This document shows, in pieces, positions 1 through 64,000 of a stretch of DNA of 64,000 nucleotides. The DNA is taken from positions 28,086,001-28,150,000 of the forward strand of contig OZ360243.1 of the NCBI GenBank assembly GCA_977017645.1. Reading direction: 5' to 3'. Both the position numbers and the translations under genes were made by a program. Origin of the DNA: Torpedo marmorata. Lineage: Eukaryota. Below the pieces are notes generated by a model. That model was not told where the DNA came from, searched no databases, and saw nothing but the letters and a program-made list of their open reading frames with translations. Position 1 is the first letter of the stretch. The number at the start of each line of letters is the position of its first letter.

Positions 1-479
1 TATTGCTGTTTGGTACAGGCAAAATTATTGAACATAGAAAGGTCCGAGAAGTATACTAATTGGGAAAGGTTTGATTAAATGAAATCTCTGGTGTTTCAAC
101 TGCTGCACCTCAATATGTCAACCCCAGTCAGGGCAGCAGTCTGTAAGATTAATCCTCTTCTCTATCTATTCAATTTCGCACTTCCATATGTCAAAAAATT
201 ATCACAGCGTATTTGGACAAAAAAATTTACTGAAAAGTTGAATAATCTCATGCATAATATGCTTTGACAACAGTATGCAGGTGATCAAAAAGTCAGTGTT
301 TCAGTTGAAGCAGCAATCCTGCAAATTCCAAACATGCTCTGGTTTTGCATGATGTTCGAAGATTTGAAACATTTGCACAGGTCTCCTTAAAATTATTGAC
401 TTGTACCAAATTAGATCACCAAGTCATGCTATTCAAGTTGCATTTTTCCACTATTAATGCATTTGCGCTCTCTCTCCAG

Positions 480-530
480 GAACAGAAACAACATCGTTGA
501 CAACTCCCTCAACAATAAGTTCCACAACAG
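480..530 (+). CDS. Exon type A, first copy (51 nt): (G)TETTSLTTPSTISSTT
   Basis: Polypyrimidine tract ctctctctccag ends at 479; donor CAG|GTGAGT at 531; phase-1 reading is Thr/Ser-rich and stop-free. Confidence 0.85.
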
Positions 531-3500
531 GTGAGTACATATACTTTTAATATGTTGACACAAATGATCCTTTACTACAAAAACACATGACATGCACAGC
601 TCATTCTTTTATTTGTTCAACAACATGCTCCTTTCCTGTGGCCAGGCAACAGCAAACAAATTCACATTTGAAAAACAGCCCAATATATATGCTAGACAAA
701 TACCGGTATATATTCCCTGAGCCCAATCTATATGCGAGACAAATAAATGTCTGAATAGCAGCATGATCACATGTTCAAGACAAGGAAATAACATGGGGAA
801 CTGGATTAAATCATTCTCTCAGCACACAGGATTCACAAATGTCCAGGAAGAGAGTCAAAATTGATATGATACAAGGACATGGCATCTTTCGGCTGTTCAA
901 TAAGAGGTTGCAAGAATGAGAGCATACCAGTCTGTTTCCGTCCTTCCACAAATATTTCCAAAAATACACAATTCTCCACATGCATTCATTTCCACAAATA
1001 TAGGTGAATTTCAATGTTAAATTGTACAAAAACATTCTGACATTTTGCACATGAGATGCTCATGATTTCCAAATAACATGGAGAAGATGAGGAGATGACA
1101 GTGTTACAAACATAGGATACAACTTCTGATATTTCCAACTATAACCAGATTCTGGATGCCAAATATTTTTAATTAGCATGGTTTAAACTATAATTTTGCA
1201 TTTATCGTTATTTTGGTCCCATTTTCATTGGCTCCACATTTAATCGCATTGAAATGAGCATGGAGCGGTTGTTAACACTTTACTTCTCTTTCATAAGAAA
1301 CAACTGGAAGGAGCACAACTGGCACCACACAGACGACAGCCAGTTCCACAACAGGTGGGTGATCATGTCTTTCAATGGCCTTTGTTGAGATTCTCAACAA
1401 CGTGTCTCCTTCAATTTAACGTCCATTACATCTTGGCGACCCTCTGTCTGCCTTACAATAGACAAAAATTAAAGAATTTCATGTATGTTACATTTTAAAT
1501 GTAGTATTACGTGACAATAATAGAACCTTTACCCCGTAAACAGGGTTGCTTTAATTTCAACCTGTAACAAGTGCAAATGCAATTCCTCCTTGTTAAATTC
1601 AAAAGAAGTCGCTGATGACCTTCAGCAGGGGCGGCATGGTTAGCGTAGCAGTTAGCGCAACGCATCTTACAGCGCCAGCAACCCGTGTTCCAATACGGCA
1701 CTCTCCGTAAGGAGTTTGTACGATCTCCCCCTGTCTGCGTGTGCTTCATCTGGGTGTTCCGTTTCCTTCTAACGCTTCAAATCGTTCCGGGGTTCTAGTT
1801 CAATTGGGTGTAATTCGGCTCCACGGATTCGTGGGCCGAATTGTCCTGTAACCATGCTGTATGTCTAAATTTAAATTTGTAAGTTTAAAAATTATGCGAA
1901 CTGAGAAGTCGTCTTCTGATCTTCATTGTTCTCCTTACTTTCATGAGGAGTAACCACCTCAGCAAAGAGCATTGCTAAATCTCACAAATAATCGTGTTGG
2001 ACGATTTTAATCCTGGAATCAAAAATAAATTTAGGAGTCAGATTTTTTGCAAAGGGAAGACCCATTCTTTTATTTCTCCAGCTCCTGTGACTGATAATTT
2101 TTCAACAGATGTACAATTGCTTCCCTCTTCAGGTACATTTGTTGATAGTTTAGCTCCAAAAATTTACATCACACTGAGGGAAATGAGGACAGTTTCTGAA
2201 CATAGGAGAGGCCTTTTGGATCCAATTGCGCTGACTTTTATCATAACCAGGATGAGGCTTGTCACCTTTCAGTTGACATGGATTTGAATGCATTGAACCA
2301 GTGCTTTTATAGGAAAACTCACAAAATTTTATCGTCTGAACACTTCAACCAACTCTATTGCTGTTTGGTAAAGGCAAGATTATTGAACATAGAAAGGTCC
2401 GAGAAGTATACTAATTGGGAAAGGATTGATTAAATTAAATCTTTGGTGTTTCAACTGCTGCACCTCAATATGTCAAACTCAGTCACGGCAGCAGTCTGTA
2501 AGATTAATCCTCTTCTCCATCTATTCACTTTCGCACTTCCACCTGTCAAAAAATTATCACAGCAGATTTGGACAAAAACATTAAGCGAAAAGTTGAATAA
2601 TCTCATGCATCATATGCTTTGCCAACAGTATGTAGGTGATCAAAATGTCAGTGTTTGAGTTGAAGCAAAAATCCAGCAAATTCCAAATATGCTCTGGTTT
2701 TGCATGATGTTTGAAGATTTGAAACATTTGCAAAGGTCTCCTTAAAATTATTGACTCGTACCAATTAGATCACCAAGTCATGCTATTCAAGTTGCATTTT
2801 GCCACTATTAATGCATTTGCTCTCTCTCTCCAGGAACAGAAACAACATCGTTGACAACTCCCACAGCAATAAGTTCCACAACAGGTGAGTACATGTGCTT
2901 TTAATATGTTGACACAAATGTCCCTTTACTGCAAAAACACATGAAATGCACAGATGAATCTTTTGTTTTTCCAACAACCTGCTACTTTGATGTGGCCAGG
3001 CAACAGCAAACAAGATAAATCTTCCATCAGCACAAAATATATGCGAGACAAATTAAGGCTGTGAATAATAGCGTGATAACATGTTCAAGACAAGGAAATA
3101 TCATGGGGAACTGGATTAAATCATTCTCTCAGCACACAGCAGACACACACATGTCCAAGAAGAGAGTCAAAATTGATTTGATGCAGGAAAATGGCATTTT
3201 TCGGATATTCAATAAGAGGTTGCAAAAATGGGAACACACCCGTCTGTTTTCGTCTGTCCACATGTAATTCCAAAAATTCCGAATTCTCAACATGCATTCA
3301 TTTCCACACATATAGGTGAATTTCAATGTCGAATTGTACAAAAACATTCTGACATTTTTCACTTTTGAAGCTCATGATTTCCAAATAACATGGACAAGAA
3401 TGGGATAAGACAGTGTTACAGGCACAAGATACAACTTCTGATATTTTCAACCATAACCAGATTCGGGAGGCCAAATATTTTTAATTAGCATGGTTTAAAC

Positions 3501-6500
3501 TATATTTTTGCATCTATCATCATTTCTGTCCCAGTTACATTGGCTCCACGTTTAATCGCATTGAAAGGTGCATGGAGCGGTTGTTAACACTCTCTTTCTC
3601 TTTCACAAGAAACAACTGGAACGAGCACAACTGGCACCACACAGACGACAGCCAGTTCCACAACAGGTGAGTGATCATGTCTTTTAATGGCTTTTGTCGA
3701 GATTCTCAACACAACACGTCTCCTTCAGTTTCGCATCCAGTACATCCCCGTCAACAGGGTTGCTTTAATTTCAACCTGTAAAAAGTGCAAGTGATATTCC
3801 TCCTTGTTAAATTCAAAAGAAGTCGCTGATGAACTTCAGCAAGAGCGGCATGATTAGCGTAGCAGCGCAACGCTGTTACAGTGCCAGCGACCCGTGTTCG
3901 AATAGGGCACTCTCTGCAAGGAGTTTGTACTATCTCCCCGTGTATTTTGTCACTATTCATGCATTTGTTCTCTCTCTCCAGGAACAGAAACAACATCCTT
4001 GACAACTCCCTCAACCATAAGTTCCACATCAGGTGAGTACATATCCTTTCACTAAGTTGACACAAATGTTCCTTTAATGCAAATACACATGACATGCACA
4101 GCTCATTCTTTTGTTTGTCCAACAACATGGTCCTTTCCTGTGGCAAGGCAACAGCAAACAAATTCACATTTGAAAACCAGTTAAATCTTCCCTCAGCCCA
4201 ATATTTATGCAAGACAAATAAATGTCTGTGAATAACAGCCTGATAACATGTTCAAGACAAGGAAATAACATGGGGAACTGGATTAAATCATTCTCTCAGC
4301 ACACAGCAGACACACACATGTCCAAGAAGATAGTCAAAATTGATTTGATGCAGGAAAATGGCATTTTTCGGATATTCAATAAGAGGTTGCAAAAATGGGA
4401 ACACACCCGTCTGTTTTCGTTTGTCCACATGTAATTCCAAAAATTCCGAATTCTCAACATGCATTCATTTCCACACATATAGCTGAATTTCAATGTCGAA
4501 TTGTTCAAAAAAGTTCTGACATTTTGCACTTTTGAAGCTCATGATTTCCAAATAACATGGAGAAGATGAGGAATGACAGTGTTACAGACACAGGATACAA
4601 CTTCTGATATTTTCAACTACAACCAGATTCGGGAGGCCAAATATTTTTAATTAGCATGGTTTAAACTATATTTTTGCATCTATTATCATTTCTGTCCCAG
4701 TTTCATTGGCTCCACGTTTAATCGCATTGAAAGGAGCTTGGTGTGGTTGTTAACACTCTCCTTCTCTTTCAAAAGAAACAACTGGAACGAGCACAACTGG
4801 CACCACACAGAAGACAGCCAGTTCCACAACAGGTGGGTGATCATGTCTTTCAATGGCTTTTGTCGAGATTCTGATCAACACGTCTCCTTCAGTTTCACAT
4901 CCATTACATCCCCGTAAACAGGGTTGCTTTAATTTCAACCTGTAACAAGTGCAAATGCAATTCCTCCTTGTTAAATTCAAAAGAAGTCGCTGATGACCTT
5001 CAGCAGAGGCGGCATGATTAGCGTAACAGTTAGCGCAACGCTCTTACAGCGCCATCGAACCGTGTTCCAATACGGCACTCTCTGCAAGGAGTTTGTACGA
5101 TCTCCCCGTGTATTTTGTCACTATTCATGCATTTGTTCTCTCTCTCCAGGAACAGAAACAACATCCTTGACAACTCCCTCAACCATAAGTTCCACAACAG
5201 GTGAGTACATATCCTTTCACTAAGTTGACACAAATGTTCCTTTACTGCAAATACACATGACATGCACAGCTCATTCTTTTGTTTGTCCAACAACATGTTC
5301 CTTTCCTGTGGCCAGGCAACAGCAAACAAATTCACATTTGAAAACCAGTTAAATCTTCCCTCAGCCCAATATTTATGCAAGACAAATAAATGTCTGTGAA
5401 TAACAGCCTGATAACATGTTCAAGACAAGGAAATAACATGGGGATCTGGATTAAATCATTCTCTCAGCACACTGGATTCACACATGTCCAGGAAGAGAGA
5501 CAAAATTGATTTGAGACAAGGAGATGGCATCTTTGGGCTGTTTAATAAGAGGTTGAAAGAATGGAGCACACCAGCCTATTTTCGTCTGTCCACATGTCAT
5601 TCCAAAAATTCAGAATTCTCCACATGCATTCATTACCACACATGCAGGTGAATTTCAATGTTGAATTGTACCAAAACATTCTGACATTTTGCACATAAGA
5701 AGCTCATGATTTCCAAATAACATGGAGAAGATGGGGAATGACAGTGTTACAGCGCAGGATTCAACTTCTGATATTTCCAACTACAACCAGATTCGGGATG
5801 TCAAATATTTTAATTAGCATGGTTTAAACTATATTTTTGCATCTATCATCATTTCTGTCCCAGTTTCATTGGCTCCACATTTAATCGCATTGAAAGGAGC
5901 ATGGTGTGGTTGTTAACACTCTCCTTCTCTTTCAAAAGAAACAACTGGAACGAGCACAACTGGCACCACACAGACGACAGCCAGTTCGACAACAGGTGAG
6001 TGATCATGTCTTTCAATGGCTTTTGTCGAGATTCTCAACACAACTCGTCTCCTTCAGTTTCGCATCCAGTACATCCCCGTAAACAGGTTTGCTTTAATTT
6101 CAACCTGTAACAAGTGCAAGTGCAATTCCTCCTTGTTAAATTCAAAAGAAGTCGCTGATGACCTTCAGCAGGGGCGGCATGGTTAGCGTAACAGTTAGCG
6201 CAACGCTCTTACAGCGCCATCGAACCGTGTTCCAATACGGCACTCTCTGCAAGGAGTTTGTACGATCTCCCCGTGTATTTTGTCAATATTCATGCATTTG
6301 TTTTCTCTCTCCAGGAACAGAAACAACATCCTTGACAACTCCCTCAACCATAAGTTCCACAACAGGTGAGTACATATCCTTTCACTAAGTTGACACAAAT
6401 GTTCCTTTACTGCAAATACACATGACATGCACAGCTCATTCTTTTGTTTGTCCAACAACATGCTCCTTTCCTGTGGCCAGGCAACAGCAAACAAATTCAC

Positions 6501-9500
6501 ATTTGAAAACCAGTTAAATCTGCCCTCAGCCCAATATTTATGCAAGACAAATAAATGTCTGTGAATAACAGCCTGATAACATGTTCAAGAGAAGGAAATA
6601 ACATGGCGAACTGGATTAAATCATTCTGCCTTCACACATGTCCAGGAAGAGAGTCAAAATTGATTAGAGACAAGGAGATGGCATCTTTCGGCTGTTTAAT
6701 AAGAGGTTGAAAGAATGGAGAACACCAGCCTATTTTCGTCTGTCCACATGATATTCCAACAATTCCAAATTCTCAACATGCTTTAATTTCCACACAAAGA
6801 AGTGAATTTCAAAGTCGAATTGTACAAAAACATTCTGACATTTTGCACTTTTGAAGCTCATGATTTCCAAATAACATGGACAAGAATGGGATAAGACAGT
6901 GTTACAGGCACAAGATACAACTTCTGATATTTTCAACCATAACCAGATTCGGGAGGCCAAATATTTTTAATTAGCATGGTTTAAACTATATTTTTGCATC
7001 TATCATCATTTCTGTCCCAGTTACATTGTCTCCACGTTTAATCGCATTGAAAGGTGCATGGAGCGGTCGTTAACACTCTCTTTCTCTTTCACAAGAAACA
7101 ACTGGAACGAGCACAACTGGCACCACACAGACGACAGCCAGTTCCACAACAGGTGAGTGATCATGTCTTTTAATGGCTTTTGTCGAGATTCTACACACTA
7201 CACGTCTCCTTCAGTTTCGCATCCATTACATCCCCGTCAACAGGGTTGCTTTAATTTCAACCTGTAACAAGTGCAAGTGATATTCCTCCTTGTTAAATTC
7301 AAAAGAAGTCGCTGATGAACTTCAGCAAGAGCGGCATGATTAGCGTAGCAGCGCAACGCTGTTACAGTGCCAGCGACCCGTGTTCGAATAGGGCACTCTC
7401 TGCAAGGAGTTTGTACTATCTCCCCGTGTATTTTGTCACTATTCATGCATTTGTTCTCTCTCTCCAGGAACAGAAACAACATCCTTGACAACTCCCTCAA
7501 CCATAAGTTCCACATCAGGTGAGTACATATCCTTTCACTAAGTTGACACAAATGTTCCTTTAATGCAAATACACATGACATGCACAGCTCATTCTTTTGT
7601 TTGTCCAACAACATGGTCCTTTCCTGTGGCAAGGCAACAGCAAACAAATTCACATTTGAAAACCAGTTAAATCTTCCCTCAGCCCAATATTTATGCAAGA
7701 CAAATAAATGTCTGTGAATAACAGCCTGATAACATGTTCAAGACAAGGAAATAACATGGGGAACTGGATTAAATCATTCTCTCAGCACACAGCAGACACA
7801 CACATGTCCAAGAAGATAGTCAAAATTGATTTGATGCAGGAAAATGGCATTTTTCGGATATTCAATAAGAGGTTGCAAAAATGGGAACACACCCGTCTGT
7901 TTTCGTTTGTCCACATGTAATTCCAAAAATTCCGAATTCTCAACATGCATTCATTTCCACACATATAGCTGAATTTCAATGTCGAATTGTTCAAAAAAGT
8001 TCTGACATTTTGCACTTTTGAAGCTCATGATTTCCAAATAACATGGAGAAGATGAGGAATGACAGTGTTACAGGCACAGGATACAACTTCTGATATTTTC
8101 AACTACAACCAGATTCGGGAGGCCAAATATTTTTAATTAGCATGGTTTAAACTATATTTTTGCATCTATTATCATTTCTGTCCCAGTTTCATTGGCTCCA
8201 CGTTTAATCGCATTGAAAGGAGCTTGGTGCGGTTGTTAACACTCTCCTTCTCTTTCAAAAGAAACAACTGGAACGAGCACAACTGGCACCACACAGACGA
8301 CAGCCAGTTCCACAACAGGTGGGTGATCATGTCTTTCAATGGCTTTTGTCGAGATTCTGATCAACACGTCTCCTTCAGTTTCACATCCATTACATCCCCG
8401 TAAACAGGGTTGCTTTAATTTCAACCTGTAACAAGTGCAAATGCAATTCCTCCTTGTTAAATTCAAAAGAAGTCGCTGATGACCTTCAGCAGAGGCGGCA
8501 TGATTAGCGTAACAGTTAGCGCAACGCTCTTACAGCGCCATCGAACCGTGTTCCAATACGGCACTCTCTGCAAGGAGTTTGTACGATCTCCCCGTGTATT
8601 TTGTCACTATTCATGCATTTGTTCTCTCTCTCCAGGAACAGAAACAACATCCTTGACAACTCCCTCAACCATAAGTTCCACAACAGGTGAGTACATATCC
8701 TTTCAATAAGTTGACACAAATGTTCCTTTACTGCAAATACACATGACATGCACAGCTCATTCTTTTGTTTGTCCAACAACATGTTCCTTTCCTGTGGCCA
8801 GGCAACAGCAAACAAATTCACATTTGAAAACCAGTTAAATCTTCCCTCAGCCCAATATTTATGCAAGACAAATAAATGTCTGTGAATAACAGCCTGATAA
8901 CATGTTCAAGACAAGGAAATAACATGGGGATCTGGATTAAATCATTCTCTCAGCACACAGGATTCACACATGTCCAGGAAGAGAGTCCAAATTGATTTGA
9001 GACAAGGAGATGGCATCTTTCGGCTGTTTAATAAGAGGTTGAAAGAATGGGAGCACACCAGCCAATTTTCGTCTGTCCACATGTCATTCCAAAAATTCCG
9101 AATTCTCAACATGCATACATTTCCACACATGCAGGTGAATTTCAATGTTGTATTGTACAAAAACATTCTGAAATTTTGCACATAAGAAGCTCATGATTTC
9201 CAAATAACATGGAGAAGATGGGGAATGACAGTGTTACAGCACAGGATTCAACTTCTGATATTTCAGAATCAGAATCAGAATCAGAATCAGAATTTATTGT
9301 CATGAACAAGTCATGAAATTCGGTGCTTTGCGGCAGCATCATAGTGCAATTAACATTCATATTAACCATTCTAACGACATTACTATATAAAAATTATAAA
9401 CAATAGTGCACTAGTGTCTTTGGTTCATTGATTGTTCAGGAATCTGATGGCAGCGGGGAAGAAGTTGACCTTGTGCCGTTGAGTGCTCGTCTTTAGGCTC

Positions 9501-12500
9501 CTGTACCTTTTCCCCGATGGAAGCAGCGTGAAGAGGGCATGGCCTGGGTGGTGGGGGTCCTTGAGGATAGAGGCTGCTTTATTAAGACATCGCCTCATGT
9601 AGATGTCCTCGATGGAGTGAAGTTTGGTGCCCGTGATGTCACAAGCCGAGGTAACAACCTTCTGGAGTTTGCACTTGTCCTGGGAGTTGGCACCACCATA
9701 CCAGGCAGTGATGCAACCAGCTAGAATGCTCTCCACGGTACACCTGTAGAAGTTCACAAGAGTCTTTGGCGACATACCGAATCTCCGCAATCGCCTCACA
9801 AAGTATAGCCGCTGACGAGCCTTCTTTGTGATTGCATCCACGTGGATGCTCCAGGACAGATCCTCGGAGATGTTGACACCCAGGAATTTGACGTTCTTGA
9901 CCCTCTCCACGACTGAGCCCTCGATGAGGACTGGGTTGTGTTCCCCTGACTTCCTCCTGAAGTCCACAATCATCTCCTTGGTTTTAACTACAACCAGATT
10001 CTGGATGTCAAATATTTTAATTAGCATGGTTTAAACTATAATTTTGCATCTATCATCATTTGTGTCCCATTTATATTGGCTCCACATGTAATCACATTGA
10101 AAGGAGCTTGGTGTGGTTGTTAACACTCTCCTTCTCTTTCACAAGAAACAACTGGAACGAGCACAACTGGCACCACACAGACAACAGCCAGTTCGACAAC
10201 AGGTGGGTGATCATGTCTTTCAATGGCTTTTGTCCAGATTCTGATCAACACATCTCCTTCAGTTTCACATCCATTACATCCCCGTAAACAGGGTTGCTTT
10301 AATTTTCACCTGCAACAAGTGCAAATTCAATTGCTCCTTGTTAAATTCAAAAGAAGTCGCTGATGAACTTCAGCAAGAGCGGCATGATTAGCGTAGCAGC
10401 GCAACGCTGTTACAGCGCCAGCGACCTGTGTTCGAATAGGGCACTCTCTGCAAGGAGTTTGTACGATCTCCCCGTGTATTTTGTCACTATTCATGCATTT
10501 GTTCTCTCTCTCCAGGAACAGAAACAACATCCTTGACAACTCCCTCAACCATAAGTTCCACATCAGGTGAGTACATATCCTTTCACTAAGATGACACAAA
10601 TGTTCCTTTACTGCAAATACACATGACATGCACAGCTCATTCTTTTGTTTGTCCAACAACATGCTCCTTTCCTGTGGCCAGGCAACAGCAAACAAATCCA
10701 CATTTGAAAACCAGTTAAATCTTCCCTCAGCCCAATATTTATGCAAGACAAATAAATGTCTGTGAATAACAGCCTGATAACAAGTTCAAGACAAGGAAAT
10801 AACATGGAGAACTGGATTAAATCATTCTCTCAGCACACTGGATTCATACATGTCCAGGAAGAGAGTCAAAATTGATTTGAGACAAGGAGATGGCATCTTT
10901 CGGCTGTTTAATAAGAGGTTGAAAGAATGGGAGCACACCAGCCTATTTTCGTCTGTCCACATGTCATTCCAAAAATTCAGAATTCTCCACATGCATTCAT
11001 TTCCACACATGCAGGTGAATTTCAATGTTGAATTGTACCAAAACATTCTGAAATTTTGCACATAAGAAGCTCATAATTTCCAAATAACATGGAGAAGATG
11101 GGGAATGACAGTGTTACAGCACAGGATTCAACTTCTGATATTTCCAACTACAAGCAGATTCTGGATGTCAAATATTTTAATAAGCATGGTTTAAACTATA
11201 ATTTTGCATCAATCATCATTTCTGTCCCAGTTTCATTGGCTCCACATTTAATCGCATTGAAAGGAGCATGGTGTGGTTGTTAACACTCTCCTTCTCTTTC
11301 ACAAGAAACAACTGGAACGAGCACAACTGGCACCACACAGACGACAGTCAGTTCCACAACAGGTGAGTGATCATGTCTTTCAATGGCTTTTGTCGAGATT
11401 CTCAACACAACACGTCTCCTTCAGTTTCGCCTCCAGTACATCCCCGTCAACAGGGTTGCTTTAATTTTCACCTGCAACAAGTGCAAATTCAATTGCTCCT
11501 TGTTAAATTCAAAAGAATTCGCTGATGAACTTCAGCAAGAGCGGCATGATTAGCGTAGCAGCGCAACGCTGTTACAGCGCCAGTGACCTGTGTTCCAATA
11601 GGGCACACTCTGCAAGGAGATTGTACGATCTCCCCGTGTATTTTGTCACTATTCATGCATTTGTTTTCTCTCTCCAGGAACAGAAACAACATCCTTGACA
11701 ACTCCCTCAACCATAAGTTCCACAACAGGTGAGTACATATCCTTTCAATAAGTTAACACAAATGTTCCTTTACTGCAAATACACATGACATGCACAGCTC
11801 ATTCTTTTGTTTGTCCAACAACATGCTCCTTTCCTGTGGCCAGGCAACAGCAAACAAATTCACATTTGAAAACCAGTTAAATCTTCCCTCAGCCCAATAT
11901 TTATGCAAGACAAATTATTGTCTGTGAATAACAGCCTGATAACATGTTCAAGACAAGCAAGTAACATGGGGAACTGGATTAAATCATTCTCTCAGCATAC
12001 AGGATTCACACATGTCCAGGAAGAGAGTCAAAATTGAATTGAGACGAGGAGGTGGCATCTTTCGGCTGTTTAATAAGAGGTTGAAAGAATGGAGCACACC
12101 AGCCTATTTTCGTCTGTCCACATGTAATTCCAAAAATTCCGAATTCTCAACATGCATTCATTTCCACACATATAGGTGAATTTCAATGTCGAATAGTACA
12201 AAAACATTCTGACATTTTTGCACTTTTGAAGCTCATGATTTCCAAATAACATGGACAAGAATGGGATAAGACAGTGCTACAGGCACAAGATACAACTTCT
12301 GATATTTTCAACCATAACCAGATTCGGGAGGCCAAATATTTTTAATTAGCATGGTTTAAACTATATTTTTGCATCTATCATCATTTCTGTCCCAGTTACA
12401 TTGGCTCCACGTTTAATCGCATTGAAAGGTGCATGGAGCGGTTGTTAACACTCTCTTTCTCTTTCACAAGAAACAACTGGAACGAGCACAACTGGCACCA

Positions 12501-15500
12501 CACAGACGACAGCCAGTTCCACAACAGGTGAGTGATCATGTCTTTTAATGGCTTTTGTCGAGATTCTCAACACAACACGTCTCCTTCAGTTTCGCATCCA
12601 GTACATCCCCGTCAACAGGGTTGCTTTAATTTCAACCTGTAAAAAGTGCAAGTGATATTCCTCCTTGTTAAATTCAAAAGAAGTCGCTGATGAACTTCAG
12701 CAAGAGCGGCATGATTAGCGTAGCAGCGCAACGCTGTTACAGTGCCAGCGACCCGTGTTCGAATAGGGCACTCTCTGCAAGGAGTTTGTACTATCTCCCC
12801 GTGTATTTTGTCACTATTCATGCATTTGTTCTCTCTCTCCAGGAACAGAAACAACATCCTTGACAACTCCCTCAACCATAAGTTCCACATCAGGTGAGTA
12901 CATATCCTTTCACTAAGTTGACACAAATGTTCCTTTAATGCAAATACACATGACATGCACAGCTCATTCTTTTGTTTGTCCAACAACATGGTCCTTTCCT
13001 GTGGCAAGGCAACAGCAAACAAATTCACATTTGAAAACCAGTTAAATCTTCCCTCAGCCCAATATTTATGCAAGACAAATAAATGTCTGTGAATAACAGC
13101 CTGATAACATGTTCAAGACAAGGAAATAACATGGGGAACTGGATTAAATCATTCTCTCAGCACACTGGATTCACACATGTCCAGGAAGAGAGACAAAATT
13201 GATTTGAGACAAGGAGATGGCATCTTTGGGCTGTTTAATAAGAGGTTGAAAGAATGGAGCACACCAGCCTATTTTCGTCTGTCCACATGTCATTCCAAAA
13301 ATTCAGAATTCTCCACATGCATTCATTACCACACATGCAGGTGAATTTCAATGTTGAATTGTACCAAAACATTCTGACATTTTGCACATAAGAAGCTCAT
13401 GATTTCCAAATAACATGGAGAAGATGGGGAATGACAGTGTTACAGCGCAGGATTCAACTTCTGATATTTCCAACTACAACCAGATTCTGGATGTCAAATA
13501 TTTTAATTAGCATGGTTTAAACTATATTTTTGCATCTATCATCATTTCTGTCCCAGTTTCATTGGCTCCACATTTAATCGCATTGAAAGGAGCATGGTGT
13601 GGTTGTTAACACTCTCCTTCTCTTTCAAAAGAAACAACTGGAACGAGCACAACTGGCACCACACAGACGACAGCCAGTTCGACAACAGGTGAGTGATCAT
13701 GTCTTTCAATGGCTTTTGTCGAGATTCTCAACACAACTCGTCTCCTTCAGTTTCGCATCCAGTACATCCCCGTAAACAGGTTTGCTTTAATTTCAACCTG
13801 TAACAAGTGCAAGTGCAATTCCTCCTTGTTAAATTCAAAAGAAGTCGCTGATGACCTTCAGCAGGGGCGGCATGGTTAGCGTAACAGTTAGCGCAACGCT
13901 CTTACAGCGCCATCGAACCGTGTTCCAATACGGCACTCTCTGCAAGGAGTTTGTACGATCTCCCCGTGTATTTTGTCAATATTCATGCATTTGTTTTCTC
14001 TCTCCAGGAACAGAAACAACATCGTTGACAACTCCCTCAACCATAAGTTCCACAACAGGTGAGTACATATCCTTTCACTAAGTTGACACAAATGTTCCTT
14101 TACTGCAAATACACATGACATGCACAGCTCATTCTTTTGTTTGTCCAACAACATGCTCCTTTCCTGTGGCCAGGCAACAGCAAACAAATTCACATTTGAA
14201 AACCAGTTAAATCTGCCCTCAGCCCAATATTTATGCAAGACAAATAAATGTCTGTGAATAACAGCCTGATAACATGTTCAAGAGAAGGAAATAACATGGC
14301 GAACTGGATTAAATCATTCTGCCTTCACACATGTCCAGGAAGAGAGTCAAAATTGATTAGAGACAAGGAGATGGCATCTTTCGGCTGTTTAATAAGAGGT
14401 TGAAAGAATGGAGAACACCAGCCTATTTTCGTCTGTCCACATGATATTCCAACAATTCCAAATTCTCAACATGCTTTAATTTCCACACAAAGAGGTGAAT
14501 TTCAAAGTCGAATTGTACAAAAACATTCTGACATTTTGCACTTTTGAAGCTCATGATTTCCAAATAACATGGACAAGAATGGGATAAGACAGTGTTACAG
14601 ACACAGGATACAACTTCTGATATTTTCAACCATAACCAGATTCGGGAGGCCAAATATTTTTAATTAGCATGGTTTAAACTATATTTTTGCATCTATCATC
14701 ATTTCTGTCCCAGTTACATTGTCTCCACGTTTAATCGCATTGAAAGGTGCATGGAGCGGTCGTTAACACTCTCTTTCTCTTTCACAAGAAACAACTGGAA
14801 CGAGCACAACTGGCACCACACAGACGACAGCCAGTTCCACAACAGGTGAGTGATCATGTCTTTTAATGGCTTTTGTCGAGATTCTACACACTACACGTCT
14901 CCTTCAGTTTCGCATCCATTACATCCCCGTCAACAGGGTTGCTTTAATTTCAACCTGTAACAAGTGCAAGTGATATTCCTCCTTGTTAAATTCAAAAGAA
15001 GTCGCTGATGAACTTCAGCAAGAGCGGCATGATTAGCGTAGCAGCGCAACGCTGTTACAGAGCCAGCGACCCGTGTTCGAATAGGGCACTCTCTGCAAGG
15101 AGTTTGTGCGATCTCCCCATGTATTTTGTCACTATTCATGCATTTGTTCTCTCTCTCCAGGAACAGAAACAACATCCTTGACAACACCCTCAACCATAAG
15201 TTCCACATCAGGTGAGTACATATCCTTTCAATAAGTTGACACAAATCTTCCTTTACTGCAAATACACATGACATGCACAGCTCATTCTTTTGTTTGTCTA
15301 ACAACATGCTCCTATCCTGTGGCCAGGCAACAGCAAACAAATTCACATTTGAAAACCAGTTAAATCTTCCCTCAGCCCAATATTTATGCAAGACAAATAA
15401 ATGTCTGTGAATAACAGCCTGATAACATGTTCAAGACAAGGAAATAACATGGGGATCTGGATTAAATCATTCTCTCAGTACACAGGATTCACACATGTCC

Positions 15501-18500
15501 AGGAAGAGAGTCAAAATTGATTTTGACAAGGAGATGGCATCTTTCGGCTGTTTAATAAGAGGTTGAAAGAATTGAACACACCCGTCTGTTTTTGTTTGTC
15601 CACATGTAATTCCAATAATTCCAAATTCTCAACATGCTTTCATTTCCACACAAATAGGTGAATTTCAATGTCGAATTGTACAAAAACATTCTGACATTTT
15701 GCACTTTTGAAGCTCATGATTTCCAAATAACATGGAGAAGATGGGGAATGACAGTGTTACAGCGCAGGATTCAACTTCTGATATTTCCAACTACAACCAG
15801 ATTCGGGAGGCCAAATATTTTTAATTAGCATGGTTCAAACTATAATTTTGCATCAATCATCATTTCTGTCCCAGTTTCATTGGCTCCACGTTTAATCGCA
15901 TTGAAAGGAGCATGGTGTGGTTGTTAACACTCTCCTTCTCTTTCACAAGAAACAACTGGAACGAGCACAACTGGCACCACACAGACGACAGCCAGTGCCA
16001 CAACAGGTGGGTGATCATGTCTTTCAATGGCTTTTGTCGAGATTCTGATCAACACGTCTCCTTCATTTTCACATCCATTACATCCCCGTAAACACGGTTG
16101 CTTTAATTTCAACCTGTAACAAGTGCAAGTGCAATTCCTCCTTGTTAAATTCAAAAGAAGTCGCTGATGACCTTCAGCAGGGGCGGCATGGTTAGCGTAG
16201 CAGTTAGCGCAACGCTCATACAGCACCAGCGAACCGCGTTCCAATAGGGCACTCTCTGCAAGGAGTTTGTACGATCTCCCCGTGTATTTTGTCAATATTC
16301 ATGCAGTTGTAATCTCTCTCCAGGAACAGAAACAACATCGTTGACAACTCCCTCAACCATAAGTTCCACAACAGGTGAGTACATATCCTTTCAATAAGTT
16401 GACACAAATGTTCCTTTACTGCAAATACACATGACATGCACAGCTCATTCTTTTGTTTGTCTTACAACATGCTCCTTTCCTGTGGCCAGGCAACAGCAAA
16501 CAAATTCACATTTGAAAACCAGTTAAATCTTCCCTCAGCCCAATATTTATGCGAGACAAATAAAGGCTGTGAATAATAGCGCGATAACATGTTCAAGACA
16601 AGGAAATAACATGGGGAACTGGATTAAATCATTCTCTCAGCACACAGCAGACACACACATGTCCAAGAAGAGAGTCAAAATTGATTTGATGCAAGAAAAT
16701 GGCATTTTTCGGATATTCAATAAGAGATTGCAAAAATGGGAACACACCCGTCTGTTTTCGTTTGTCCACATGTAATTCCAAAAATTCCGAATTCTCAACA
16801 TGCATTCATTTCCACACATATAGGTGAATTTCAATGTCGAATTGTACAAAAACATTCTGACATTTTGCACTTTTGAAGCTCATGATTTCCAAATAACATG
16901 GAGAAGAATGGGATAACAGTGTTACAGACACAGGATTCAACTTCTGATATTTTCAACCATAACCAGATTCGGGAGGCCAAATATTTTTAATAAGCATGGT
17001 TTAAACTATAATTTTGCATCAATCATCATTTCTGTCCCAGTTTCATTGGCTCCACGTTTAATCGCATTGAAAGGAGCATGGTGTGGTTGTTAACACTCTC
17101 CTTCTCTTTCACAAGAAACAACTGGAACGAGCACAACTGGCACCACACAGACGACAGTCAGTTCCACAACAGGTGAGTGATCATGTCTTTCAATGGCTTT
17201 TGTCGAGATTCTCAACACAACACGTCTCCTTCAGTTTCGCATCCAGTACATCCCCGTCAACAGGGTTGCTTTAATTTTCACCTGCAACAAGTGCAAATTC
17301 AATTGCTCCTTGTTAAATTCAAAAGAAGTCGCTGATGAACTTCAGCAAGAGCGGCATGATTAGCGTAGCAGCGCAACGCTGTTACAGCGCCAGCGACCCG
17401 TGTTCAAATAGGGCACTCTCTGCAAGGAGTTTGTACGATCTCCTCGTGTATATTGTCAATATTCATGCATTTGTTCTCTCTCTCCAGGAACAGAAACAAC
17501 ATCCTTGACAACTCCCTCAACCATAAGTTCCACAACAGGTGAGTACATATCCTTTCAATAAGTTGACACAAATGTTCCTTTACTGCAAATACACATGACA
17601 TGCACAGCTCATTCTTTTGTTTGTCCAACAACATGCTCCTTTCCTGTGGCCAGGCAACAGCAAACAAATTCACATTTGAAAACCAGTTAAATCTTCCCTC
17701 AGCCCAATATTTATGCAAGACAAATAAATGTCTGTGAATAACAGCCTGATAACAAGTTCAAGACAAGGAAATAACATGGAGAACTGGATTAAATCATTCT
17801 CTCAGCACACTGGATTCATACATGTCCAGGAAGAGAGTCAAAATTGATTTGAGACAAGGAGATGGCATCTTTCGGCTGTTTAATAAGAGGTTGAAAGAAT
17901 GGGAGCACACCAGCCTATTTTCGTCTGTCCACATGTCATTCCAAAAATTCAGAATTCTCCACATGCATTCATTTCCACACATGCAGGTGAATTTCAATGT
18001 TGAATTGTACCAAAACATTCTGAAATTTTGCACATAAGAAGCTCATAATTTCCAAATAACATGGAGAAGATGGGGAATGACAGTGTTACAGCACAGGATT
18101 CAACTTCTGATATTTCCAACTACAAGCAGATTCTGGATGTCAAATATTTTAATAAGCATGGTTTAAACTATAATTTTGCATCAATCATCATTTCTGTCCC
18201 AGTTTCATTGGCTCCACATTTAATCGCATTGAAAGGAGCATGGTGTGGTTGTTAACACTCTCCTTCTCTTTCACAAGAAACAACTGGAACGAGCACAACT
18301 GGCACCACACAGACGACAGTCAGTTCCACAACAGGTGAGTGATCATGTCTTTCAATGGCTTTTGTCGAGATTCTCAACACAACACGTCTCCTTCAGTTTC
18401 GCCTCCAGTACATCCCCGTCAACAGGGTTGCTTTAATTTTCACCTGCAACAAGTGCAAATTCAATTGCTCCTTGTTAAATTCAAAAGAATTCGCTGATGA

Positions 18501-21500
18501 ACTTCAGCAAGAGCGGCATGATTAGCGTAGCAGCGCAACGCTGTTACAGCGCCAGTGACCTGTGTTCCAATAGGGCACACTCTGCAAGGAGATTGTACGA
18601 TCTCCCCGTGTATTTTGTCACTATTCATGCATTTGTTTTCTCTCTCCAGGAACAGAAACAACATCCTTGACAACTCCCTCAACCATAAGTTCCACAACAG
18701 GTGAGTACATATCCTTTCAATAAGTTAACACAAATGTTCCTTTACTGCAAATACACATGACATGCACAGCTCATTCTTTTGTTTGTCCAACAACATGCTC
18801 CTTTCCTGTGGCCAGGCAACAGCAAACAAATTCACATTTGAAAACCAGTTAAATCTTCCCTCAGCCCAATATTTATGCAAGACAAATTATTGTCTGTGAA
18901 TAACAGCCTGATAACATGTTCAAGACAAGCAAGTAACATGGGGAACTGGATTAAATCATTCTCTCAGCATACAGGATTCACACATGTCCAGGAAGAGAGT
19001 CAAAATTGAATTGAGACGAGGAGGTGGCATCTTTCGGCTGTTTAATAAGAGGTTGAAAGAATGGAGCACACCAGCCTATTTTCGTCTGTCCACATGTAAT
19101 TCCAAAAATTCCGAATTCTCAACATGCATTCATTTCCACACATATAGGTGAATTTCAATGTCGAATAGTACAAAAACATTCTGACATTTTTGCACTTTTG
19201 AAGCTCATGATTTCCAAATAACATGGACAAGAATGGGATAAGACAGTGCTACAGGCACAAGATACAACTTCTGATATTTTCAACCATAACCAGATTCGGG
19301 AGGCCAAATATTTTTAATTAGCATGGTTTAAACTATATTTTTGCATCTATCATCATTTCTGTCCCAGTTACATTGGCTCCACGTTTAATCGCATTGAAAG
19401 GTGCATGGAGCGGTTGTTAACACTCTCTTTCTCTTTCACAAGAAACAACTGGAACGAGCACAACTGGCACCACACAGACGACAGCCAGTTCCACAACAGG
19501 TGAGTGATCATGTCTTTTAATGGCTTTTGTCGAGATTCTCAACACAACACGTCTCCTTCAGTTTCGCATCCAGTACATCCCCGTCAACAGGGTTGCTTTA
19601 ATTTCAACCTGTCAAAAGTGCAAGTGATATTCCTCCTTGTTAAATTCAAAAGAAGTCGCTGATGAACTTCAGCAAGAGCGGCATGATTAGCGTAGCAGCG
19701 CAACGCTGTTACAGTGCCAGCGACCCGTGTTCGAATAGGGCACTCTCTGCAAGGAGTTTGTACTATCTCCCCGTGTATTTTGTCACTATTCATGCATTTG
19801 TTCTCTCTCTCCAGGAACAGAAACAACATCCTTGACAACTCCCTCAACCATAAGTTCCACATCAGGTGAGTACATATCCTTTCACTAAGTTGACACAAAT
19901 GTTCCTTTAATGCAAATACACATGACATGCACAGCTCATTCTTTTGTTTGTCCAACAACATGGTCCTTTCCTGTGGCAAGGCAACAGCAAACAAATTCAC
20001 ATTTGAAAACCAGTTAAATCTTCCCTCAGCGCAATATTTATGCAAGACAAATAAATGTCTGTGAATAACAGCCTGATAACATGTTCAAGACAAGGAAATA
20101 ACATGGGGAACTGGATTAAATCATTCTCTCAGCACACTGGATTCACACATGTCCAGGAAGAGAGACAAAATTGATTTGAGACAAGGAGATGGCATCTTTG
20201 GGCTGTTTAATAAGAGGTTGAAAGAATGGAGCACACCAGCCTATTTTCGTCTGTCCACATGTCATTCCAAAAATTCAGAATTCTCCACATGCATTCATTA
20301 CCACACATGCAGGTGAATTTCAATGTTGAATTGTACCAAAACATTCTGACATTTTGCACATAAGAAGCTCATGATTTCCAAATAACATGGAGAAGATGGG
20401 GAATGACAGTGTTACAGCGCAGGATTCAACTTCTGATATTTCCAACTACAACCAGATTCGGGATGTCAAATATTTTAATTAGCATGGTTTAAACTATATT
20501 TTTGCATCTATCATCATTTCTGTCCCAGTTTCATTGGCTCCACATTTAATCGCATTGAAAGGAGCATGGTGTGGTTGTTAACACTCTCCTTCTCTTTCAA
20601 AAGAAACAACTGGAACGAGCACAACTGGCACCACACAGACGACAGCCAGTTCGACAACAGGTGAGTGATCATGTCTTTCAATGGCTTTTGTCGAGATTCT
20701 CAACACAACTCGTCTCCTTCAGTTTCGCATCCAGTACATCCCCGTAAACAGGTTTGCTTTAATTTCAACCTGTAACAAGTGCAAGTGCAATTCCTCCTTG
20801 TTAAATTCAAAAGAAGTCGCTGATGACCTTCAGCAGGGGCGGCATGGTTAGCGTAACAGTTAGCGCAACGCTCTTACAGCGCCATCGAACCGTGTTCCAA
20901 TACGGCACTCTCTGCAAGGAGTTTGTACGATCTCCCCGTGTATTTTGTCAATATTCATGCATTTGTTTTCTCTCTCCAGGAACAGAAACAACATCGTTGA
21001 CAACTCCCTCAACCATAAGTTCCACAACAGGTGAGTACATATCCTTTCACTAAGTTGACACAAATGTTCCTTTACTGCAAATACACATGACATGCACAGC
21101 TCATTCTTTTGTTTGTCCAACAACATGCTCCTTTCCTGTGGCCAGGCAACAGCAAACAAATTCACATTTGAAAACCAGTTAAATCTGCCCTCAGCCCAAT
21201 ATTTATGCAAGACAAATAAATGTCTGTGAATAACAGCCTGATAACATGTTCAAGAGAAGGAAATAACATGGCGAACTGGATTAAATCATTCTGCCTTCAC
21301 ACATGTCCAGGAAGAGAGTCAAAATTGATTAGAGACAAGGAGATGGCATCTTTCGGCTGTTTAATAAGAGGTTGAAAGAATGGAGAACACCAGCCTATTT
21401 TCGTCTGTCCACATGATATTCCAACAATTCCAAATTCTCAACATGCTTTAATTTCCACACAAAGAGGTGAATTTCAAAGTCGAATTGTACAAAAACATTC

Positions 21501-24500
21501 TGACATTTTGCACTTTTGAAGCTCATGATTTCCAAATAACATGGACAAGAATGGGATAAGACAGTGTTACAGACACAGGATACAACTTCTGATATTTTCA
21601 ACCATAACCAGATTCGGGAGGCCAAATATTTTTAATTAGCATGGTTTAAACTATATTTTTGCATCTATCATCATTTCTGTCCCAGTTACATTGTCTCCAC
21701 GTTTAATCGCATTGAAAGGTGCATGGAGCGGTCGTTAACACTCTCTTTCTCTTTCACAAGAAACAACTGGAACGAGCACAACTGGCACCACACAGACGAC
21801 AGCCAGTTCCACAACAGGTGAGTGATCATGTCTTTTAATGGCTTTTGTCGAGATTCTACACACTACACGTCTCCTTCAGTTTCGCATCCATTACATCCCC
21901 GTCAACAGGGTTGCTTTAATTTCAACCTGTAACAAGTGCAAGTGATATTCCTCCTTGTTAAATTCAAAAGAAGTCGCTGATGAACTTCAGCAAGAGCGGC
22001 ATGATTAGCGTAGCAGCGCAACGCTGTTACAGAGCCAGCGACCCGTGTTCGAATAGGGCACTCTCTGCAAGGAGTTTGTGCGATCTCCCCATGTATTTTG
22101 TCACTATTCATGCATTTGTTCTCTCTCTCCAGGAACAGAAACAACATCCTTGACAACACCCTCAACCATAAGTTCCACATCAGGTGAGTACATATCCTTT
22201 CAATAAGTTGACACAAATCTTCCTTTACTGCAAATACACATGACATGCACAGCTCATTCTTTTGTTTGTCTAACAACATGCTCCTATCCTGTGGCCAGGC
22301 AACAGCAAACAAATTCACATTTGAAAACCAGTTAAATCTTCCCTCAGCCCAATATTTATGCAAGACAAATAAATGTCTGTGAATAACAGCCTGATAACAT
22401 GTTCAAGACAAGGAAATAACATGGGGATCTGGATTAAATCATTCTCTCAGTACACAGGATTCACACATGTCCAGGAAGAGAGTCAAAATTGATTTGAGAC
22501 AAGGAGATGGCATCTTTCGGCTGTTTAATAAGAGGTTGAAAGAATTGAACACACCCGTCTGTTTTTGTTTGTCCACATGTAATTCCAATAATTCCAAATT
22601 CTCAACATGCTTTCATTTCCACACAAATAGGTGAATTTCAATGTCGAATTGTACAAAAACATTCTGACATTTTGCACTTTTGAAGCTCATGATTTCCAAA
22701 TAACATGGAGAAGATGGGGAATGACAGTGTTACAGCGCAGGATTCAACTTCTGATATTTCCAACTACAACCAGATTCGGGAGGCCAAATATTTTTAATTA
22801 GCATGGTTCAAACTATAATTTTGCATCAATCATCATTTCTGTCCCAGTTTCATTGGCTCCACGTTTAATCGCATTGAAAGGAGCATGGTGTGGTTGTTAA
22901 CACTCTCCTTCTCTTTCACAAGAAACAACTGGAACGAGCACAACTGGCACCACACAGACGACAGCCAGTGCCACAACAGGTGGGTGATCATGTCTTTCAA
23001 TGGCTTTTGTCGAGATTCTGATCAACACGTCTCCTTCATTTTCACATCCATTACATCCCCGTAAACACGGTTGCTTTAATTTCAACCTGTAACAAGTGCA
23101 AGTGCAATTCCTCCTTGTTAAATTCAAAAGAAGTCGCTGATGACCTTCAGCAGGGGCGGCATGGTTAGCGTAGCAGTTAGCGCAACGCTCATACAGCACC
23201 AGCGAACCGCGTTCCAATAGGGCACTCTCTGCAAGGAGTTTGTACGATCTCCCCGTGTATTTTGTCAATATTCATGCAGTTGTAATCTCTCTCCAGGAAC
23301 AGAAACAACATCGTTGACAACTCCCTCAACCATAAGTTCCACAACAGGTGAGTACATATCCTTTCAATAAGTTGACACAAATGTTCCTTTACTGCAAATA
23401 CACGACATGCACAGCTCATTCTTTTGTTTGTCTTACAACATGCTCCTTAAAAAGACTATTCATTTTATTCTTTTCGACATAACTCATTTTCAAGAATTGA
23501 TTTATTTTTATTATCGTCACAAATTCAGGATAGAATAACTCAAATTTCCTATAAAGCAAGAATAATTTCAGACCATTCGCCGTTATTAATGACATGTATA
23601 ATTCCAGAGAAAGAAAAAACTGTATATAATTGGAGATTAGACTCTTCTTTATTAAATAGAAAAGATTTCTGTGATTATATGAGAAAAGAAATTCAGGAAT
23701 TTTTACGAATTAATAATAATTCAGTTGATGATAAGTTTATAATTTGGGAGTCTTTAAAAGCATATTTAAGAGGATTGATAATAAGTTTTTCGGCAAAAAT
23801 TAGAAAAGATTATTTGAAGGAAGAAGAAAAATTGGAGGGGGAGATTGAAGTTATGGAAAAAAATTTTCAACGAAATAAAACAATTCTTAAGAGACAACGT
23901 TTAATGGGGAAAAAATTACATTATAATATATTACAAACTCGAAAAATTGAAAAATTAATTGGTAGAACAAAGCAAAGATATTATGAATTGGGAGAAAGAG
24001 CACATAAAGTTTTAGCATGGCAATTAAAGAAAGAACAAGTTTCTAAAACTATAAATGCTATAAAGAAAAGTAATGGAGATATAACTTATAAACCTCAAGA
24101 AATAAACAATTCTTTTAAAGAATATTATCAAAATTTATATACTTCACAAATGAGTCAAGATGTTGTTAAAATTGATGATTTTTTATCTAAAATTATGTTG
24201 CCTAAATTAAATAGTTCTAATAGAGATTTGTTAGATCTACCAATTACAATGAGAGAAGTAGGTGAAGCTTTATCTTCATTGAATAGTGGTAAATCTCCTG
24301 GTGATGATGGATTTCCTGTAGAGTTTTATAAGAAGTTTAAAGATTTATTGATACCTATATATATGGAAGTATTGACTCAAATAAAGGAAACTCAGTTATT
24401 ACCGAAAACATTTTTAAATGCTGTTATTACAGTTATACCGAAGAAGGATAGAGATGTATTGAAAACTGAATCGTATAGACCTATATCATTGTTAAATGTA

Positions 24501-26961
24501 GATTATAAATTAATGGCAAAAATATTGACAAATAGATTAGCTAAGTTTTTACCATTTTTAATACATTCAGATCAAGCAGGATTTATTAAAAATAGATATT
24601 CAAAGGATAATATAGCAAGATTAATAAGTTTGATTAATTTACAAAAAAAGAAACAGGATTTACCGTTAGTGATAGCATTAGATGCAGAAAAAGCATTTGA
24701 TAGATTAGAGTGGAAGTTTTTATTTAAGGTTTTAGAGAAATATGGATTTGGAAATACGTTTATAAATTGGATTAAAACTATATATAAGGAACCTACAGCT
24801 AAAGTAATCACAAATGGTCAAATATCATCTAAATTTTCTTTGACACGGTCAACAAGACAAGGGTGTCCATTGTCACCTGCTTTATTTGTATTGGCAATAG
24901 AACCGTTGGCGGAAATGATTAGGAAAGATATGACTATAAAAGGGATAAAAGTAGGTACAGAAGAGCATAAAATTAGTTTGTTTGCAGATGATGTATTAAT
25001 ATATATGACAAAGTCTATTGAATCACTTCAACAATTGGATAAAATATTGAGGGATTATGGTGAAATATCTGGATATAAAATAAATTCGGATAAAAGTGAA
25101 ATAATGGCTTTATCTCAAGGAGATTATACTAAATGTAAAGAAGTTACAAAATTTAAATGGGCTAAAGAAGCTATTAAATATTTGGGAGTAAAAGTGGATA
25201 CAAAGTTAGAAAATTTATATAAATTAAATTATATACCTTTATTTCAGAAAATAAAGAAGGATTTAGATAATTGGAAAGATTTACCTATAACTTTAATAGG
25301 AAGAGTGAATTGTATTAAAATGAATATTTTTCCAAGAGTTCAATATCTTTTTCAATCTATACCTTTTAGTATTCCTCAAAAATTTTTTAAAGATTTAAAA
25401 AGTATTATCAGAAAGTTTTTATGGAAAGGAAAACTGGCAAGAGTAAGTATGGATAAATTAACTTGGGAATATGAAATGGGTGGATTACAACTTCCTAATT
25501 TTCAATATTATTATAAGGCAGCACAATTAAAGTTTATAAATGAATTATTTGATTTAACTAAAAATACGGCTTGGATTAATATAGAATTAAATAATATAGG
25601 AGAAAGAAATAAAGAAGATATTATTTATAAATGGAATTCTAAATTATTATTGATTAAAAAGAAAAAGTCACCGATTATTAGACATTTATTAGAGATTTGG
25701 AATCAACTAGATAATGAAATAGGGCGAAAAGGATCAATTTCTTTAAATATGCCATTATATCAGAATTTATTATTACCATTTTCTATGGATAATCAATTTT
25801 TAAAAGTATGGCATCAAAAAGGAATTAAGAAGATTAAAGATTGTTTTGAGGCAGGACGATTTGTTACTTTTTCGAGATTGAAAGAAAAATTTGGAATAAT
25901 GGATAATACAATTTTAGCTTATTATCAAGTTAAAGGATTTTTAGTTGAGAAATTAGGGAATCAATTAATATCCCCTAGACAGGATGGGTTAGAATTATTA
26001 ATTACTAATGGAAATGTCAATAAATTTATATCGCAAATGTATAAATTATTTCAGAAAAAGATACCTAAAGTAGGATTGCATAAATCTAGATTAAATTGGG
26101 AATCAGATCTAAATACTAATATAGATGAACAACATTGGAAAGAATTGTGTAAATTGAGTATGACTAAGATTATTAATGTTAGATATAGATTAGTACAGTA
26201 TAATTTTTTCCATCAATTATATATAACACCTAAAAGATTAAAGAAATTTAACCCGGCATTGTCAGATATGTGTTTTAGATGTAAAGACAAAATAGGTTCT
26301 TTTGTACATTGTACATGGTCGTGTTTGAAAATTAAAAATTTTTGGTCTAAAGTTAAAGATTTTTTAGATAGAATTTTTAATATTATGATTCCATTGGATC
26401 CCATGATATTTCTATTTGGAGATATAAAAAGAATTAGTATTAGAAATAGATTAAATATGTATCAAATAGAATTTTTAAGAATTGTGTTAGCTATTTCAAA
26501 AAAATGTATTGCTATTACTTGGAAATCAGATTTAGATTTGAATTTAGATAGATTACATGCAGAGTTACGTTCATGTATACCTTTGGAAAAAATTACTTAT
26601 AATTTACGAGATAAATATCATTTCTTTTTGAAAATTTGGAGCCCATATATGAGAATTATGGGTATGAATTAATTCTCTAAAAGTTAGTACTGCTGACAAA
26701 AGTAACCTCCATATATAATTAGAGTTAGTCTGAAATAGTTTTCTCCTCATACTAACATTCTTAACTTTATTTCTCATTCTATTTCTTTCCTTTTAACTAA
26801 CACTTTTATATATATTTTTTTTTTTATCTTTCTTTATTAGAATAGTGTGGGAGGGTTGGGGAGGGGAGGGAGGGAAGGGAGGGTGGTAAATGTATCACAT
26901 GTATTTTGAACAATATATTATTTTTGACTATGTATTTTGTGATTTTAAAAATTAAATAAAA

Positions 26962-26995
<34 letters not shown>

Positions 26996-29900
26996 CAAAA
27001 ACATGCTCCTTTCCTGTGGCCAGGCAACAGCAAACAAATTCACATTTGAAAACCAGTTAAATCTTCCCTCAGCCCAATATTTATGCGAGACAAATAAAGG
27101 CTGTGAATAATAGCGCGATAACATGTTCAAGACAAGGAAATAACATGGGGAACTGGATTAAATCATTCTCTCAGCACACAGCAGACACACACATGTCCAA
27201 GAAGAGAGTCAAAATTGATTTGATGCAAGAAAATGGCATTTTTCGGATATTCAATAAGAGATTGCAAAAATGGGAACACACCCGTCTGTTTTCGTTTGTC
27301 CACATGTAATTCCAAAAATTCCGAATTCTCAACATGCATTCATTTCCACACATATAGGTGAATTTCAATGTCGAATTGTACAAAAACATTCTGACATTTT
27401 GCACTTTTGAAGCTCATGATTTCCAAATAACATGGAGAAGAATGGGATAACAGTGTTACAGACACAGGATTCAACTTCTGATATTTTCAACCATAACCAG
27501 ATTCGGGAGGCCAAATATTTTTAATAAGCATGGTTTAAACTATAATTTTGCATCAATCATCATTTCTGTCCCAGTTTCATTGGCTCCACGTTTAATCGCA
27601 TTGAAAGGAGCATGGTGTGGTTGTTAACACTCTCCTTCTCTTTCACAAGAAACAACTGGAACGAGCACAACTGGCACCACACAGACGACAGTCAGTTCCA
27701 CAACAGGTGAGTGATCATGTCTTTCAATGGCTTTTGTCGAGATTCTCAACACAACACGTCTCCTTCAGTTTCGCATCCAGTACATCCCCGTCAACAGGGT
27801 TGCTTTAATTTTCACCTGCAACAAGTGCAAATTCAATTGCTCCTTGTTAAATTCAAAAGAAGTCGCTGATGAACTTCAGCAAGAGCGGCATGATTAGCGT
27901 AGCAGCGCAACGCTGTTACAGCGCCAGCGACCCGTGTTCAAATAGGGCACTCTCTGCAAGGAGTTTGTACGATCTCCTCGTGTATATTGTCAATATTCAT
28001 GCATTTGTTCTCTCTCTCCAGGAACAGAAACAACATCCTTGACAACTCCCTCAACCATAAGTTCCACAACAGGTGAGTACATATCCTTTCAATAAGTTGA
28101 CACAAATGTTCCTTTACTGCAAATACACATGACATGCACAGCTCATTCTTTTGTTTGTCCAACAACATGCTCCTTTCCTGTGGCCAGGCAACAGCAAACA
28201 AATTCACATTTGAAAACCAGTTAAATCTTCCCTCAGCCCAATATTTATGCAAGACAAATAAATGTCTGTGAATAACAGCCTGATAACATGTTCAAGACAA
28301 GCAAGTAACATGGGGAACTGGATTAAATCATTCTCTCAGCATACAGGATTCACACATGTCCAGGAAGAGAGTCAAAATTGAATTGAGACGAGGAGGTGGC
28401 ATCTTTCGGCTGTTTAATAAGAGGTTGAAAGAATGGAGCACACCAGCCTATTTTCGTCTGTCCACATGTAATTCCAAAAATTCCGAATTCTCAACATGCA
28501 TTCATTTCCACACATATAGGTGAATTTCAATGTCGAATTGTACAAAAACATTCTGACATTTTTGCACTTTTGAAGCTCATGATTTCCAAATAACATGGAC
28601 AAGAATGGGATAAGACAGTGTTACAGGCACAAGATACAACTTCTGATATTTTCAACCATAACCAGATTCGGGAGGCCAAATATTTTTAATTAGCATGGTT
28701 TAAACTATATTTTTGCATCTATCATCATTTCTGTCCCAGTTACATTGGCTCCACGTTTAATCGCATTGAAAGGTGCATGGAGCGGTTGTTAACACTCTCT
28801 TTCTCTTTCACAAGAAACAACTGGAACGAGCACAACTGGCACCACACAGACGACAGCCAGTTCCACAACAGGTGAGTGATCATGTCTTTTAATGGCTTTT
28901 GTCGAGATTCTCAACACAACACGTCTCCTTCAGTTTCGCATCCAGTACATCCCCGTCAACAGGGTTGCTTTAATTTCAACCTGTAAAAAATGCAAGTGAT
29001 ATTCCTCCTTGTTAAATTCAAAAGAAGTCGCTGATGAACTTCAGCAAGAGCGGCATGATTAGCGTAGCAGCGCAACGCTGTTACAGTGCCAGCGACCCGT
29101 GTTCGAATAGGGCACTCTCTGCAAGGAGTTTGTACTATCTCCCCGTGTATTTTGTCACTATTCATGCATTTGTTCTCTCTCTCCAGGAACAGAAACAACA
29201 TCCTTGACAACTCCCTCAACCATAAGTTCCACATCAGGTGAGTACATATCCTTTCACTAAGTTGACACAAATGTTCCTTTAATGCAAATACACATGACAT
29301 GCACAGCTCATTCTTTTGTTTGTCCAACAACATGGTCCTTTCCTGTGGCAAGGCAACAGCAAACAAATTCACATTTGAAAACCAGTTAAATCTTCCCTCA
29401 GCCCAATATTTATGCAAGACAAATAAATGTCTGTGAATAACAGCCTGATAACATGTTCAAGACAAGGAAATAATATGGGGAACTGGATTAAATCATTCTC
29501 TCAGCACACTGGATTCACACATGTCCAGGAAGAGAGACAAAATTGATTTGAGACAAGGAGATGGCATCTTTGGGCTGTTTAATAAGAGGTTGAAAGAATG
29601 GAGCACACCAGCCTATTTTCGTCTGTCCACATGTCATTCCAAAAATTCAGAATTCTCCACATGCATTCATTACCACACATGCAGGTGAATTTCAATGTTG
29701 AATTGTACCAAAACATTCTGACATTTTGCACATAAGAAGCTCATAATTTCCAAATAACATGGAGAAGATGGGGAATGACAGTGTTACAGCACAGGATTCA
29801 ACTTCTGATATTTCCAACTACAACCAGATTCTGGATGTCAAATATTTTAATTAGCATGGTTTAAACTATATTTTTGCATCTATCATCATTTCTGTCCCAG

Positions 29901-32900
29901 TTTCATTGGCTCCACATTTAATCGCATTGAAAGGAGCATGGTGTGGTTGTTAACACTCTCCTTCTCTTTCAAAAGAAACAACTGGAACGAGCACAACTGG
30001 CACCACACAGACGACAGCCAGTTCGACAACAGGTGAGTGATCATGTCTTTCAATGGCTTTTGTCGAGATTCTCAACACAACACGTCTCCTTCAGTTTCGC
30101 ATCCAGTACATCCCCGTAAACAGGTTTGCTTTAATTTCAACCTGTAACAAGTGCAAGTGCAATTCCTCCTTGTTAAATTCAAAAGAAGTCGCTGATGACC
30201 TTCAGCAGGGGCGGCATGGTTAGCGTAACAGTTAGCGCAACGCTCTTACAGCGCCATCGAACCGTGTTCCAATACGGCACTCTCTGCAAGGAGTTTGTAC
30301 GATCTCCCCGTGTATTTTGTCAATATTCATGCATTTGTTTTCTCTCTCCAGGAACAGAAACAACATCGTTGACAACTCCCTCAACCATAAGTTCCACAAC
30401 AGGTGAGTACATATCCTTTCACTAAGTTGACACAAATGTTCCTTTACTGCAAATACACATGACATGCACAGCTCATTCTTTTGTTTGTCCAACAACATGC
30501 TCCTTTCCTGTGGCCAGGCAACAGCAAACAAATTCACATTTGAAAACCAGTTAAATCTGCCCTCAGCCCAATATTTATGCAAGACAAATAAATGTCTGTG
30601 AATAACAGCCTGATAACATGTTCAAGAGAAGGAAATAACATGGCGAACTGGATTAAATCATTCTGCCTTCACACATGTCCACGAAGAGAGTCAAAATTGA
30701 TTAGAGACAAGGAGATGGCATCTTTCGGCTGTTTAATAAGAGGTTGAAAGAATGGAGAACACCAGCCTATTTTCGTCTGTCCACATGATATTCCAACAAT
30801 TCCAAATTCTCAACATGCTTTAATTTCCACACAAAGAGGTGAATTTCAAAGTCGAATTGTACAAAAACATTCTGACATTTTGCACTTTTGAAGCTCATGA
30901 TTTCCAAATAACATGGACAAGAATGGGATAAGACAGTGTTACAGACACAGGATACAACTTCTGATATTTTCAACCATAACCAGATTCGGGAGGCCAAATA
31001 TTTTTAATTAGCATGGTTTAAACTATATTTTTGCATCTATCATCATTTCTGTCCCAGTTACATTGTCTCCACGTTTAATCGCATTGAAAGGTGCATGGAG
31101 CGGTCGTTAACACTCTCTTTCTCTTTCACAAGAAACAACTGGAACGAGCACAACTGGCACCACACAGACGACAGCCAGTTCCACAACAGGTGAGTGATCA
31201 TGTCTTTTAATGGCTTTTGTCGAGATTCTACACACTACACGTCTCCTTCAGTTTCGCATCCATTACATCCCCGTCAACAGGGTTGCTTTAATTTCAACCT
31301 GTAACAAGTGCAAGTGATATTCCTCCTTGTTAAATTCAAAAGAAGTCGCTGATGAACTTCAGCAAGAGCGGCATGATTAGCGTAGCAGCGCAACGCTGTT
31401 ACAGAGCCAGCGACCCGTGTTCGAATAGGGCACTCTCTGCAAGGAGTTTGTGCGATCTCCCCATGTATTTTGTCACTATTCATGCATTTGTTCTCTCTCT
31501 CCAGGAACAGAAACAACATCCTTGACAACACCCTCAACCATAAGTTCCACATCAGGTGAGTACATATCCTTTCAATAAGTTGACACAAATCTTCCTTTAC
31601 TGCAAATACACATGACATGCACAGCTCATTCTTTTGTTTGTCTAACAACATGCTCCTATCCTGTGGCCAGGCAACAGCAAACAAATTCACATTTGAAAAC
31701 CAGTTAAATCTTCCCTCAGCCCAATATTTATGCAAGACAAATAAATGTCTGTGAATAACAGCCTGATAACATGTTCAAGACAAGGAAATAACATGGGGAT
31801 CTGGATTAAATCATTCTCTCAGTACACAGGATTCACACATGTCCAGGAAGAGAGTCAAAATTGATTTGAGACAAGGAGATGGCATCTTTCGGCTGTTTAA
31901 TAAGAGGTTGAAAGAATTGAACACACCCGTCTGTTTTCGTTTGTCCACATGTAATTCCAATCATTCCAAATTCTCAACATGCTTTCATTTCCACACAAAT
32001 AGGTGAATTTCAATGTCGAATTGTACAAAAACATTCTGACATTTTGCACTTTTGAAGCTCATGATTTCCAAATAACATGGAGAAGATGGGGAATGACAGT
32101 GTTACAGCGCAGGATTCAACTTCTGATATTTCCAACTACAACCAGATTCGGGAGGCCAAATATTTTTAATTAGCATGGTTCAAACTATAATTTTGCATCA
32201 ATCATCATTTCTGTCCCAGTTTCATTGGCTCCACGTTTAATCGCATTGAAAGGAGCATGGTGTGGTTGTTAACACTCTCCTTCTCTTTCACAAGAAACAA
32301 CTGGAACGAGCACAACTGGCACCACACAGACGACAGCCAGTGCCACAACAGGTGGGTGATCATGTCTTTCAATGGCTTTTGTCGAGATTCTGATCAACAC
32401 GTCTCCTTCATTTTCACATCCATTACATCCCCGTAAACACGGTTGCTTTAATTTCAACCTGTAACAAGTGCAAGTGCAATTCCTCCTTGTTAAATTCAAA
32501 AGAAGTCGCTGATGACCTTCAGCAGGGGCGGCATGGTTAGCGTAGCAGTTAGCGCAACGCTCATACAGCACCAGCGAACCGCGTTCCAATAGGGCACTCT
32601 CTGCAAGGAGTTTGTACGATCTCCCCGTGTATTTTGTCAATATTCATGCAGTTGTAATCTCTCTCCAGGAACAGAAACAACATCGTTGACAACTCCCTCA
32701 ACCATAAGTTCCACAACAGGTGAGTACATATCCTTTCAATAAGTTGACACAAATGTTCCTTTACTGCAAATACACATGACATGCACAGCTCATTCTTTTG
32801 TTTGTCTTACAACATGCTCCTTTCCTGTGGCCAGGCAACAGCAAACAAATTCACATTTGAAAACCAGTTAAATCTTCCCTCAGCCCAATATTTATGCGAG

Positions 32901-35900
32901 ACAAATAAAGGCTGTGAATAATAGCGCGATAACATGTTCAAGACAAGGAAATAACATGGGGAACTGGATTAAATCATTCTCTCAGCACACAGCAGACACA
33001 CACATGTCCAAGAAGAGAGTCAAAATTGATTTGATGCAAGAAAATGGCATTTTTCGGATATTCAATAAGAGATTGCAAAAATGGGAACACACCCGTCTGT
33101 TTTCGTTTGTCCACATGTAATTCCAAAAATTCCGAATTCTCAACATGCATTCATTTCCACACATATAGGTGAATTTCAATGTCGAATTGTACAAAAACAT
33201 TCTGACATTTTGCACTTTTGAAGCTCATGATTTCCAAATAACATGGAGAAGAATGGGATAACAGTGTTACAGACACAGGATTCAACTTCTGATATTTTCA
33301 ACCATAACCAGATTCGGGAGGCCAAATATTTTTAATAAGCATGGTTTAAACTATAATTTTGCATCAATCATCATTTCTGTCCCAGTTTCATTGGCTCCAC
33401 GTTTAATCGCATTGAAAGGAGCATGGTGTGGTTGTTAACACTCTCCTTCTCTTTCACAAGAAACAACTGGAACGAGCACAACTGGCACCACACAGACGAC
33501 AGTCAGTTCCACAACAGGTGAGTGATCATGTCTTTCAATGGCTTTTGTCGAGATTCTCAACACAACACGTCTCCTTCAGTTTCGCATCCAGTACATCCCC
33601 GTCAACAGGGTTGCTTTAATTTTCACCTGCAACAAGTGCAAATTCAATTGCTCCTTGTTAAATTCAAAAGAAGTCGCTGATGAACTTCAGCAAGAGCGGC
33701 ATGATTAGCGTAGCAGCGCAACGCTGTTACAGCGCCAGCGACCCGTGTTCAAATAGGGCACTCTCTGCAAGGAGTTTGTACGATCTCCTCGTGTATATTG
33801 TCACTATTCATGCATTTGTTCTCTCTCTCCAGGAACAGAAACAACATCCTTGACAACTCCCTCAACCATAAGTTCCACAACAGGTGAGTACATATCCTTT
33901 CAATAAGTTGACACAAATGTTCCTTTACTGCAAATACACATGACATGCACAGCTCATTCTTTTGTTTGTCCAACAACATGCTCCTTTCCTGTGGCCAGGC
34001 AACAGCAAACATATTCACATTTGAAAACCAGTTAAATCTTCCCTCAGCCCAATATTTATGCAAGACAAATAAATGTCTGTGAATAACAGCCTGATAACAT
34101 GTTCAAGACAAGGAAATAACATGGGGAACTGGATTAAATCATTCTCTCAGCACACAGGATTCACACACGTCCAGGAAGAGAGTAAAAATTGATTTGAGAC
34201 AAGGAGATGGCATCTTTCGGCTGTTTAATAAGAGGTTGAAAGAATGGAGCAGACCAGCCTATTTTCGTCTGTCCACATGTAATTCCAAAAAATCCGAATT
34301 CTCCACATGCATTCATTTCCACACATGTAGGTAAATTTCAATGTCGAATTGTACAAAAATATTCTGACATTTTGCACTTTTGAAGCTCATGATTTCCAAA
34401 TAACATGGACAAGAATGGGATTTGACAGTGTTACAGACACAGGATACAACTTCTGATATTTTCAACCATAACCAGATTCGGGAGGCCAAATATTTTTAAT
34501 TAGCATGGTTTAAACTATATTTTTGCATCTATTATCATTTCTGTCCCAGTTACATTGGCTCCATGTTAAATCGCATTGAAAGGTACATGGAGCAGTTGTT
34601 AACACTCTCTTTCTCTTTCACAAGAAACAACTGGAACGAGCACAACTGGCAGCACACAGACGACAGCCAGTTCCACAACAGGTGAGTGATCATGTCTTTT
34701 AATGGCTTTTGTCGAGATTCTCAACACAACACGTCTCCTTCAGTTTCGCATCCAGTACATCCCCGTCAACAGGGTTGCTTTAATTTAAACCTGTAACAAG
34801 TGCAAGTGATATTCCTCCTTGTTAAATTCAAAAGAAGTCGCTGATGAACTTCAGCAAGAGCGGCATGATTAGCGTAGCAGCGCAACGCTGTTACAGCGCC
34901 AGCGACCCGTGTTCGAATAGGGCACTCTCTGCAAGGAGTTTGTACGATCTCCCCGTGTATTTTGTCACTATTCATGCATTTGTTCTACAACAGGTGAGTA
35001 CATATCCTTTCAATACGTTGACACAAATGTTCCTTTACTGCAAATACACATGACATGCACAGCTCATTCTTCTGTTTGTCCAACAACATGCTCCTTTCCT
35101 ATAGCTAGGCAACAGCAAACAAATCCACATTTGAAAACCAGTTAAATGTTCCCTCAGCCCAATATTTATGCAAGACAAATAAATGTCTGTGAATAACAGC
35201 CTGATAACATGTTCAAGACAAGGAAATAACATGGGGAACTGGATTAAATCATTCTCTCAGCACACAGCAGACACACACATGTCCAAGAAGAGAGTCAAAA
35301 TTGATTTGATGCAAGAAAATGGCATTTTTCGGATATTCAATAAGAGGTTGCAAAAATGGGAACACACCCGTCTGTTTTCGTTTGTCCACATGTAATTCCA
35401 AAAATTCCGAATTCTCAACATGCATTAATTTCCAAACATATAGGTGAATTTCAATGTCGAATTGTACAAAAACATTCTGAAATTTTGCACATGAGAAGCA
35501 CATGATTTCCAAATAACATGGGGAAGATGGGGAATGACAGTGTTACAGCGCAGGATTCAACTTCTGATATTTCCAACTACAACCAGATTCGGGAGGCCAA
35601 ATATTTTTAATAAGCATGGTTTAAACTATAATTTTGCATCAATCATCATTTCTGTCCCAGTTTCATTGGCTCCACGTTTAATCGTATTGAAAGGAGCTTG
35701 GTGTGGTTGTTAACAATCTCCTTCTCTTTCACAAGAAACAACTGGAACGAGCACAACTGGCACCACACAGACGACAGCCAGTTCCACAACAGGTGGGTGA
35801 TCATGTCTTTCAATGGCTTTTGTCGAGATTCTCAACACAACACGTCTCCTTCAGTTTCGCATCCAGTACATCCACGTCAACAGGGTTGCTTTAATTTTCA

Positions 35901-38900
35901 CCTGAAACAAGTGCAAATGCAATTCCTCATTGTAAAATTCAAAAGAAGTCGCTGATGACCTTCAGCAGGGGCGGCATCGTTAGCGTAGCAGTTAGCGCAA
36001 CGCTCCTACAGCGCCATCGAACCGTGTTCCAATACGGCACTCTCTGCAAGGAGTTTGTACGATCTCCCCGTGTATTTTGTCACTATTCATGCATTTGTTC
36101 TCTCTCTCCAGGAACAGAAACAACATCGTTGACAACTCCCTCAACCATAAGTTCCACATCAGGTGAGTACATATCCTTTCAATAAGTTGACACAAATCTT
36201 CCTTTACTGCAAATACACATGACATGCACAGCTCATTCTATTGTTTGTCCAACAACATGCTCCTTTCCTGTGGCCAGGCAACAGCAAACAAATTCACATT
36301 TGAAAACCAGTTAAATCTTCCCTCAGCCCAATTTTTATGCAAGACAAATAAATGTCTGTGAATAACAACCTGATAACATGTTCAAGGCAAGGAAATAACA
36401 TGGGGAGCTGGATTAAATTATTCTCTCAGCACACAGGATTCACACATGTCCAGGAAGAGAGTCAAAATTGACTTGATACAAGAAAATGGCATCTTTCGGC
36501 TGTTTAAGAGGTTGCAAAAATGGGAACACATCCGCCTGTTTTCGTCTGTCCACAAGTAATTCCAAAAATTCCGAATTCTCAACATGCATTCATTTCCACA
36601 CATGCAGGTGAATTTCAATGTCGAATTGTACAAAAACATTCCGAAATTTTGCACATAAGAAGTTCATGATTTCCAAATAACATGGAGAAGATGGGGAATG
36701 ACAGTGTTACAGCACAGGATTCAACTTCTGATATTTCCAACTACAACCAGATTCGGGAGGCCAAATATTTTTAATTATCATGGTTCAAACTATAATTTTG
36801 CATCAATCATCATTTCTGTCCCAGTTTCATTGGCTCCACGTTTAATCGCATTGAAAGGAGCATGGTGTGGTTGTTAACACTCTCCTTCTCTTTCACAAGA
36901 AACAACTGGAACGAGCACAACTGGCAGCACACAGACGACAGCCAGTTCCACAACAGGTGAGTGATCATGTCTTTTAATGGCTTTTGTCGAGATTCTCAAC
37001 ACAACACGTCTCCTTCAGTTTCGCATCCAGTACATCCCCGTCAACAGGGTTGCTTTAATTTAAACCTGTAACAAGTGCAAGTGATATTCCTCCTTGTTAA
37101 ATTCAAAAGAAGTCGCTGATGAACTTCAGCAAGAGCGGCATGATTAGCGTAGCAGCGCAACGCTGTTACAGCGCCAGCGACCCGTGTTCGAATAGGGCAC
37201 TCTCTGCAAGGAGTTTGTACGATCTCCCCGTGTATTTTGTCACTATTCATGCATTTGTTCTACAACAGGTGAGTACATATCCTTTCAATACGTTGACACA
37301 AATGTTCCTTTACTGCAAATACACATGACATGCACAGCTCATTCTTCTGTTTGTCCAACAACATGCTCCTTTCCTATAGCTAGGCAACAGCAAACAAATC
37401 CACATTTGAAAACCAGTTAAATGTTCCCTCAGCCCAATATTTATGCAAGACAAATAAATGTCTGTGAATAACAGCCTGATAACATGTTCAAGACAAGGAA
37501 ATAACATGGGGAACTGGATTAAATCATTCTCTCAGCACACAGCAGACACACACATGTCCAAGAAGAGAGTCAAAATTGATTTGATGCAAGAAAATGGCAT
37601 TTTTCGGATATTCAATAAGAGGTTGCAAAAATGGGAACACACCCGTCTGTTTTCGTTTGTCCACATGTAATTCCAAAAATTCCGAATTCTCAACATGCAT
37701 TAATTTCCAAACATATAGGTGAATTTCAATGTCGAATTGTACAAAAACATTCTGAAATTTTGCACATGAGAAGCACATGATTTCCAAATAACATGGGGAA
37801 GATGGGGAATGACAGTGTTACAGCGCAGGATTCAACTTCTGATATTTCCAACTACAACCAGATTCGGGAGGCCAAATATTTTTAATAAGCATGGTTTAAA
37901 CTATAATTTTGCATCAATCATCATTTCTGTCCCAGTTTCATTGGCTCCACGTTTAATCGTATTGAAAGGAGCTTGGTGTGGTTGTTAACAATCTCCTTCT
38001 CTTTCACAAGAAACAACTGGAACGAGCACAACTGGCACCACACAGACGACAGCCAGTTCCACAACAGGTGGGTGATCATGTCTTTCAATGGCTTTTGTCG
38101 AGATTCTCAACACAACACGTCTCCTTCAGTTTCGCATCCAGTACATCCACGTCAACAGGGTTGCTTTAATTTTCACCTGAAACAAGTGCAAATGCAATTC
38201 CTCATTGTAAAATTCAAAAGAAGTCGCTGATGACCTTCAGCAGGGGCGGCATCGTTAGCGTAGCAGTTAGCGCAACGCTCCTACAGCGCCATCGAACCGT
38301 GTTCCAATACGGCACTCTCTGCAAGGAGTTTGTACGATCTCCCCGTGTATTTTGTCACTATTCATGCATTTGTTCTCTCTCTCCAGGAACAGAAACAACA
38401 TCGTTGACAACTCCCTCAACCATAAGTTCCACATCAGGTGAGTACATATCCTTTCAATAAGTTGACACAAATCTTCCTTTACTGCAAATACACATGACAT
38501 GCACAGCTCATTCTATTGTTTGTCCAACAACATGCTCCTTTCCTGTGGCCAGGCAACAGCAAACAAATTCACATTTGAAAACCAGTTAAATCTTCCCTCA
38601 GCCCAATTTTTATGCAAGACAAATAAATGTCTGTGAATAACAACCTGATAACATGTTCAAGGCAAGGAAATAACATGGTGAGCTGGATTAAATTATTCTC
38701 TCAGCACACAGGATTCACACATGTCCAGGAAGAGAGTCAAAATTGACTTGATACAAGAAAATGGCATCTTTCGGCTGTTTAAGAGGTTGCAAAAATGGGA
38801 ACACATCCGCCTGTTTTCGTCTGTCCACAAGTAATTCCAAAAATTCCGAATTCTCAACATGCATTCATTTCCACACATGCAGGTGAATTTCAATGTCGAA

Positions 38901-41900
38901 TTGTACAAAAACATTCCGAAATTTTGCACATAAGAAGTTCATGATTTCCAAATAACATGGAGAAGATGGGGAATGACAGTGTTACAGCACAGGATTCAAC
39001 TTCTGATATTTCCAACTACAACCAGATTCGGGAGGCCAAATATTTTTAATTAGCATGGTTTAAACTATAATTTTGCATCAATCATCATTTCTGTCCCAGT
39101 TTCATTGGCTCCACGTTTAATCGCATTGAAAGGAGCATGGTGTGGTTGTTAACACTCTCCTTCTCTTTCACAAGAAACAACTGGAACGAGCACAACTGGC
39201 ACCACACAGACGACAGCCAGTTCCACAACAGGTGGGTGGTCACGTCTTTCAATGGCTTTTGTCGAGATTCTGATCAACACGTCTCCTTCATTTTCACATC
39301 CATTACATCCCCGTCAACAGGGTTGCTTTAATTTCAACCTGTAACAAGTGCAAGTGCAATTCCTCCTTGTTAAATTCAAAAGAAGTCGCTGATGACCTTC
39401 AGCAGGGGCGGCATGGTTAGCGTAGCAGTTAGCGCAACACTCATACAGCGCCAGCGAACCGCGTTCCAATATGACACTCTCTGCAAGGAGTTTGTACGAT
39501 CTCCCCGTGTATTTTGTCAATATTCATGCATTTGTTATCTCTCTCCAGGAACAGAAACAACATCGTTGACAACTCCCTCAACCATAAGTTCCACAACAGG
39601 TGAGTACATATCCTTTCACTAAGTTGACACAAATGTTCCTTTACTGCAAATACACATGACATGCACAGCTCATTCTTTCGTTTGTCCAACAACATGCTCC
39701 TTTCCTGTGGCCAGGCAACAGCAAACATATTCACATTTGAAAACCAGTTAAATCTTCCCTCAGCCCAATATTTATGCGAGACAAATAAAGGCTGTGAATA
39801 ATAGCTCAATAACATGTTCAAGACAAGGAAATAACATGGAGAACTGGATTAAATCATTCTCTCAGCACACAGCAGACACACACATGTCCAAGAAGATAGT
39901 CAAAATAAATTTGATGCAAGAAAATGCCATTTTTCGGATATTCAATAAGAGGTTGCAAAAATGGGAACACACCCGTCTGTTTTCGTTTGTCCACATGTAA
40001 TTCCAAAAATTCCGAATTCTCAACATGCAATCATTTCCACACATATAGGTGAATTTCAATGTCGAATTGTACAAAAACATTCTGACATTTTGCACTTTTG
40101 AAGCTCATGATTTCCAAATAACATGGAGAAGAATGGGATAACAGTGTTACAGACACAGGATACAACTTCTGATATTTTCAACCATAACCAGATTCGGGAG
40201 GCCAAATATTTTTAATAAGCATGGTTTAAACTATATTTTTGCATCTATCATCATTTCTGTCCCAGTTACATTGGCTCTACGTTTAATCGCATTGAAAGGA
40301 GCATGGTGTGGTTGTTAACAATCTCCTTCTCTTTCACAAGAAACAACTGGAACGAGCACAACTGGCACCACACAGACGACAGTCAGTTCCACAACAGGTG
40401 AGTGATCATGTCTTTCAATGGCTTTTGTCGAGATTCTCAACACAACACGTCTCCTTCAGTTTCGCCTCCAGTACATCCCCGTCAACAGGGTTGCTTTAAT
40501 TTCAACCTGTAACAAGTGCAAGTGCAATTCCTCCTTGTTAAATTCAAAAGAAGTCGCTGATGAACTTCAGCAAGAGCGGCATGATTAGCGTAGCAGCGCA
40601 ACGCTGTTACAGCGCCAGTGACCTGTGTTCCAATAGGGCACACTCTGCAAGGAGATTGTACGATCTCCCCGTGTATTTTGTCACTATTCATGCATTTGTT
40701 CTCTCTCTCTCCAGGAACAGAAACAACATCCTTGACAACTCCCTCAACCATAAGTTCCACAACAGGTGAGTACATATCCTTTCAATATGTTGACACAAAT
40801 GTCCCTTTACTGCAAATACACATGACATGCACAGCTCATTTTTTGTTTGTCCAACAACATGTTCCTTTCCTGTGGCCAGGCAACAGCAAACAAATTCACA
40901 TTTGAAAACCAGTTAAATCTTCCCTCAGCCCAATATTTATGCAAGACAAATAAATGTCTGTGAATAACAACCTGATAACATGTTCAAGGCAAGGAAATAA
41001 CATGGGGAGCTGGATTAAATCATTCTCTCAGCACACAGGATTCACACATGTCCAGGAAGAGAGTAAAAATTGACTTGATACAAGGAGATGGCATCTTTCA
41101 GCTGTTTAATAAGAGCTTGAAAGAATGGGAGCACACCAGCCTATTTTCGTCTGTCCACATGTCATTCCAAAAACTCTGAATTTCCACATGCATTCATTTC
41201 CACACATGCAGGTGAATTTCAATGTTGAATTGAACCAAAACATTCTGAAATTTTGCACATAAGAACCACATGATTTCCAAATAACATGGGGAAGATGGGG
41301 AATGACAGTGTTGCAGCACAGGATTCAACTTCTGATATTTCCAACTACAACCAGATTCGGGAGGCCAAATATTTTTAATTAGCATGGTTTAAATTATAAT
41401 TTTGCATCAATCATCATTTCTGTCCCAGTTTCATTGGCTCCACGTTTAATCGCATTGAAAGGAGCTTGGTGCGGTTGTTAACACTCTCCTTCTCTTTCAC
41501 AAGAAACAACTGGAACGAGCACAACTGGCACCACACAGACGACAGCCAGTTCCACAACAGGTGGGTGATCATGTCTTTCAATGGCTTTTGTCGAGATTCT
41601 GATCAACACGTCTCCTTCAGTTTCACATCCATTACATCCCCGTAAACAGGGTTGCTTTAATTTCAACCTGTAACAAGTGCAAGTGCAATTCCTCCTTGTT
41701 AAATTCAAAAGGAGTCGCTGATGACCTTCAGCAAGGGCGGCATGGTTAGCGTAGCAGTTAGCGCAACGCTCTTACAGCGCCAGCGAACCGTGTTCCAATA
41801 TGACACTCTCTGCAAGGAGTTTGTACGATCTACCCGTGTATTTTGTCAATATTCATGCATTTGTTATCTCTCTCCAGGAACAGAAACAACATCGTTGACA

Positions 41901-44900
41901 ACTCCCTCAACCATAAGTTCCACAACAGGTGAGTACATATCCTTCCAATATGTTGACACAAATGTCCCTTTACTACAAATACACATGACATGCACAGCTC
42001 ATTCTTTTGTTTGTCCAACAACATGCTCCTTTCCTGTGGCCAGGCAACAGCAAACAAATTCACATTTGAAAACCAGTTAAATCTTCCCTCAGCCCAATAT
42101 TTATGCGAGACAAATAAAGGCTGTGAATAATAGCGCGATAACATGTTCAAGACAAGGAAATAACATGGGGAACTGGATTAAATCATTCTCTCAGCACACA
42201 GCAGACACACACATGTCCAAGAAGATAGTCAAAATTGATTTGATGCAAGAAAATGCCATTTTTCGGATATTCAATAAGAGGTTGCAAAAATGGGAACACA
42301 CCCGTCTGTTTTCGTTTGTCCACATGTAATTCCAAAAATTCCGAATTCTCAACATGAATTCATTTCCACACATATAGGTGAATTTCAATGTCGAATTCTA
42401 CAAAAACATTCTGACATTTTGCACTTTTGAAGATCATGATTTCCAAATAACATGGAGAAGAATGGGATAACAGTGTTACAGGCACAGGATACAACTTCTG
42501 ATATTTTCAACCATAACCAGATTCGGGAGGCCAAATATTTTTAATAAGCATGGTTTAAACTATATTTTTGCATCTATCATCATTTCTGTCCCAGTTTCAT
42601 TGGCTCCACGTTCAATCGCATTGAAAGGAGCATGCAGCGGTTGTTAACACTCTCCTTCTCTTTCACAAGAAACAACTGGAACGAGCACATCTGGCACCAC
42701 ACAGACGACAGCCAGTTCCACAACAGGTGAGTGATCATGTCTTTCAATGGCTTTTGTCGAGATTCTCAACACAACACGTCTCCTTCAGTTTCGCATCCAG
42801 TACATCCCCGTCAACAGGGTTGCTTTAATTTAAACCTGTAACAAGTGCAAGTGATATTCCTCCTTGTTAAATTCAAAAGAAGTCGCTGATGAACTTCAGC
42901 AAGAGTGGCATGATTAGCGTAGCAGCGCAACGCTGTTACAGCGCCAGCGACCCGTGTTCGAATAGGGCACTCTCTGCAAGGAGTTTGTACGATCTCCCCG
43001 TGTATTTTGTCACTATTCATGCATTTGTTCTCTCTCTCCAGGAACAGAAACAACATCCTTGACAACTCCCTCAACCATAAGTTCCACATCAGGTGAGTAC
43101 ATATCCTTTCAATAAGTTGACACAAATGTTCCTTTACTGCAAATACACATGACATGCACAGCTCATTCTTTTGTTTGTCCAACAACATGCTCCTTTCCTG
43201 TGGCCAGGCAACAGCAAACAAATTCACATTAGAAAACCAGTTAAATCTTCCCTCAGCCCAATATTTATGCAAGACAAATAAATGTCTGTGAATAACAGCC
43301 TGATAACATGTTCAAGACAAGGAAATAACATGGGGAACTGGATTAAATTATTCTCTCAGCACACAGGATTCACACATGTCCAGGAAGAGAGTCAAAATTG
43401 ACTTGAAACAAGAATATGGCATCTTTCGGCTGTTTAAGAGGTTGCAAAAATGGGAACAATCCGCCTGATTTTGTCTGTCCACATGTAATTCCAAAAATTC
43501 CGAATTCTCAACATACATTCATTTCCACACATGCGGGTGAATTTCAATGTCGAATTGTACAAAAACATTCTGAAATTTTGCACATAAGAAGTTCATGATT
43601 TCCAAATAACATGGAGAAGATGGGGAATGACAGTGTTACAGCACAGGATTCAACTTCTGATATTTCCAACTACAACCAGATTCGGGAGGCCAAATATTTT
43701 TAATTAGCATGGTTTAAACTATAATTTTGCATCAATCATCATTTCTGTCCCAGTTTCATTGGCTCCACGTTTAATCGCATTGAAAGGAGCATGGTGTGGT
43801 TGTTAACACTCTCCTTCTCTTTCACAAGAAACAACTGGAACGAGCACAACTGGCACCACACAGACGACAGCCAGTTCCACAACAGGTGGGTGATCATGTC
43901 TTTCAATGGCTTTTGTCGAGATTCTGATCAACACGTCTCCTTCAGTTACACATCCATTACATCCCCGTAAACAGGGTTGCTTTAATTTCAACCTGTAACA
44001 AGTGCAAGTGCAATTCCTCCTTGTTAAATTCAAAAGAAGTCGCTGATGACCTTCAGCAGGGGCGGCATGGTTAGCGTAACAGTTAGCGCAACGCTCTTAC
44101 AGCGCCATCGAACCATGTTCCAATAGGGCACTCTCTGCAAGGAGTTTGTACGATCTTCCCGTGTATTTTGTCACTATTCATGCATTTGTTATCTCTCTCC
44201 AGGAACAGAAACAACATCCTTGACAACTCCCTCCACCATAAGTTCCACATCAGGTGAGTACATATCCTTTCAATATGTTGACACAAATGTTCCTTTTCTG
44301 CAAATACACATGACATGCACAGCTCATTCTTTTGTTTGTCCAACAACATGTTCCTTTCCTGTGGCCAGGCAACAGCAAACAAATTCACATTTGAAAACCA
44401 GTTAAATCTTCCCTCAGCCCAATATTTATGCGACACAAATAAAGGCTGTGAATAATAGCGCAATAACATGTTCAAGACAAGGAAATAACATGGGGAACTG
44501 GATTAAATCATTCTCTCAGCACACAGCAGACACACACATGTCCAGGAAGAGAGTCAAAATAAATTTGATGCAAGAAAATGCCATTTTTCGGATATTCAAT
44601 AAGAGGTTGCAAAAATGGGAACACACCCGTCTGTTTTCGTTTGTCCACATGTAATTCCAAAAATTCCGAATTCTCAACATGCATTCATTTCCACACATAC
44701 AGGTGAATTTCAATGTCGAATTGTACAAAAACATTCTGACATTTTGCACTTTTGAAGCTCATGATTTCCAAATAACATGGAGAAGAATGGGATAACAGTG
44801 TTACAGACACAGGATACAACTTCTGATATTTTCAACCATAACCAGATTCGGGAGGCCAAATATTTTTAATAAGCATGGTTTAAACTATATTTTTGCATCT

Positions 44901-47900
44901 ATCATCATTTCTGTCCCAGTTACATTGGCTCTACGTTTAATCGCATTGAAAGGAGCATGGTGTGGTTGTTAACACTCTCCTTCTCTTTCACAAGAAACAA
45001 CTGGAACGAGCACAACTGGCACCACACAGACGACAGTCAGTTCCACAACAGGTGAGTGATCATGTCTTTCAATGGCTTTTGTCGAGATTCTCAACACAAC
45101 ACGTCTCCTTCAGTTTCGCCTCCAGTACATCCCCGTCAACAGGGTTGCTTTAATTTTCACCTGCAACAAGTGCAAATTCAATTGCTCCTTGTTAAATTCA
45201 AAAGAATTCGCTGATGAACTTCAGCAAGAGCGGCATGATTAGCGTAGCAGCGCAACGCTGTTACAGCGCCAGTGACCTGTGTTCCAATAGGGCACACTCT
45301 GCAAGGAGATTGTACGATCTCCCCGTGTATTTTGTCACTATTCATGCATTTGTTCTCTCTCTCTCCAGGAACAGAAACAACATCCTTGACAACTCCCTCA
45401 ACCATAAGTTCCACAACAGGTGAGTACATATCCTTTCAATATGTTGACACAAATGTCCCTTTACTGCAAATACACATGACATGCACAGCTCATTTTTTGT
45501 TTGTCCAACAACATGCTACTTTCCTGTGGCCAGGCAACAGCAAACAAATTCACATTTGAAAACCAGTTAAATCTTCCCTCAGCCCAATATTTATGCAAGA
45601 CAAATAAATGTCTGTGAATAACAACCTGATAACATGTTCAAGGCAAGGAAATAACATGGGGAGCTGGATTAAATCATTCTCTCAGCACACAGGATTCACA
45701 CATGTCCAGGAAGAGAGTCAAAATTGATTTGAGACAAGGAGATGGCATCTTTCAGCTGTTTAATAAGAGCTTGAAAGAATGGGAGCACACCAGCCTATTT
45801 TCGTCTGTCCACATGTCATTCCAAAAACTCTGAATTTCCACATGCATTCATTTCCACACATGCAGGTGAATTTCAATGTTGAATTGAACCAAAACATTCT
45901 GAAATTTTGCACATAAGAACCACATGATTTCCAAATAACATGGGGAAGATGGGGAATGACAGTGTTACACCACAGGATTCAACTTCTGATATTTCCAACT
46001 ACAACCAGATTCGGGAGGCCAAATATTTTTAATTAGCATGGTTTAAATTATAATTTTGCATCAATCATCATTTCTGTCCCAGTTTCATTGGCTCCACGTT
46101 TAATCGCATTGAAAGGAGCTTGGTGCGGTTGTTAACACTCTCCTTCTCTTTCACAAGAAACAACTGGAACGAGCACAACTGGCACCACACAGACGACAGC
46201 CAGTTCCACAACAGGTGGGTGATCATGTCTTTCAATGGCTTTTGTCGAGATTCTGATCAACACGTCTCCTTCAGTTTCACATCCATTACATCCCCGTAAA
46301 CAGGGTTGCTTTAATTTCAACCTGTAACAAGTGCAAGTGCAATTCCTCCTTGTTAAATTCAAAAGGAGTCGCTGATGACCTTCAGCAAGGGCGGCATGGT
46401 TAGCGTAGCAGTTAGCGCAACGCTCTTACAGCGCCAGCGAACCGTGTTCCAATATGACACTCTCTGCAAGGAGTTTGTACGATCTACCCGTGTATTTTGT
46501 CAATATTCATGCATTTGTTATCTCTCTCCAGGAACAGAAACAACATCGTTGACAACTCCCTCAACCATAAGTTCCACAACAGGTGAGTACATATCCTTCC
46601 AATATGTTGACACAAATGTCCCTTTACTACAAATACACATGACATGCACAGCTCATTCTTTTGTTTGTCCAACAACATGCTCCTTTCCTGTGGCCAGGCA
46701 ACAGCAAACAAATTCACATTTGAAAACCAGTTAAATCTTCCCTCAGCCCAATATTTATGCGAGACAAATAAAGGCTGTGAATAATAGCGCGATAACATGT
46801 TCAAGACAAGGAAATAACATGGGGAACTGGATTAAATCATTCTCTCAGCACACAGCAGACACACACATGTCCAAGAAGATAGTCAAAATTGATTTGATGC
46901 AAGAAAATGCCATTTTTCGGATATTCAATAAGAGGTTGCAAAAATGGGAACACACCCGTCTGTTTTCGTTTGTCCACATGTAATTCCAAAAATTCCGAAT
47001 TCTCAACATGAATTCATTTCCACACATATAGGTGAATTTCAATGTCGAATTCTACAAAAACATTCTGACATTTTGCACTTTTGAAGATCATGATTTCCAA
47101 ATAACATGGAGAAGAATGGGATAACAGTGTTACAGGCACAGGATACAACTTCTGATATTTTCAACCATAACCAGATTCGGGAGGCCAAATATTTTTAATA
47201 AGCATGGTTTAAACTATATTTTTGCATCTATCATCATTTCTGTCCCAGTTTCATTGGCTCCACGTTCAATCGCATTGAAAGGAGCATGCAGCGGTTGTTA
47301 ACACTCTCCTTCTCTTTCACAAGAAACAACTGGAACGAGCACAACTGGCACCACACAGACGACAGCCAGTTCCACAACAGGTGAGTGATCATGTCTTTCA
47401 ATGGCTTTTGTCGAGATTCTCAACACAACACGTCTCCTTCAGTTTCGCATCCAGTACATCCCCGTCAACAGGGTTGCTTTAATTTAAACCTGTAACAAGT
47501 GCAAGTGATATTCCTCCTTGTTAAATTCAAAAGAAGTCGCTGATGAACTTCAGCAAGAGTGGCATGATTAGCGTAGCAGCGCAACGCTGTTACAGCGCCA
47601 GCGACCCGTGTTCGAATAGGGCACTCTCTGCAAGGAGTTTGTACGATCTCCCCGTGTATTTTGTCACTATTCATGCATTTGTTCTCTCTCTCCAGGAACA
47701 GAAACAACATCCTTGACAACTCCCTCAACCATAAGTTCCACATCAGGTGAGTACATATCCTTTCAATAAGTTGACACAAATGTTCCTTTACTGCAAATAC
47801 ACATGACATGCACAGCTCATTCTTTTGTTTGTCCAACAACATGCTCCTTTCCTGTGGCCAGGCAACAGCAAACAAATTCACATTAGAAAACCAGTTAAAT

Positions 47901-50900
47901 CTTCCCTCAGCCCAATATTTATGCAAGACAAATAAATGTCTGTGAATAACAGCCTGATAACATGTTCAAGACAAGGAAATAACATGGGGAACTGGATTAA
48001 ATTATTCTCTCAGCACACAGGATTCACACATGTCCAGGAAGAGAGTCAAAATTGACTTGAAACAAGAATATGGCATCTTTCGGCTGTTTAAGAGGTTGCA
48101 AAAATGGGAACAATCCGCCTGATTTTGTCTGTCCACATGTAATTCCAAAAATTCCGAATTCTCAACATACATTCATTTCCACACATGCAGGTGAATTTCA
48201 ATGTCGAATTGTACAAAAACATTCTGACATTTTGCACGTAAGAATCTCATGATTTCCAAATAACATGGAGAAGATGGGGAATGACAGTGTTACAGCACAG
48301 GATTCAACTTCTGATATTTCCAACTACAACCAGATTCGGGAGGCCAAATATTTTTAATAAGCATGGTTCAAACTATAATTTTGCATCAATCATCATTTCT
48401 GTCCCAGTTTCATTGGCTCCACGTTTAATCGCATTGAAAGGAGCATGGTGTGGTTGTTAACACTCTCCTTCTCTTTCACAAGAAACAACTGGAACGAGCA
48501 CAACTGGCACCACACAGACGACAGCCAGTTCCACAACAGGTGGGTGATCATGTCTTTCAATGGCTTTTGTCGAGATTCTGATCAACACGTCTCCTTCATT
48601 TTCACATCCATTACATCCCCGTAAACAGGGTTGCTTTAATTTCAACCTGTAACAAGTGCAAGTGCAATTCCTCCTTGTTAAATTCAAAAGAAGTCGCTGA
48701 TGACCTTCAGCAGGGGCGGCATAGTTAGCGTAGCAGTTAGCGCAACGCTCATACAGCGGCAGCGAACCGCGTTCCAATAGGGCACTCTCTGCAAGGAGTT
48801 TGTACGATCTCCCCGTGTATTTTGTCAATATTCATGCATTTGTTATCTCTCTCCAGGAACAGAAACAACATCCTTTACAACTCCCTCAACCATAAGTTCC
48901 ACAACAGGTGAGTACATATCCTTTCAATAAGTTGACACAAATCTTCCTTTAATGCAAATACACATGACATGCACAGCTCATTCTTTTGTTTGTCCAACAA
49001 CATGCTCCTTTCCTGGGGCCAGGCAACAGCAAACAAATTCACATTTGAAAACCAGTTAAATCTTCCCTCAGCCCAATATTTATGCGAGACAAATAAAGGC
49101 TGTGAATAATAGCGCGATAACATGTTCAAGACAAGGAAATAACATGGGGAACTGGATTAAATCATTCTCTCAGCACACAGCAGACACACACATGTCCAAG
49201 AAGATAGTCAAAATTGATTTGATGCAAGAGATTGGCATTTTTCGGATATTCAATAAGAGGTTGCAAAAATGGGAACACACCCACCCGTCTGTTTTCGTTT
49301 GTCCACATGTAATTCCAAAAATTCCGAATTCTCAACATGCATTCATTTCCACACATATAGGTGAATTTCAATGTCGAATTGTACAAAAACATTCTGACAT
49401 TTTACACTTTTGAAGCTCATGATTTCCAAATAACATGGAGAAGAATGGGATAACAGTGTTACAGACACAGGATACAACTTCTGATATTTTCAACCATAAC
49501 CAGATTCGGGAGGCCAAATATTTTTAATAAGCATGGTTTAAACTATAATTTTGCATCAATCATCATTTCTGTCCCAGTTTCATTGGCGCCACGTTTAATC
49601 GCATTGAAAGGAGCATGGTGTGGTTTTTAAAACTCTCCTTCTCTTTCACAAGAAACAACTGGAACGAGCACAACTGGCACCACACAGACGACAGCCAGTT
49701 CCACAACAGGTGAGTGATCATATCTTTCAATGGCTTTTGTCGAGATTCTCAACACAACACGTCTCCTTCAGTTTCGCATCCAGTACATCCCCGTCAACAG
49801 GGTTGCTTTAATTTTCACCTGCAACAAGTGCAAATTCAATTGCTCCTTGTTAAATTCAAAAGAAGTCGCTGATGAACTTCAGCAAGAGCGGCATGATTAG
49901 CGTAGCAGCGCAACGCTGTTACAGCGCCAGCGACCCGTGTTCAAATAGGGCACTCTCTGCAAGGAGTTTGTACGATTCCCCGTGTATTTTGTCACTATTC
50001 ATGCATTTGTTATCTCTCTCCAGGAACAGAAACAACATCCTTGACAACTCCCTCAACCATAAGTTCCACATCAGGTGAGTACATATCCTTTCAATATGTT
50101 GACACAAATGTTCCTTTACTGCAAATACACATGACATACACAGCTCATTCTTTTGTTTGTCCAACAACATGCTCCTTTCCTGTGGCCAGGCAACAGCAAA
50201 CAAATTCACATTTGAAAACCAGTTAAATCTTCCCTCAGCCCAATATTTATGCAAGACAAATAAATGTCTGTGAATAACAACCTGATAACATGTTCAAGGC
50301 AAGGAAATAACATGGGGAGCTGGATTAAATTATTCTCTCAGCACACAGGATTCACACATGTCCAGGAAGAGAGTCAAAATTGACTTGATACAAGAAAATG
50401 ACATCTTTCGGCTGTTTAAGAGGTGCAAAAATGGGAACACATCCGCCTGTTTTTGTCTGTCCACATGTAATTCCAAAAATTCAGAATTCTCAACATGCAT
50501 TCATTTCCACACATGCAGGTGAATTTCAATGTCGAATTGTACAAAAACATTCTGAAATTTTGCACGTAAGAAGCTCATGATTTCCAAATAACATGGAGAA
50601 GATGGGGAATGACAGTGTTACAGCACAGGATTCAACTTCTGATATTTCCAACTACAACCAGATTCGGGATGTCAAATATTTTAATTAGCATGGTTTAAAC
50701 TATAATTTTGCATCTATCATCATTTCTGTCCCAGTTTCATTGGCTCCACGTTTAATCGCATTGAAAGAAACATGGTGTGGTTGTTAACACTCTCCTTCTC
50801 TTTCACAAGAAACAACTGGAACGAGCACAACTGGCACCACACAGACGACAGTCAGTTCCACAACAGGTGAGTGATCATGTCTTTCAATGGCTTTTGTCGA

Positions 50901-53900
50901 GATTCTCAACACAACACGTCTCCTTCAGTTTCGCATCCAGTACATCCCCGTCAACAGGGTTGCTTTAATTTTCACCTGTAACAAGTGCAAATGCAATTGC
51001 TCCTTGTTAAATTCAAAAGAAGTCGCTGATGACCTTCAGCAAGAGCGGCATGATTAGCGTAGCAGCGCAACCCTATTACAGCGCCAGCGACCCTTGTTCG
51101 AATAGGGCACACTCTGCAAGGAGTTTATACGATTCCCAGTGTATTTTGTCACTATTCATGCATTTGTTCTCTCTCTCCAGGAACAGAAACAACATCGTTG
51201 ACATCTCCCTCAACCATAAGTTCCACAACAGGTGAGTACATATCCTTTCAATAAGTTGACACAAATGTTCCTTTACTGCAAGTACACATGACATGCACAG
51301 CTCATTCTTTTGTTTGTCCAACAACATGCTCCTATCCTGTGGCCAGGCAACAACAAACAAATTCACATTTGAAAACCAGTTAAATCTTCCCTCAGCCCAA
51401 TATTTATGCAAGACAAATAAATGTCTGTGAATAACAGCCTGATAACATGTTCAAGACAAGGAAATAACATGGGGAACTGGATTAAATCATTCTCTCAGCA
51501 CACAGGATTCACACATGTCCAGGAAGAGACTCAAAATTGATTTGAGACGAGGAGGTGGCATCTTTCGGCTGTTTAATAATTGGTTGAAAGAATGGGAGCA
51601 CACCAGCCTATTTTCGTCTGTCCACATGTCATTCCAAAAATTCTGAATTGTCCCCATGCATTCATTTCCACACATGCAGGTGAATTTTAATGTTGAATTG
51701 TACAAAAACATTCTGAAATTTTGCACATGAGAAGCTCATGATTTCCAAATAACATGGGGAAGATGGGGAATGACAGTGTTACAGCACAGGATTCAACTTC
51801 TGATATTTCCAACTACAACCAGATTCGGGAGGCCAAATATTTTTATTTAGCATGGTTTAAATTATAATTTTGCATCAATCATCATTTCTGTCCCAGTTTC
51901 ATTGGCTCCACGTTTAATCGCATTGAAAGGAGCATGGTGTGGTTGTTAACACTCTCCTTCTCTTTCACAAGAAACAACTGGAACGAGCACAACTGGCACC
52001 ACACAGACGACAGTCAGTTCCACAACAGGTGGGTGATCATGTCTTTCAATGGCTTTTGTCGATATTCTGATCAACACGTCTCCTTCAGTTTCACATCCAT
52101 TACATCCCCGTAAACAGCGTTGCTTTAATTTCAACCTGTAACAAGTGCAAATGCAATTCCTCCTTGTTAAATTCAAAAGAAGTCGCTGATGACCTTCAGC
52201 AGGGGCGGCATGGTTAGCGTAACAGTTAGCGCAACGCTCTTACAGCGCCAGAGAACCGTGTTCCAAAGGGCACCCTCTGCAAGGAGTTTGTACGATCTAC
52301 CCGTGTATTTTGTCAATATTCATGCCTTTGTTATCTCTCTCCAGGAACAGAAACAACATCGTTGACAACACCCTCAACCATAAGTTCCACAACAGGTGAG
52401 TACATATCCTTTCAATATGTTGACACAAATCTTCCTTTACTGCAAATACACATGACATGCACAGCTCATTCTTTTGTTTGTCTAACAACATGCTCCTTTC
52501 CTGTGGCCAGGCAACAGCAAACAAATTCACATTTGAAAACCAGTTAAATCTTCCCTCAGCCCAATATTTATGCGAGTCAAATAAAGGCTGTGAATAATAG
52601 TGCGATAACATGTTCAAGACAAGGAAATAACATGGGGAACTGGATTAAATCATTCTCTCAGCACACAGCAGACACACACATGTACAAGAAGATAGTCAAA
52701 ATTGATTTGATGCAAGAAAATGGCATTTTTCGGATATTCAATAAGAGGTTGCAAAAATGGGAACACACCTGTCTGTTTTCGTTTGTCCACATGTAATTCC
52801 AAAAATTCCGAATTTTCAACATGCATTCATTTCCACACATATAGGTGAATTTCAATTTCGAATTGTACAAAAACATTCTGACATTTTGCACATTTGAAGC
52901 TCATGATTTCCAAATAACATGGAGAAGAATGGGATAACAGTGTTACAGACACAGGATACAACTTCTGATATTTCCAACTACAACCAGATTCGGGAGGCCA
53001 AATATTTTTAATTAGCATGGTTTAAACTATAATTTTTGCATCTATCATCATTTCTGTCCCAGTTTCATTGGCTCCACGTTTAATCGCATTGAAAGGAGCA
53101 TGGTGTGGTTGTTAACACTCTCCTTCTCTTTCACAAGAAACAACTGGAACGAGCACAACTGGCACCACACAGACGACAGCCAGTTCCTCAACAGGTGGGT
53201 GATCATGTCTTTCAATGGATTTTGTCGAGATCTCAACACAACACGTCTCCTTCAGTTTCGCATCCAGTACATCCCCGTCAACAGGGTTGCTTTAATTTTC
53301 ACCTGAAACAAGTGCAAATACAATTGCTCCTTGTTAAATTCAAAAGAAGTCGCTGATGAACTTCAGCAAGAGCGGCATGATTAGCGTAGCAGCGCAACGC
53401 TGGTACAGCGCCAGTGACCTGTGTTCAAATAGGGCACTCTCTGCAAGGAGTTTGTACGATCTCCTCGTGTATATTGTCACTATTCATGCATTTGTTCTCT
53501 CTCTCCAGGAACAGAAACAACATCCTTGACAACTCCCTCAACCATAAGTTCCACAACAGGTGAGTACATATCCTTTCAATAAGTTGACACAAATGTTCCT
53601 TTACTGCAAATACACATGACATGCACAGCTCATGCTTTTGTTTGTCCAACAACATGCTCCTTTCCTGTGGCCAGGCAACAGCAAACAAATCCACATTTGT
53701 AAACCAGTTAAATGTTCCCTCAGGCCAATATTTATGCAAGACAAATAAATGTCTGTGAATAACAGCCTGATAACAAGTTCAAGACAAGGAAATAACATGG
53801 AGAACTGGATTAAATCATTCTCTCAGCACACAGGATTCACACATGTCCAGGAAGAGAGTAAAAATTGAATTGAGACAAGGAGATGGCATCTTTCGGCTGT

Positions 53901-56900
53901 TTAATAAGAGCTTGAAAGAATGGGAGCACACCAGCCTATTTTCGTCTGTCCACATGTCATTCCAAAAACTCTGAATTTCCACATGCATTCATTTCCACAC
54001 ATGCAGGTGAATTTCAATGTTGAATTGAACCAAAACATTCTGAGATTTTGCACATAAGAAGCACATGATTTCCAAATAACATGGGGAAGATGGGGAATGA
54101 CAGTGTTACAGCACAGGATTCAACTTCTGATATTTCCAACTACAACCAGATTCGGGAGGCCAAATATTTTTAATTAGCATGGTTTAAATTATAATTTTGC
54201 ATCAGTCATCATTTCTGTCCCAGTTTCATTGGCTCCACGTTTAATCGCATTGAAAGGAGCTTGGTGTGTTTGTTAACACTCTCCTTCTCTTTCACAAGAA
54301 ACAACTGGAACGAGCACAACTGGCACCACACAGACGACAGCCAGTTCCACAACAGGTGGGTGATCATGTCTTTCAATGGCTTTTGTCGAGATTCTGATCA
54401 ACACGTCTCCTTCAGTTTCACATCCATTACATCCCCGTAAACAGGGTTGCTTTAATTTCAACCTGTAACAAGTGCAAGTGCAATTCCTCCTTGTTAAATT
54501 CAAAAGAAGTCGCTGATGACCTTCAGCAGGGGCGGCATGGTTAGCGTAGCAGTTAGCGCAACGCTCTTACAGCGCCAGCGTCCCGTGTTCCAATACGGCA
54601 CTCTCTGCAGGGAGTTTGTACGATCTCCCCGTGTATTTTGTCACTATTCATGCATTTGTTCTCTCTCTCCAGGAACAGAAACAACATCGTTGACAACTCC
54701 CTCAACCATAAGTTCCACAACAGGTGAGTACATATCCTTTCAATAAGTTTACACAAATCTTCCTTTACTGCAAATACACATGACATGCACAGGTCATTCT
54801 TTTGTTTGTCCAACAACATGCTCCTTTCCTGTGGCCAGGCAACAGCAAACAAATTCACATTTGAAAACCAGTTAAATCTTCCCTCAGCCCAATATTTATG
54901 CAAGACAAATAAATGTCTGTGAATAACAACCTGATAACATGTTCAATGCAAGGAAATAACATGGGGAGCTGGATTAAATTATTCTCTCAGCACACAGGAT
55001 TCACACATGTCCAGGAAGAGAGTCAAAATTGACTTGATACAAGAAAATGACATCTTTCGGCTGTTTAAGAGGTGCAAAAATGGGAACACATCCGCCTGTT
55101 TTTGTCTGTCCACATGTAATTCCAAAAATTCAGAATTCTCAACATGCATTCATTTCCACACATGCAGGTGAATTTCAATGTCGAATTGTACAAAAACATT
55201 CTGAAATTTTGCACGTAAGCAGCTCATGATTTCCAAATAACATGGAGAAGATGGGGAATGACAGTGTTACAGCACAGAATTCAACTTCTGATATTTCCAA
55301 CTACAACCAGATTCGGGAGGCCAAATATTTTCAATTAGCATGGTTTAAACTATAATTTTGCATCAATCATCATTTCTGTCCCAGTTTCATTAGCTCCACG
55401 TTAAATCGCATTGAAAGGAGCATGGTGTGGTTGTTAACACTCTCCTTCTCTTTCACAAGAAACAACTGGAACGAGCACAACTGGCACCACACAGACGACA
55501 GTCAGTTCCACAACAGGTGAGTGATCATGTCTTTCAATGGCTTTTGTCGAGATTCTCAACACAACACGTCTCCTTCAGTTTCGCATCCAGTACATCCCCG
55601 TCAACAGGGTTGCTTTAATTTTCACCTGCAACAAGTGCAAATTCAATTGCTCCTTGTTAAATTCAAAAGAAGTCGCTGATGAACTTCAGCAAGAGCGGCA
55701 TGATTAGCGTAGCAGCGCAACGCTGTTACAGCGCCAGTGACCTGTGTTCCAATAGGGCACTCTCTGCAAGGAGTTTGTACGATCTCCTCGTGTATTTTGT
55801 CACTATTCATGCATTTGTTCTCTCTCTCCAGGAACAGAAACAACATCCTTGACAACTCCCTCAACCATAAGTTCCACATCAGGTGAGTACATATCCTTTC
55901 AATAAGTTGACACAAATGTTCCTTTACTGCAAATACACATGACATGCACAGCTCATTCTTTTGTTTGTCCAACAACATGCTCCTTTCCTGTGACAAGGCA
56001 ACAGCAAACAAATTCACATTTGAAAACCAGTTAAATCTGCCCTCAGCCCAATATTTATGCAAGACAAATAAATGTCTGTGAATAACAGCCTGATAACATG
56101 TTCAAGACAAGGAAATAACATGGGGAACTGGATTAAATCATTCTCTCAGCACACAGGATTCACACATGTCCAGGAAGAGAGTCAAAATTGATTTGAGACA
56201 AGGAGATGGCATCTTTCGGCTGTTTAATAAGAGCTTGAAAGAATGGGAGCACACCAGCCTATTTTCGTCTGTCCACATGTCATTCCAAAAACTCTGAATT
56301 TCCACATGCATTCATTTCCACACATGCAGGTGAATTTCAATGTTGAATTGAACTAAAACATTCTGAAATTTTGCACATAAGAACCACATGATTTCCAAAT
56401 AACATGGGGAAGATGGGGAATGACAGTGTTGCAGCACAGGATTCAACTTCTGATATTTCCAACTACAACCAGATTCGGGAGGCCAAATATTTTTAATTAG
56501 CATGGTTTAAATTATAATTTTGCATCAATCATCATTTCTGTCCCAGTTTCATTGGCTCCACGTTTAATCGCATTGAAAGTAGCTTGGTGTGGTTGTTAAC
56601 ACTCTCCTTCTCTTTCACAAGAAACAACTGGAACGAGCACAACTGGCACCACACAGACGACAGCCAGTTCCACAACAGGTGGGTGATCATGTCTTTCAAT
56701 GGCTTTTGTCGAGATTCTGATCAACACGTCTCCTTCAGTTTCACATCCATTACATCCCCGTAAACAGGGTTGCTTTAATTTCAACCTGTAACAAGTGCAA
56801 GTGCAATTCCTCCTTGTAACATTCAAAAGAAGTCGCTGATGAACTTCAGCAAGAGCAGCATGATTAGCGTAGCAGCGCAACGCTGTTACAGCGCCAGCGT

Positions 56901-59900
56901 CCCGTGTTCGAATAGGGCACTTTCTGCAAGGAGTTTGTACGATCTCCCCGTGTATTTTGTCACGATTCATGCATTTGTTCTCTCTCTCCAGGAACAGAAA
57001 CAACATCCTTGACAACTCCCTCAACCATAAGTTCCACATCAGGTGAGTACATATCCTTTCAATAAGTTGACACAAATGTTCCTTTACTGCAAATACACAT
57101 GACATGCACAGCTCATTCTTTTGTTTGTCCAACAACATGATCCTTTCCTGTGGCCAGGCAACAGCAAACAAATTCACATTTGAAAACCAGTTATTTTAAT
57201 TGGGGGGGGATTTTAATTGTTGTCTGGATTCAATAATGGATAGGACTTCTAGATCGTTAGTTAGGCCTAAAATAGTTAAAAGAATTATAAATTTGATGAA
57301 AGATTTGAATTTAATAGATATTTGGAGGAAATTGAATCCTCGAGAGAAAGATTATTCCTTTTATTCTTTTAGACATGATTCATACTCTAGGATAGATTTG
57401 TTTTTAATATCTTCACAAATTCAAGATAGAATATCACAGGTATCATATAAAGCGAGAATAATTTCAGATCATTCACCTTTGTTAATGACATGTATTATTC
57501 CAGAAAAGGAGAAAACTATATTTAATTGGAGATTTGATTCTTCTTTATTGAAAAGGACAGATTTTTGTGAATATATGAGAAGGGAAATTCAAGAATTTTT
57601 GAGGATAAATGATCAATCAATTAATGATAAATTTATAATTTGGGAAACTTTAAAGGCTTATCTTAGAGGTTTGATAATATGTTATTCGGCAAAAATTAAA
57701 AAAGATTATTTGAAAGAAGCAGAAAAATTAGAGAAAGAGATTGAGATTATGGAAAAAGATTTACAGAGAAATAAATCAATTCGTAAGAGAAATTGTTTAA
57801 TGAGGAAAAAGTTACATTATAATTTATTACAAACGTATAAAACGGAAAAATTAATAGAAAGAATGAAACAAAGATATTATGAATTAGGAGAAAAGGCTCA
57901 TAAAGTTTTAGCATGGCAATTGAAAAAGGAACAAGTTTCTAAAACTATAAATGCTATAAAGAAAAAAAATACTGGTGAAATAACTTATAAACCCCAAGAA
58001 ATAAATGAATCTTTTAAAGATTATTATCAGAATTCATATAGATCTCAAGTTGTTCAGGATGATTTGAAAATTAATAGATTCTTATCTAGAATTATTTTAC
58101 CTAAATTAAATACTCAGAATAAAAATTTTTTAGATTTACCTTTTATGATGAGAGAAGTTAATGAAGTATTATCGACGTTAAAAAGTGGTAAATCCCCTGG
58201 TGATGATGGATTTCCAGTAGAATTTTATAAAGAATTTAAAGATTTATTGATACCTCTATATATGGAAGTATTAAATCAGATTACGGAAACTCATTTATTA
58301 CCAAAAACTTTTTTGAATGCTATTATTACAGTTATACCAAAGAAAGATAGAGATGTATTAAAAACGGAGTCATATAGACCTATTTCTTTATTAAATGTAG
58401 ATTATAAGATTATGGCAAAAATTTTGGCTAATAGAATAGCTAAATATTTACCAAATTTGATACATCCAGATCAAGCTGGTTTTATTAAAAATAGATATTC
58501 TAAAGATAATATAGCTAGATTATTAAGTTTAATTAATTTTCATAAAAAGAAACAAGATTTACCATTGGTGGTAACGTTGGATGCAGAAAAGGCTTTTGAT
58601 AGATTAGAATGGAATTTTTTATTTAAGGTGTTAGAGAAATTTGGTTTTGGGAATACTTTTATAAATTGGATTAAAACTATATATAAGGAACCTTCAGCTA
58701 AAGTAATTACAAATGGACAAATATCGTCAAAATTTTCTTTAACGCGTTCTACAAGACAGGGTTGTCCTTTATCACCAGCTTTATTTGTTTTGGCAATAGA
58801 ACCTTTAGCTGAATTGATTAGGACAGATCCTAATATAGTAGGGATTAAAGTCGGTATGGAAGAGCATAAGATTAGTTTGTTTGCAAATGATGTACTAATA
58901 TATATGACAAAATCAGTTTTATCACTTCAACATTTAGCTATTATATTAACAGAATATGGTGAAATATCTGGATATAAAATTAATGCGGATAAAAGTGAAA
59001 TAATGGCTTTATCTCAAGGTGATTATACTAGATGTAAAGAAGTTACGGAATTTAAGTGGGCAAAAGAAGGAATTAAATATTTGGGAGTAAAAGTGGATAC
59101 AAAATTAGAAAATTTATATAAATTAAATTATATACCCTTATTTACGAAAATAAAGAAAGATTTGGAAAATTGGAAAGATTTACCTATAACTTTAATGGGG
59201 AGAGTAAATTGTATTAAGATGAATATTTTTCCAAGAATTCAATATCTTTTTCAATCAATTCCTTTTGGAATTCCAAAAAATTTTTTTAAAGATTTAAAAT
59301 TTATAGTTAGGAAATTTTTATGGAAAGAGAAGTTAGCAAGAGTGAGTATGGAGAAGTTAACATGGAATTATGAGATGGGAGGAATGCAACTCCCTAATTT
59401 TCAATATTATTATAAAGCAGCTCAATTAAAATTTGTTAATGAATTTTTTGATTTAGCTAAAACTTCTGCTTGGATTAATATAGAATTAAATAATATAGGA
59501 GAAAATTATAAAGAGGATATTATTTATAAGTGGAACTCTAAATTATTATCAGTAAAAAAGAAAAATTCACCGATTATTAAACATTTATTGGAAGTATGGA
59601 CACAGGTAGATAAAGAAATAGGTGGGAAAGGAATAATTTCTTTAAATATGCCATTATATCAAAATCCACTTTTATTATTTACTATGAATAATCAGTTATT
59701 GAAAACATGGTTTCAAAAAGGTATTAAAAATTTTAAAGATTGTTTTGAAGCTGGAAGATTTGTTACGTTTCAAAGATTGAAAGAAAAATTTGATATATTA
59801 GATAATACATGGTTAGCTTATTATCAGGTTAAAGCTTTTTTGGTTGAGGAATTAGGAGAAAATTTGATTGCTCCAAGGTATAATGAGTTAGAATTACTAA

Positions 59901-62900
59901 TTACTAAAGCAAATGTTAATAAGTTTATTTCTCAAATGTATAAATTATTTCAGAGAAAAATACCTAAAGTAGGATTACATAAATCAAGATTAAAATGGGA
60001 ATTAGATTTAAATATTAATATAGCTCAAAAACATTGGGAAGATTTATGTAAATTATGTATGACTAAAGTTATTAATGTTAGATATAGATTAGTACAATAT
60101 AATTTTTTCCATCAATTATATTTAACACCAAAAAATTAAAGAAATTTAATCCGACATTATCAGATTTGTGTTTTAGATGTAAGAATGAAGTAGGTTCATT
60201 TGTTCATTCTACATGGTTATGTCCAAAGATTCAATATTTTTGGCTTAAAGTTAAGAATTTTTTAGAGAGAGTTTTTAATGTTAGGTTTCCAATGGATCCT
60301 ATGTTATTTCTATTGGAGATATTAGAAAATTTAGTATTAGGAATAGATTGAATATGTATCAGGTAGAATTTTTGCGTATTGCTTTAGCTGTTTCAAAAAA
60401 ATGTATTGCTATTACTTGGAAATCAGATTTAGATTTGAATTTAGATAGAAGGCATGCAGAACTTCGTTCGTGTATTCCTTTGGAAAAAATTACTTATAAT
60501 TTACGTAATAAATATCATTCATTTTTTTAAATTTGGAGCCCATATATGAGTTATGGGTTTGAGGATTTGAAATTTTTTGAAATCAGATCTATTGGCGAGT
60601 TTAACCTCCAGATTAAAATTGGTTTTCAGATGGTTCTCTCCTCACTATTAATCTCTTTTTCTTTTCCTTTTTTCTTTTTCTATTTTTAGAATAGTGGGGT
60701 TGGGGGGGTTGGGGAGGGGTGGGAGGGTGCGGGGGGAGGAAATTTATATCACTGTATTTTGGAAACTATATACCGTATAAGTCGACCGGCAGATAAGTCG
60801 ACCCCCCTTTTTCAGCCTCATTTTAATGGTTTTATGGTATATCTGGCGTATAAGTCGACCCCCAAAAATCGCGATGCCTGAGATGTTGCGCATTGACCGG
60901 CGTATAAGTCGACCCCCAATTTTCAGGCTGTCTGGGCCTCCCAGCAACAACCCAAAATTTGTTACAACATTCCAATCGCCAAGTAACAAAGCTGTAAATT
61001 AAGCAAGTACCGGTAAGTAAAAAAAAAACAGTAAAAAAAAACCTTTGCTTCTGGCCGGGAAGATGCAGGTGCGGCGACGTCTTTCTCCTGAGCAGTAGCG
61101 GGGAGCTCGTTCTCCCGAGCAGTAGCGGGGACTCATTCTCCCGAGCAGGAGCGGGGGCGTCTTTCTCCCGAGCAGGAGCGGGGAGCTCGTTCTCCCGGGC
61201 AGGTGCGGGGACTCGTTCTCCCGGGCAGGAGCGGGGACTCGTTCTCCCGGGCAGGAGCGGGGAGCTCGTTCTCCCGAGCAGGAGCGGGGAGCTCGTTCTC
61301 CCGAGCAGGAGCGGGGAGCTCGTTCTCCCGAGCAGGAGTGGGGAGCTCGTTCTCCCGAGCAGGAGCGGGGACGTCGTTTTCCCAGGTAGGAGTGGGGAGC
61401 TCGTTCTCACGAGCAGGAGCGGGGACGTCTTTCTTCCGAGCAGGAGCGAGGAGCTCATTCTCCCGGGTAGGAGCGGGGACCTCGGGCTCTACAATTGTAG
61501 AATGTCTGGGAGGTTTATGGCGGCGCCCGGCGGTGGGGAAGTGTCGGGGAGCGGCGGCGCCGGCAGTGGGGAGGCGCTTCCAGGGTCGACCTATACGCCG
61601 AATCGTGTTTTCAGGGGTCGACTTATACGCCGAATCGTGTTTTCAGGGGTCGACTTATACGCCGAATCGGCGTGAACTCGATTTTGAGCTGATTTTAAGG
61701 TCTCAAAAGTATATCTGGCGTATAAGTCGACCCCCGTTTTTTGAGACATTTTTGAGGGTTTCAAGGGTCGACTTATACGCCGAAATATACGGTATTTTAA
61801 ATTATGTATTATGTGATTTAAAAAATTTAAATAAAATAATTAAAAAAAAGAAAACCAGTTAAATCTTCCCTCAGCCCAATATTTATGCGAGACAAATAAA
61901 GGCTGTGAATAATAGTGCAATGACATGTTCAAGACAAGGAAATAACATGGGGAACTGGATTAAATCATTCTCTCAGCACACAGCAGGCACACACATGTCC
62001 AAGAAGATAGTCAAAATTGATTTGATGCAAGAAAATGGCATTTTTCGGATATTCAATAAGAGATTGCAAAAATGGGAACACACCCGTCTGTTTTCGTTTG
62101 TCCACATGTAATTCCAAAAATTCCGAATTCTCAACATGCATTAATTTCCACACATATAGGTGAATTTCAATGTCGAATTGTACAAAAACAATCTGAAATT
62201 TTGCACATAAGAAGCTCATGATTTCCAAATAACATGGAGAAGATGGGGAATGACAGTGTTACAGACACAGGATACAACTTCTGATATTTTCAACCATAAC
62301 CAGATTCGGGAGGCCAAATATTTTAATTAGCATGGTTTAAACTATATTTTTGCATCTATCATCATTTCTGTCCCAGTTTCATTGGCTCCACATTTAATCG
62401 CATTGAAAGGAGCATGGTGTGTTTGTTAACACTCTCCTTCTCTTTCACAAGAAACAACTGGAACGAGCACAACTGGCACCACACAGACAACAGTCAGTTC
62501 CACAACAGGTGAGTGATCATGTCTTTCAATGGCTTTTGTCGAGATTCTCAACACAACACGTCTCCTTCAGTTTCGCATCCAGTACATCCCTGTCAACAGG
62601 GTTGCTTTAATTTTCACCTGAAACAAGTGCAAATTCAATTGCTCCTTGTTAAATTCAAAAGAAGTCGCTGATGAACTTCAGCAAGAGCGGCATGATTAGC
62701 GTAGCAGCGCAACGCTGTTCCAGCGACAGTGACCTGTGTTCCAATAGGGCACTCTCTGCAAGGAGTTTGTACGATCTTCCCGTGTATTTTGTCACTATTC
62801 ATGCATTTGTTCTCTCTCTCCAGGAACAGAAACAACATCGTTGACAACTCCCTCAACCATAAGTTCCACAACAGGTGAGTACATATCCTTTCAATAAGTT

Positions 62901-63670
62901 GACACAAATGTTCCTTCACTGCAAATACACATGACATGCACAACTCATTCTTTTGTTTGTCCAAAACATGCTCCTTTCCTGTGGCCAGGCAACAGCAAAC
63001 AAATTCACATTTGAAAACCAGTTAAATCTTCCCTCAGCCCAATATTTATGCAAGACAAATAAATGTCTGTGAATAACAGGCTGATAACATGTTCAAGGCA
63101 AGGAAATAACATGGTGAGCTGGAATAAATCATTCTCTCAGCACACAGGATTCACACATGTCCAGGAAGAGAGTCAAAATTGACTTGATACAAGAAAATGG
63201 CATCTTTCAGCTGTTTAATAAGAGGTTGCAAAAATGGGAACACACCCGTCTGTTTTCTTTTGTCCACATGTAATTCCAAAAATTTTTAATTCTCAACATG
63301 CATTCATTTCCACACATGCAGGTGAATTTCAATGTCGAATTGTACAAAAACATTCTGAAATTTTGCACATAAGAAGCTCATGATTTCCAAATAACCTGGA
63401 GAAGATGGGGAATGACAGTGTTACAGCACAGGATTCAACTTCTGATATTTCCAACTACAACCAGTTTCGGGAGGCCAAATATTTTTAATTAGCATGGTTT
63501 AAACTATAATTTTGCATCAATCATCATTTCTGTCCCAGTTTCATTGGCTCCACGTTTAATCGCATTGAAAGGAGCATGGTGTGGTTGTTAACACTCTCCT
63601 TCTCTTTCACAAGAAACAACTGGAACGAGCACAACTGGCACCACACAGACGACAGCCAGTTCCACAACAG
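480..63670 (+). CDS. Internal part of a multi-exon mucin-like (Thr/Ser-rich) gene: 91 short phase-1 exons encoding a 36-aa tandem repeat; N- and C-termini outside the window
   Basis: Manual reading. Exon A (51 nt, ctctctccag|GAACAG...CCACA(A/T)CAG|gtgagt) starts at 480, 2834, 3982, 5150, 6315, 7468, 8636, 10516, 11678, 12843, 14008, 15161, 16324, 17488, 18650, 19815, 20980, 22133, 23297, 28022, 29187, 30352, 31505, 32669, 33833, 36112, 38387, 39549, 40715, 41878, 43042, 44203, 45369, 46532, 47696, 48857, 50024, 51181, 52345, 53509, 54673, 55832, 56992, 62824. Exon B (57 nt, ttctctttca(c/a)aag|AAACAAC...CAACAG|gtg(a/g)gt) starts at 1298, 3610, 4776, 5939, 7096, 8262, 10146, 11306, 12471, 13632, 14789, 15950, 17116, 18278, 19443, 20604, 21761, 22923, 27650, 28815, 29976, 31133, 32295, 33461, 34625, 35736, 36900, 38011, 39175, 40341, 41504, 42670, 43829, 44995, 46158, 47324, 48483, 49653, 50810, 51972, 53138, 54299, 55460, 56622, 62452, 63614. 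Exon C is at 2082. All lengths are multiples of 3 and phase 1-1; I saw no stops or indels in these exons, while the introns have many indels. No transcript evidence is available here. Confidence 0.85.
1298..1354 (+). CDS. Exon type B, first copy (57 nt): (E)TTGRSTTGTTQTTASSTT
   Basis: Acceptor ttacttctctttcataag ends at 1297; donor CAG|GTGGGT at 1355; phase 1-1. Confidence 0.8.
1433..1531 (+). mobile_element. ~100-bp insertion, probably the extreme 3' end of a 5'-truncated LINE
   Basis: Other units read cattacatc-cccgtaaacaggg contiguously; here ~99 bp intervene, ending gtgacaataatagaaccttta(cc), which resembles a LINE 3' tail. Family not determinable. Confidence 0.5.
1628..1893 (+). mobile_element. 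Full-length tRNA-derived SINE of the V-SINE/HE1 type
   Basis: tRNA-like head ggcggcatggttagcgtagcagttagcgcaacg with a degenerate B-box (gttccaatac); V-domain-like core ggagtttgtacgatctccccctgtctgcgtgtgcttcatctgggtgttccgtttcc; CR1/HER1-like tail gggccgaattgtcctgtaaccatgctgtatgtctaaat followed by AT-rich short repeats. Family recognised from memory, not by database search. Confidence 0.8.
2082..2132 (+). CDS. Exon type C (51 nt, single copy in window): (A)PVTDNFSTDVQLLPSS, with an N-F-S sequon
   Basis: Strong acceptor cattcttttatttctccag ends at 2081; donor CAG|GTACAT at 2133; same phase as A and B and same length as A. Confidence 0.65.
3843..3943 (+). mobile_element. 5' half of the same SINE, present once in each short unit (representative copy)
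   Basis: gagcggcatgattagcgtagcagcgcaacg...ggagtttgtactatctccccgtgt, then an abrupt switch to the pre-exon-A intron sequence attttgtcactattcatgcattt. Confidence 0.8.
9263..9985 (-). mobile_element. 5'-truncated Rex1/Babar-type (CR1 group) non-LTR retrotransposon fragment
   Basis: Minus-strand ORF with KTKEMIVDFRR, FLGVNISEDLSW, QRLYFVRRLRRF, LLPSGKRYRS and FFPAAIRFLN, the post-RT C-terminal region typical of Rex1-like LINEs. Stop at 9425, then 3' UTR, AATAAA (9293-9298, minus strand) and a (TTCTGA)5 tail at 9263-9292. The flanks rejoin as ...ctgatatttc|aactacaacc; no clear TSD. Confidence 0.85.
23449..26999 (+). mobile_element. 5'-truncated L1-clade LINE with poly(A) tail and 12-bp TSD (AACATGCTCCTT at 23437-23448 and 27000-27011)
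   Basis: AT-rich ORF2, G-rich 3' UTR tract (26849-26886), AATAAA at 26955, ~30-nt poly(A) tail and TSD; the empty site is visible in paralogous units near 16465 and 32810. Confidence 0.95.
23451..26672 (+). CDS. L1 ORF2 (C-terminal end of APE endonuclease, reverse transcriptase, Cys-rich knuckle); uninterrupted but 5'-truncated
   Basis: The frame is open upstream of the annotated Met (KDYSFYSFRHNSFSRIDLF...IISDHSPLL). Motifs include KSPGDDG, YRPISLLNVDYK, LDAEKAFD, RQGCPLSP, FADD (24981-24992) and CFRC-x8-HCTWSC. Confidence 0.9.
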   Translation, partial: KDYSFYSFRHNSFSRIDLFLLSSQIQDRITQISYKARIISDHSPLLMTCIIPEKEKTVYNWRLDSSLLNRKDFCDYMRKEIQEFLRINNNSVDDKFIIWESLKAYLRGLIISFSAKIRKDYLKEEEKLEGEIEVMEKNFQRNKTILKRQRLMGKKLHYNILQTRKIEKLIGRTKQRYYELGERAHKVLAWQLKKEQVSKTINAIKKSNGDITYKPQEINNSFKEYYQNLYTSQMSQDVVKIDDFLSKIMLPKLNSSNRDLLDLPITMREVGEALSSLNSGKSPGDDGFPVEFYKKFKDLLIPIYMEVLTQIKETQLLPKTFLNAVITVIPKKDRDVLKTESYRPISLLNVDYKLMAKILTNRLAKFLPFLIHSDQAGFIKNRYSKDNIARLISLINLQKKKQDLPLVIALDAEKAFDRLEWKFLFKVLEKYGFGNTFINWIKTIYKEPTAKVITNGQISSKFSLTRSTRQGCPLSPALFVLAIEPLAEMIRKDMTIKGIKVGTEEHKISLFADDVLIYMTKSIESLQQLDKILRDYGEISGYKINSDKSEIMALSQGDYTKCKEVTKFKWAKEAIKYLGVKVDTKLENLYKLNYIPLFQKIKKDLDNWKDLPITLIGRVNCIKMNIFPRVQYLFQSIPFSIPQKFFKDLKSIIRKFLWKGKLARVSMDKLTWEYEMGGLQLPNFQYYYKAAQLKFINELFDLTKNTAWINIELNNIGERNKEDIIYKWNSKLLLIKKKKSPIIRHLLEIWNQLDNEIGRKGSISLNMPLYQNLLLPFSMDNQFLKVWHQKGIKKIKDCFEAGRFVTFSRLKEKFGIMDNTILAYYQVKGFLVEKLGNQLISPRQDGLELLITNGNVNKFISQMYKLFQKKIPKVGLHKSRLNWESDLNTNIDEQHWKELCKLSMTKIINVRYRLVQYNFFHQLYITPKRLKKFNPALSDMCFRCKDKIGSFVHCTWSCLKIKNFWSKVKDFLDRIFNIMIPLDPMIFLFGDIKRISIRNRLNMYQIEFLRIVLAISKKCIAITWKSDLDLNLDRLHAELRSCIPLEKITYNLRDKYHFFLKIWSPYMRIMGMN
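34981..34999 (+). pseudogene. Deleted exon A remnant (~54-bp deletion), copy 1
   Basis: Reads tgttct-acaacag-gtgagt; the acceptor and the first ~44 nt of exon A are missing. Confidence 0.85.
37256..37274 (+). pseudogene. Deleted exon A remnant, copy 2 (duplicated at 2,275-bp offset)
   Basis: Identical junction tgttctacaacaggtgagt. Confidence 0.85.
57200..60530 (+). pseudogene. Disrupted L1 ORF2
   Basis: The RT catalytic motif reads FAND (58880-58891) instead of FADD. Frameshifts near 60135 and 60310 split the C-terminus into ORFs 57200..60139, 60166..60351 and 60348..60530, with an early stop at 60530. Confidence 0.88.
60773..61792. mobile_element. Non-autonomous Tc1/mariner-superfamily (Tc2/pogo-like) MITE with TA target duplication, nested in the L1 3' UTR
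   Basis: TA|CCGTAT...ATACGG|TA termini; repeated subterminal motif GGCGTATAAGTCGACC (forward at ~60774, 60792, 60846, 60899, 61717; reverse at ~61584, 61616, 61648, 61766); no transposase. Removing it restores collinearity with the 3' UTR of the first L1. Confidence 0.85.
61080..61481. repeat. GC-rich ~27-bp minisatellite (gagcaggagcggggagctcgttctccc), about 15 copies, inside the MITE
   Basis: Read directly; it produces the repetitive ORFs 60832..61458(-) and 61203..61862(+). Confidence 0.9.
63614..63670 (+). CDS. Exon type B, last copy in the window: (E)TTGTSTTGTTQTTASSTT
   Basis: Acceptor tctctttcacaag ends at 63613; donor CAG|GTGGGT at 63671. Confidence 0.8.
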
Positions 63671-63845
63671 GTGGGTGATCATGTCTTTCAATGGCTTTTG
63701 TCGAAATTCTCAACACAACACGTCTCCTTCAGTTTCGCATCCATTACATCCCCGTAAACAGGGTTGCTTTAATTTCAACCTGTAACAAGTGCAAATGCAA
63801 TTCCTCCTTGTAAAATTCAAAAGAAGTCGCTGATGACCTTCAGCA

Positions 63846-64000
63846 GGGGCGGCATGGTTAGCGTAGCAGTTAGCGCAACGCTCTTACAGCGCCAGCGACC
63901 CGTGTTCCAATAGGGCACTCTCTGCAAGGAGTTTGTACGATCTCCCCCTGTCTGCGTGTGCTTCATCCGGGTGTTCCGTTTCCTTCTCACGCTTCAAATC
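63846..64000 (+). mobile_element. SINE copy continuing past the short-unit breakpoint (return to long-unit sequence); runs off the window
   Basis: ...gatctccccctgtctgcgtgtgcttcatccgggtgttccgtttccttctcacgcttcaaatc matches ~1722-1783. Confidence 0.85.

What the first reader, a model, noticed from the sequence alone, without database searches (positions are those of the whole stretch)
480..63670. Exon copies show a coding-selection signature: no indels or stops, mostly synonymous or Thr-Ser changes
Seen: exon variants include synonymous TCC/TCG, ACT/ACA, ACG/ACA and TCA/TCC changes; Thr-to-Ser swaps (terminal ACA>TCA in many A exons; ACC>AGC near 34651 and 36924; ACT>TCT near 42690 and 51204; ACA>TCA near 53188); Ala>Val and Ser>Ala; and rare T>K (~4811), T>R (~1309) and L>F (~48875). 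Introns carry many small indels, and the AG/GT dinucleotides are retained in the copies I read. Inference: selection maintains the frame and the O-glycosylation density.
Basis: partly seen in the sequence, partly recalled or inferred. Interest (0 to 1): 0.7.

Follow-up and report, generated by a model that had tools for sequence, protein, structure and literature searches.

The report
Selection guards ray mucin's repeated exons
The window holds 90 tiny, near-identical exons of a mucus-protein gene, likely of a ray; they carry far fewer serine/threonine-losing changes than their introns predict, likely because selection keeps the predicted sugar-attachment residues, a known behaviour of mucins that is unusually easy to measure here.

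Summary
Mostly confirmed, and ordinary. The window is the middle of a MUC19/spiggin-clade gel-forming mucin gene, likely of a ray. It holds 46 exon-intron units with 51- and 57-nt phase-1 exons. Contigs from two public studies (guessed to be RNA) join these exons; one removes the predicted GT-AG intron exactly.

All listed variants are real. Distinct exon substitutions number 18, against about 47 expected from the introns. Ser/Thr-losing changes are 4 vs 19; Thr-Ser swaps 6 vs 3.7. Eight flanking units repeat this (2 vs 13; synonymous 10 vs 8.8).

Corrections:
- 'No indels, AG kept' fails for 2 of 46 A copies, where a 54-nt deletion removes the acceptor and most of the exon. Skipping the remnant would keep the frame.
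- No stops (0 vs 1.4 expected) is uninformative.
- Window-only dN/dS (0.76) is not significant.
- Non-Ser/Thr residues are constrained too, so glycan density is inferred, not shown.

Ser/Thr retention (MUC7, Muc10) and exon-by-exon mucin repeats (chicken Muc13, SmPoMuc) are published, and this scan noted the layout in other shark and ray mucins.

The parts
480..63670 (+). 90 intact PTS exons of one gel-forming mucin gene: 44 type A (51 nt) and 46 type B (57 nt), all phase 1-1, in 46 tandem exon-intron units of about 1,163 nt; the array continues to about window -9,740 and +77,160
   Evidence: joined with the flanking unique exons they give one stop-free frame (108 exons, 2,079 aa; PTS part 1,903 aa, 71.7% Ser+Thr)
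5150..5200 (+). example exon A (TETTSLTTPSTISSTT); CAG acceptor, GTGAGT donor; an in-frame second AG lies 6 nt inside
   Evidence: joined to exon B in contigs
5201..5938 (+). A-B intron, removed exactly (GT..AG, 738 nt) in a contig of run X1
   Evidence: tables 5 and 8
5939..5995 (+). example exon B (TTGTSTTGTTQTTASSTT); AAG acceptor in all 46 window copies; donor GTGAGT or GTGGGT
   Evidence: B-to-A joint in contigs of X1 and X5
34987..34993 (+). 7-nt remnant of an exon A after a 54-nt deletion of acceptor plus exon; donor kept
37262..37268 (+). second copy of the same deleted exon A (unit identical to the first)
2082..2132 (+). exon-shaped 51-nt element C (AG..GT, weak donor GTACAT), in the long units at the array edges; evolves at the intron rate, stop codon in 2 of 9 copies; likely a dead exon, used as negative control
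9264..9981 (-). retroposon-like insertion in an A-B intron (LINE 3' end; type recalled, not tested)
23449..26995 (+). 5'-truncated LINE with poly(A) and target duplication in an A-B intron; 1,073-aa open frame with reverse transcriptase
57194..61849 (+). second LINE of the same family (84% identical) with a nested inverted-repeat element, in an A-B intron

Best explanation
The 90 short exons carry about 2.5 times fewer substitutions than their introns, with Ser/Thr-losing changes about five times rarer than expected, likely because purifying selection acts on the predicted sugar-coated core of a MUC19-type mucus protein. Shown: the exons lie between the D1-D2-D'-D3 and the CysD-VWD-cystine-knot exons of a gel-forming mucin gene, join into one open frame and are joined to each other in public contigs. 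Shown: the units are multiplied and mixed by tandem duplication and recombination (blocks of 2-6 units recopied, four-gamete incompatibility 21-38%). Inferred: this turnover spreads any new variant into several copies, and selection removes haplotypes in which Ser/Thr-losing or frameshifting variants spread; Thr<->Ser swaps and most synonymous changes pass at about the neutral rate. Inferred: because every exon is phase 1-1 and a multiple of three, the cheap way to change the array is to lose, gain or trim whole exons (deletion, splice-site loss, acceptor shifts of 3 or 6 nt), and those events are tolerated. Inferred, from mucin biology: the selected property is a dense run of O-glycosylation sites.
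For: Window: Ser/Thr-losing 4 vs 18.95 expected (P=4e-5); Thr<->Ser 6 vs 3.7; 6 of 10 changes at Ser/Thr codons keep Ser/Thr vs 16% expected (P=0.002). Holds without the two edge units (2 vs 15.1), with near-exon introns as baseline (4 vs 19.0), with a trinucleotide model (4 vs 19.4) and in each exon alone (A 1 vs 8.6; B 3 vs 10.7). New variants in 8 flanking units: synonymous 10 vs 8.8, Ser/Thr-losing 2 vs 13.2, dN/dS-like ratio 0.28 (P=0.009). Pooled 54 units: 16 vs 20.6, 6 vs 29.6, ratio 0.47 (P=0.02). The deficit grows with copy number: window singletons 3 vs 8.3, >=2 copies 1 vs 10.9, >=4 copies 0 vs 7.1. Diversity: introns 0.066, codon positions 1-2 0.020 (P=0.00015), four-fold sites 0.040 (P=0.15). 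Control: element C 18 variants in 51 sites vs 0.28-0.35 per site around it, 2 of 9 copies with a stop. Joints: A-to-B at GT..AG and B-to-A in X1; B-to-A in X5; in organism B the exons are 45, 48 and 57 nt by record coordinates, all multiples of three. Gene identity.
Against: Counts are small (18 variants in the window, 35 pooled) and variants are not fully independent. In the window synonymous changes are also low (6 vs 12.9, P=0.03; singletons 1 vs 5.4), so dN/dS is 0.76 and Ser/Thr loss vs synonymous is not significant there (P=0.18). Non-Ser/Thr residues are depleted about as much (2 vs 9.8), so glycan density is not singled out; Thr<->Ser is a conservative change in any protein. In organism B exon B differs from the window by 9-11 letters in 55-63, no less than its intron pieces (5-26 in 57-138); only exon A is clearly more conserved (1-3 in 49). 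The runs are only guessed to be RNA, are short contigs, and do not show which of the 90 copies are used. No glycosylation was measured.
Confidence: 0.82

Rival explanations
1. The exons are constrained as nucleotide sequence, to be recognised by the spliceosome (short exons, a weak AAG acceptor on B, possible exonic enhancers); the amino-acid pattern is a by-product.
For: Synonymous changes are half the expected number in the window (6 vs 12.9; B alone 2 vs 6.3) and all 46 B copies use an AAG acceptor. The drop in diversity starts at the exon borders.
Against: Synonymous changes run at the neutral rate in the flanks (10 vs 8.8) and near it pooled (16 vs 20.6, P=0.18), while Ser/Thr loss stays at 0.2; Thr<->Ser changes, which alter the same nucleotides, are not depleted (8 vs 6.1). 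It may add to, but cannot replace, selection on the protein.
Confidence: 0.1
2. No selection: the exons look clean because of mutation bias in ACA-rich sequence, gene conversion centred on the exons, recent duplication or assembly collapse.
For: Many units are near-identical recent copies (46 units collapse to 33 at 0.5%) and the array is mosaic. Nine of 29 frameshift-sized intron indels lie in slippery runs that the exons largely lack.
Against: Counting each distinct variant once removes the copy effect; base-, CpG- and trinucleotide-specific rates give the same deficit; intron bins next to the exons vary at the normal rate; homogenisation cannot tell Thr>Ser from Thr>Ile (0 seen, 3.6 expected); element C shows no deficit.
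Confidence: 0.05
3. General purifying selection on the repeat's amino-acid sequence (spacing, protease resistance, enzyme recognition sites), with no special role for glycan density.
For: Changes at Gly, Glu, Leu, Pro, Ile, Gln and Ala are depleted too (2 vs 9.8; pooled 5 vs 14.6).
Against: Only Thr<->Ser escapes the deficit as a class; Ser/Thr make up 72% of the domain. Too few Ser>Ala, Ser>Asn or Thr>Ala changes exist to test equally conservative alternatives. This rival overlaps with the best explanation and differs only in the selected trait.
Confidence: 0.25

Closest known systems
MUC7 and lineage-specific mucins Muc10 / Muc2-like (Xu et al. 2016, PMC4997351; Pajic et al. 2022, PMC9417175; passages read)
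   Same: Repeat units stay in frame, and changes at Thr/Ser are rarer than expected from synonymous change; read as selection for O-glycosylation.
   Different: MUC7's repeats are subexonic and both studies compare against synonymous change. Here each repeat is its own exon, so co-duplicated introns and a dead exon give a neutral baseline inside one genome. In Muc10/Muc2-like, non-Thr/Ser residues were reported as neutral; here they are depleted too.
Chicken Muc13 (Lang et al. 2006, PMC1552070; passages read)
   Same: PTS domain encoded by many near-identical exons, one repeat per exon; length variation by splicing proposed.
   Different: Membrane mucin with at least 12 repeats of 20 aa; the passages read hold no selection test. 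Here a secreted MUC19-clade mucin with 104 repeat exons of two alternating types.
Schistosoma SmPoMuc exon-2 repeats (Roger et al. 2008, PMC2576457; passages read)
   Same: About 1-kb exon-plus-intron units in tandem, more than 93% identical, under concerted evolution, with purifying selection invoked for the exons.
   Different: Unrelated gene family of an invertebrate, up to about 20 repeats. The paper describes introns as more homogenised than exons for spider silk genes; here the introns are the more variable part.
MUC19 / spiggin clade of gel-forming mucins (Lang et al. 2016, PMC4948705; Kawahara and Nishida 2007, PMC2180178; passages read)
   Same: The D3 region groups with rat and horse mucin-19 and bichir MUC19 (support 1.0); nearest named proteins are ray and shark models (73% to Hypanus sabinus XP_059842765).
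   Different: Has a fourth VWD (as some spiggins do, unlike mammalian MUC19) and a CysD domain, which the paper lists as typical of MUC2/MUC5. Human MUC19's central repeat exon is described as uninterrupted in the longest isoform (PMC13345508, passage).

Membership tests
Gel-forming mucin | Three N-terminal VWD-C8-TIL units | tested here: met
   tblastn of P0006 covers residues 12-1182 in order at window -41.5 to -14 kb; Pfam VWD and C8 over cut-off
Gel-forming mucin | Central PTS domain rich in Ser/Thr | tested here: met
   1,903 aa, 71.7% Ser+Thr, Pro only 2.6%, stop-free with the flanking exons
Gel-forming mucin | C-terminal cystine knot | tested here: inconclusive
   Two exons match the C-termini of relatives and Pfam Cys_knot at E 0.025 and 0.003, each below the cut-off as single exons
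Gel-forming mucin | Signal peptide, secretion, O-glycosylation, polymer formation | not testable with these tools
   The signal exon was not mapped in detail; no protein data
MUC19/spiggin clade | D-domain phylogeny groups with MUC19, apart from MUC2/5/6 | tested here: met
   FastTree of 90 D3 sequences, clade support 1.0; 14 of the tree's proteins with a clade-relevant name were checked
MUC19/spiggin clade | Synteny with LRRK2 (recalled) | tested here: inconclusive
   One COR-domain match, on another contig (C68), not assigned to LRRK1 or LRRK2; the search sees single exons only
Mammalian-type MUC19 architecture | No fourth VWD domain | tested here: not met
   VWD4 present at L013:3398 (Pfam E 2e-13) and CysD at L013:1564 (E 6.5e-14); fits the spiggin-like branch, not the mammalian layout
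Multi-exon PTS domain (Muc13/SmPoMuc type) | Each repeat is a symmetric exon, spliced in transcripts | tested here: met
   All phase 1-1 and multiples of three; exon-exon joints in contigs of two studies, the GT..AG intron skipped exactly in X1; RNA status of the runs is a guess
Multi-exon PTS domain (Muc13/SmPoMuc type) | Regulated or variable exon skipping | not testable with these tools
   Only short contigs; no long reads
Coding sequence under purifying selection | dN/dS below 1 | tested here: met
   Pooled 0.47 (P=0.02) and flanks 0.28 (P=0.009); window alone 0.76, not significant

The most novel reading that the evidence does not exclude
Selection sees the loss of a single hydroxyl residue among about 1,360 in this domain (pooled single-copy Ser/Thr-losing variants 5 vs 16 expected), yet tolerates losing a whole 17-residue exon. 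If so, the selected trait is an unbroken glycan coat (one bare spot would let a protease cut the whole polymer) rather than glycan number, and the exon-per-repeat layout lets damaged repeats be dropped by killing their splice sites. Intron-containing shark and ray mucin arrays would then be a natural set of experiments on what constrains mucin repeats.
Probability: 0.15. Interest if true: 0.6.

Novelty: new member of a known kind. Interest (0 to 1): 0.3.

Why it matters
Mucin repeats are hard to test for selection because they usually sit in one exon with no neutral reference. Here each repeat is copied together with about 1 kb of intron, so one genome gives both test and control. The result confirms that the 'satellite' is a working gene and shows what is kept (frame, Ser/Thr) and what is free (copy number, whole exons, Thr vs Ser). 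The principle is published; the value is a clean measurement and a correct annotation.

Tried and rejected
A fuzzy regular-expression search timed out and was replaced by splice-pattern scanning and intron-anchored BLAST. The exon-pattern scan finds only intact exons and was not used for the 'no indels' claim; the intron-anchored alignment found the two deleted copies. A 7th 'synonymous' variant was the deletion junction and was dropped. In the flanks, one G>R plus one G>G call are a single Gly>Ser codon change, and one G>E call lies outside a shifted exon; they were left in the counts, and removing them does not change the result (synonymous 9 instead of 10). The 'E>*' call in the two dead A copies is the lost donor, not a stop. 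Two dead flanking A copies were left out of the main pooled count; with them the ratio is 0.53. Indel counts include a few alignment and excision artefacts, hence the merged count. The word-index protein search with one exon found nothing. The run search reported no RNA holder listed on record. Laying contigs on the 5' edge was swamped by SINE copies and listed no mucin exon joint. Intron stretches without contig cover were not used as evidence. LRRK2 synteny was inconclusive. Zhu et al. 2011 on human MUC19 is not held. A recursive-splice-site reading of the deletion remnant (CAG directly before GTGAGT) was considered and left untested. Three literature searches for an exon-versus-intron selection test in a fish mucin array listed no such paper; subscription journals are largely not covered, and no supplements were read.
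Full report
What the window is. The window lies at G000:C57:28086001-28150000 of a 6.2-Gb genome. It is a tandem array of about 1,163-nt units, each with a 51-nt exon A, an intron, a 57-nt exon B and a second intron. Anchoring on intron sequence gives 46 units, interrupted by three retroelement insertions, all in A-B introns. I fetched 100 kb on each side. Upstream lie the exons of three VWD-C8-TIL units; downstream lie CysD, a fourth VWD and likely cystine-knot exons. Joining all 104 A/B exons that have AG and GT with four flanking unique exons gives a stop-free frame of 2,079 aa; its PTS part is 1,903 aa and 71.7% Ser+Thr. In a tree of 90 D3 regions the gene groups with rat, horse and bichir MUC19 (support 1.0), apart from named MUC5AC and MUC6; its nearest named relatives are ray and shark models. 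The organism is therefore likely a ray (inference).

Are the exons real? No listed run is on record as RNA. Laid on window 5110-6085, a 138-nt contig of run X1 reads A-B-A, removes the 738-nt intron at GT..AG and differs by 2 letters. Contigs of a second study (X2, X3, X5; another organism) also join the exons, with a 45-nt A and 48- or 57-nt B by record coordinates. All these lengths are multiples of three. The contigs cannot tell which copies are used.

Checking the observation. All named variants are present within 3 nt. There are 18 distinct exon substitutions: 6 synonymous, 6 Thr<->Ser, 4 Ser/Thr-losing, 2 other. Ninety exons keep AG, GT, length and frame. Two of 46 A copies do not: one 54-nt deletion, duplicated once, removes the acceptor and 44 exon bases. 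Beyond the window two more A copies lost the donor, one lost its first acceptor and one B is truncated. So 'no indels, splice sites kept' holds only for exons that survive. Skipping a lost exon would keep the frame because all exons are phase 1-1.

Each distinct variant was counted once, which removes the effect of recent copies (46 units collapse to 33 at 0.5%). Expected numbers come from intron rates by base and CpG state (433 variants in 1,013 sites). Window: total 18 vs 46.8; Ser/Thr-losing 4 vs 19.0 (P=4e-5); Thr<->Ser 6 vs 3.7; other non-synonymous 2 vs 9.8 (P=0.003); synonymous 6 vs 12.9 (P=0.03); stops 0 vs 1.4 (P=0.24). No 108-site intron window is as clean as the exons (minimum 27). 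The Ser/Thr result holds without edge units, with near-exon baselines, with trinucleotide rates and in each exon alone. Against it: dN/dS in the window is 0.76 and not significant. Variants new to 8 flanking units give an out-of-sample check: synonymous 10 vs 8.8, Ser/Thr-losing 2 vs 13.2, ratio 0.28 (P=0.009). Pooled: 16 vs 20.6, 6 vs 29.6, ratio 0.47 (P=0.02). Ser/Thr-losing variants are scarcer the more copies carry them (3 vs 8.3, 1 vs 10.9, 0 vs 7.1 for 1, >=2 and >=4 copies). Frameshifts: 0 vs 2.7-3.5 in the window (P=0.03-0.07), 0 vs 4.2-5.7 pooled (P=0.003-0.015). An exon-shaped element C in the edge units varies at the intron rate and has stops in 2 of 9 copies, so exon shape alone does not produce the signature. 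Between organisms, exon A differs by 1-3 letters in 49 and intron pieces by 5-26 in 57-138, but exon B differs by 9-11 in 55-63, no better than intron. P values assume independent variants and are approximate.

How it likely works. Shown: block duplications of 2-6 units, mosaic units (four-gamete incompatibility 21-38%) and more diverged edge units, the pattern expected from unequal crossing-over with conversion (established knowledge; discussed in PMC2576457). Inferred: this turnover amplifies variants; selection removes those that shift the frame or replace Ser/Thr, and lets Thr<->Ser swaps, synonymous changes, whole-exon loss and 3- or 6-nt acceptor shifts through. Inferred from mucin biology: the trait is dense O-glycosylation. 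That last step is not isolated, because other residues are constrained as well. A splicing constraint may add to it, given the low synonymous count in the central units and the AAG acceptor of exon B.

Comparison with what is known. Retention of Thr/Ser in in-frame repeats is reported for MUC7, Muc10 and Muc2-like (passages). One repeat per exon is reported for chicken Muc13 (passages), and a multi-exon PTS region for chicken MUC2 (passages). Exon-plus-intron units under concerted evolution are reported for SmPoMuc (passages). MUC19-clade paralogues in a chimaera and VWD4 in spiggins are reported by Lang et al. 2016 (passages). Earlier notes of this scan, seen after my reading was formed and not checked, describe the same layout in other shark and ray mucins, one of them 1.7 Mb upstream in this genome. 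Three searches listed no paper with an exon-versus-intron test in such an array; coverage is limited and no supplements were read.

Verdict. The signature is real and points to ordinary purifying selection on a mucin repeat. The absolute claims need the corrections above. New member of a known kind; interest 0.3.

Noticed in passing
window 34987-34993 and 37262-37268: The deletion leaves a pyrimidine run and CAG directly before the intact donor, the shape of a zero-length exon or recursive splice site. Of 11 AGs within 140 nt upstream, only one (135 nt) would give an in-frame cryptic exon.
   Followed up: partly
B acceptors; L001:262 and L001:4681: Two 5'-edge B copies have CAG followed by AAG (60 or 57 nt); the 52 other B copies with splice sites have lost the CAG (three different bases) and keep only the AAG acceptor, 3 nt downstream and in frame.
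   Followed up: partly
L002:9480, L001:1700, L001:3909-3959, L001:9556: Dead or trimmed exons at the 5' edge: two A copies without donor (one also without acceptor, one with a 3-nt insertion), one A copy with only the internal acceptor left (45 nt), one truncated B.
   Followed up: yes
window 2082-2132 and 8 flanking copies: Third exon-shaped element C, neutral and with stops in 2 of 9 copies; missing from the shorter central units.
   Followed up: yes
L012:4341-4392: A diverged 52-nt exon-like sequence after the last B, with weak splice sites and a length that would shift the frame; likely dead.
   Followed up: no
window 10456-33772 and 34937-48796: Higher-order repeats: blocks of 3, 5-6, 2 and 4 units recopied at 0-1% divergence for most units; central units are 3-5% from the majority sequence, edge units 6-14%.
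   Followed up: partly
window 23449-26995: Very young LINE: its host unit has no substitution against two sister units that lack it, and a 1,073-aa frame is still open.
   Followed up: partly
window about 60770-61795: Element with terminal inverted repeats and internal 27- and 32-nt tandem repeats, nested in the 3' end of a LINE.
   Followed up: no
B-A intron of every unit, e.g. window 5008-5110: A truncated SINE is carried along in every unit, so it predates the amplification; the central 1,163-nt unit looks derived from the longer edge unit (about 2.2-2.4 kb) by loss of about 1.1 kb including element C (SINE type recalled).
   Followed up: partly
L013:1562-1917: A CysD (Mucin2_WxxW) domain in a MUC19-clade gene; close shark and ray relatives P0004, P0006 and P0014 show similar segments.
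   Followed up: partly

What the first reader, a model, noticed from the sequence alone, without database searches (positions are those of the whole stretch)
480..63670. A 60-kb apparent satellite is a hidden mucin-like gene built from about 90 tandem mini-exons
Seen: each ~1.16-kb unit holds two short segments bounded by polypyrimidine-AG and CAG|GTG(A/G)GT, 51 and 57 nt long, both phase 1-1. Spliced, they read (GTETTSLTTPSTISSTT-ETTGTSTTGTTQTTASSTT)n, 26 of 36 residues Thr/Ser; 44 A + 46 B + 1 C exons give 4,917 nt (1,639 codons) without a stop. Known: Thr/Ser-rich tandem repeats are O-glycosylated mucin domains; MUC2/MUC5-type genes keep them mostly in one giant exon, while exon-per-repeat organisation is reported for a few mucins (e.g. 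MUC19, chicken Muc13). Inference: this is a large secreted or membrane mucin whose glycodomain grows by duplicating whole exon-intron cassettes, and repeat-masking pipelines would likely miss it.
Basis: partly seen in the sequence, partly recalled or inferred. Interest (0 to 1): 0.92.

Follow-up and report, generated by a model that had tools for sequence, protein, structure and literature searches.

The report
Mucin-like gene built from ninety mini-exons
What looks like a 60-kb satellite is most likely the sugar-carrying middle of a large mucin-like gene, built from about ninety tiny, well-kept exons that alternate between two types, a layout already known on a smaller scale from a few other mucins.

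Summary
The + strand carries 44 copies of a 51-nt segment (A) and 46 copies of a 57-nt segment (B). All 90 are full length, without indels, and flanked by AG and GT. In the 1,163-nt consensus unit, the only two GTRRGT donor-like sites and the two best polypyrimidine-AG sites bound exactly these segments. The segments vary about three times less than the introns (π 0.022 vs 0.064). They show no splice-site change or indel, where intron rates predict about 15 and 17.

In phase 1 each A+B pair encodes 26 Thr/Ser in 36 residues. The best reading is a multi-exon mucin-type domain that grew by unequal crossing-over of exon-intron cassettes.

Points not settled:
- Phase 2 is also open and would give an Asn/His-rich repeat.
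- The synonymous/non-synonymous ratio looks neutral.
- No RNA run was listed, so splicing is unproven.
- The array runs off both window ends, so no signal peptide or anchoring domain could be examined.

Precedents exist: chicken Muc13, Xenopus Otogl and schistosome SmPoMuc. This is therefore a new, much larger member of a known kind.

The parts
1..64000 (+). Tandem array of exon-intron cassettes. It fills the whole window and continues past both ends.
   Evidence: Positions 1-479 align to 2355-2833 at 93% identity. 63,614-63,951 aligns to the consensus unit, after which the sequence continues as the ancestral long intron.
480..62874 (+). 44 type-A mini-exons, 51 nt each, phase 1-1. Starts: 480, 2834, 3982, 5150, 6315, 7468, 8636, 10516, 11678, 12843, 14008, 15161, 16324, 17488, 18650, 19815, 20980, 22133, 23297, 28022, 29187, 30352, 31505, 32669, 33833, 36112, 38387, 39549, 40715, 41878, 43042, 44203, 45369, 46532, 47696, 48857, 50024, 51181, 52345, 53509, 54673, 55832, 56992, 62824.
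   Evidence: 44 of 44 are flanked by a polypyrimidine tract plus CAG upstream and GTGAGT downstream, and none has an indel.
1298..63670 (+). 46 type-B mini-exons, 57 nt each, phase 1-1. Starts: 1298, 3610, 4776, 5939, 7096, 8262, 10146, 11306, 12471, 13632, 14789, 15950, 17116, 18278, 19443, 20604, 21761, 22923, 27650, 28815, 29976, 31133, 32295, 33461, 34625, 35736, 36900, 38011, 39175, 40341, 41504, 42670, 43829, 44995, 46158, 47324, 48483, 49653, 50810, 51972, 53138, 54299, 55460, 56622, 62452, 63614.
   Evidence: 46 of 46 are flanked by a polypyrimidine tract plus AAG upstream and GTGAGT or GTGGGT downstream, and none has an indel.
5150..6314 (+). One representative derived cassette pair: exon A 5150-5200, intron of 738 nt, exon B 5939-5995, intron of 319 nt.
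   Evidence: The consensus unit is 1,163 nt.
1..3666 (+). Ancestral-type units of about 2.35 kb, with a 1,479-nt B-to-A intron that carries a complete SINE-like element.
   Evidence: Segment 1735-2792 is absent from the derived units. The breakpoint lies inside the SINE-like element.
63614..64000 (+). Last cassette in the window, again with the ancestral long type of B-to-A intron.
   Evidence: Homology to the derived consensus stops at 63,951, and the SINE-like sequence continues as in unit 1.
34682..35735 (+). Cassette whose A exon is destroyed by a 49-nt deletion (acceptor plus first 39 nt). The donor remnant is at 34,994. Two B exons are therefore neighbours here.
36957..38010 (+). Second copy of the same A-deleted cassette, part of a 2,275-nt duplicated block.
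23449..26995 (+). 5'-truncated non-LTR retrotransposon in an A-to-B intron, same orientation as the exons. It has a 1,027-aa open frame with a reverse transcriptase domain, an A-rich tail, and a 16-nt duplication of the target.
   Evidence: (RVT_1, E 8.7e-42).
57194..61849 (+). Second retrotransposon of the same family in an A-to-B intron, same orientation. It has a 979-aa frame, a 12-nt target duplication, and a further GC-richer element with 27-nt and 32-nt tandem repeats nested in its 3' part.
   Evidence: (RVT_1, E 7.8e-41).
9265..9985 (-). 721-nt fragment of another mobile element inside an A-to-B intron, next to a (TCAGAA)5 run.
   Evidence: (PF09004, E 9.8e-14).

Best explanation
The window is the repetitive middle of a protein-coding gene of a vertebrate.

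Two kinds of mini-exon, 51 and 57 nt, alternate. Each lies between a strong acceptor and a consensus donor, and all are in the same symmetric phase. Spliced together in phase 1, they would give a Thr/Ser-rich, low-complexity polypeptide of at least 1,622 residues. That is the kind of sequence that is densely O-glycosylated in mucins (inferred from composition).

The domain lengthened by unequal crossing-over between cassettes. First an A and a B cassette arose from one ancestral cassette. Then a 2.35-kb A+B unit formed. Then a 1,058-nt deletion in one intron gave a 1.16-kb unit, which was amplified singly and in blocks of 2, 4 and 6 units.

Every exon is a multiple of 3 and phase 1-1. Gain, loss or skipping of any cassette therefore keeps the frame. 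This lets the array vary in length and tolerates the two cassettes that lost exon A.

Shown here: the exon anatomy, the constraint, and the duplication history. Inferred: splicing, the choice of frame, glycosylation, and secretion.
For: Anatomy:
- 90 of 90 segments are intact, with AG and GT flanks.
- In the 1,163-nt consensus unit the + strand has exactly two GTRRGT sites, both preceded by CAG and both at segment ends. The two best pyrimidine-tract AG sites (13 of 14 pyrimidines) lie exactly 51 and 57 nt upstream of them. The - strand has no such donor.

Constraint:
- In 37 aligned units, π is 0.022 over 108 exon columns against 0.064 over 1,055 intron columns. Variable columns are 15 of 108 against 302 of 1,055 (Fisher p = 0.0009).
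- The result is the same without CpG sites, 0.022 vs 0.062. About 0.4% of random window pairs are as uniform.
- All 24 distinct gap runs lie in introns.
- Non-consensus cells are 57 of 3,996 in exons against 1,645 of 38,739 in introns. Splice dinucleotides deviate in 0 of 296 cells, where 12.6 are expected. About 17 indel runs are expected in the 90 exons at intron rates and none is seen.
- Between the two old units, the exons differ at 3 of 108 sites and the intron at 96 of 722 (Fisher p = 0.0007).

Frame:
- In phase 1, only 4 of 18 variant types remove a Ser/Thr, against 45% expected (p = 0.04).
- The variants carried by many copies are synonymous or conservative in phase 1, but are Asn>Ile, His>Asp and Phe>Cys in phase 2.

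History:
- Blocks at lags 2,275, 4,654, 6,972 and 9,372 are more than 97% identical.
- The deletion breakpoint lies inside the SINE-like element.
- The A and B cassettes share a 36-nt alignment across the donor, score 46 against a shuffle maximum of 28.

Precedent: PTS repeats with one exon per repeat are documented in chicken Muc13 (PMC1552070, section 8 read in full).
Against: - No RNA evidence: no run was listed, so no read could be laid and no splice junction was seen.
- Two of the three frames are open, and the frame depends on exons outside the window.
- In phase 1 the variant types are 6 synonymous and 12 non-synonymous, against 31% synonymous expected. There is no classical dN/dS signal.
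- Proline is scarce (1 in 36) for a textbook PTS domain.
- The copies share ancestry, so the column and cell statistics overstate independence. The absence of indels alone has a chance of about 0.1 (my estimate from 24 runs and a 9% exon share).
- Two young retrotransposons of 3.5 and 4.7 kb lie in introns in the sense orientation. Such insertions can impair transcription through a gene.
- No signal peptide, SEA, EGF, VWD, cystine-knot or transmembrane exon could be looked for.
- Copy numbers in assembled tandem arrays can be wrong.
Confidence: 0.68

Rival explanations
1. The cassettes are real exons by origin, but the amplified array is now a dead or never-expressed by-product. On this view a piece of a gene turned into a satellite, and its uniformity comes from recent amplification and homogenisation, not from selection.
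For: - Blocks more than 97% identical show very recent duplication.
- The synonymous/non-synonymous ratio is neutral.
- There are two sense-oriented retrotransposon insertions and two cassettes with a destroyed A exon.
- There is no expression evidence.
Against: - Homogenisation acts on whole units. It does not explain why exon columns are about three times less variable than intron columns within the same units.
- It does not explain why the old, 13%-diverged units keep the exons at 3 of 108 differences.
- It does not explain why 0 of 360 splice-dinucleotide positions and 0 of 90 exons carry a lesion.
Confidence: 0.15
2. The exons are real and spliced but read in phase 2. That gives an Asn/His-rich repeat with Trp, Asp and Phe, not a mucin.
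For: Phase 2 is open in both exon types in all copies. Nothing in the window fixes the frame.
Against: - In phase 2 only 1 of 18 variant types is synonymous, against 19% expected.
- The variants spread over many copies are radical in phase 2: Asn>Ile in 17 copies, His>Asp in 5, Phe>Cys in 3.
- The least variable codon position would be the third, the reverse of the usual pattern (counted by me: 7, 7 and 4 variants).
- Openness of a frame is weak evidence here, because the exons hold only 12 T in 108 nt.
- From general knowledge, not tested here: duplicated extracellular modules are typically phase 1-1.
Confidence: 0.09
3. It is an ordinary non-coding satellite whose unit happens to contain splice-like motifs and A/C-rich stretches.
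For: - The arrangement is head-to-tail tandem with higher-order blocks.
- Low T content makes open frames likely by chance.
Against: - The only two consensus donors and the two best acceptors of the unit pair up at 51 and 57 nt. Both lengths are multiples of 3 and both are on one strand.
- These stretches are the least variable part of the unit. The window of lowest π covers the B acceptor and the start of exon B.
- There are no lesions in 90 copies.
Confidence: 0.03

Closest known systems
Chicken Muc13 (transmembrane mucin), and a zebrafish Muc13 homologue (Lang, Hansson and Samuelsson 2006, PMC1552070)
   Same: The PTS domain is split into many short, nearly identical exons, one repeat unit per exon. 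Chicken has 20 residues per exon and at least 12 repeats, close to the 17 and 19 residues here. The authors also propose that length could be tuned by splicing, and that this may be an ancestral vertebrate design (section 8 read).
   Different: - This array has at least 90 exons of two alternating types, arranged in higher-order blocks over more than 60 kb.
- Orthology to Muc13 is untested, because SEA, EGF and transmembrane exons and the HEG neighbour lie outside the window.
- Chicken Muc13 has EST support; this locus has no transcript evidence.
Xenopus tropicalis skin mucin Otogl / MucXS (Dubaissi et al. 2018, PMC5789918)
   Same: It is a gel-forming mucin whose central mucin domain is stated to be multi-exonic instead of one large exon (passage read).
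   Different: Only that statement was seen. Exon number, size and phase were not seen, and supplements are closed. Its mucin domain is interspersed with Cys-rich domains, whereas nothing but A and B exons occurs in this window.
Schistosoma mansoni polymorphic mucins (SmPoMuc)
   Same: These genes carry 0 to 20 tandem repeats of a 27-bp exon, and variation is produced by recombination and alternative splicing (passage in the review PMC4015677).
   Different: It is an invertebrate parasite family with shorter exons and far fewer copies. There is no reason to assume common descent; the similarity is one of design only.
Classical vertebrate mucins (MUC1, MUC2, MUC5AC/B, MUC6, MUC7)
   Same: They have a Thr/Ser-rich tandem-repeat domain whose copy number changes by unequal recombination.
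   Different: Their repeats lie within one large exon. This is stated in PMC1552070 section 8 and in the abstract start of PMC13345508 seen in a listing. Here every repeat is its own exon, and 92% of the array is intron.

Membership tests
Mucin-domain (PTS) glycoprotein | A long domain dominated by Thr/Ser (and usually Pro), commonly built from tandem repeats | tested here: met
   In phase 1, 26 of 36 residues per A+B pair are Thr/Ser, over 90 exons and 1,622 codons. Caveats: Pro is only 1 in 36, and the frame is chosen, not proven.
Mucin-domain (PTS) glycoprotein | Dense O-glycosylation of the domain | not testable with these tools
   Needs biochemistry or glycoproteomics.
Mucin-domain (PTS) glycoprotein | Entry into the secretory pathway (signal peptide), and expression as a spliced mRNA | tested here: inconclusive
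   The array runs off both window ends. No sequencing run was listed, so no reads could be laid.
Exon-per-repeat mucin design (chicken Muc13 type) | Each repeat unit is encoded by its own short exon with functional splice sites, and all exons share one phase | tested here: met
   90 of 90 segments have AG/GT flanks. Lengths of 51 and 57 nt are both multiples of 3. The donors and acceptors are the best in the unit.
Muc13 orthologue | SEA, EGF and transmembrane domains after the PTS domain; the HEG gene as neighbour | not testable with these tools
   No non-repetitive exon of the gene lies in the window, and no genome of this organism is searchable with the tools.
Gel-forming mucin (MUC2/5/6/19 type) | N-terminal VWD-C8-TIL units and a C-terminal cystine knot | not testable with these tools
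   These would lie outside the window. Inside it, only A and B exons and mobile elements were found.
Non-coding satellite DNA | A tandem unit with no sub-region under coding or splicing constraint | tested here: not met
   Exon columns are about three times less variable than intron columns and carry no indel or splice-site change.

The most novel reading that the evidence does not exclude
The gene is a cartilaginous-fish counterpart of the exon-per-repeat mucins. Its 90+ symmetric mini-exons would act as a bank of cassette exons: one locus makes mucins of many lengths by alternative splicing within an individual, and unequal crossing-over changes the length between individuals. It would be by far the largest exon-per-repeat mucin domain among the cases I read. 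It would also be direct support for the proposal of Lang et al. (2006) that this was the ancestral vertebrate way of building mucin domains, later replaced by single giant exons.
Probability: 0.2. Interest if true: 0.72.

Novelty: new member of a known kind. Interest (0 to 1): 0.5.

Why it matters
Mucin domains are usually described as one giant repetitive exon. The few exceptions read here (chicken Muc13, Xenopus Otogl, schistosome SmPoMuc) have up to about 20 repeat exons where a number was given.

If this locus is expressed, it shows that a mucin-sized domain of more than 1,600 residues can be built entirely from 51/57-nt exons, with over 90% of the locus being intron. That would give a natural system for three questions:
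- how repeat length is set by splicing as against recombination;
- how so many near-identical splice sites are used in order;
- whether exon-per-repeat is the ancestral design.

There is also a practical point. Loci like this look like satellites and may be masked before gene prediction, so mucin inventories of such genomes could be incomplete. That point is plausible but was not tested here.

Tried and rejected
- **Tandem Repeats Finder.** It did not report the 1.16-kb period because its longest period is 500. This says nothing against the array.
- **The look-up of sequencing runs.** It listed no run for one cassette pair. Read laying needs run ids, so it was not called, and splicing stayed unchecked.
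- **Metagenome scans.** Exact scans for exon B and exon A found 0 matches, which is expected for a vertebrate gene.
- **Protein-level searches.** None could be made. A single exon has 16 or 18 whole codons, below every protein tool's minimum length.
- **The search of earlier findings.** It was closed. One search failed for a missing field. No earlier finding was seen.
- **Failed or flawed scripts.** One search aligned overlapping pieces of the same intron and is void; one search replaces it.
- **Minus-strand ORFs of 123-153 aa.** They recur only because the unit recurs. They start at TTG, are broken in many units, hit no family above threshold, and have no donor-like site on that strand. Rejected.
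Every GTRRGT site outside the A and B exons was inspected and none bounds a 51-nt in-phase segment.
- **The MUC19 statement.** Not verified; one search gave only a listing.
- **Elasmobranch mucins in print.** Searches with shark or elasmobranch terms returned no paper on such a gene. Of the listed papers, only PMC4948705 was opened, for its passages. PMC9417175 and PMC13345508 were seen as listing and abstract start only.
- **Supplements.** They were not asked for. Exon tables for Xenopus Otogl or chicken Muc13 may exist there and could change the size comparison.
- **Host taxon.** Not determined. I chose not to spend a large protein search on the retrotransposon for that purpose.
Full report
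**What is in the sequence**

The window is filled by a head-to-tail array on the + strand. A scan that needed only similarity to the segment bodies, not splice sites, found 44 copies of a 51-nt segment (A) and 46 copies of a 57-nt segment (B). There were none on the - strand. Every copy is full length, and every copy is preceded by AG and followed by GT (coordinates, flanks and per-exon translations).

A is preceded by a long pyrimidine tract ending in CAG and followed by GTGAGT. B is preceded by a pyrimidine tract ending in AAG and followed by GTGAGT or GTGGGT. In 37 regular A-B-A units the period is 1,148-1,168 nt, with introns of about 740 and 315 nt.

In the 1,163-nt consensus unit, the + strand holds exactly two GTRRGT hexamers. 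Both follow CAG and both lie at the segment ends. The two strongest pyrimidine-tract AG sites (13 of 14 pyrimidines) lie exactly 51 and 57 nt upstream of them. The - strand has no such donor. Over the whole window the + strand has 101 GTRRGT sites: 90 are at the segment ends, 2 at remnants of deleted A exons, and 9 in mobile elements or the old long intron.

I found no third ('C') exon, so the coding total is 44 x 51 + 46 x 57 = 4,866 nt, or 1,622 codons.

**Reading frames**

Both lengths are multiples of three, so whatever frame enters the array is kept throughout.

- **Phase 1.** The last G of each exon joins the first two bases of the next. The split codons are GGA before A and GAA before B. 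The whole codons of A read TETTSLTTPSTISSTT and those of B read TTGTSTTGTTQTTASSTT in the consensus. That is 26 Thr/Ser in 36 residues per pair, with no stop in any of the 90 exons.
- **Phase 2.**
- **Third frame.** It has stops in A.

The exons hold only 12 T in 108 nt, so open frames are cheap here and are not evidence in themselves. I checked openness exon by exon and did not build or search the joined model.

**Are the segments constrained?**

- In the alignment of 37 regular units, mean pairwise diversity is 0.022 over the 108 exon columns and 0.064 over 1,055 intron columns. Variable columns are 15 of 108 against 302 of 1,055 (Fisher p = 0.0009).
- Leaving out CpG columns changes nothing (0.022 vs 0.062). 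Only about 0.4% of random pairs of 51- and 57-nt windows are as uniform. The least variable stretch of the whole unit covers the B acceptor and the start of exon B.
- All 24 distinct gap runs lie in introns. Taken alone, that has a chance of roughly 0.1 (my estimate).
- Counted per copy, 1.43% of exon cells (57 of 3,996) and 4.25% of intron cells (1,645 of 38,739) differ from the consensus. None of 296 splice-dinucleotide cells differs, where 12.6 are expected. At intron rates the 90 exons should carry about 17 indel runs and about 15 splice-dinucleotide changes, and they carry none.
- The two oldest units in the window differ at 96 of 722 aligned intron sites (13.3%, plus 48 gap positions) but at only 3 of 108 exon sites (Fisher p = 0.0007).

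The copies are related by descent, so these p-values overstate independence. The direction is nevertheless the same in every comparison.

**Which frame, and is it protein-level selection?**

Eighteen variant types occur among the 90 exons.

- In phase 1, 6 are synonymous and 12 are not, against 31% synonymous expected. There is no classical dN/dS signal.
- Of the 12 non-synonymous types, 6 exchange Thr and Ser. Only 4 of all 18 types remove a hydroxy-amino acid, against 45% expected (p = 0.04).
- The variants that have spread to many copies are silent or mild in phase 1: a silent Ser change in 17 copies, Thr>Ser in 17, Ala>Val in 11, a silent Ser change in 5.
- In phase 2 only 1 of the 18 types is synonymous, and the widespread variants are Leu>Val, Asn>Ile, His>Asp and Phe>Cys.

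This favours the Thr/Ser frame and selection on composition more than on exact sequence, as expected for a mucin domain. It is suggestive, not decisive.

**History of the array**

The first two units (1-3,666) and the last one (from 63,614) have a 1,479-nt B-to-A intron that contains a complete SINE-like element. In all units between them, 1,058 nt are missing. The breakpoint lies inside that element, about 35 nt upstream of the A acceptor tract. The 1.16-kb unit is therefore a deletion derivative of a 2.35-kb unit and was amplified afterwards.

Blocks of 2, 4 and 6 units recur at lags of 2,275, 4,654, 6,972 and 9,372 nt with more than 97% identity. This is the signature of unequal crossing-over. 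The A and B cassettes share a 36-nt alignment that runs from the exon end across the donor into the intron (score 46; shuffles reach at most 28). The two exon types are therefore probably old duplicates of one cassette.

Two neighbouring cassettes, in a duplicated 2,275-nt block, lost the A acceptor and the first 39 nt of the exon. Because all exons are symmetric, B-to-B splicing would keep the frame.

Three mobile-element insertions lie in A-to-B introns:
- two retrotransposons of 3.5 and 4.7 kb, with reverse-transcriptase frames of 1,027 and 979 aa, target-site duplications of 16 and 12 nt, and the same orientation as the exons;
- one 721-nt fragment.

**What could not be tested**

- No public run was listed for a cassette pair, so no reads could be laid and splicing is unproven.
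- The array leaves the window on both sides, so the exons that would define the protein (signal peptide, SEA/EGF/transmembrane, or VWD/cystine knot) are out of reach.
- Single exons are too short for every protein search tool, and the joined model was not to be searched.
- Two exact scans of metagenome contigs with exon B and exon A found nothing.
- The host taxon was not determined.

**Comparison with what is known**

Lang et al. (2006; PMC1552070; passages, section 8 in full) reported that the chicken Muc13 PTS domain has at least 12 repeats of 20 residues, each in its own exon. They had EST support and found a zebrafish homologue organised likewise. They proposed that this may be an ancestral design and that splicing could regulate mucin length.

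Dubaissi et al. (2018; PMC5789918; passage) state that the mucin domain of the Xenopus skin mucin Otogl is multi-exonic. The schistosome SmPoMuc genes carry 0-20 tandem copies of a 27-bp exon (review PMC4015677; passage). Classical mucins keep the repeats in one large exon (PMC1552070 section 8; abstract start of PMC13345508 in the listing).

Searches combining mucin with shark or elasmobranch terms and with 'repeated exons' returned no description of a locus like this one. That is a statement about those searches only.

**Verdict**

The most likely explanation (about 0.68) is a multi-exon, Thr/Ser-rich mucin-type domain that is expanding by cassette duplication.

Main rivals:
- an unexpressed amplified gene fragment (0.15);
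- the same exons read in phase 2 (0.09);
- a plain satellite (0.03).

The design has precedents, so I class it as a new member of a known kind. It is notable for its scale (at least 90 exons, array incomplete), for its two alternating exon types, and for the clear record of how it grew. Interest is 0.5. It would rise if transcripts show ordered or regulated use of the exons.

Noticed in passing
window 23449-26995 and 57194-61849: Two copies of one AT-rich non-LTR retrotransposon family (GC about 0.26) with long open reverse-transcriptase frames of 1,027 and 979 aa. Both have target-site duplications of 16 and 12 nt, so the insertions are young. Both are in the sense orientation inside introns of the array.
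   Followed up: partly
window 60700-61840: A GC-richer element is nested in the 3' part of the second retrotransposon. It has 15.7 copies of a 27-nt tandem repeat (61065-61484), 2.7 copies of a 32-nt repeat (61583-61669), and a short motif that recurs in both orientations around them. Long ORFs on both strands here are repeat-driven and hit no Pfam family.
   Followed up: no
window 1620-1870, and the matching part of every B-to-A intron (e.g. 6165-6275): A SINE-like element predates the amplification. It is complete in the ancestral units and cut by the 1,058-nt deletion in all derived units. Rfam and ARAGORN do not recognise it.
   Followed up: partly
window 9258-9985: A (TCAGAA)5 microsatellite is followed by a 721-nt mobile-element fragment. 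Its minus-strand 200-aa frame matches Pfam PF09004 (E 9.8e-14).
   Followed up: partly
window 34425-39302: A 2,275-nt block is duplicated at more than 97% identity. The block carries the cassette with the 49-nt deletion of exon A, so the lesion was copied and not purged.
   Followed up: partly
window 3751-4212 and 12 further places, minus strand: A recurrent 139-153-aa minus-strand ORF starting at TTG runs antisense through exon A and the SINE-like piece. It is present only in some units. It has no family match and no splice-like signals on that strand, and is judged incidental.
   Followed up: yes
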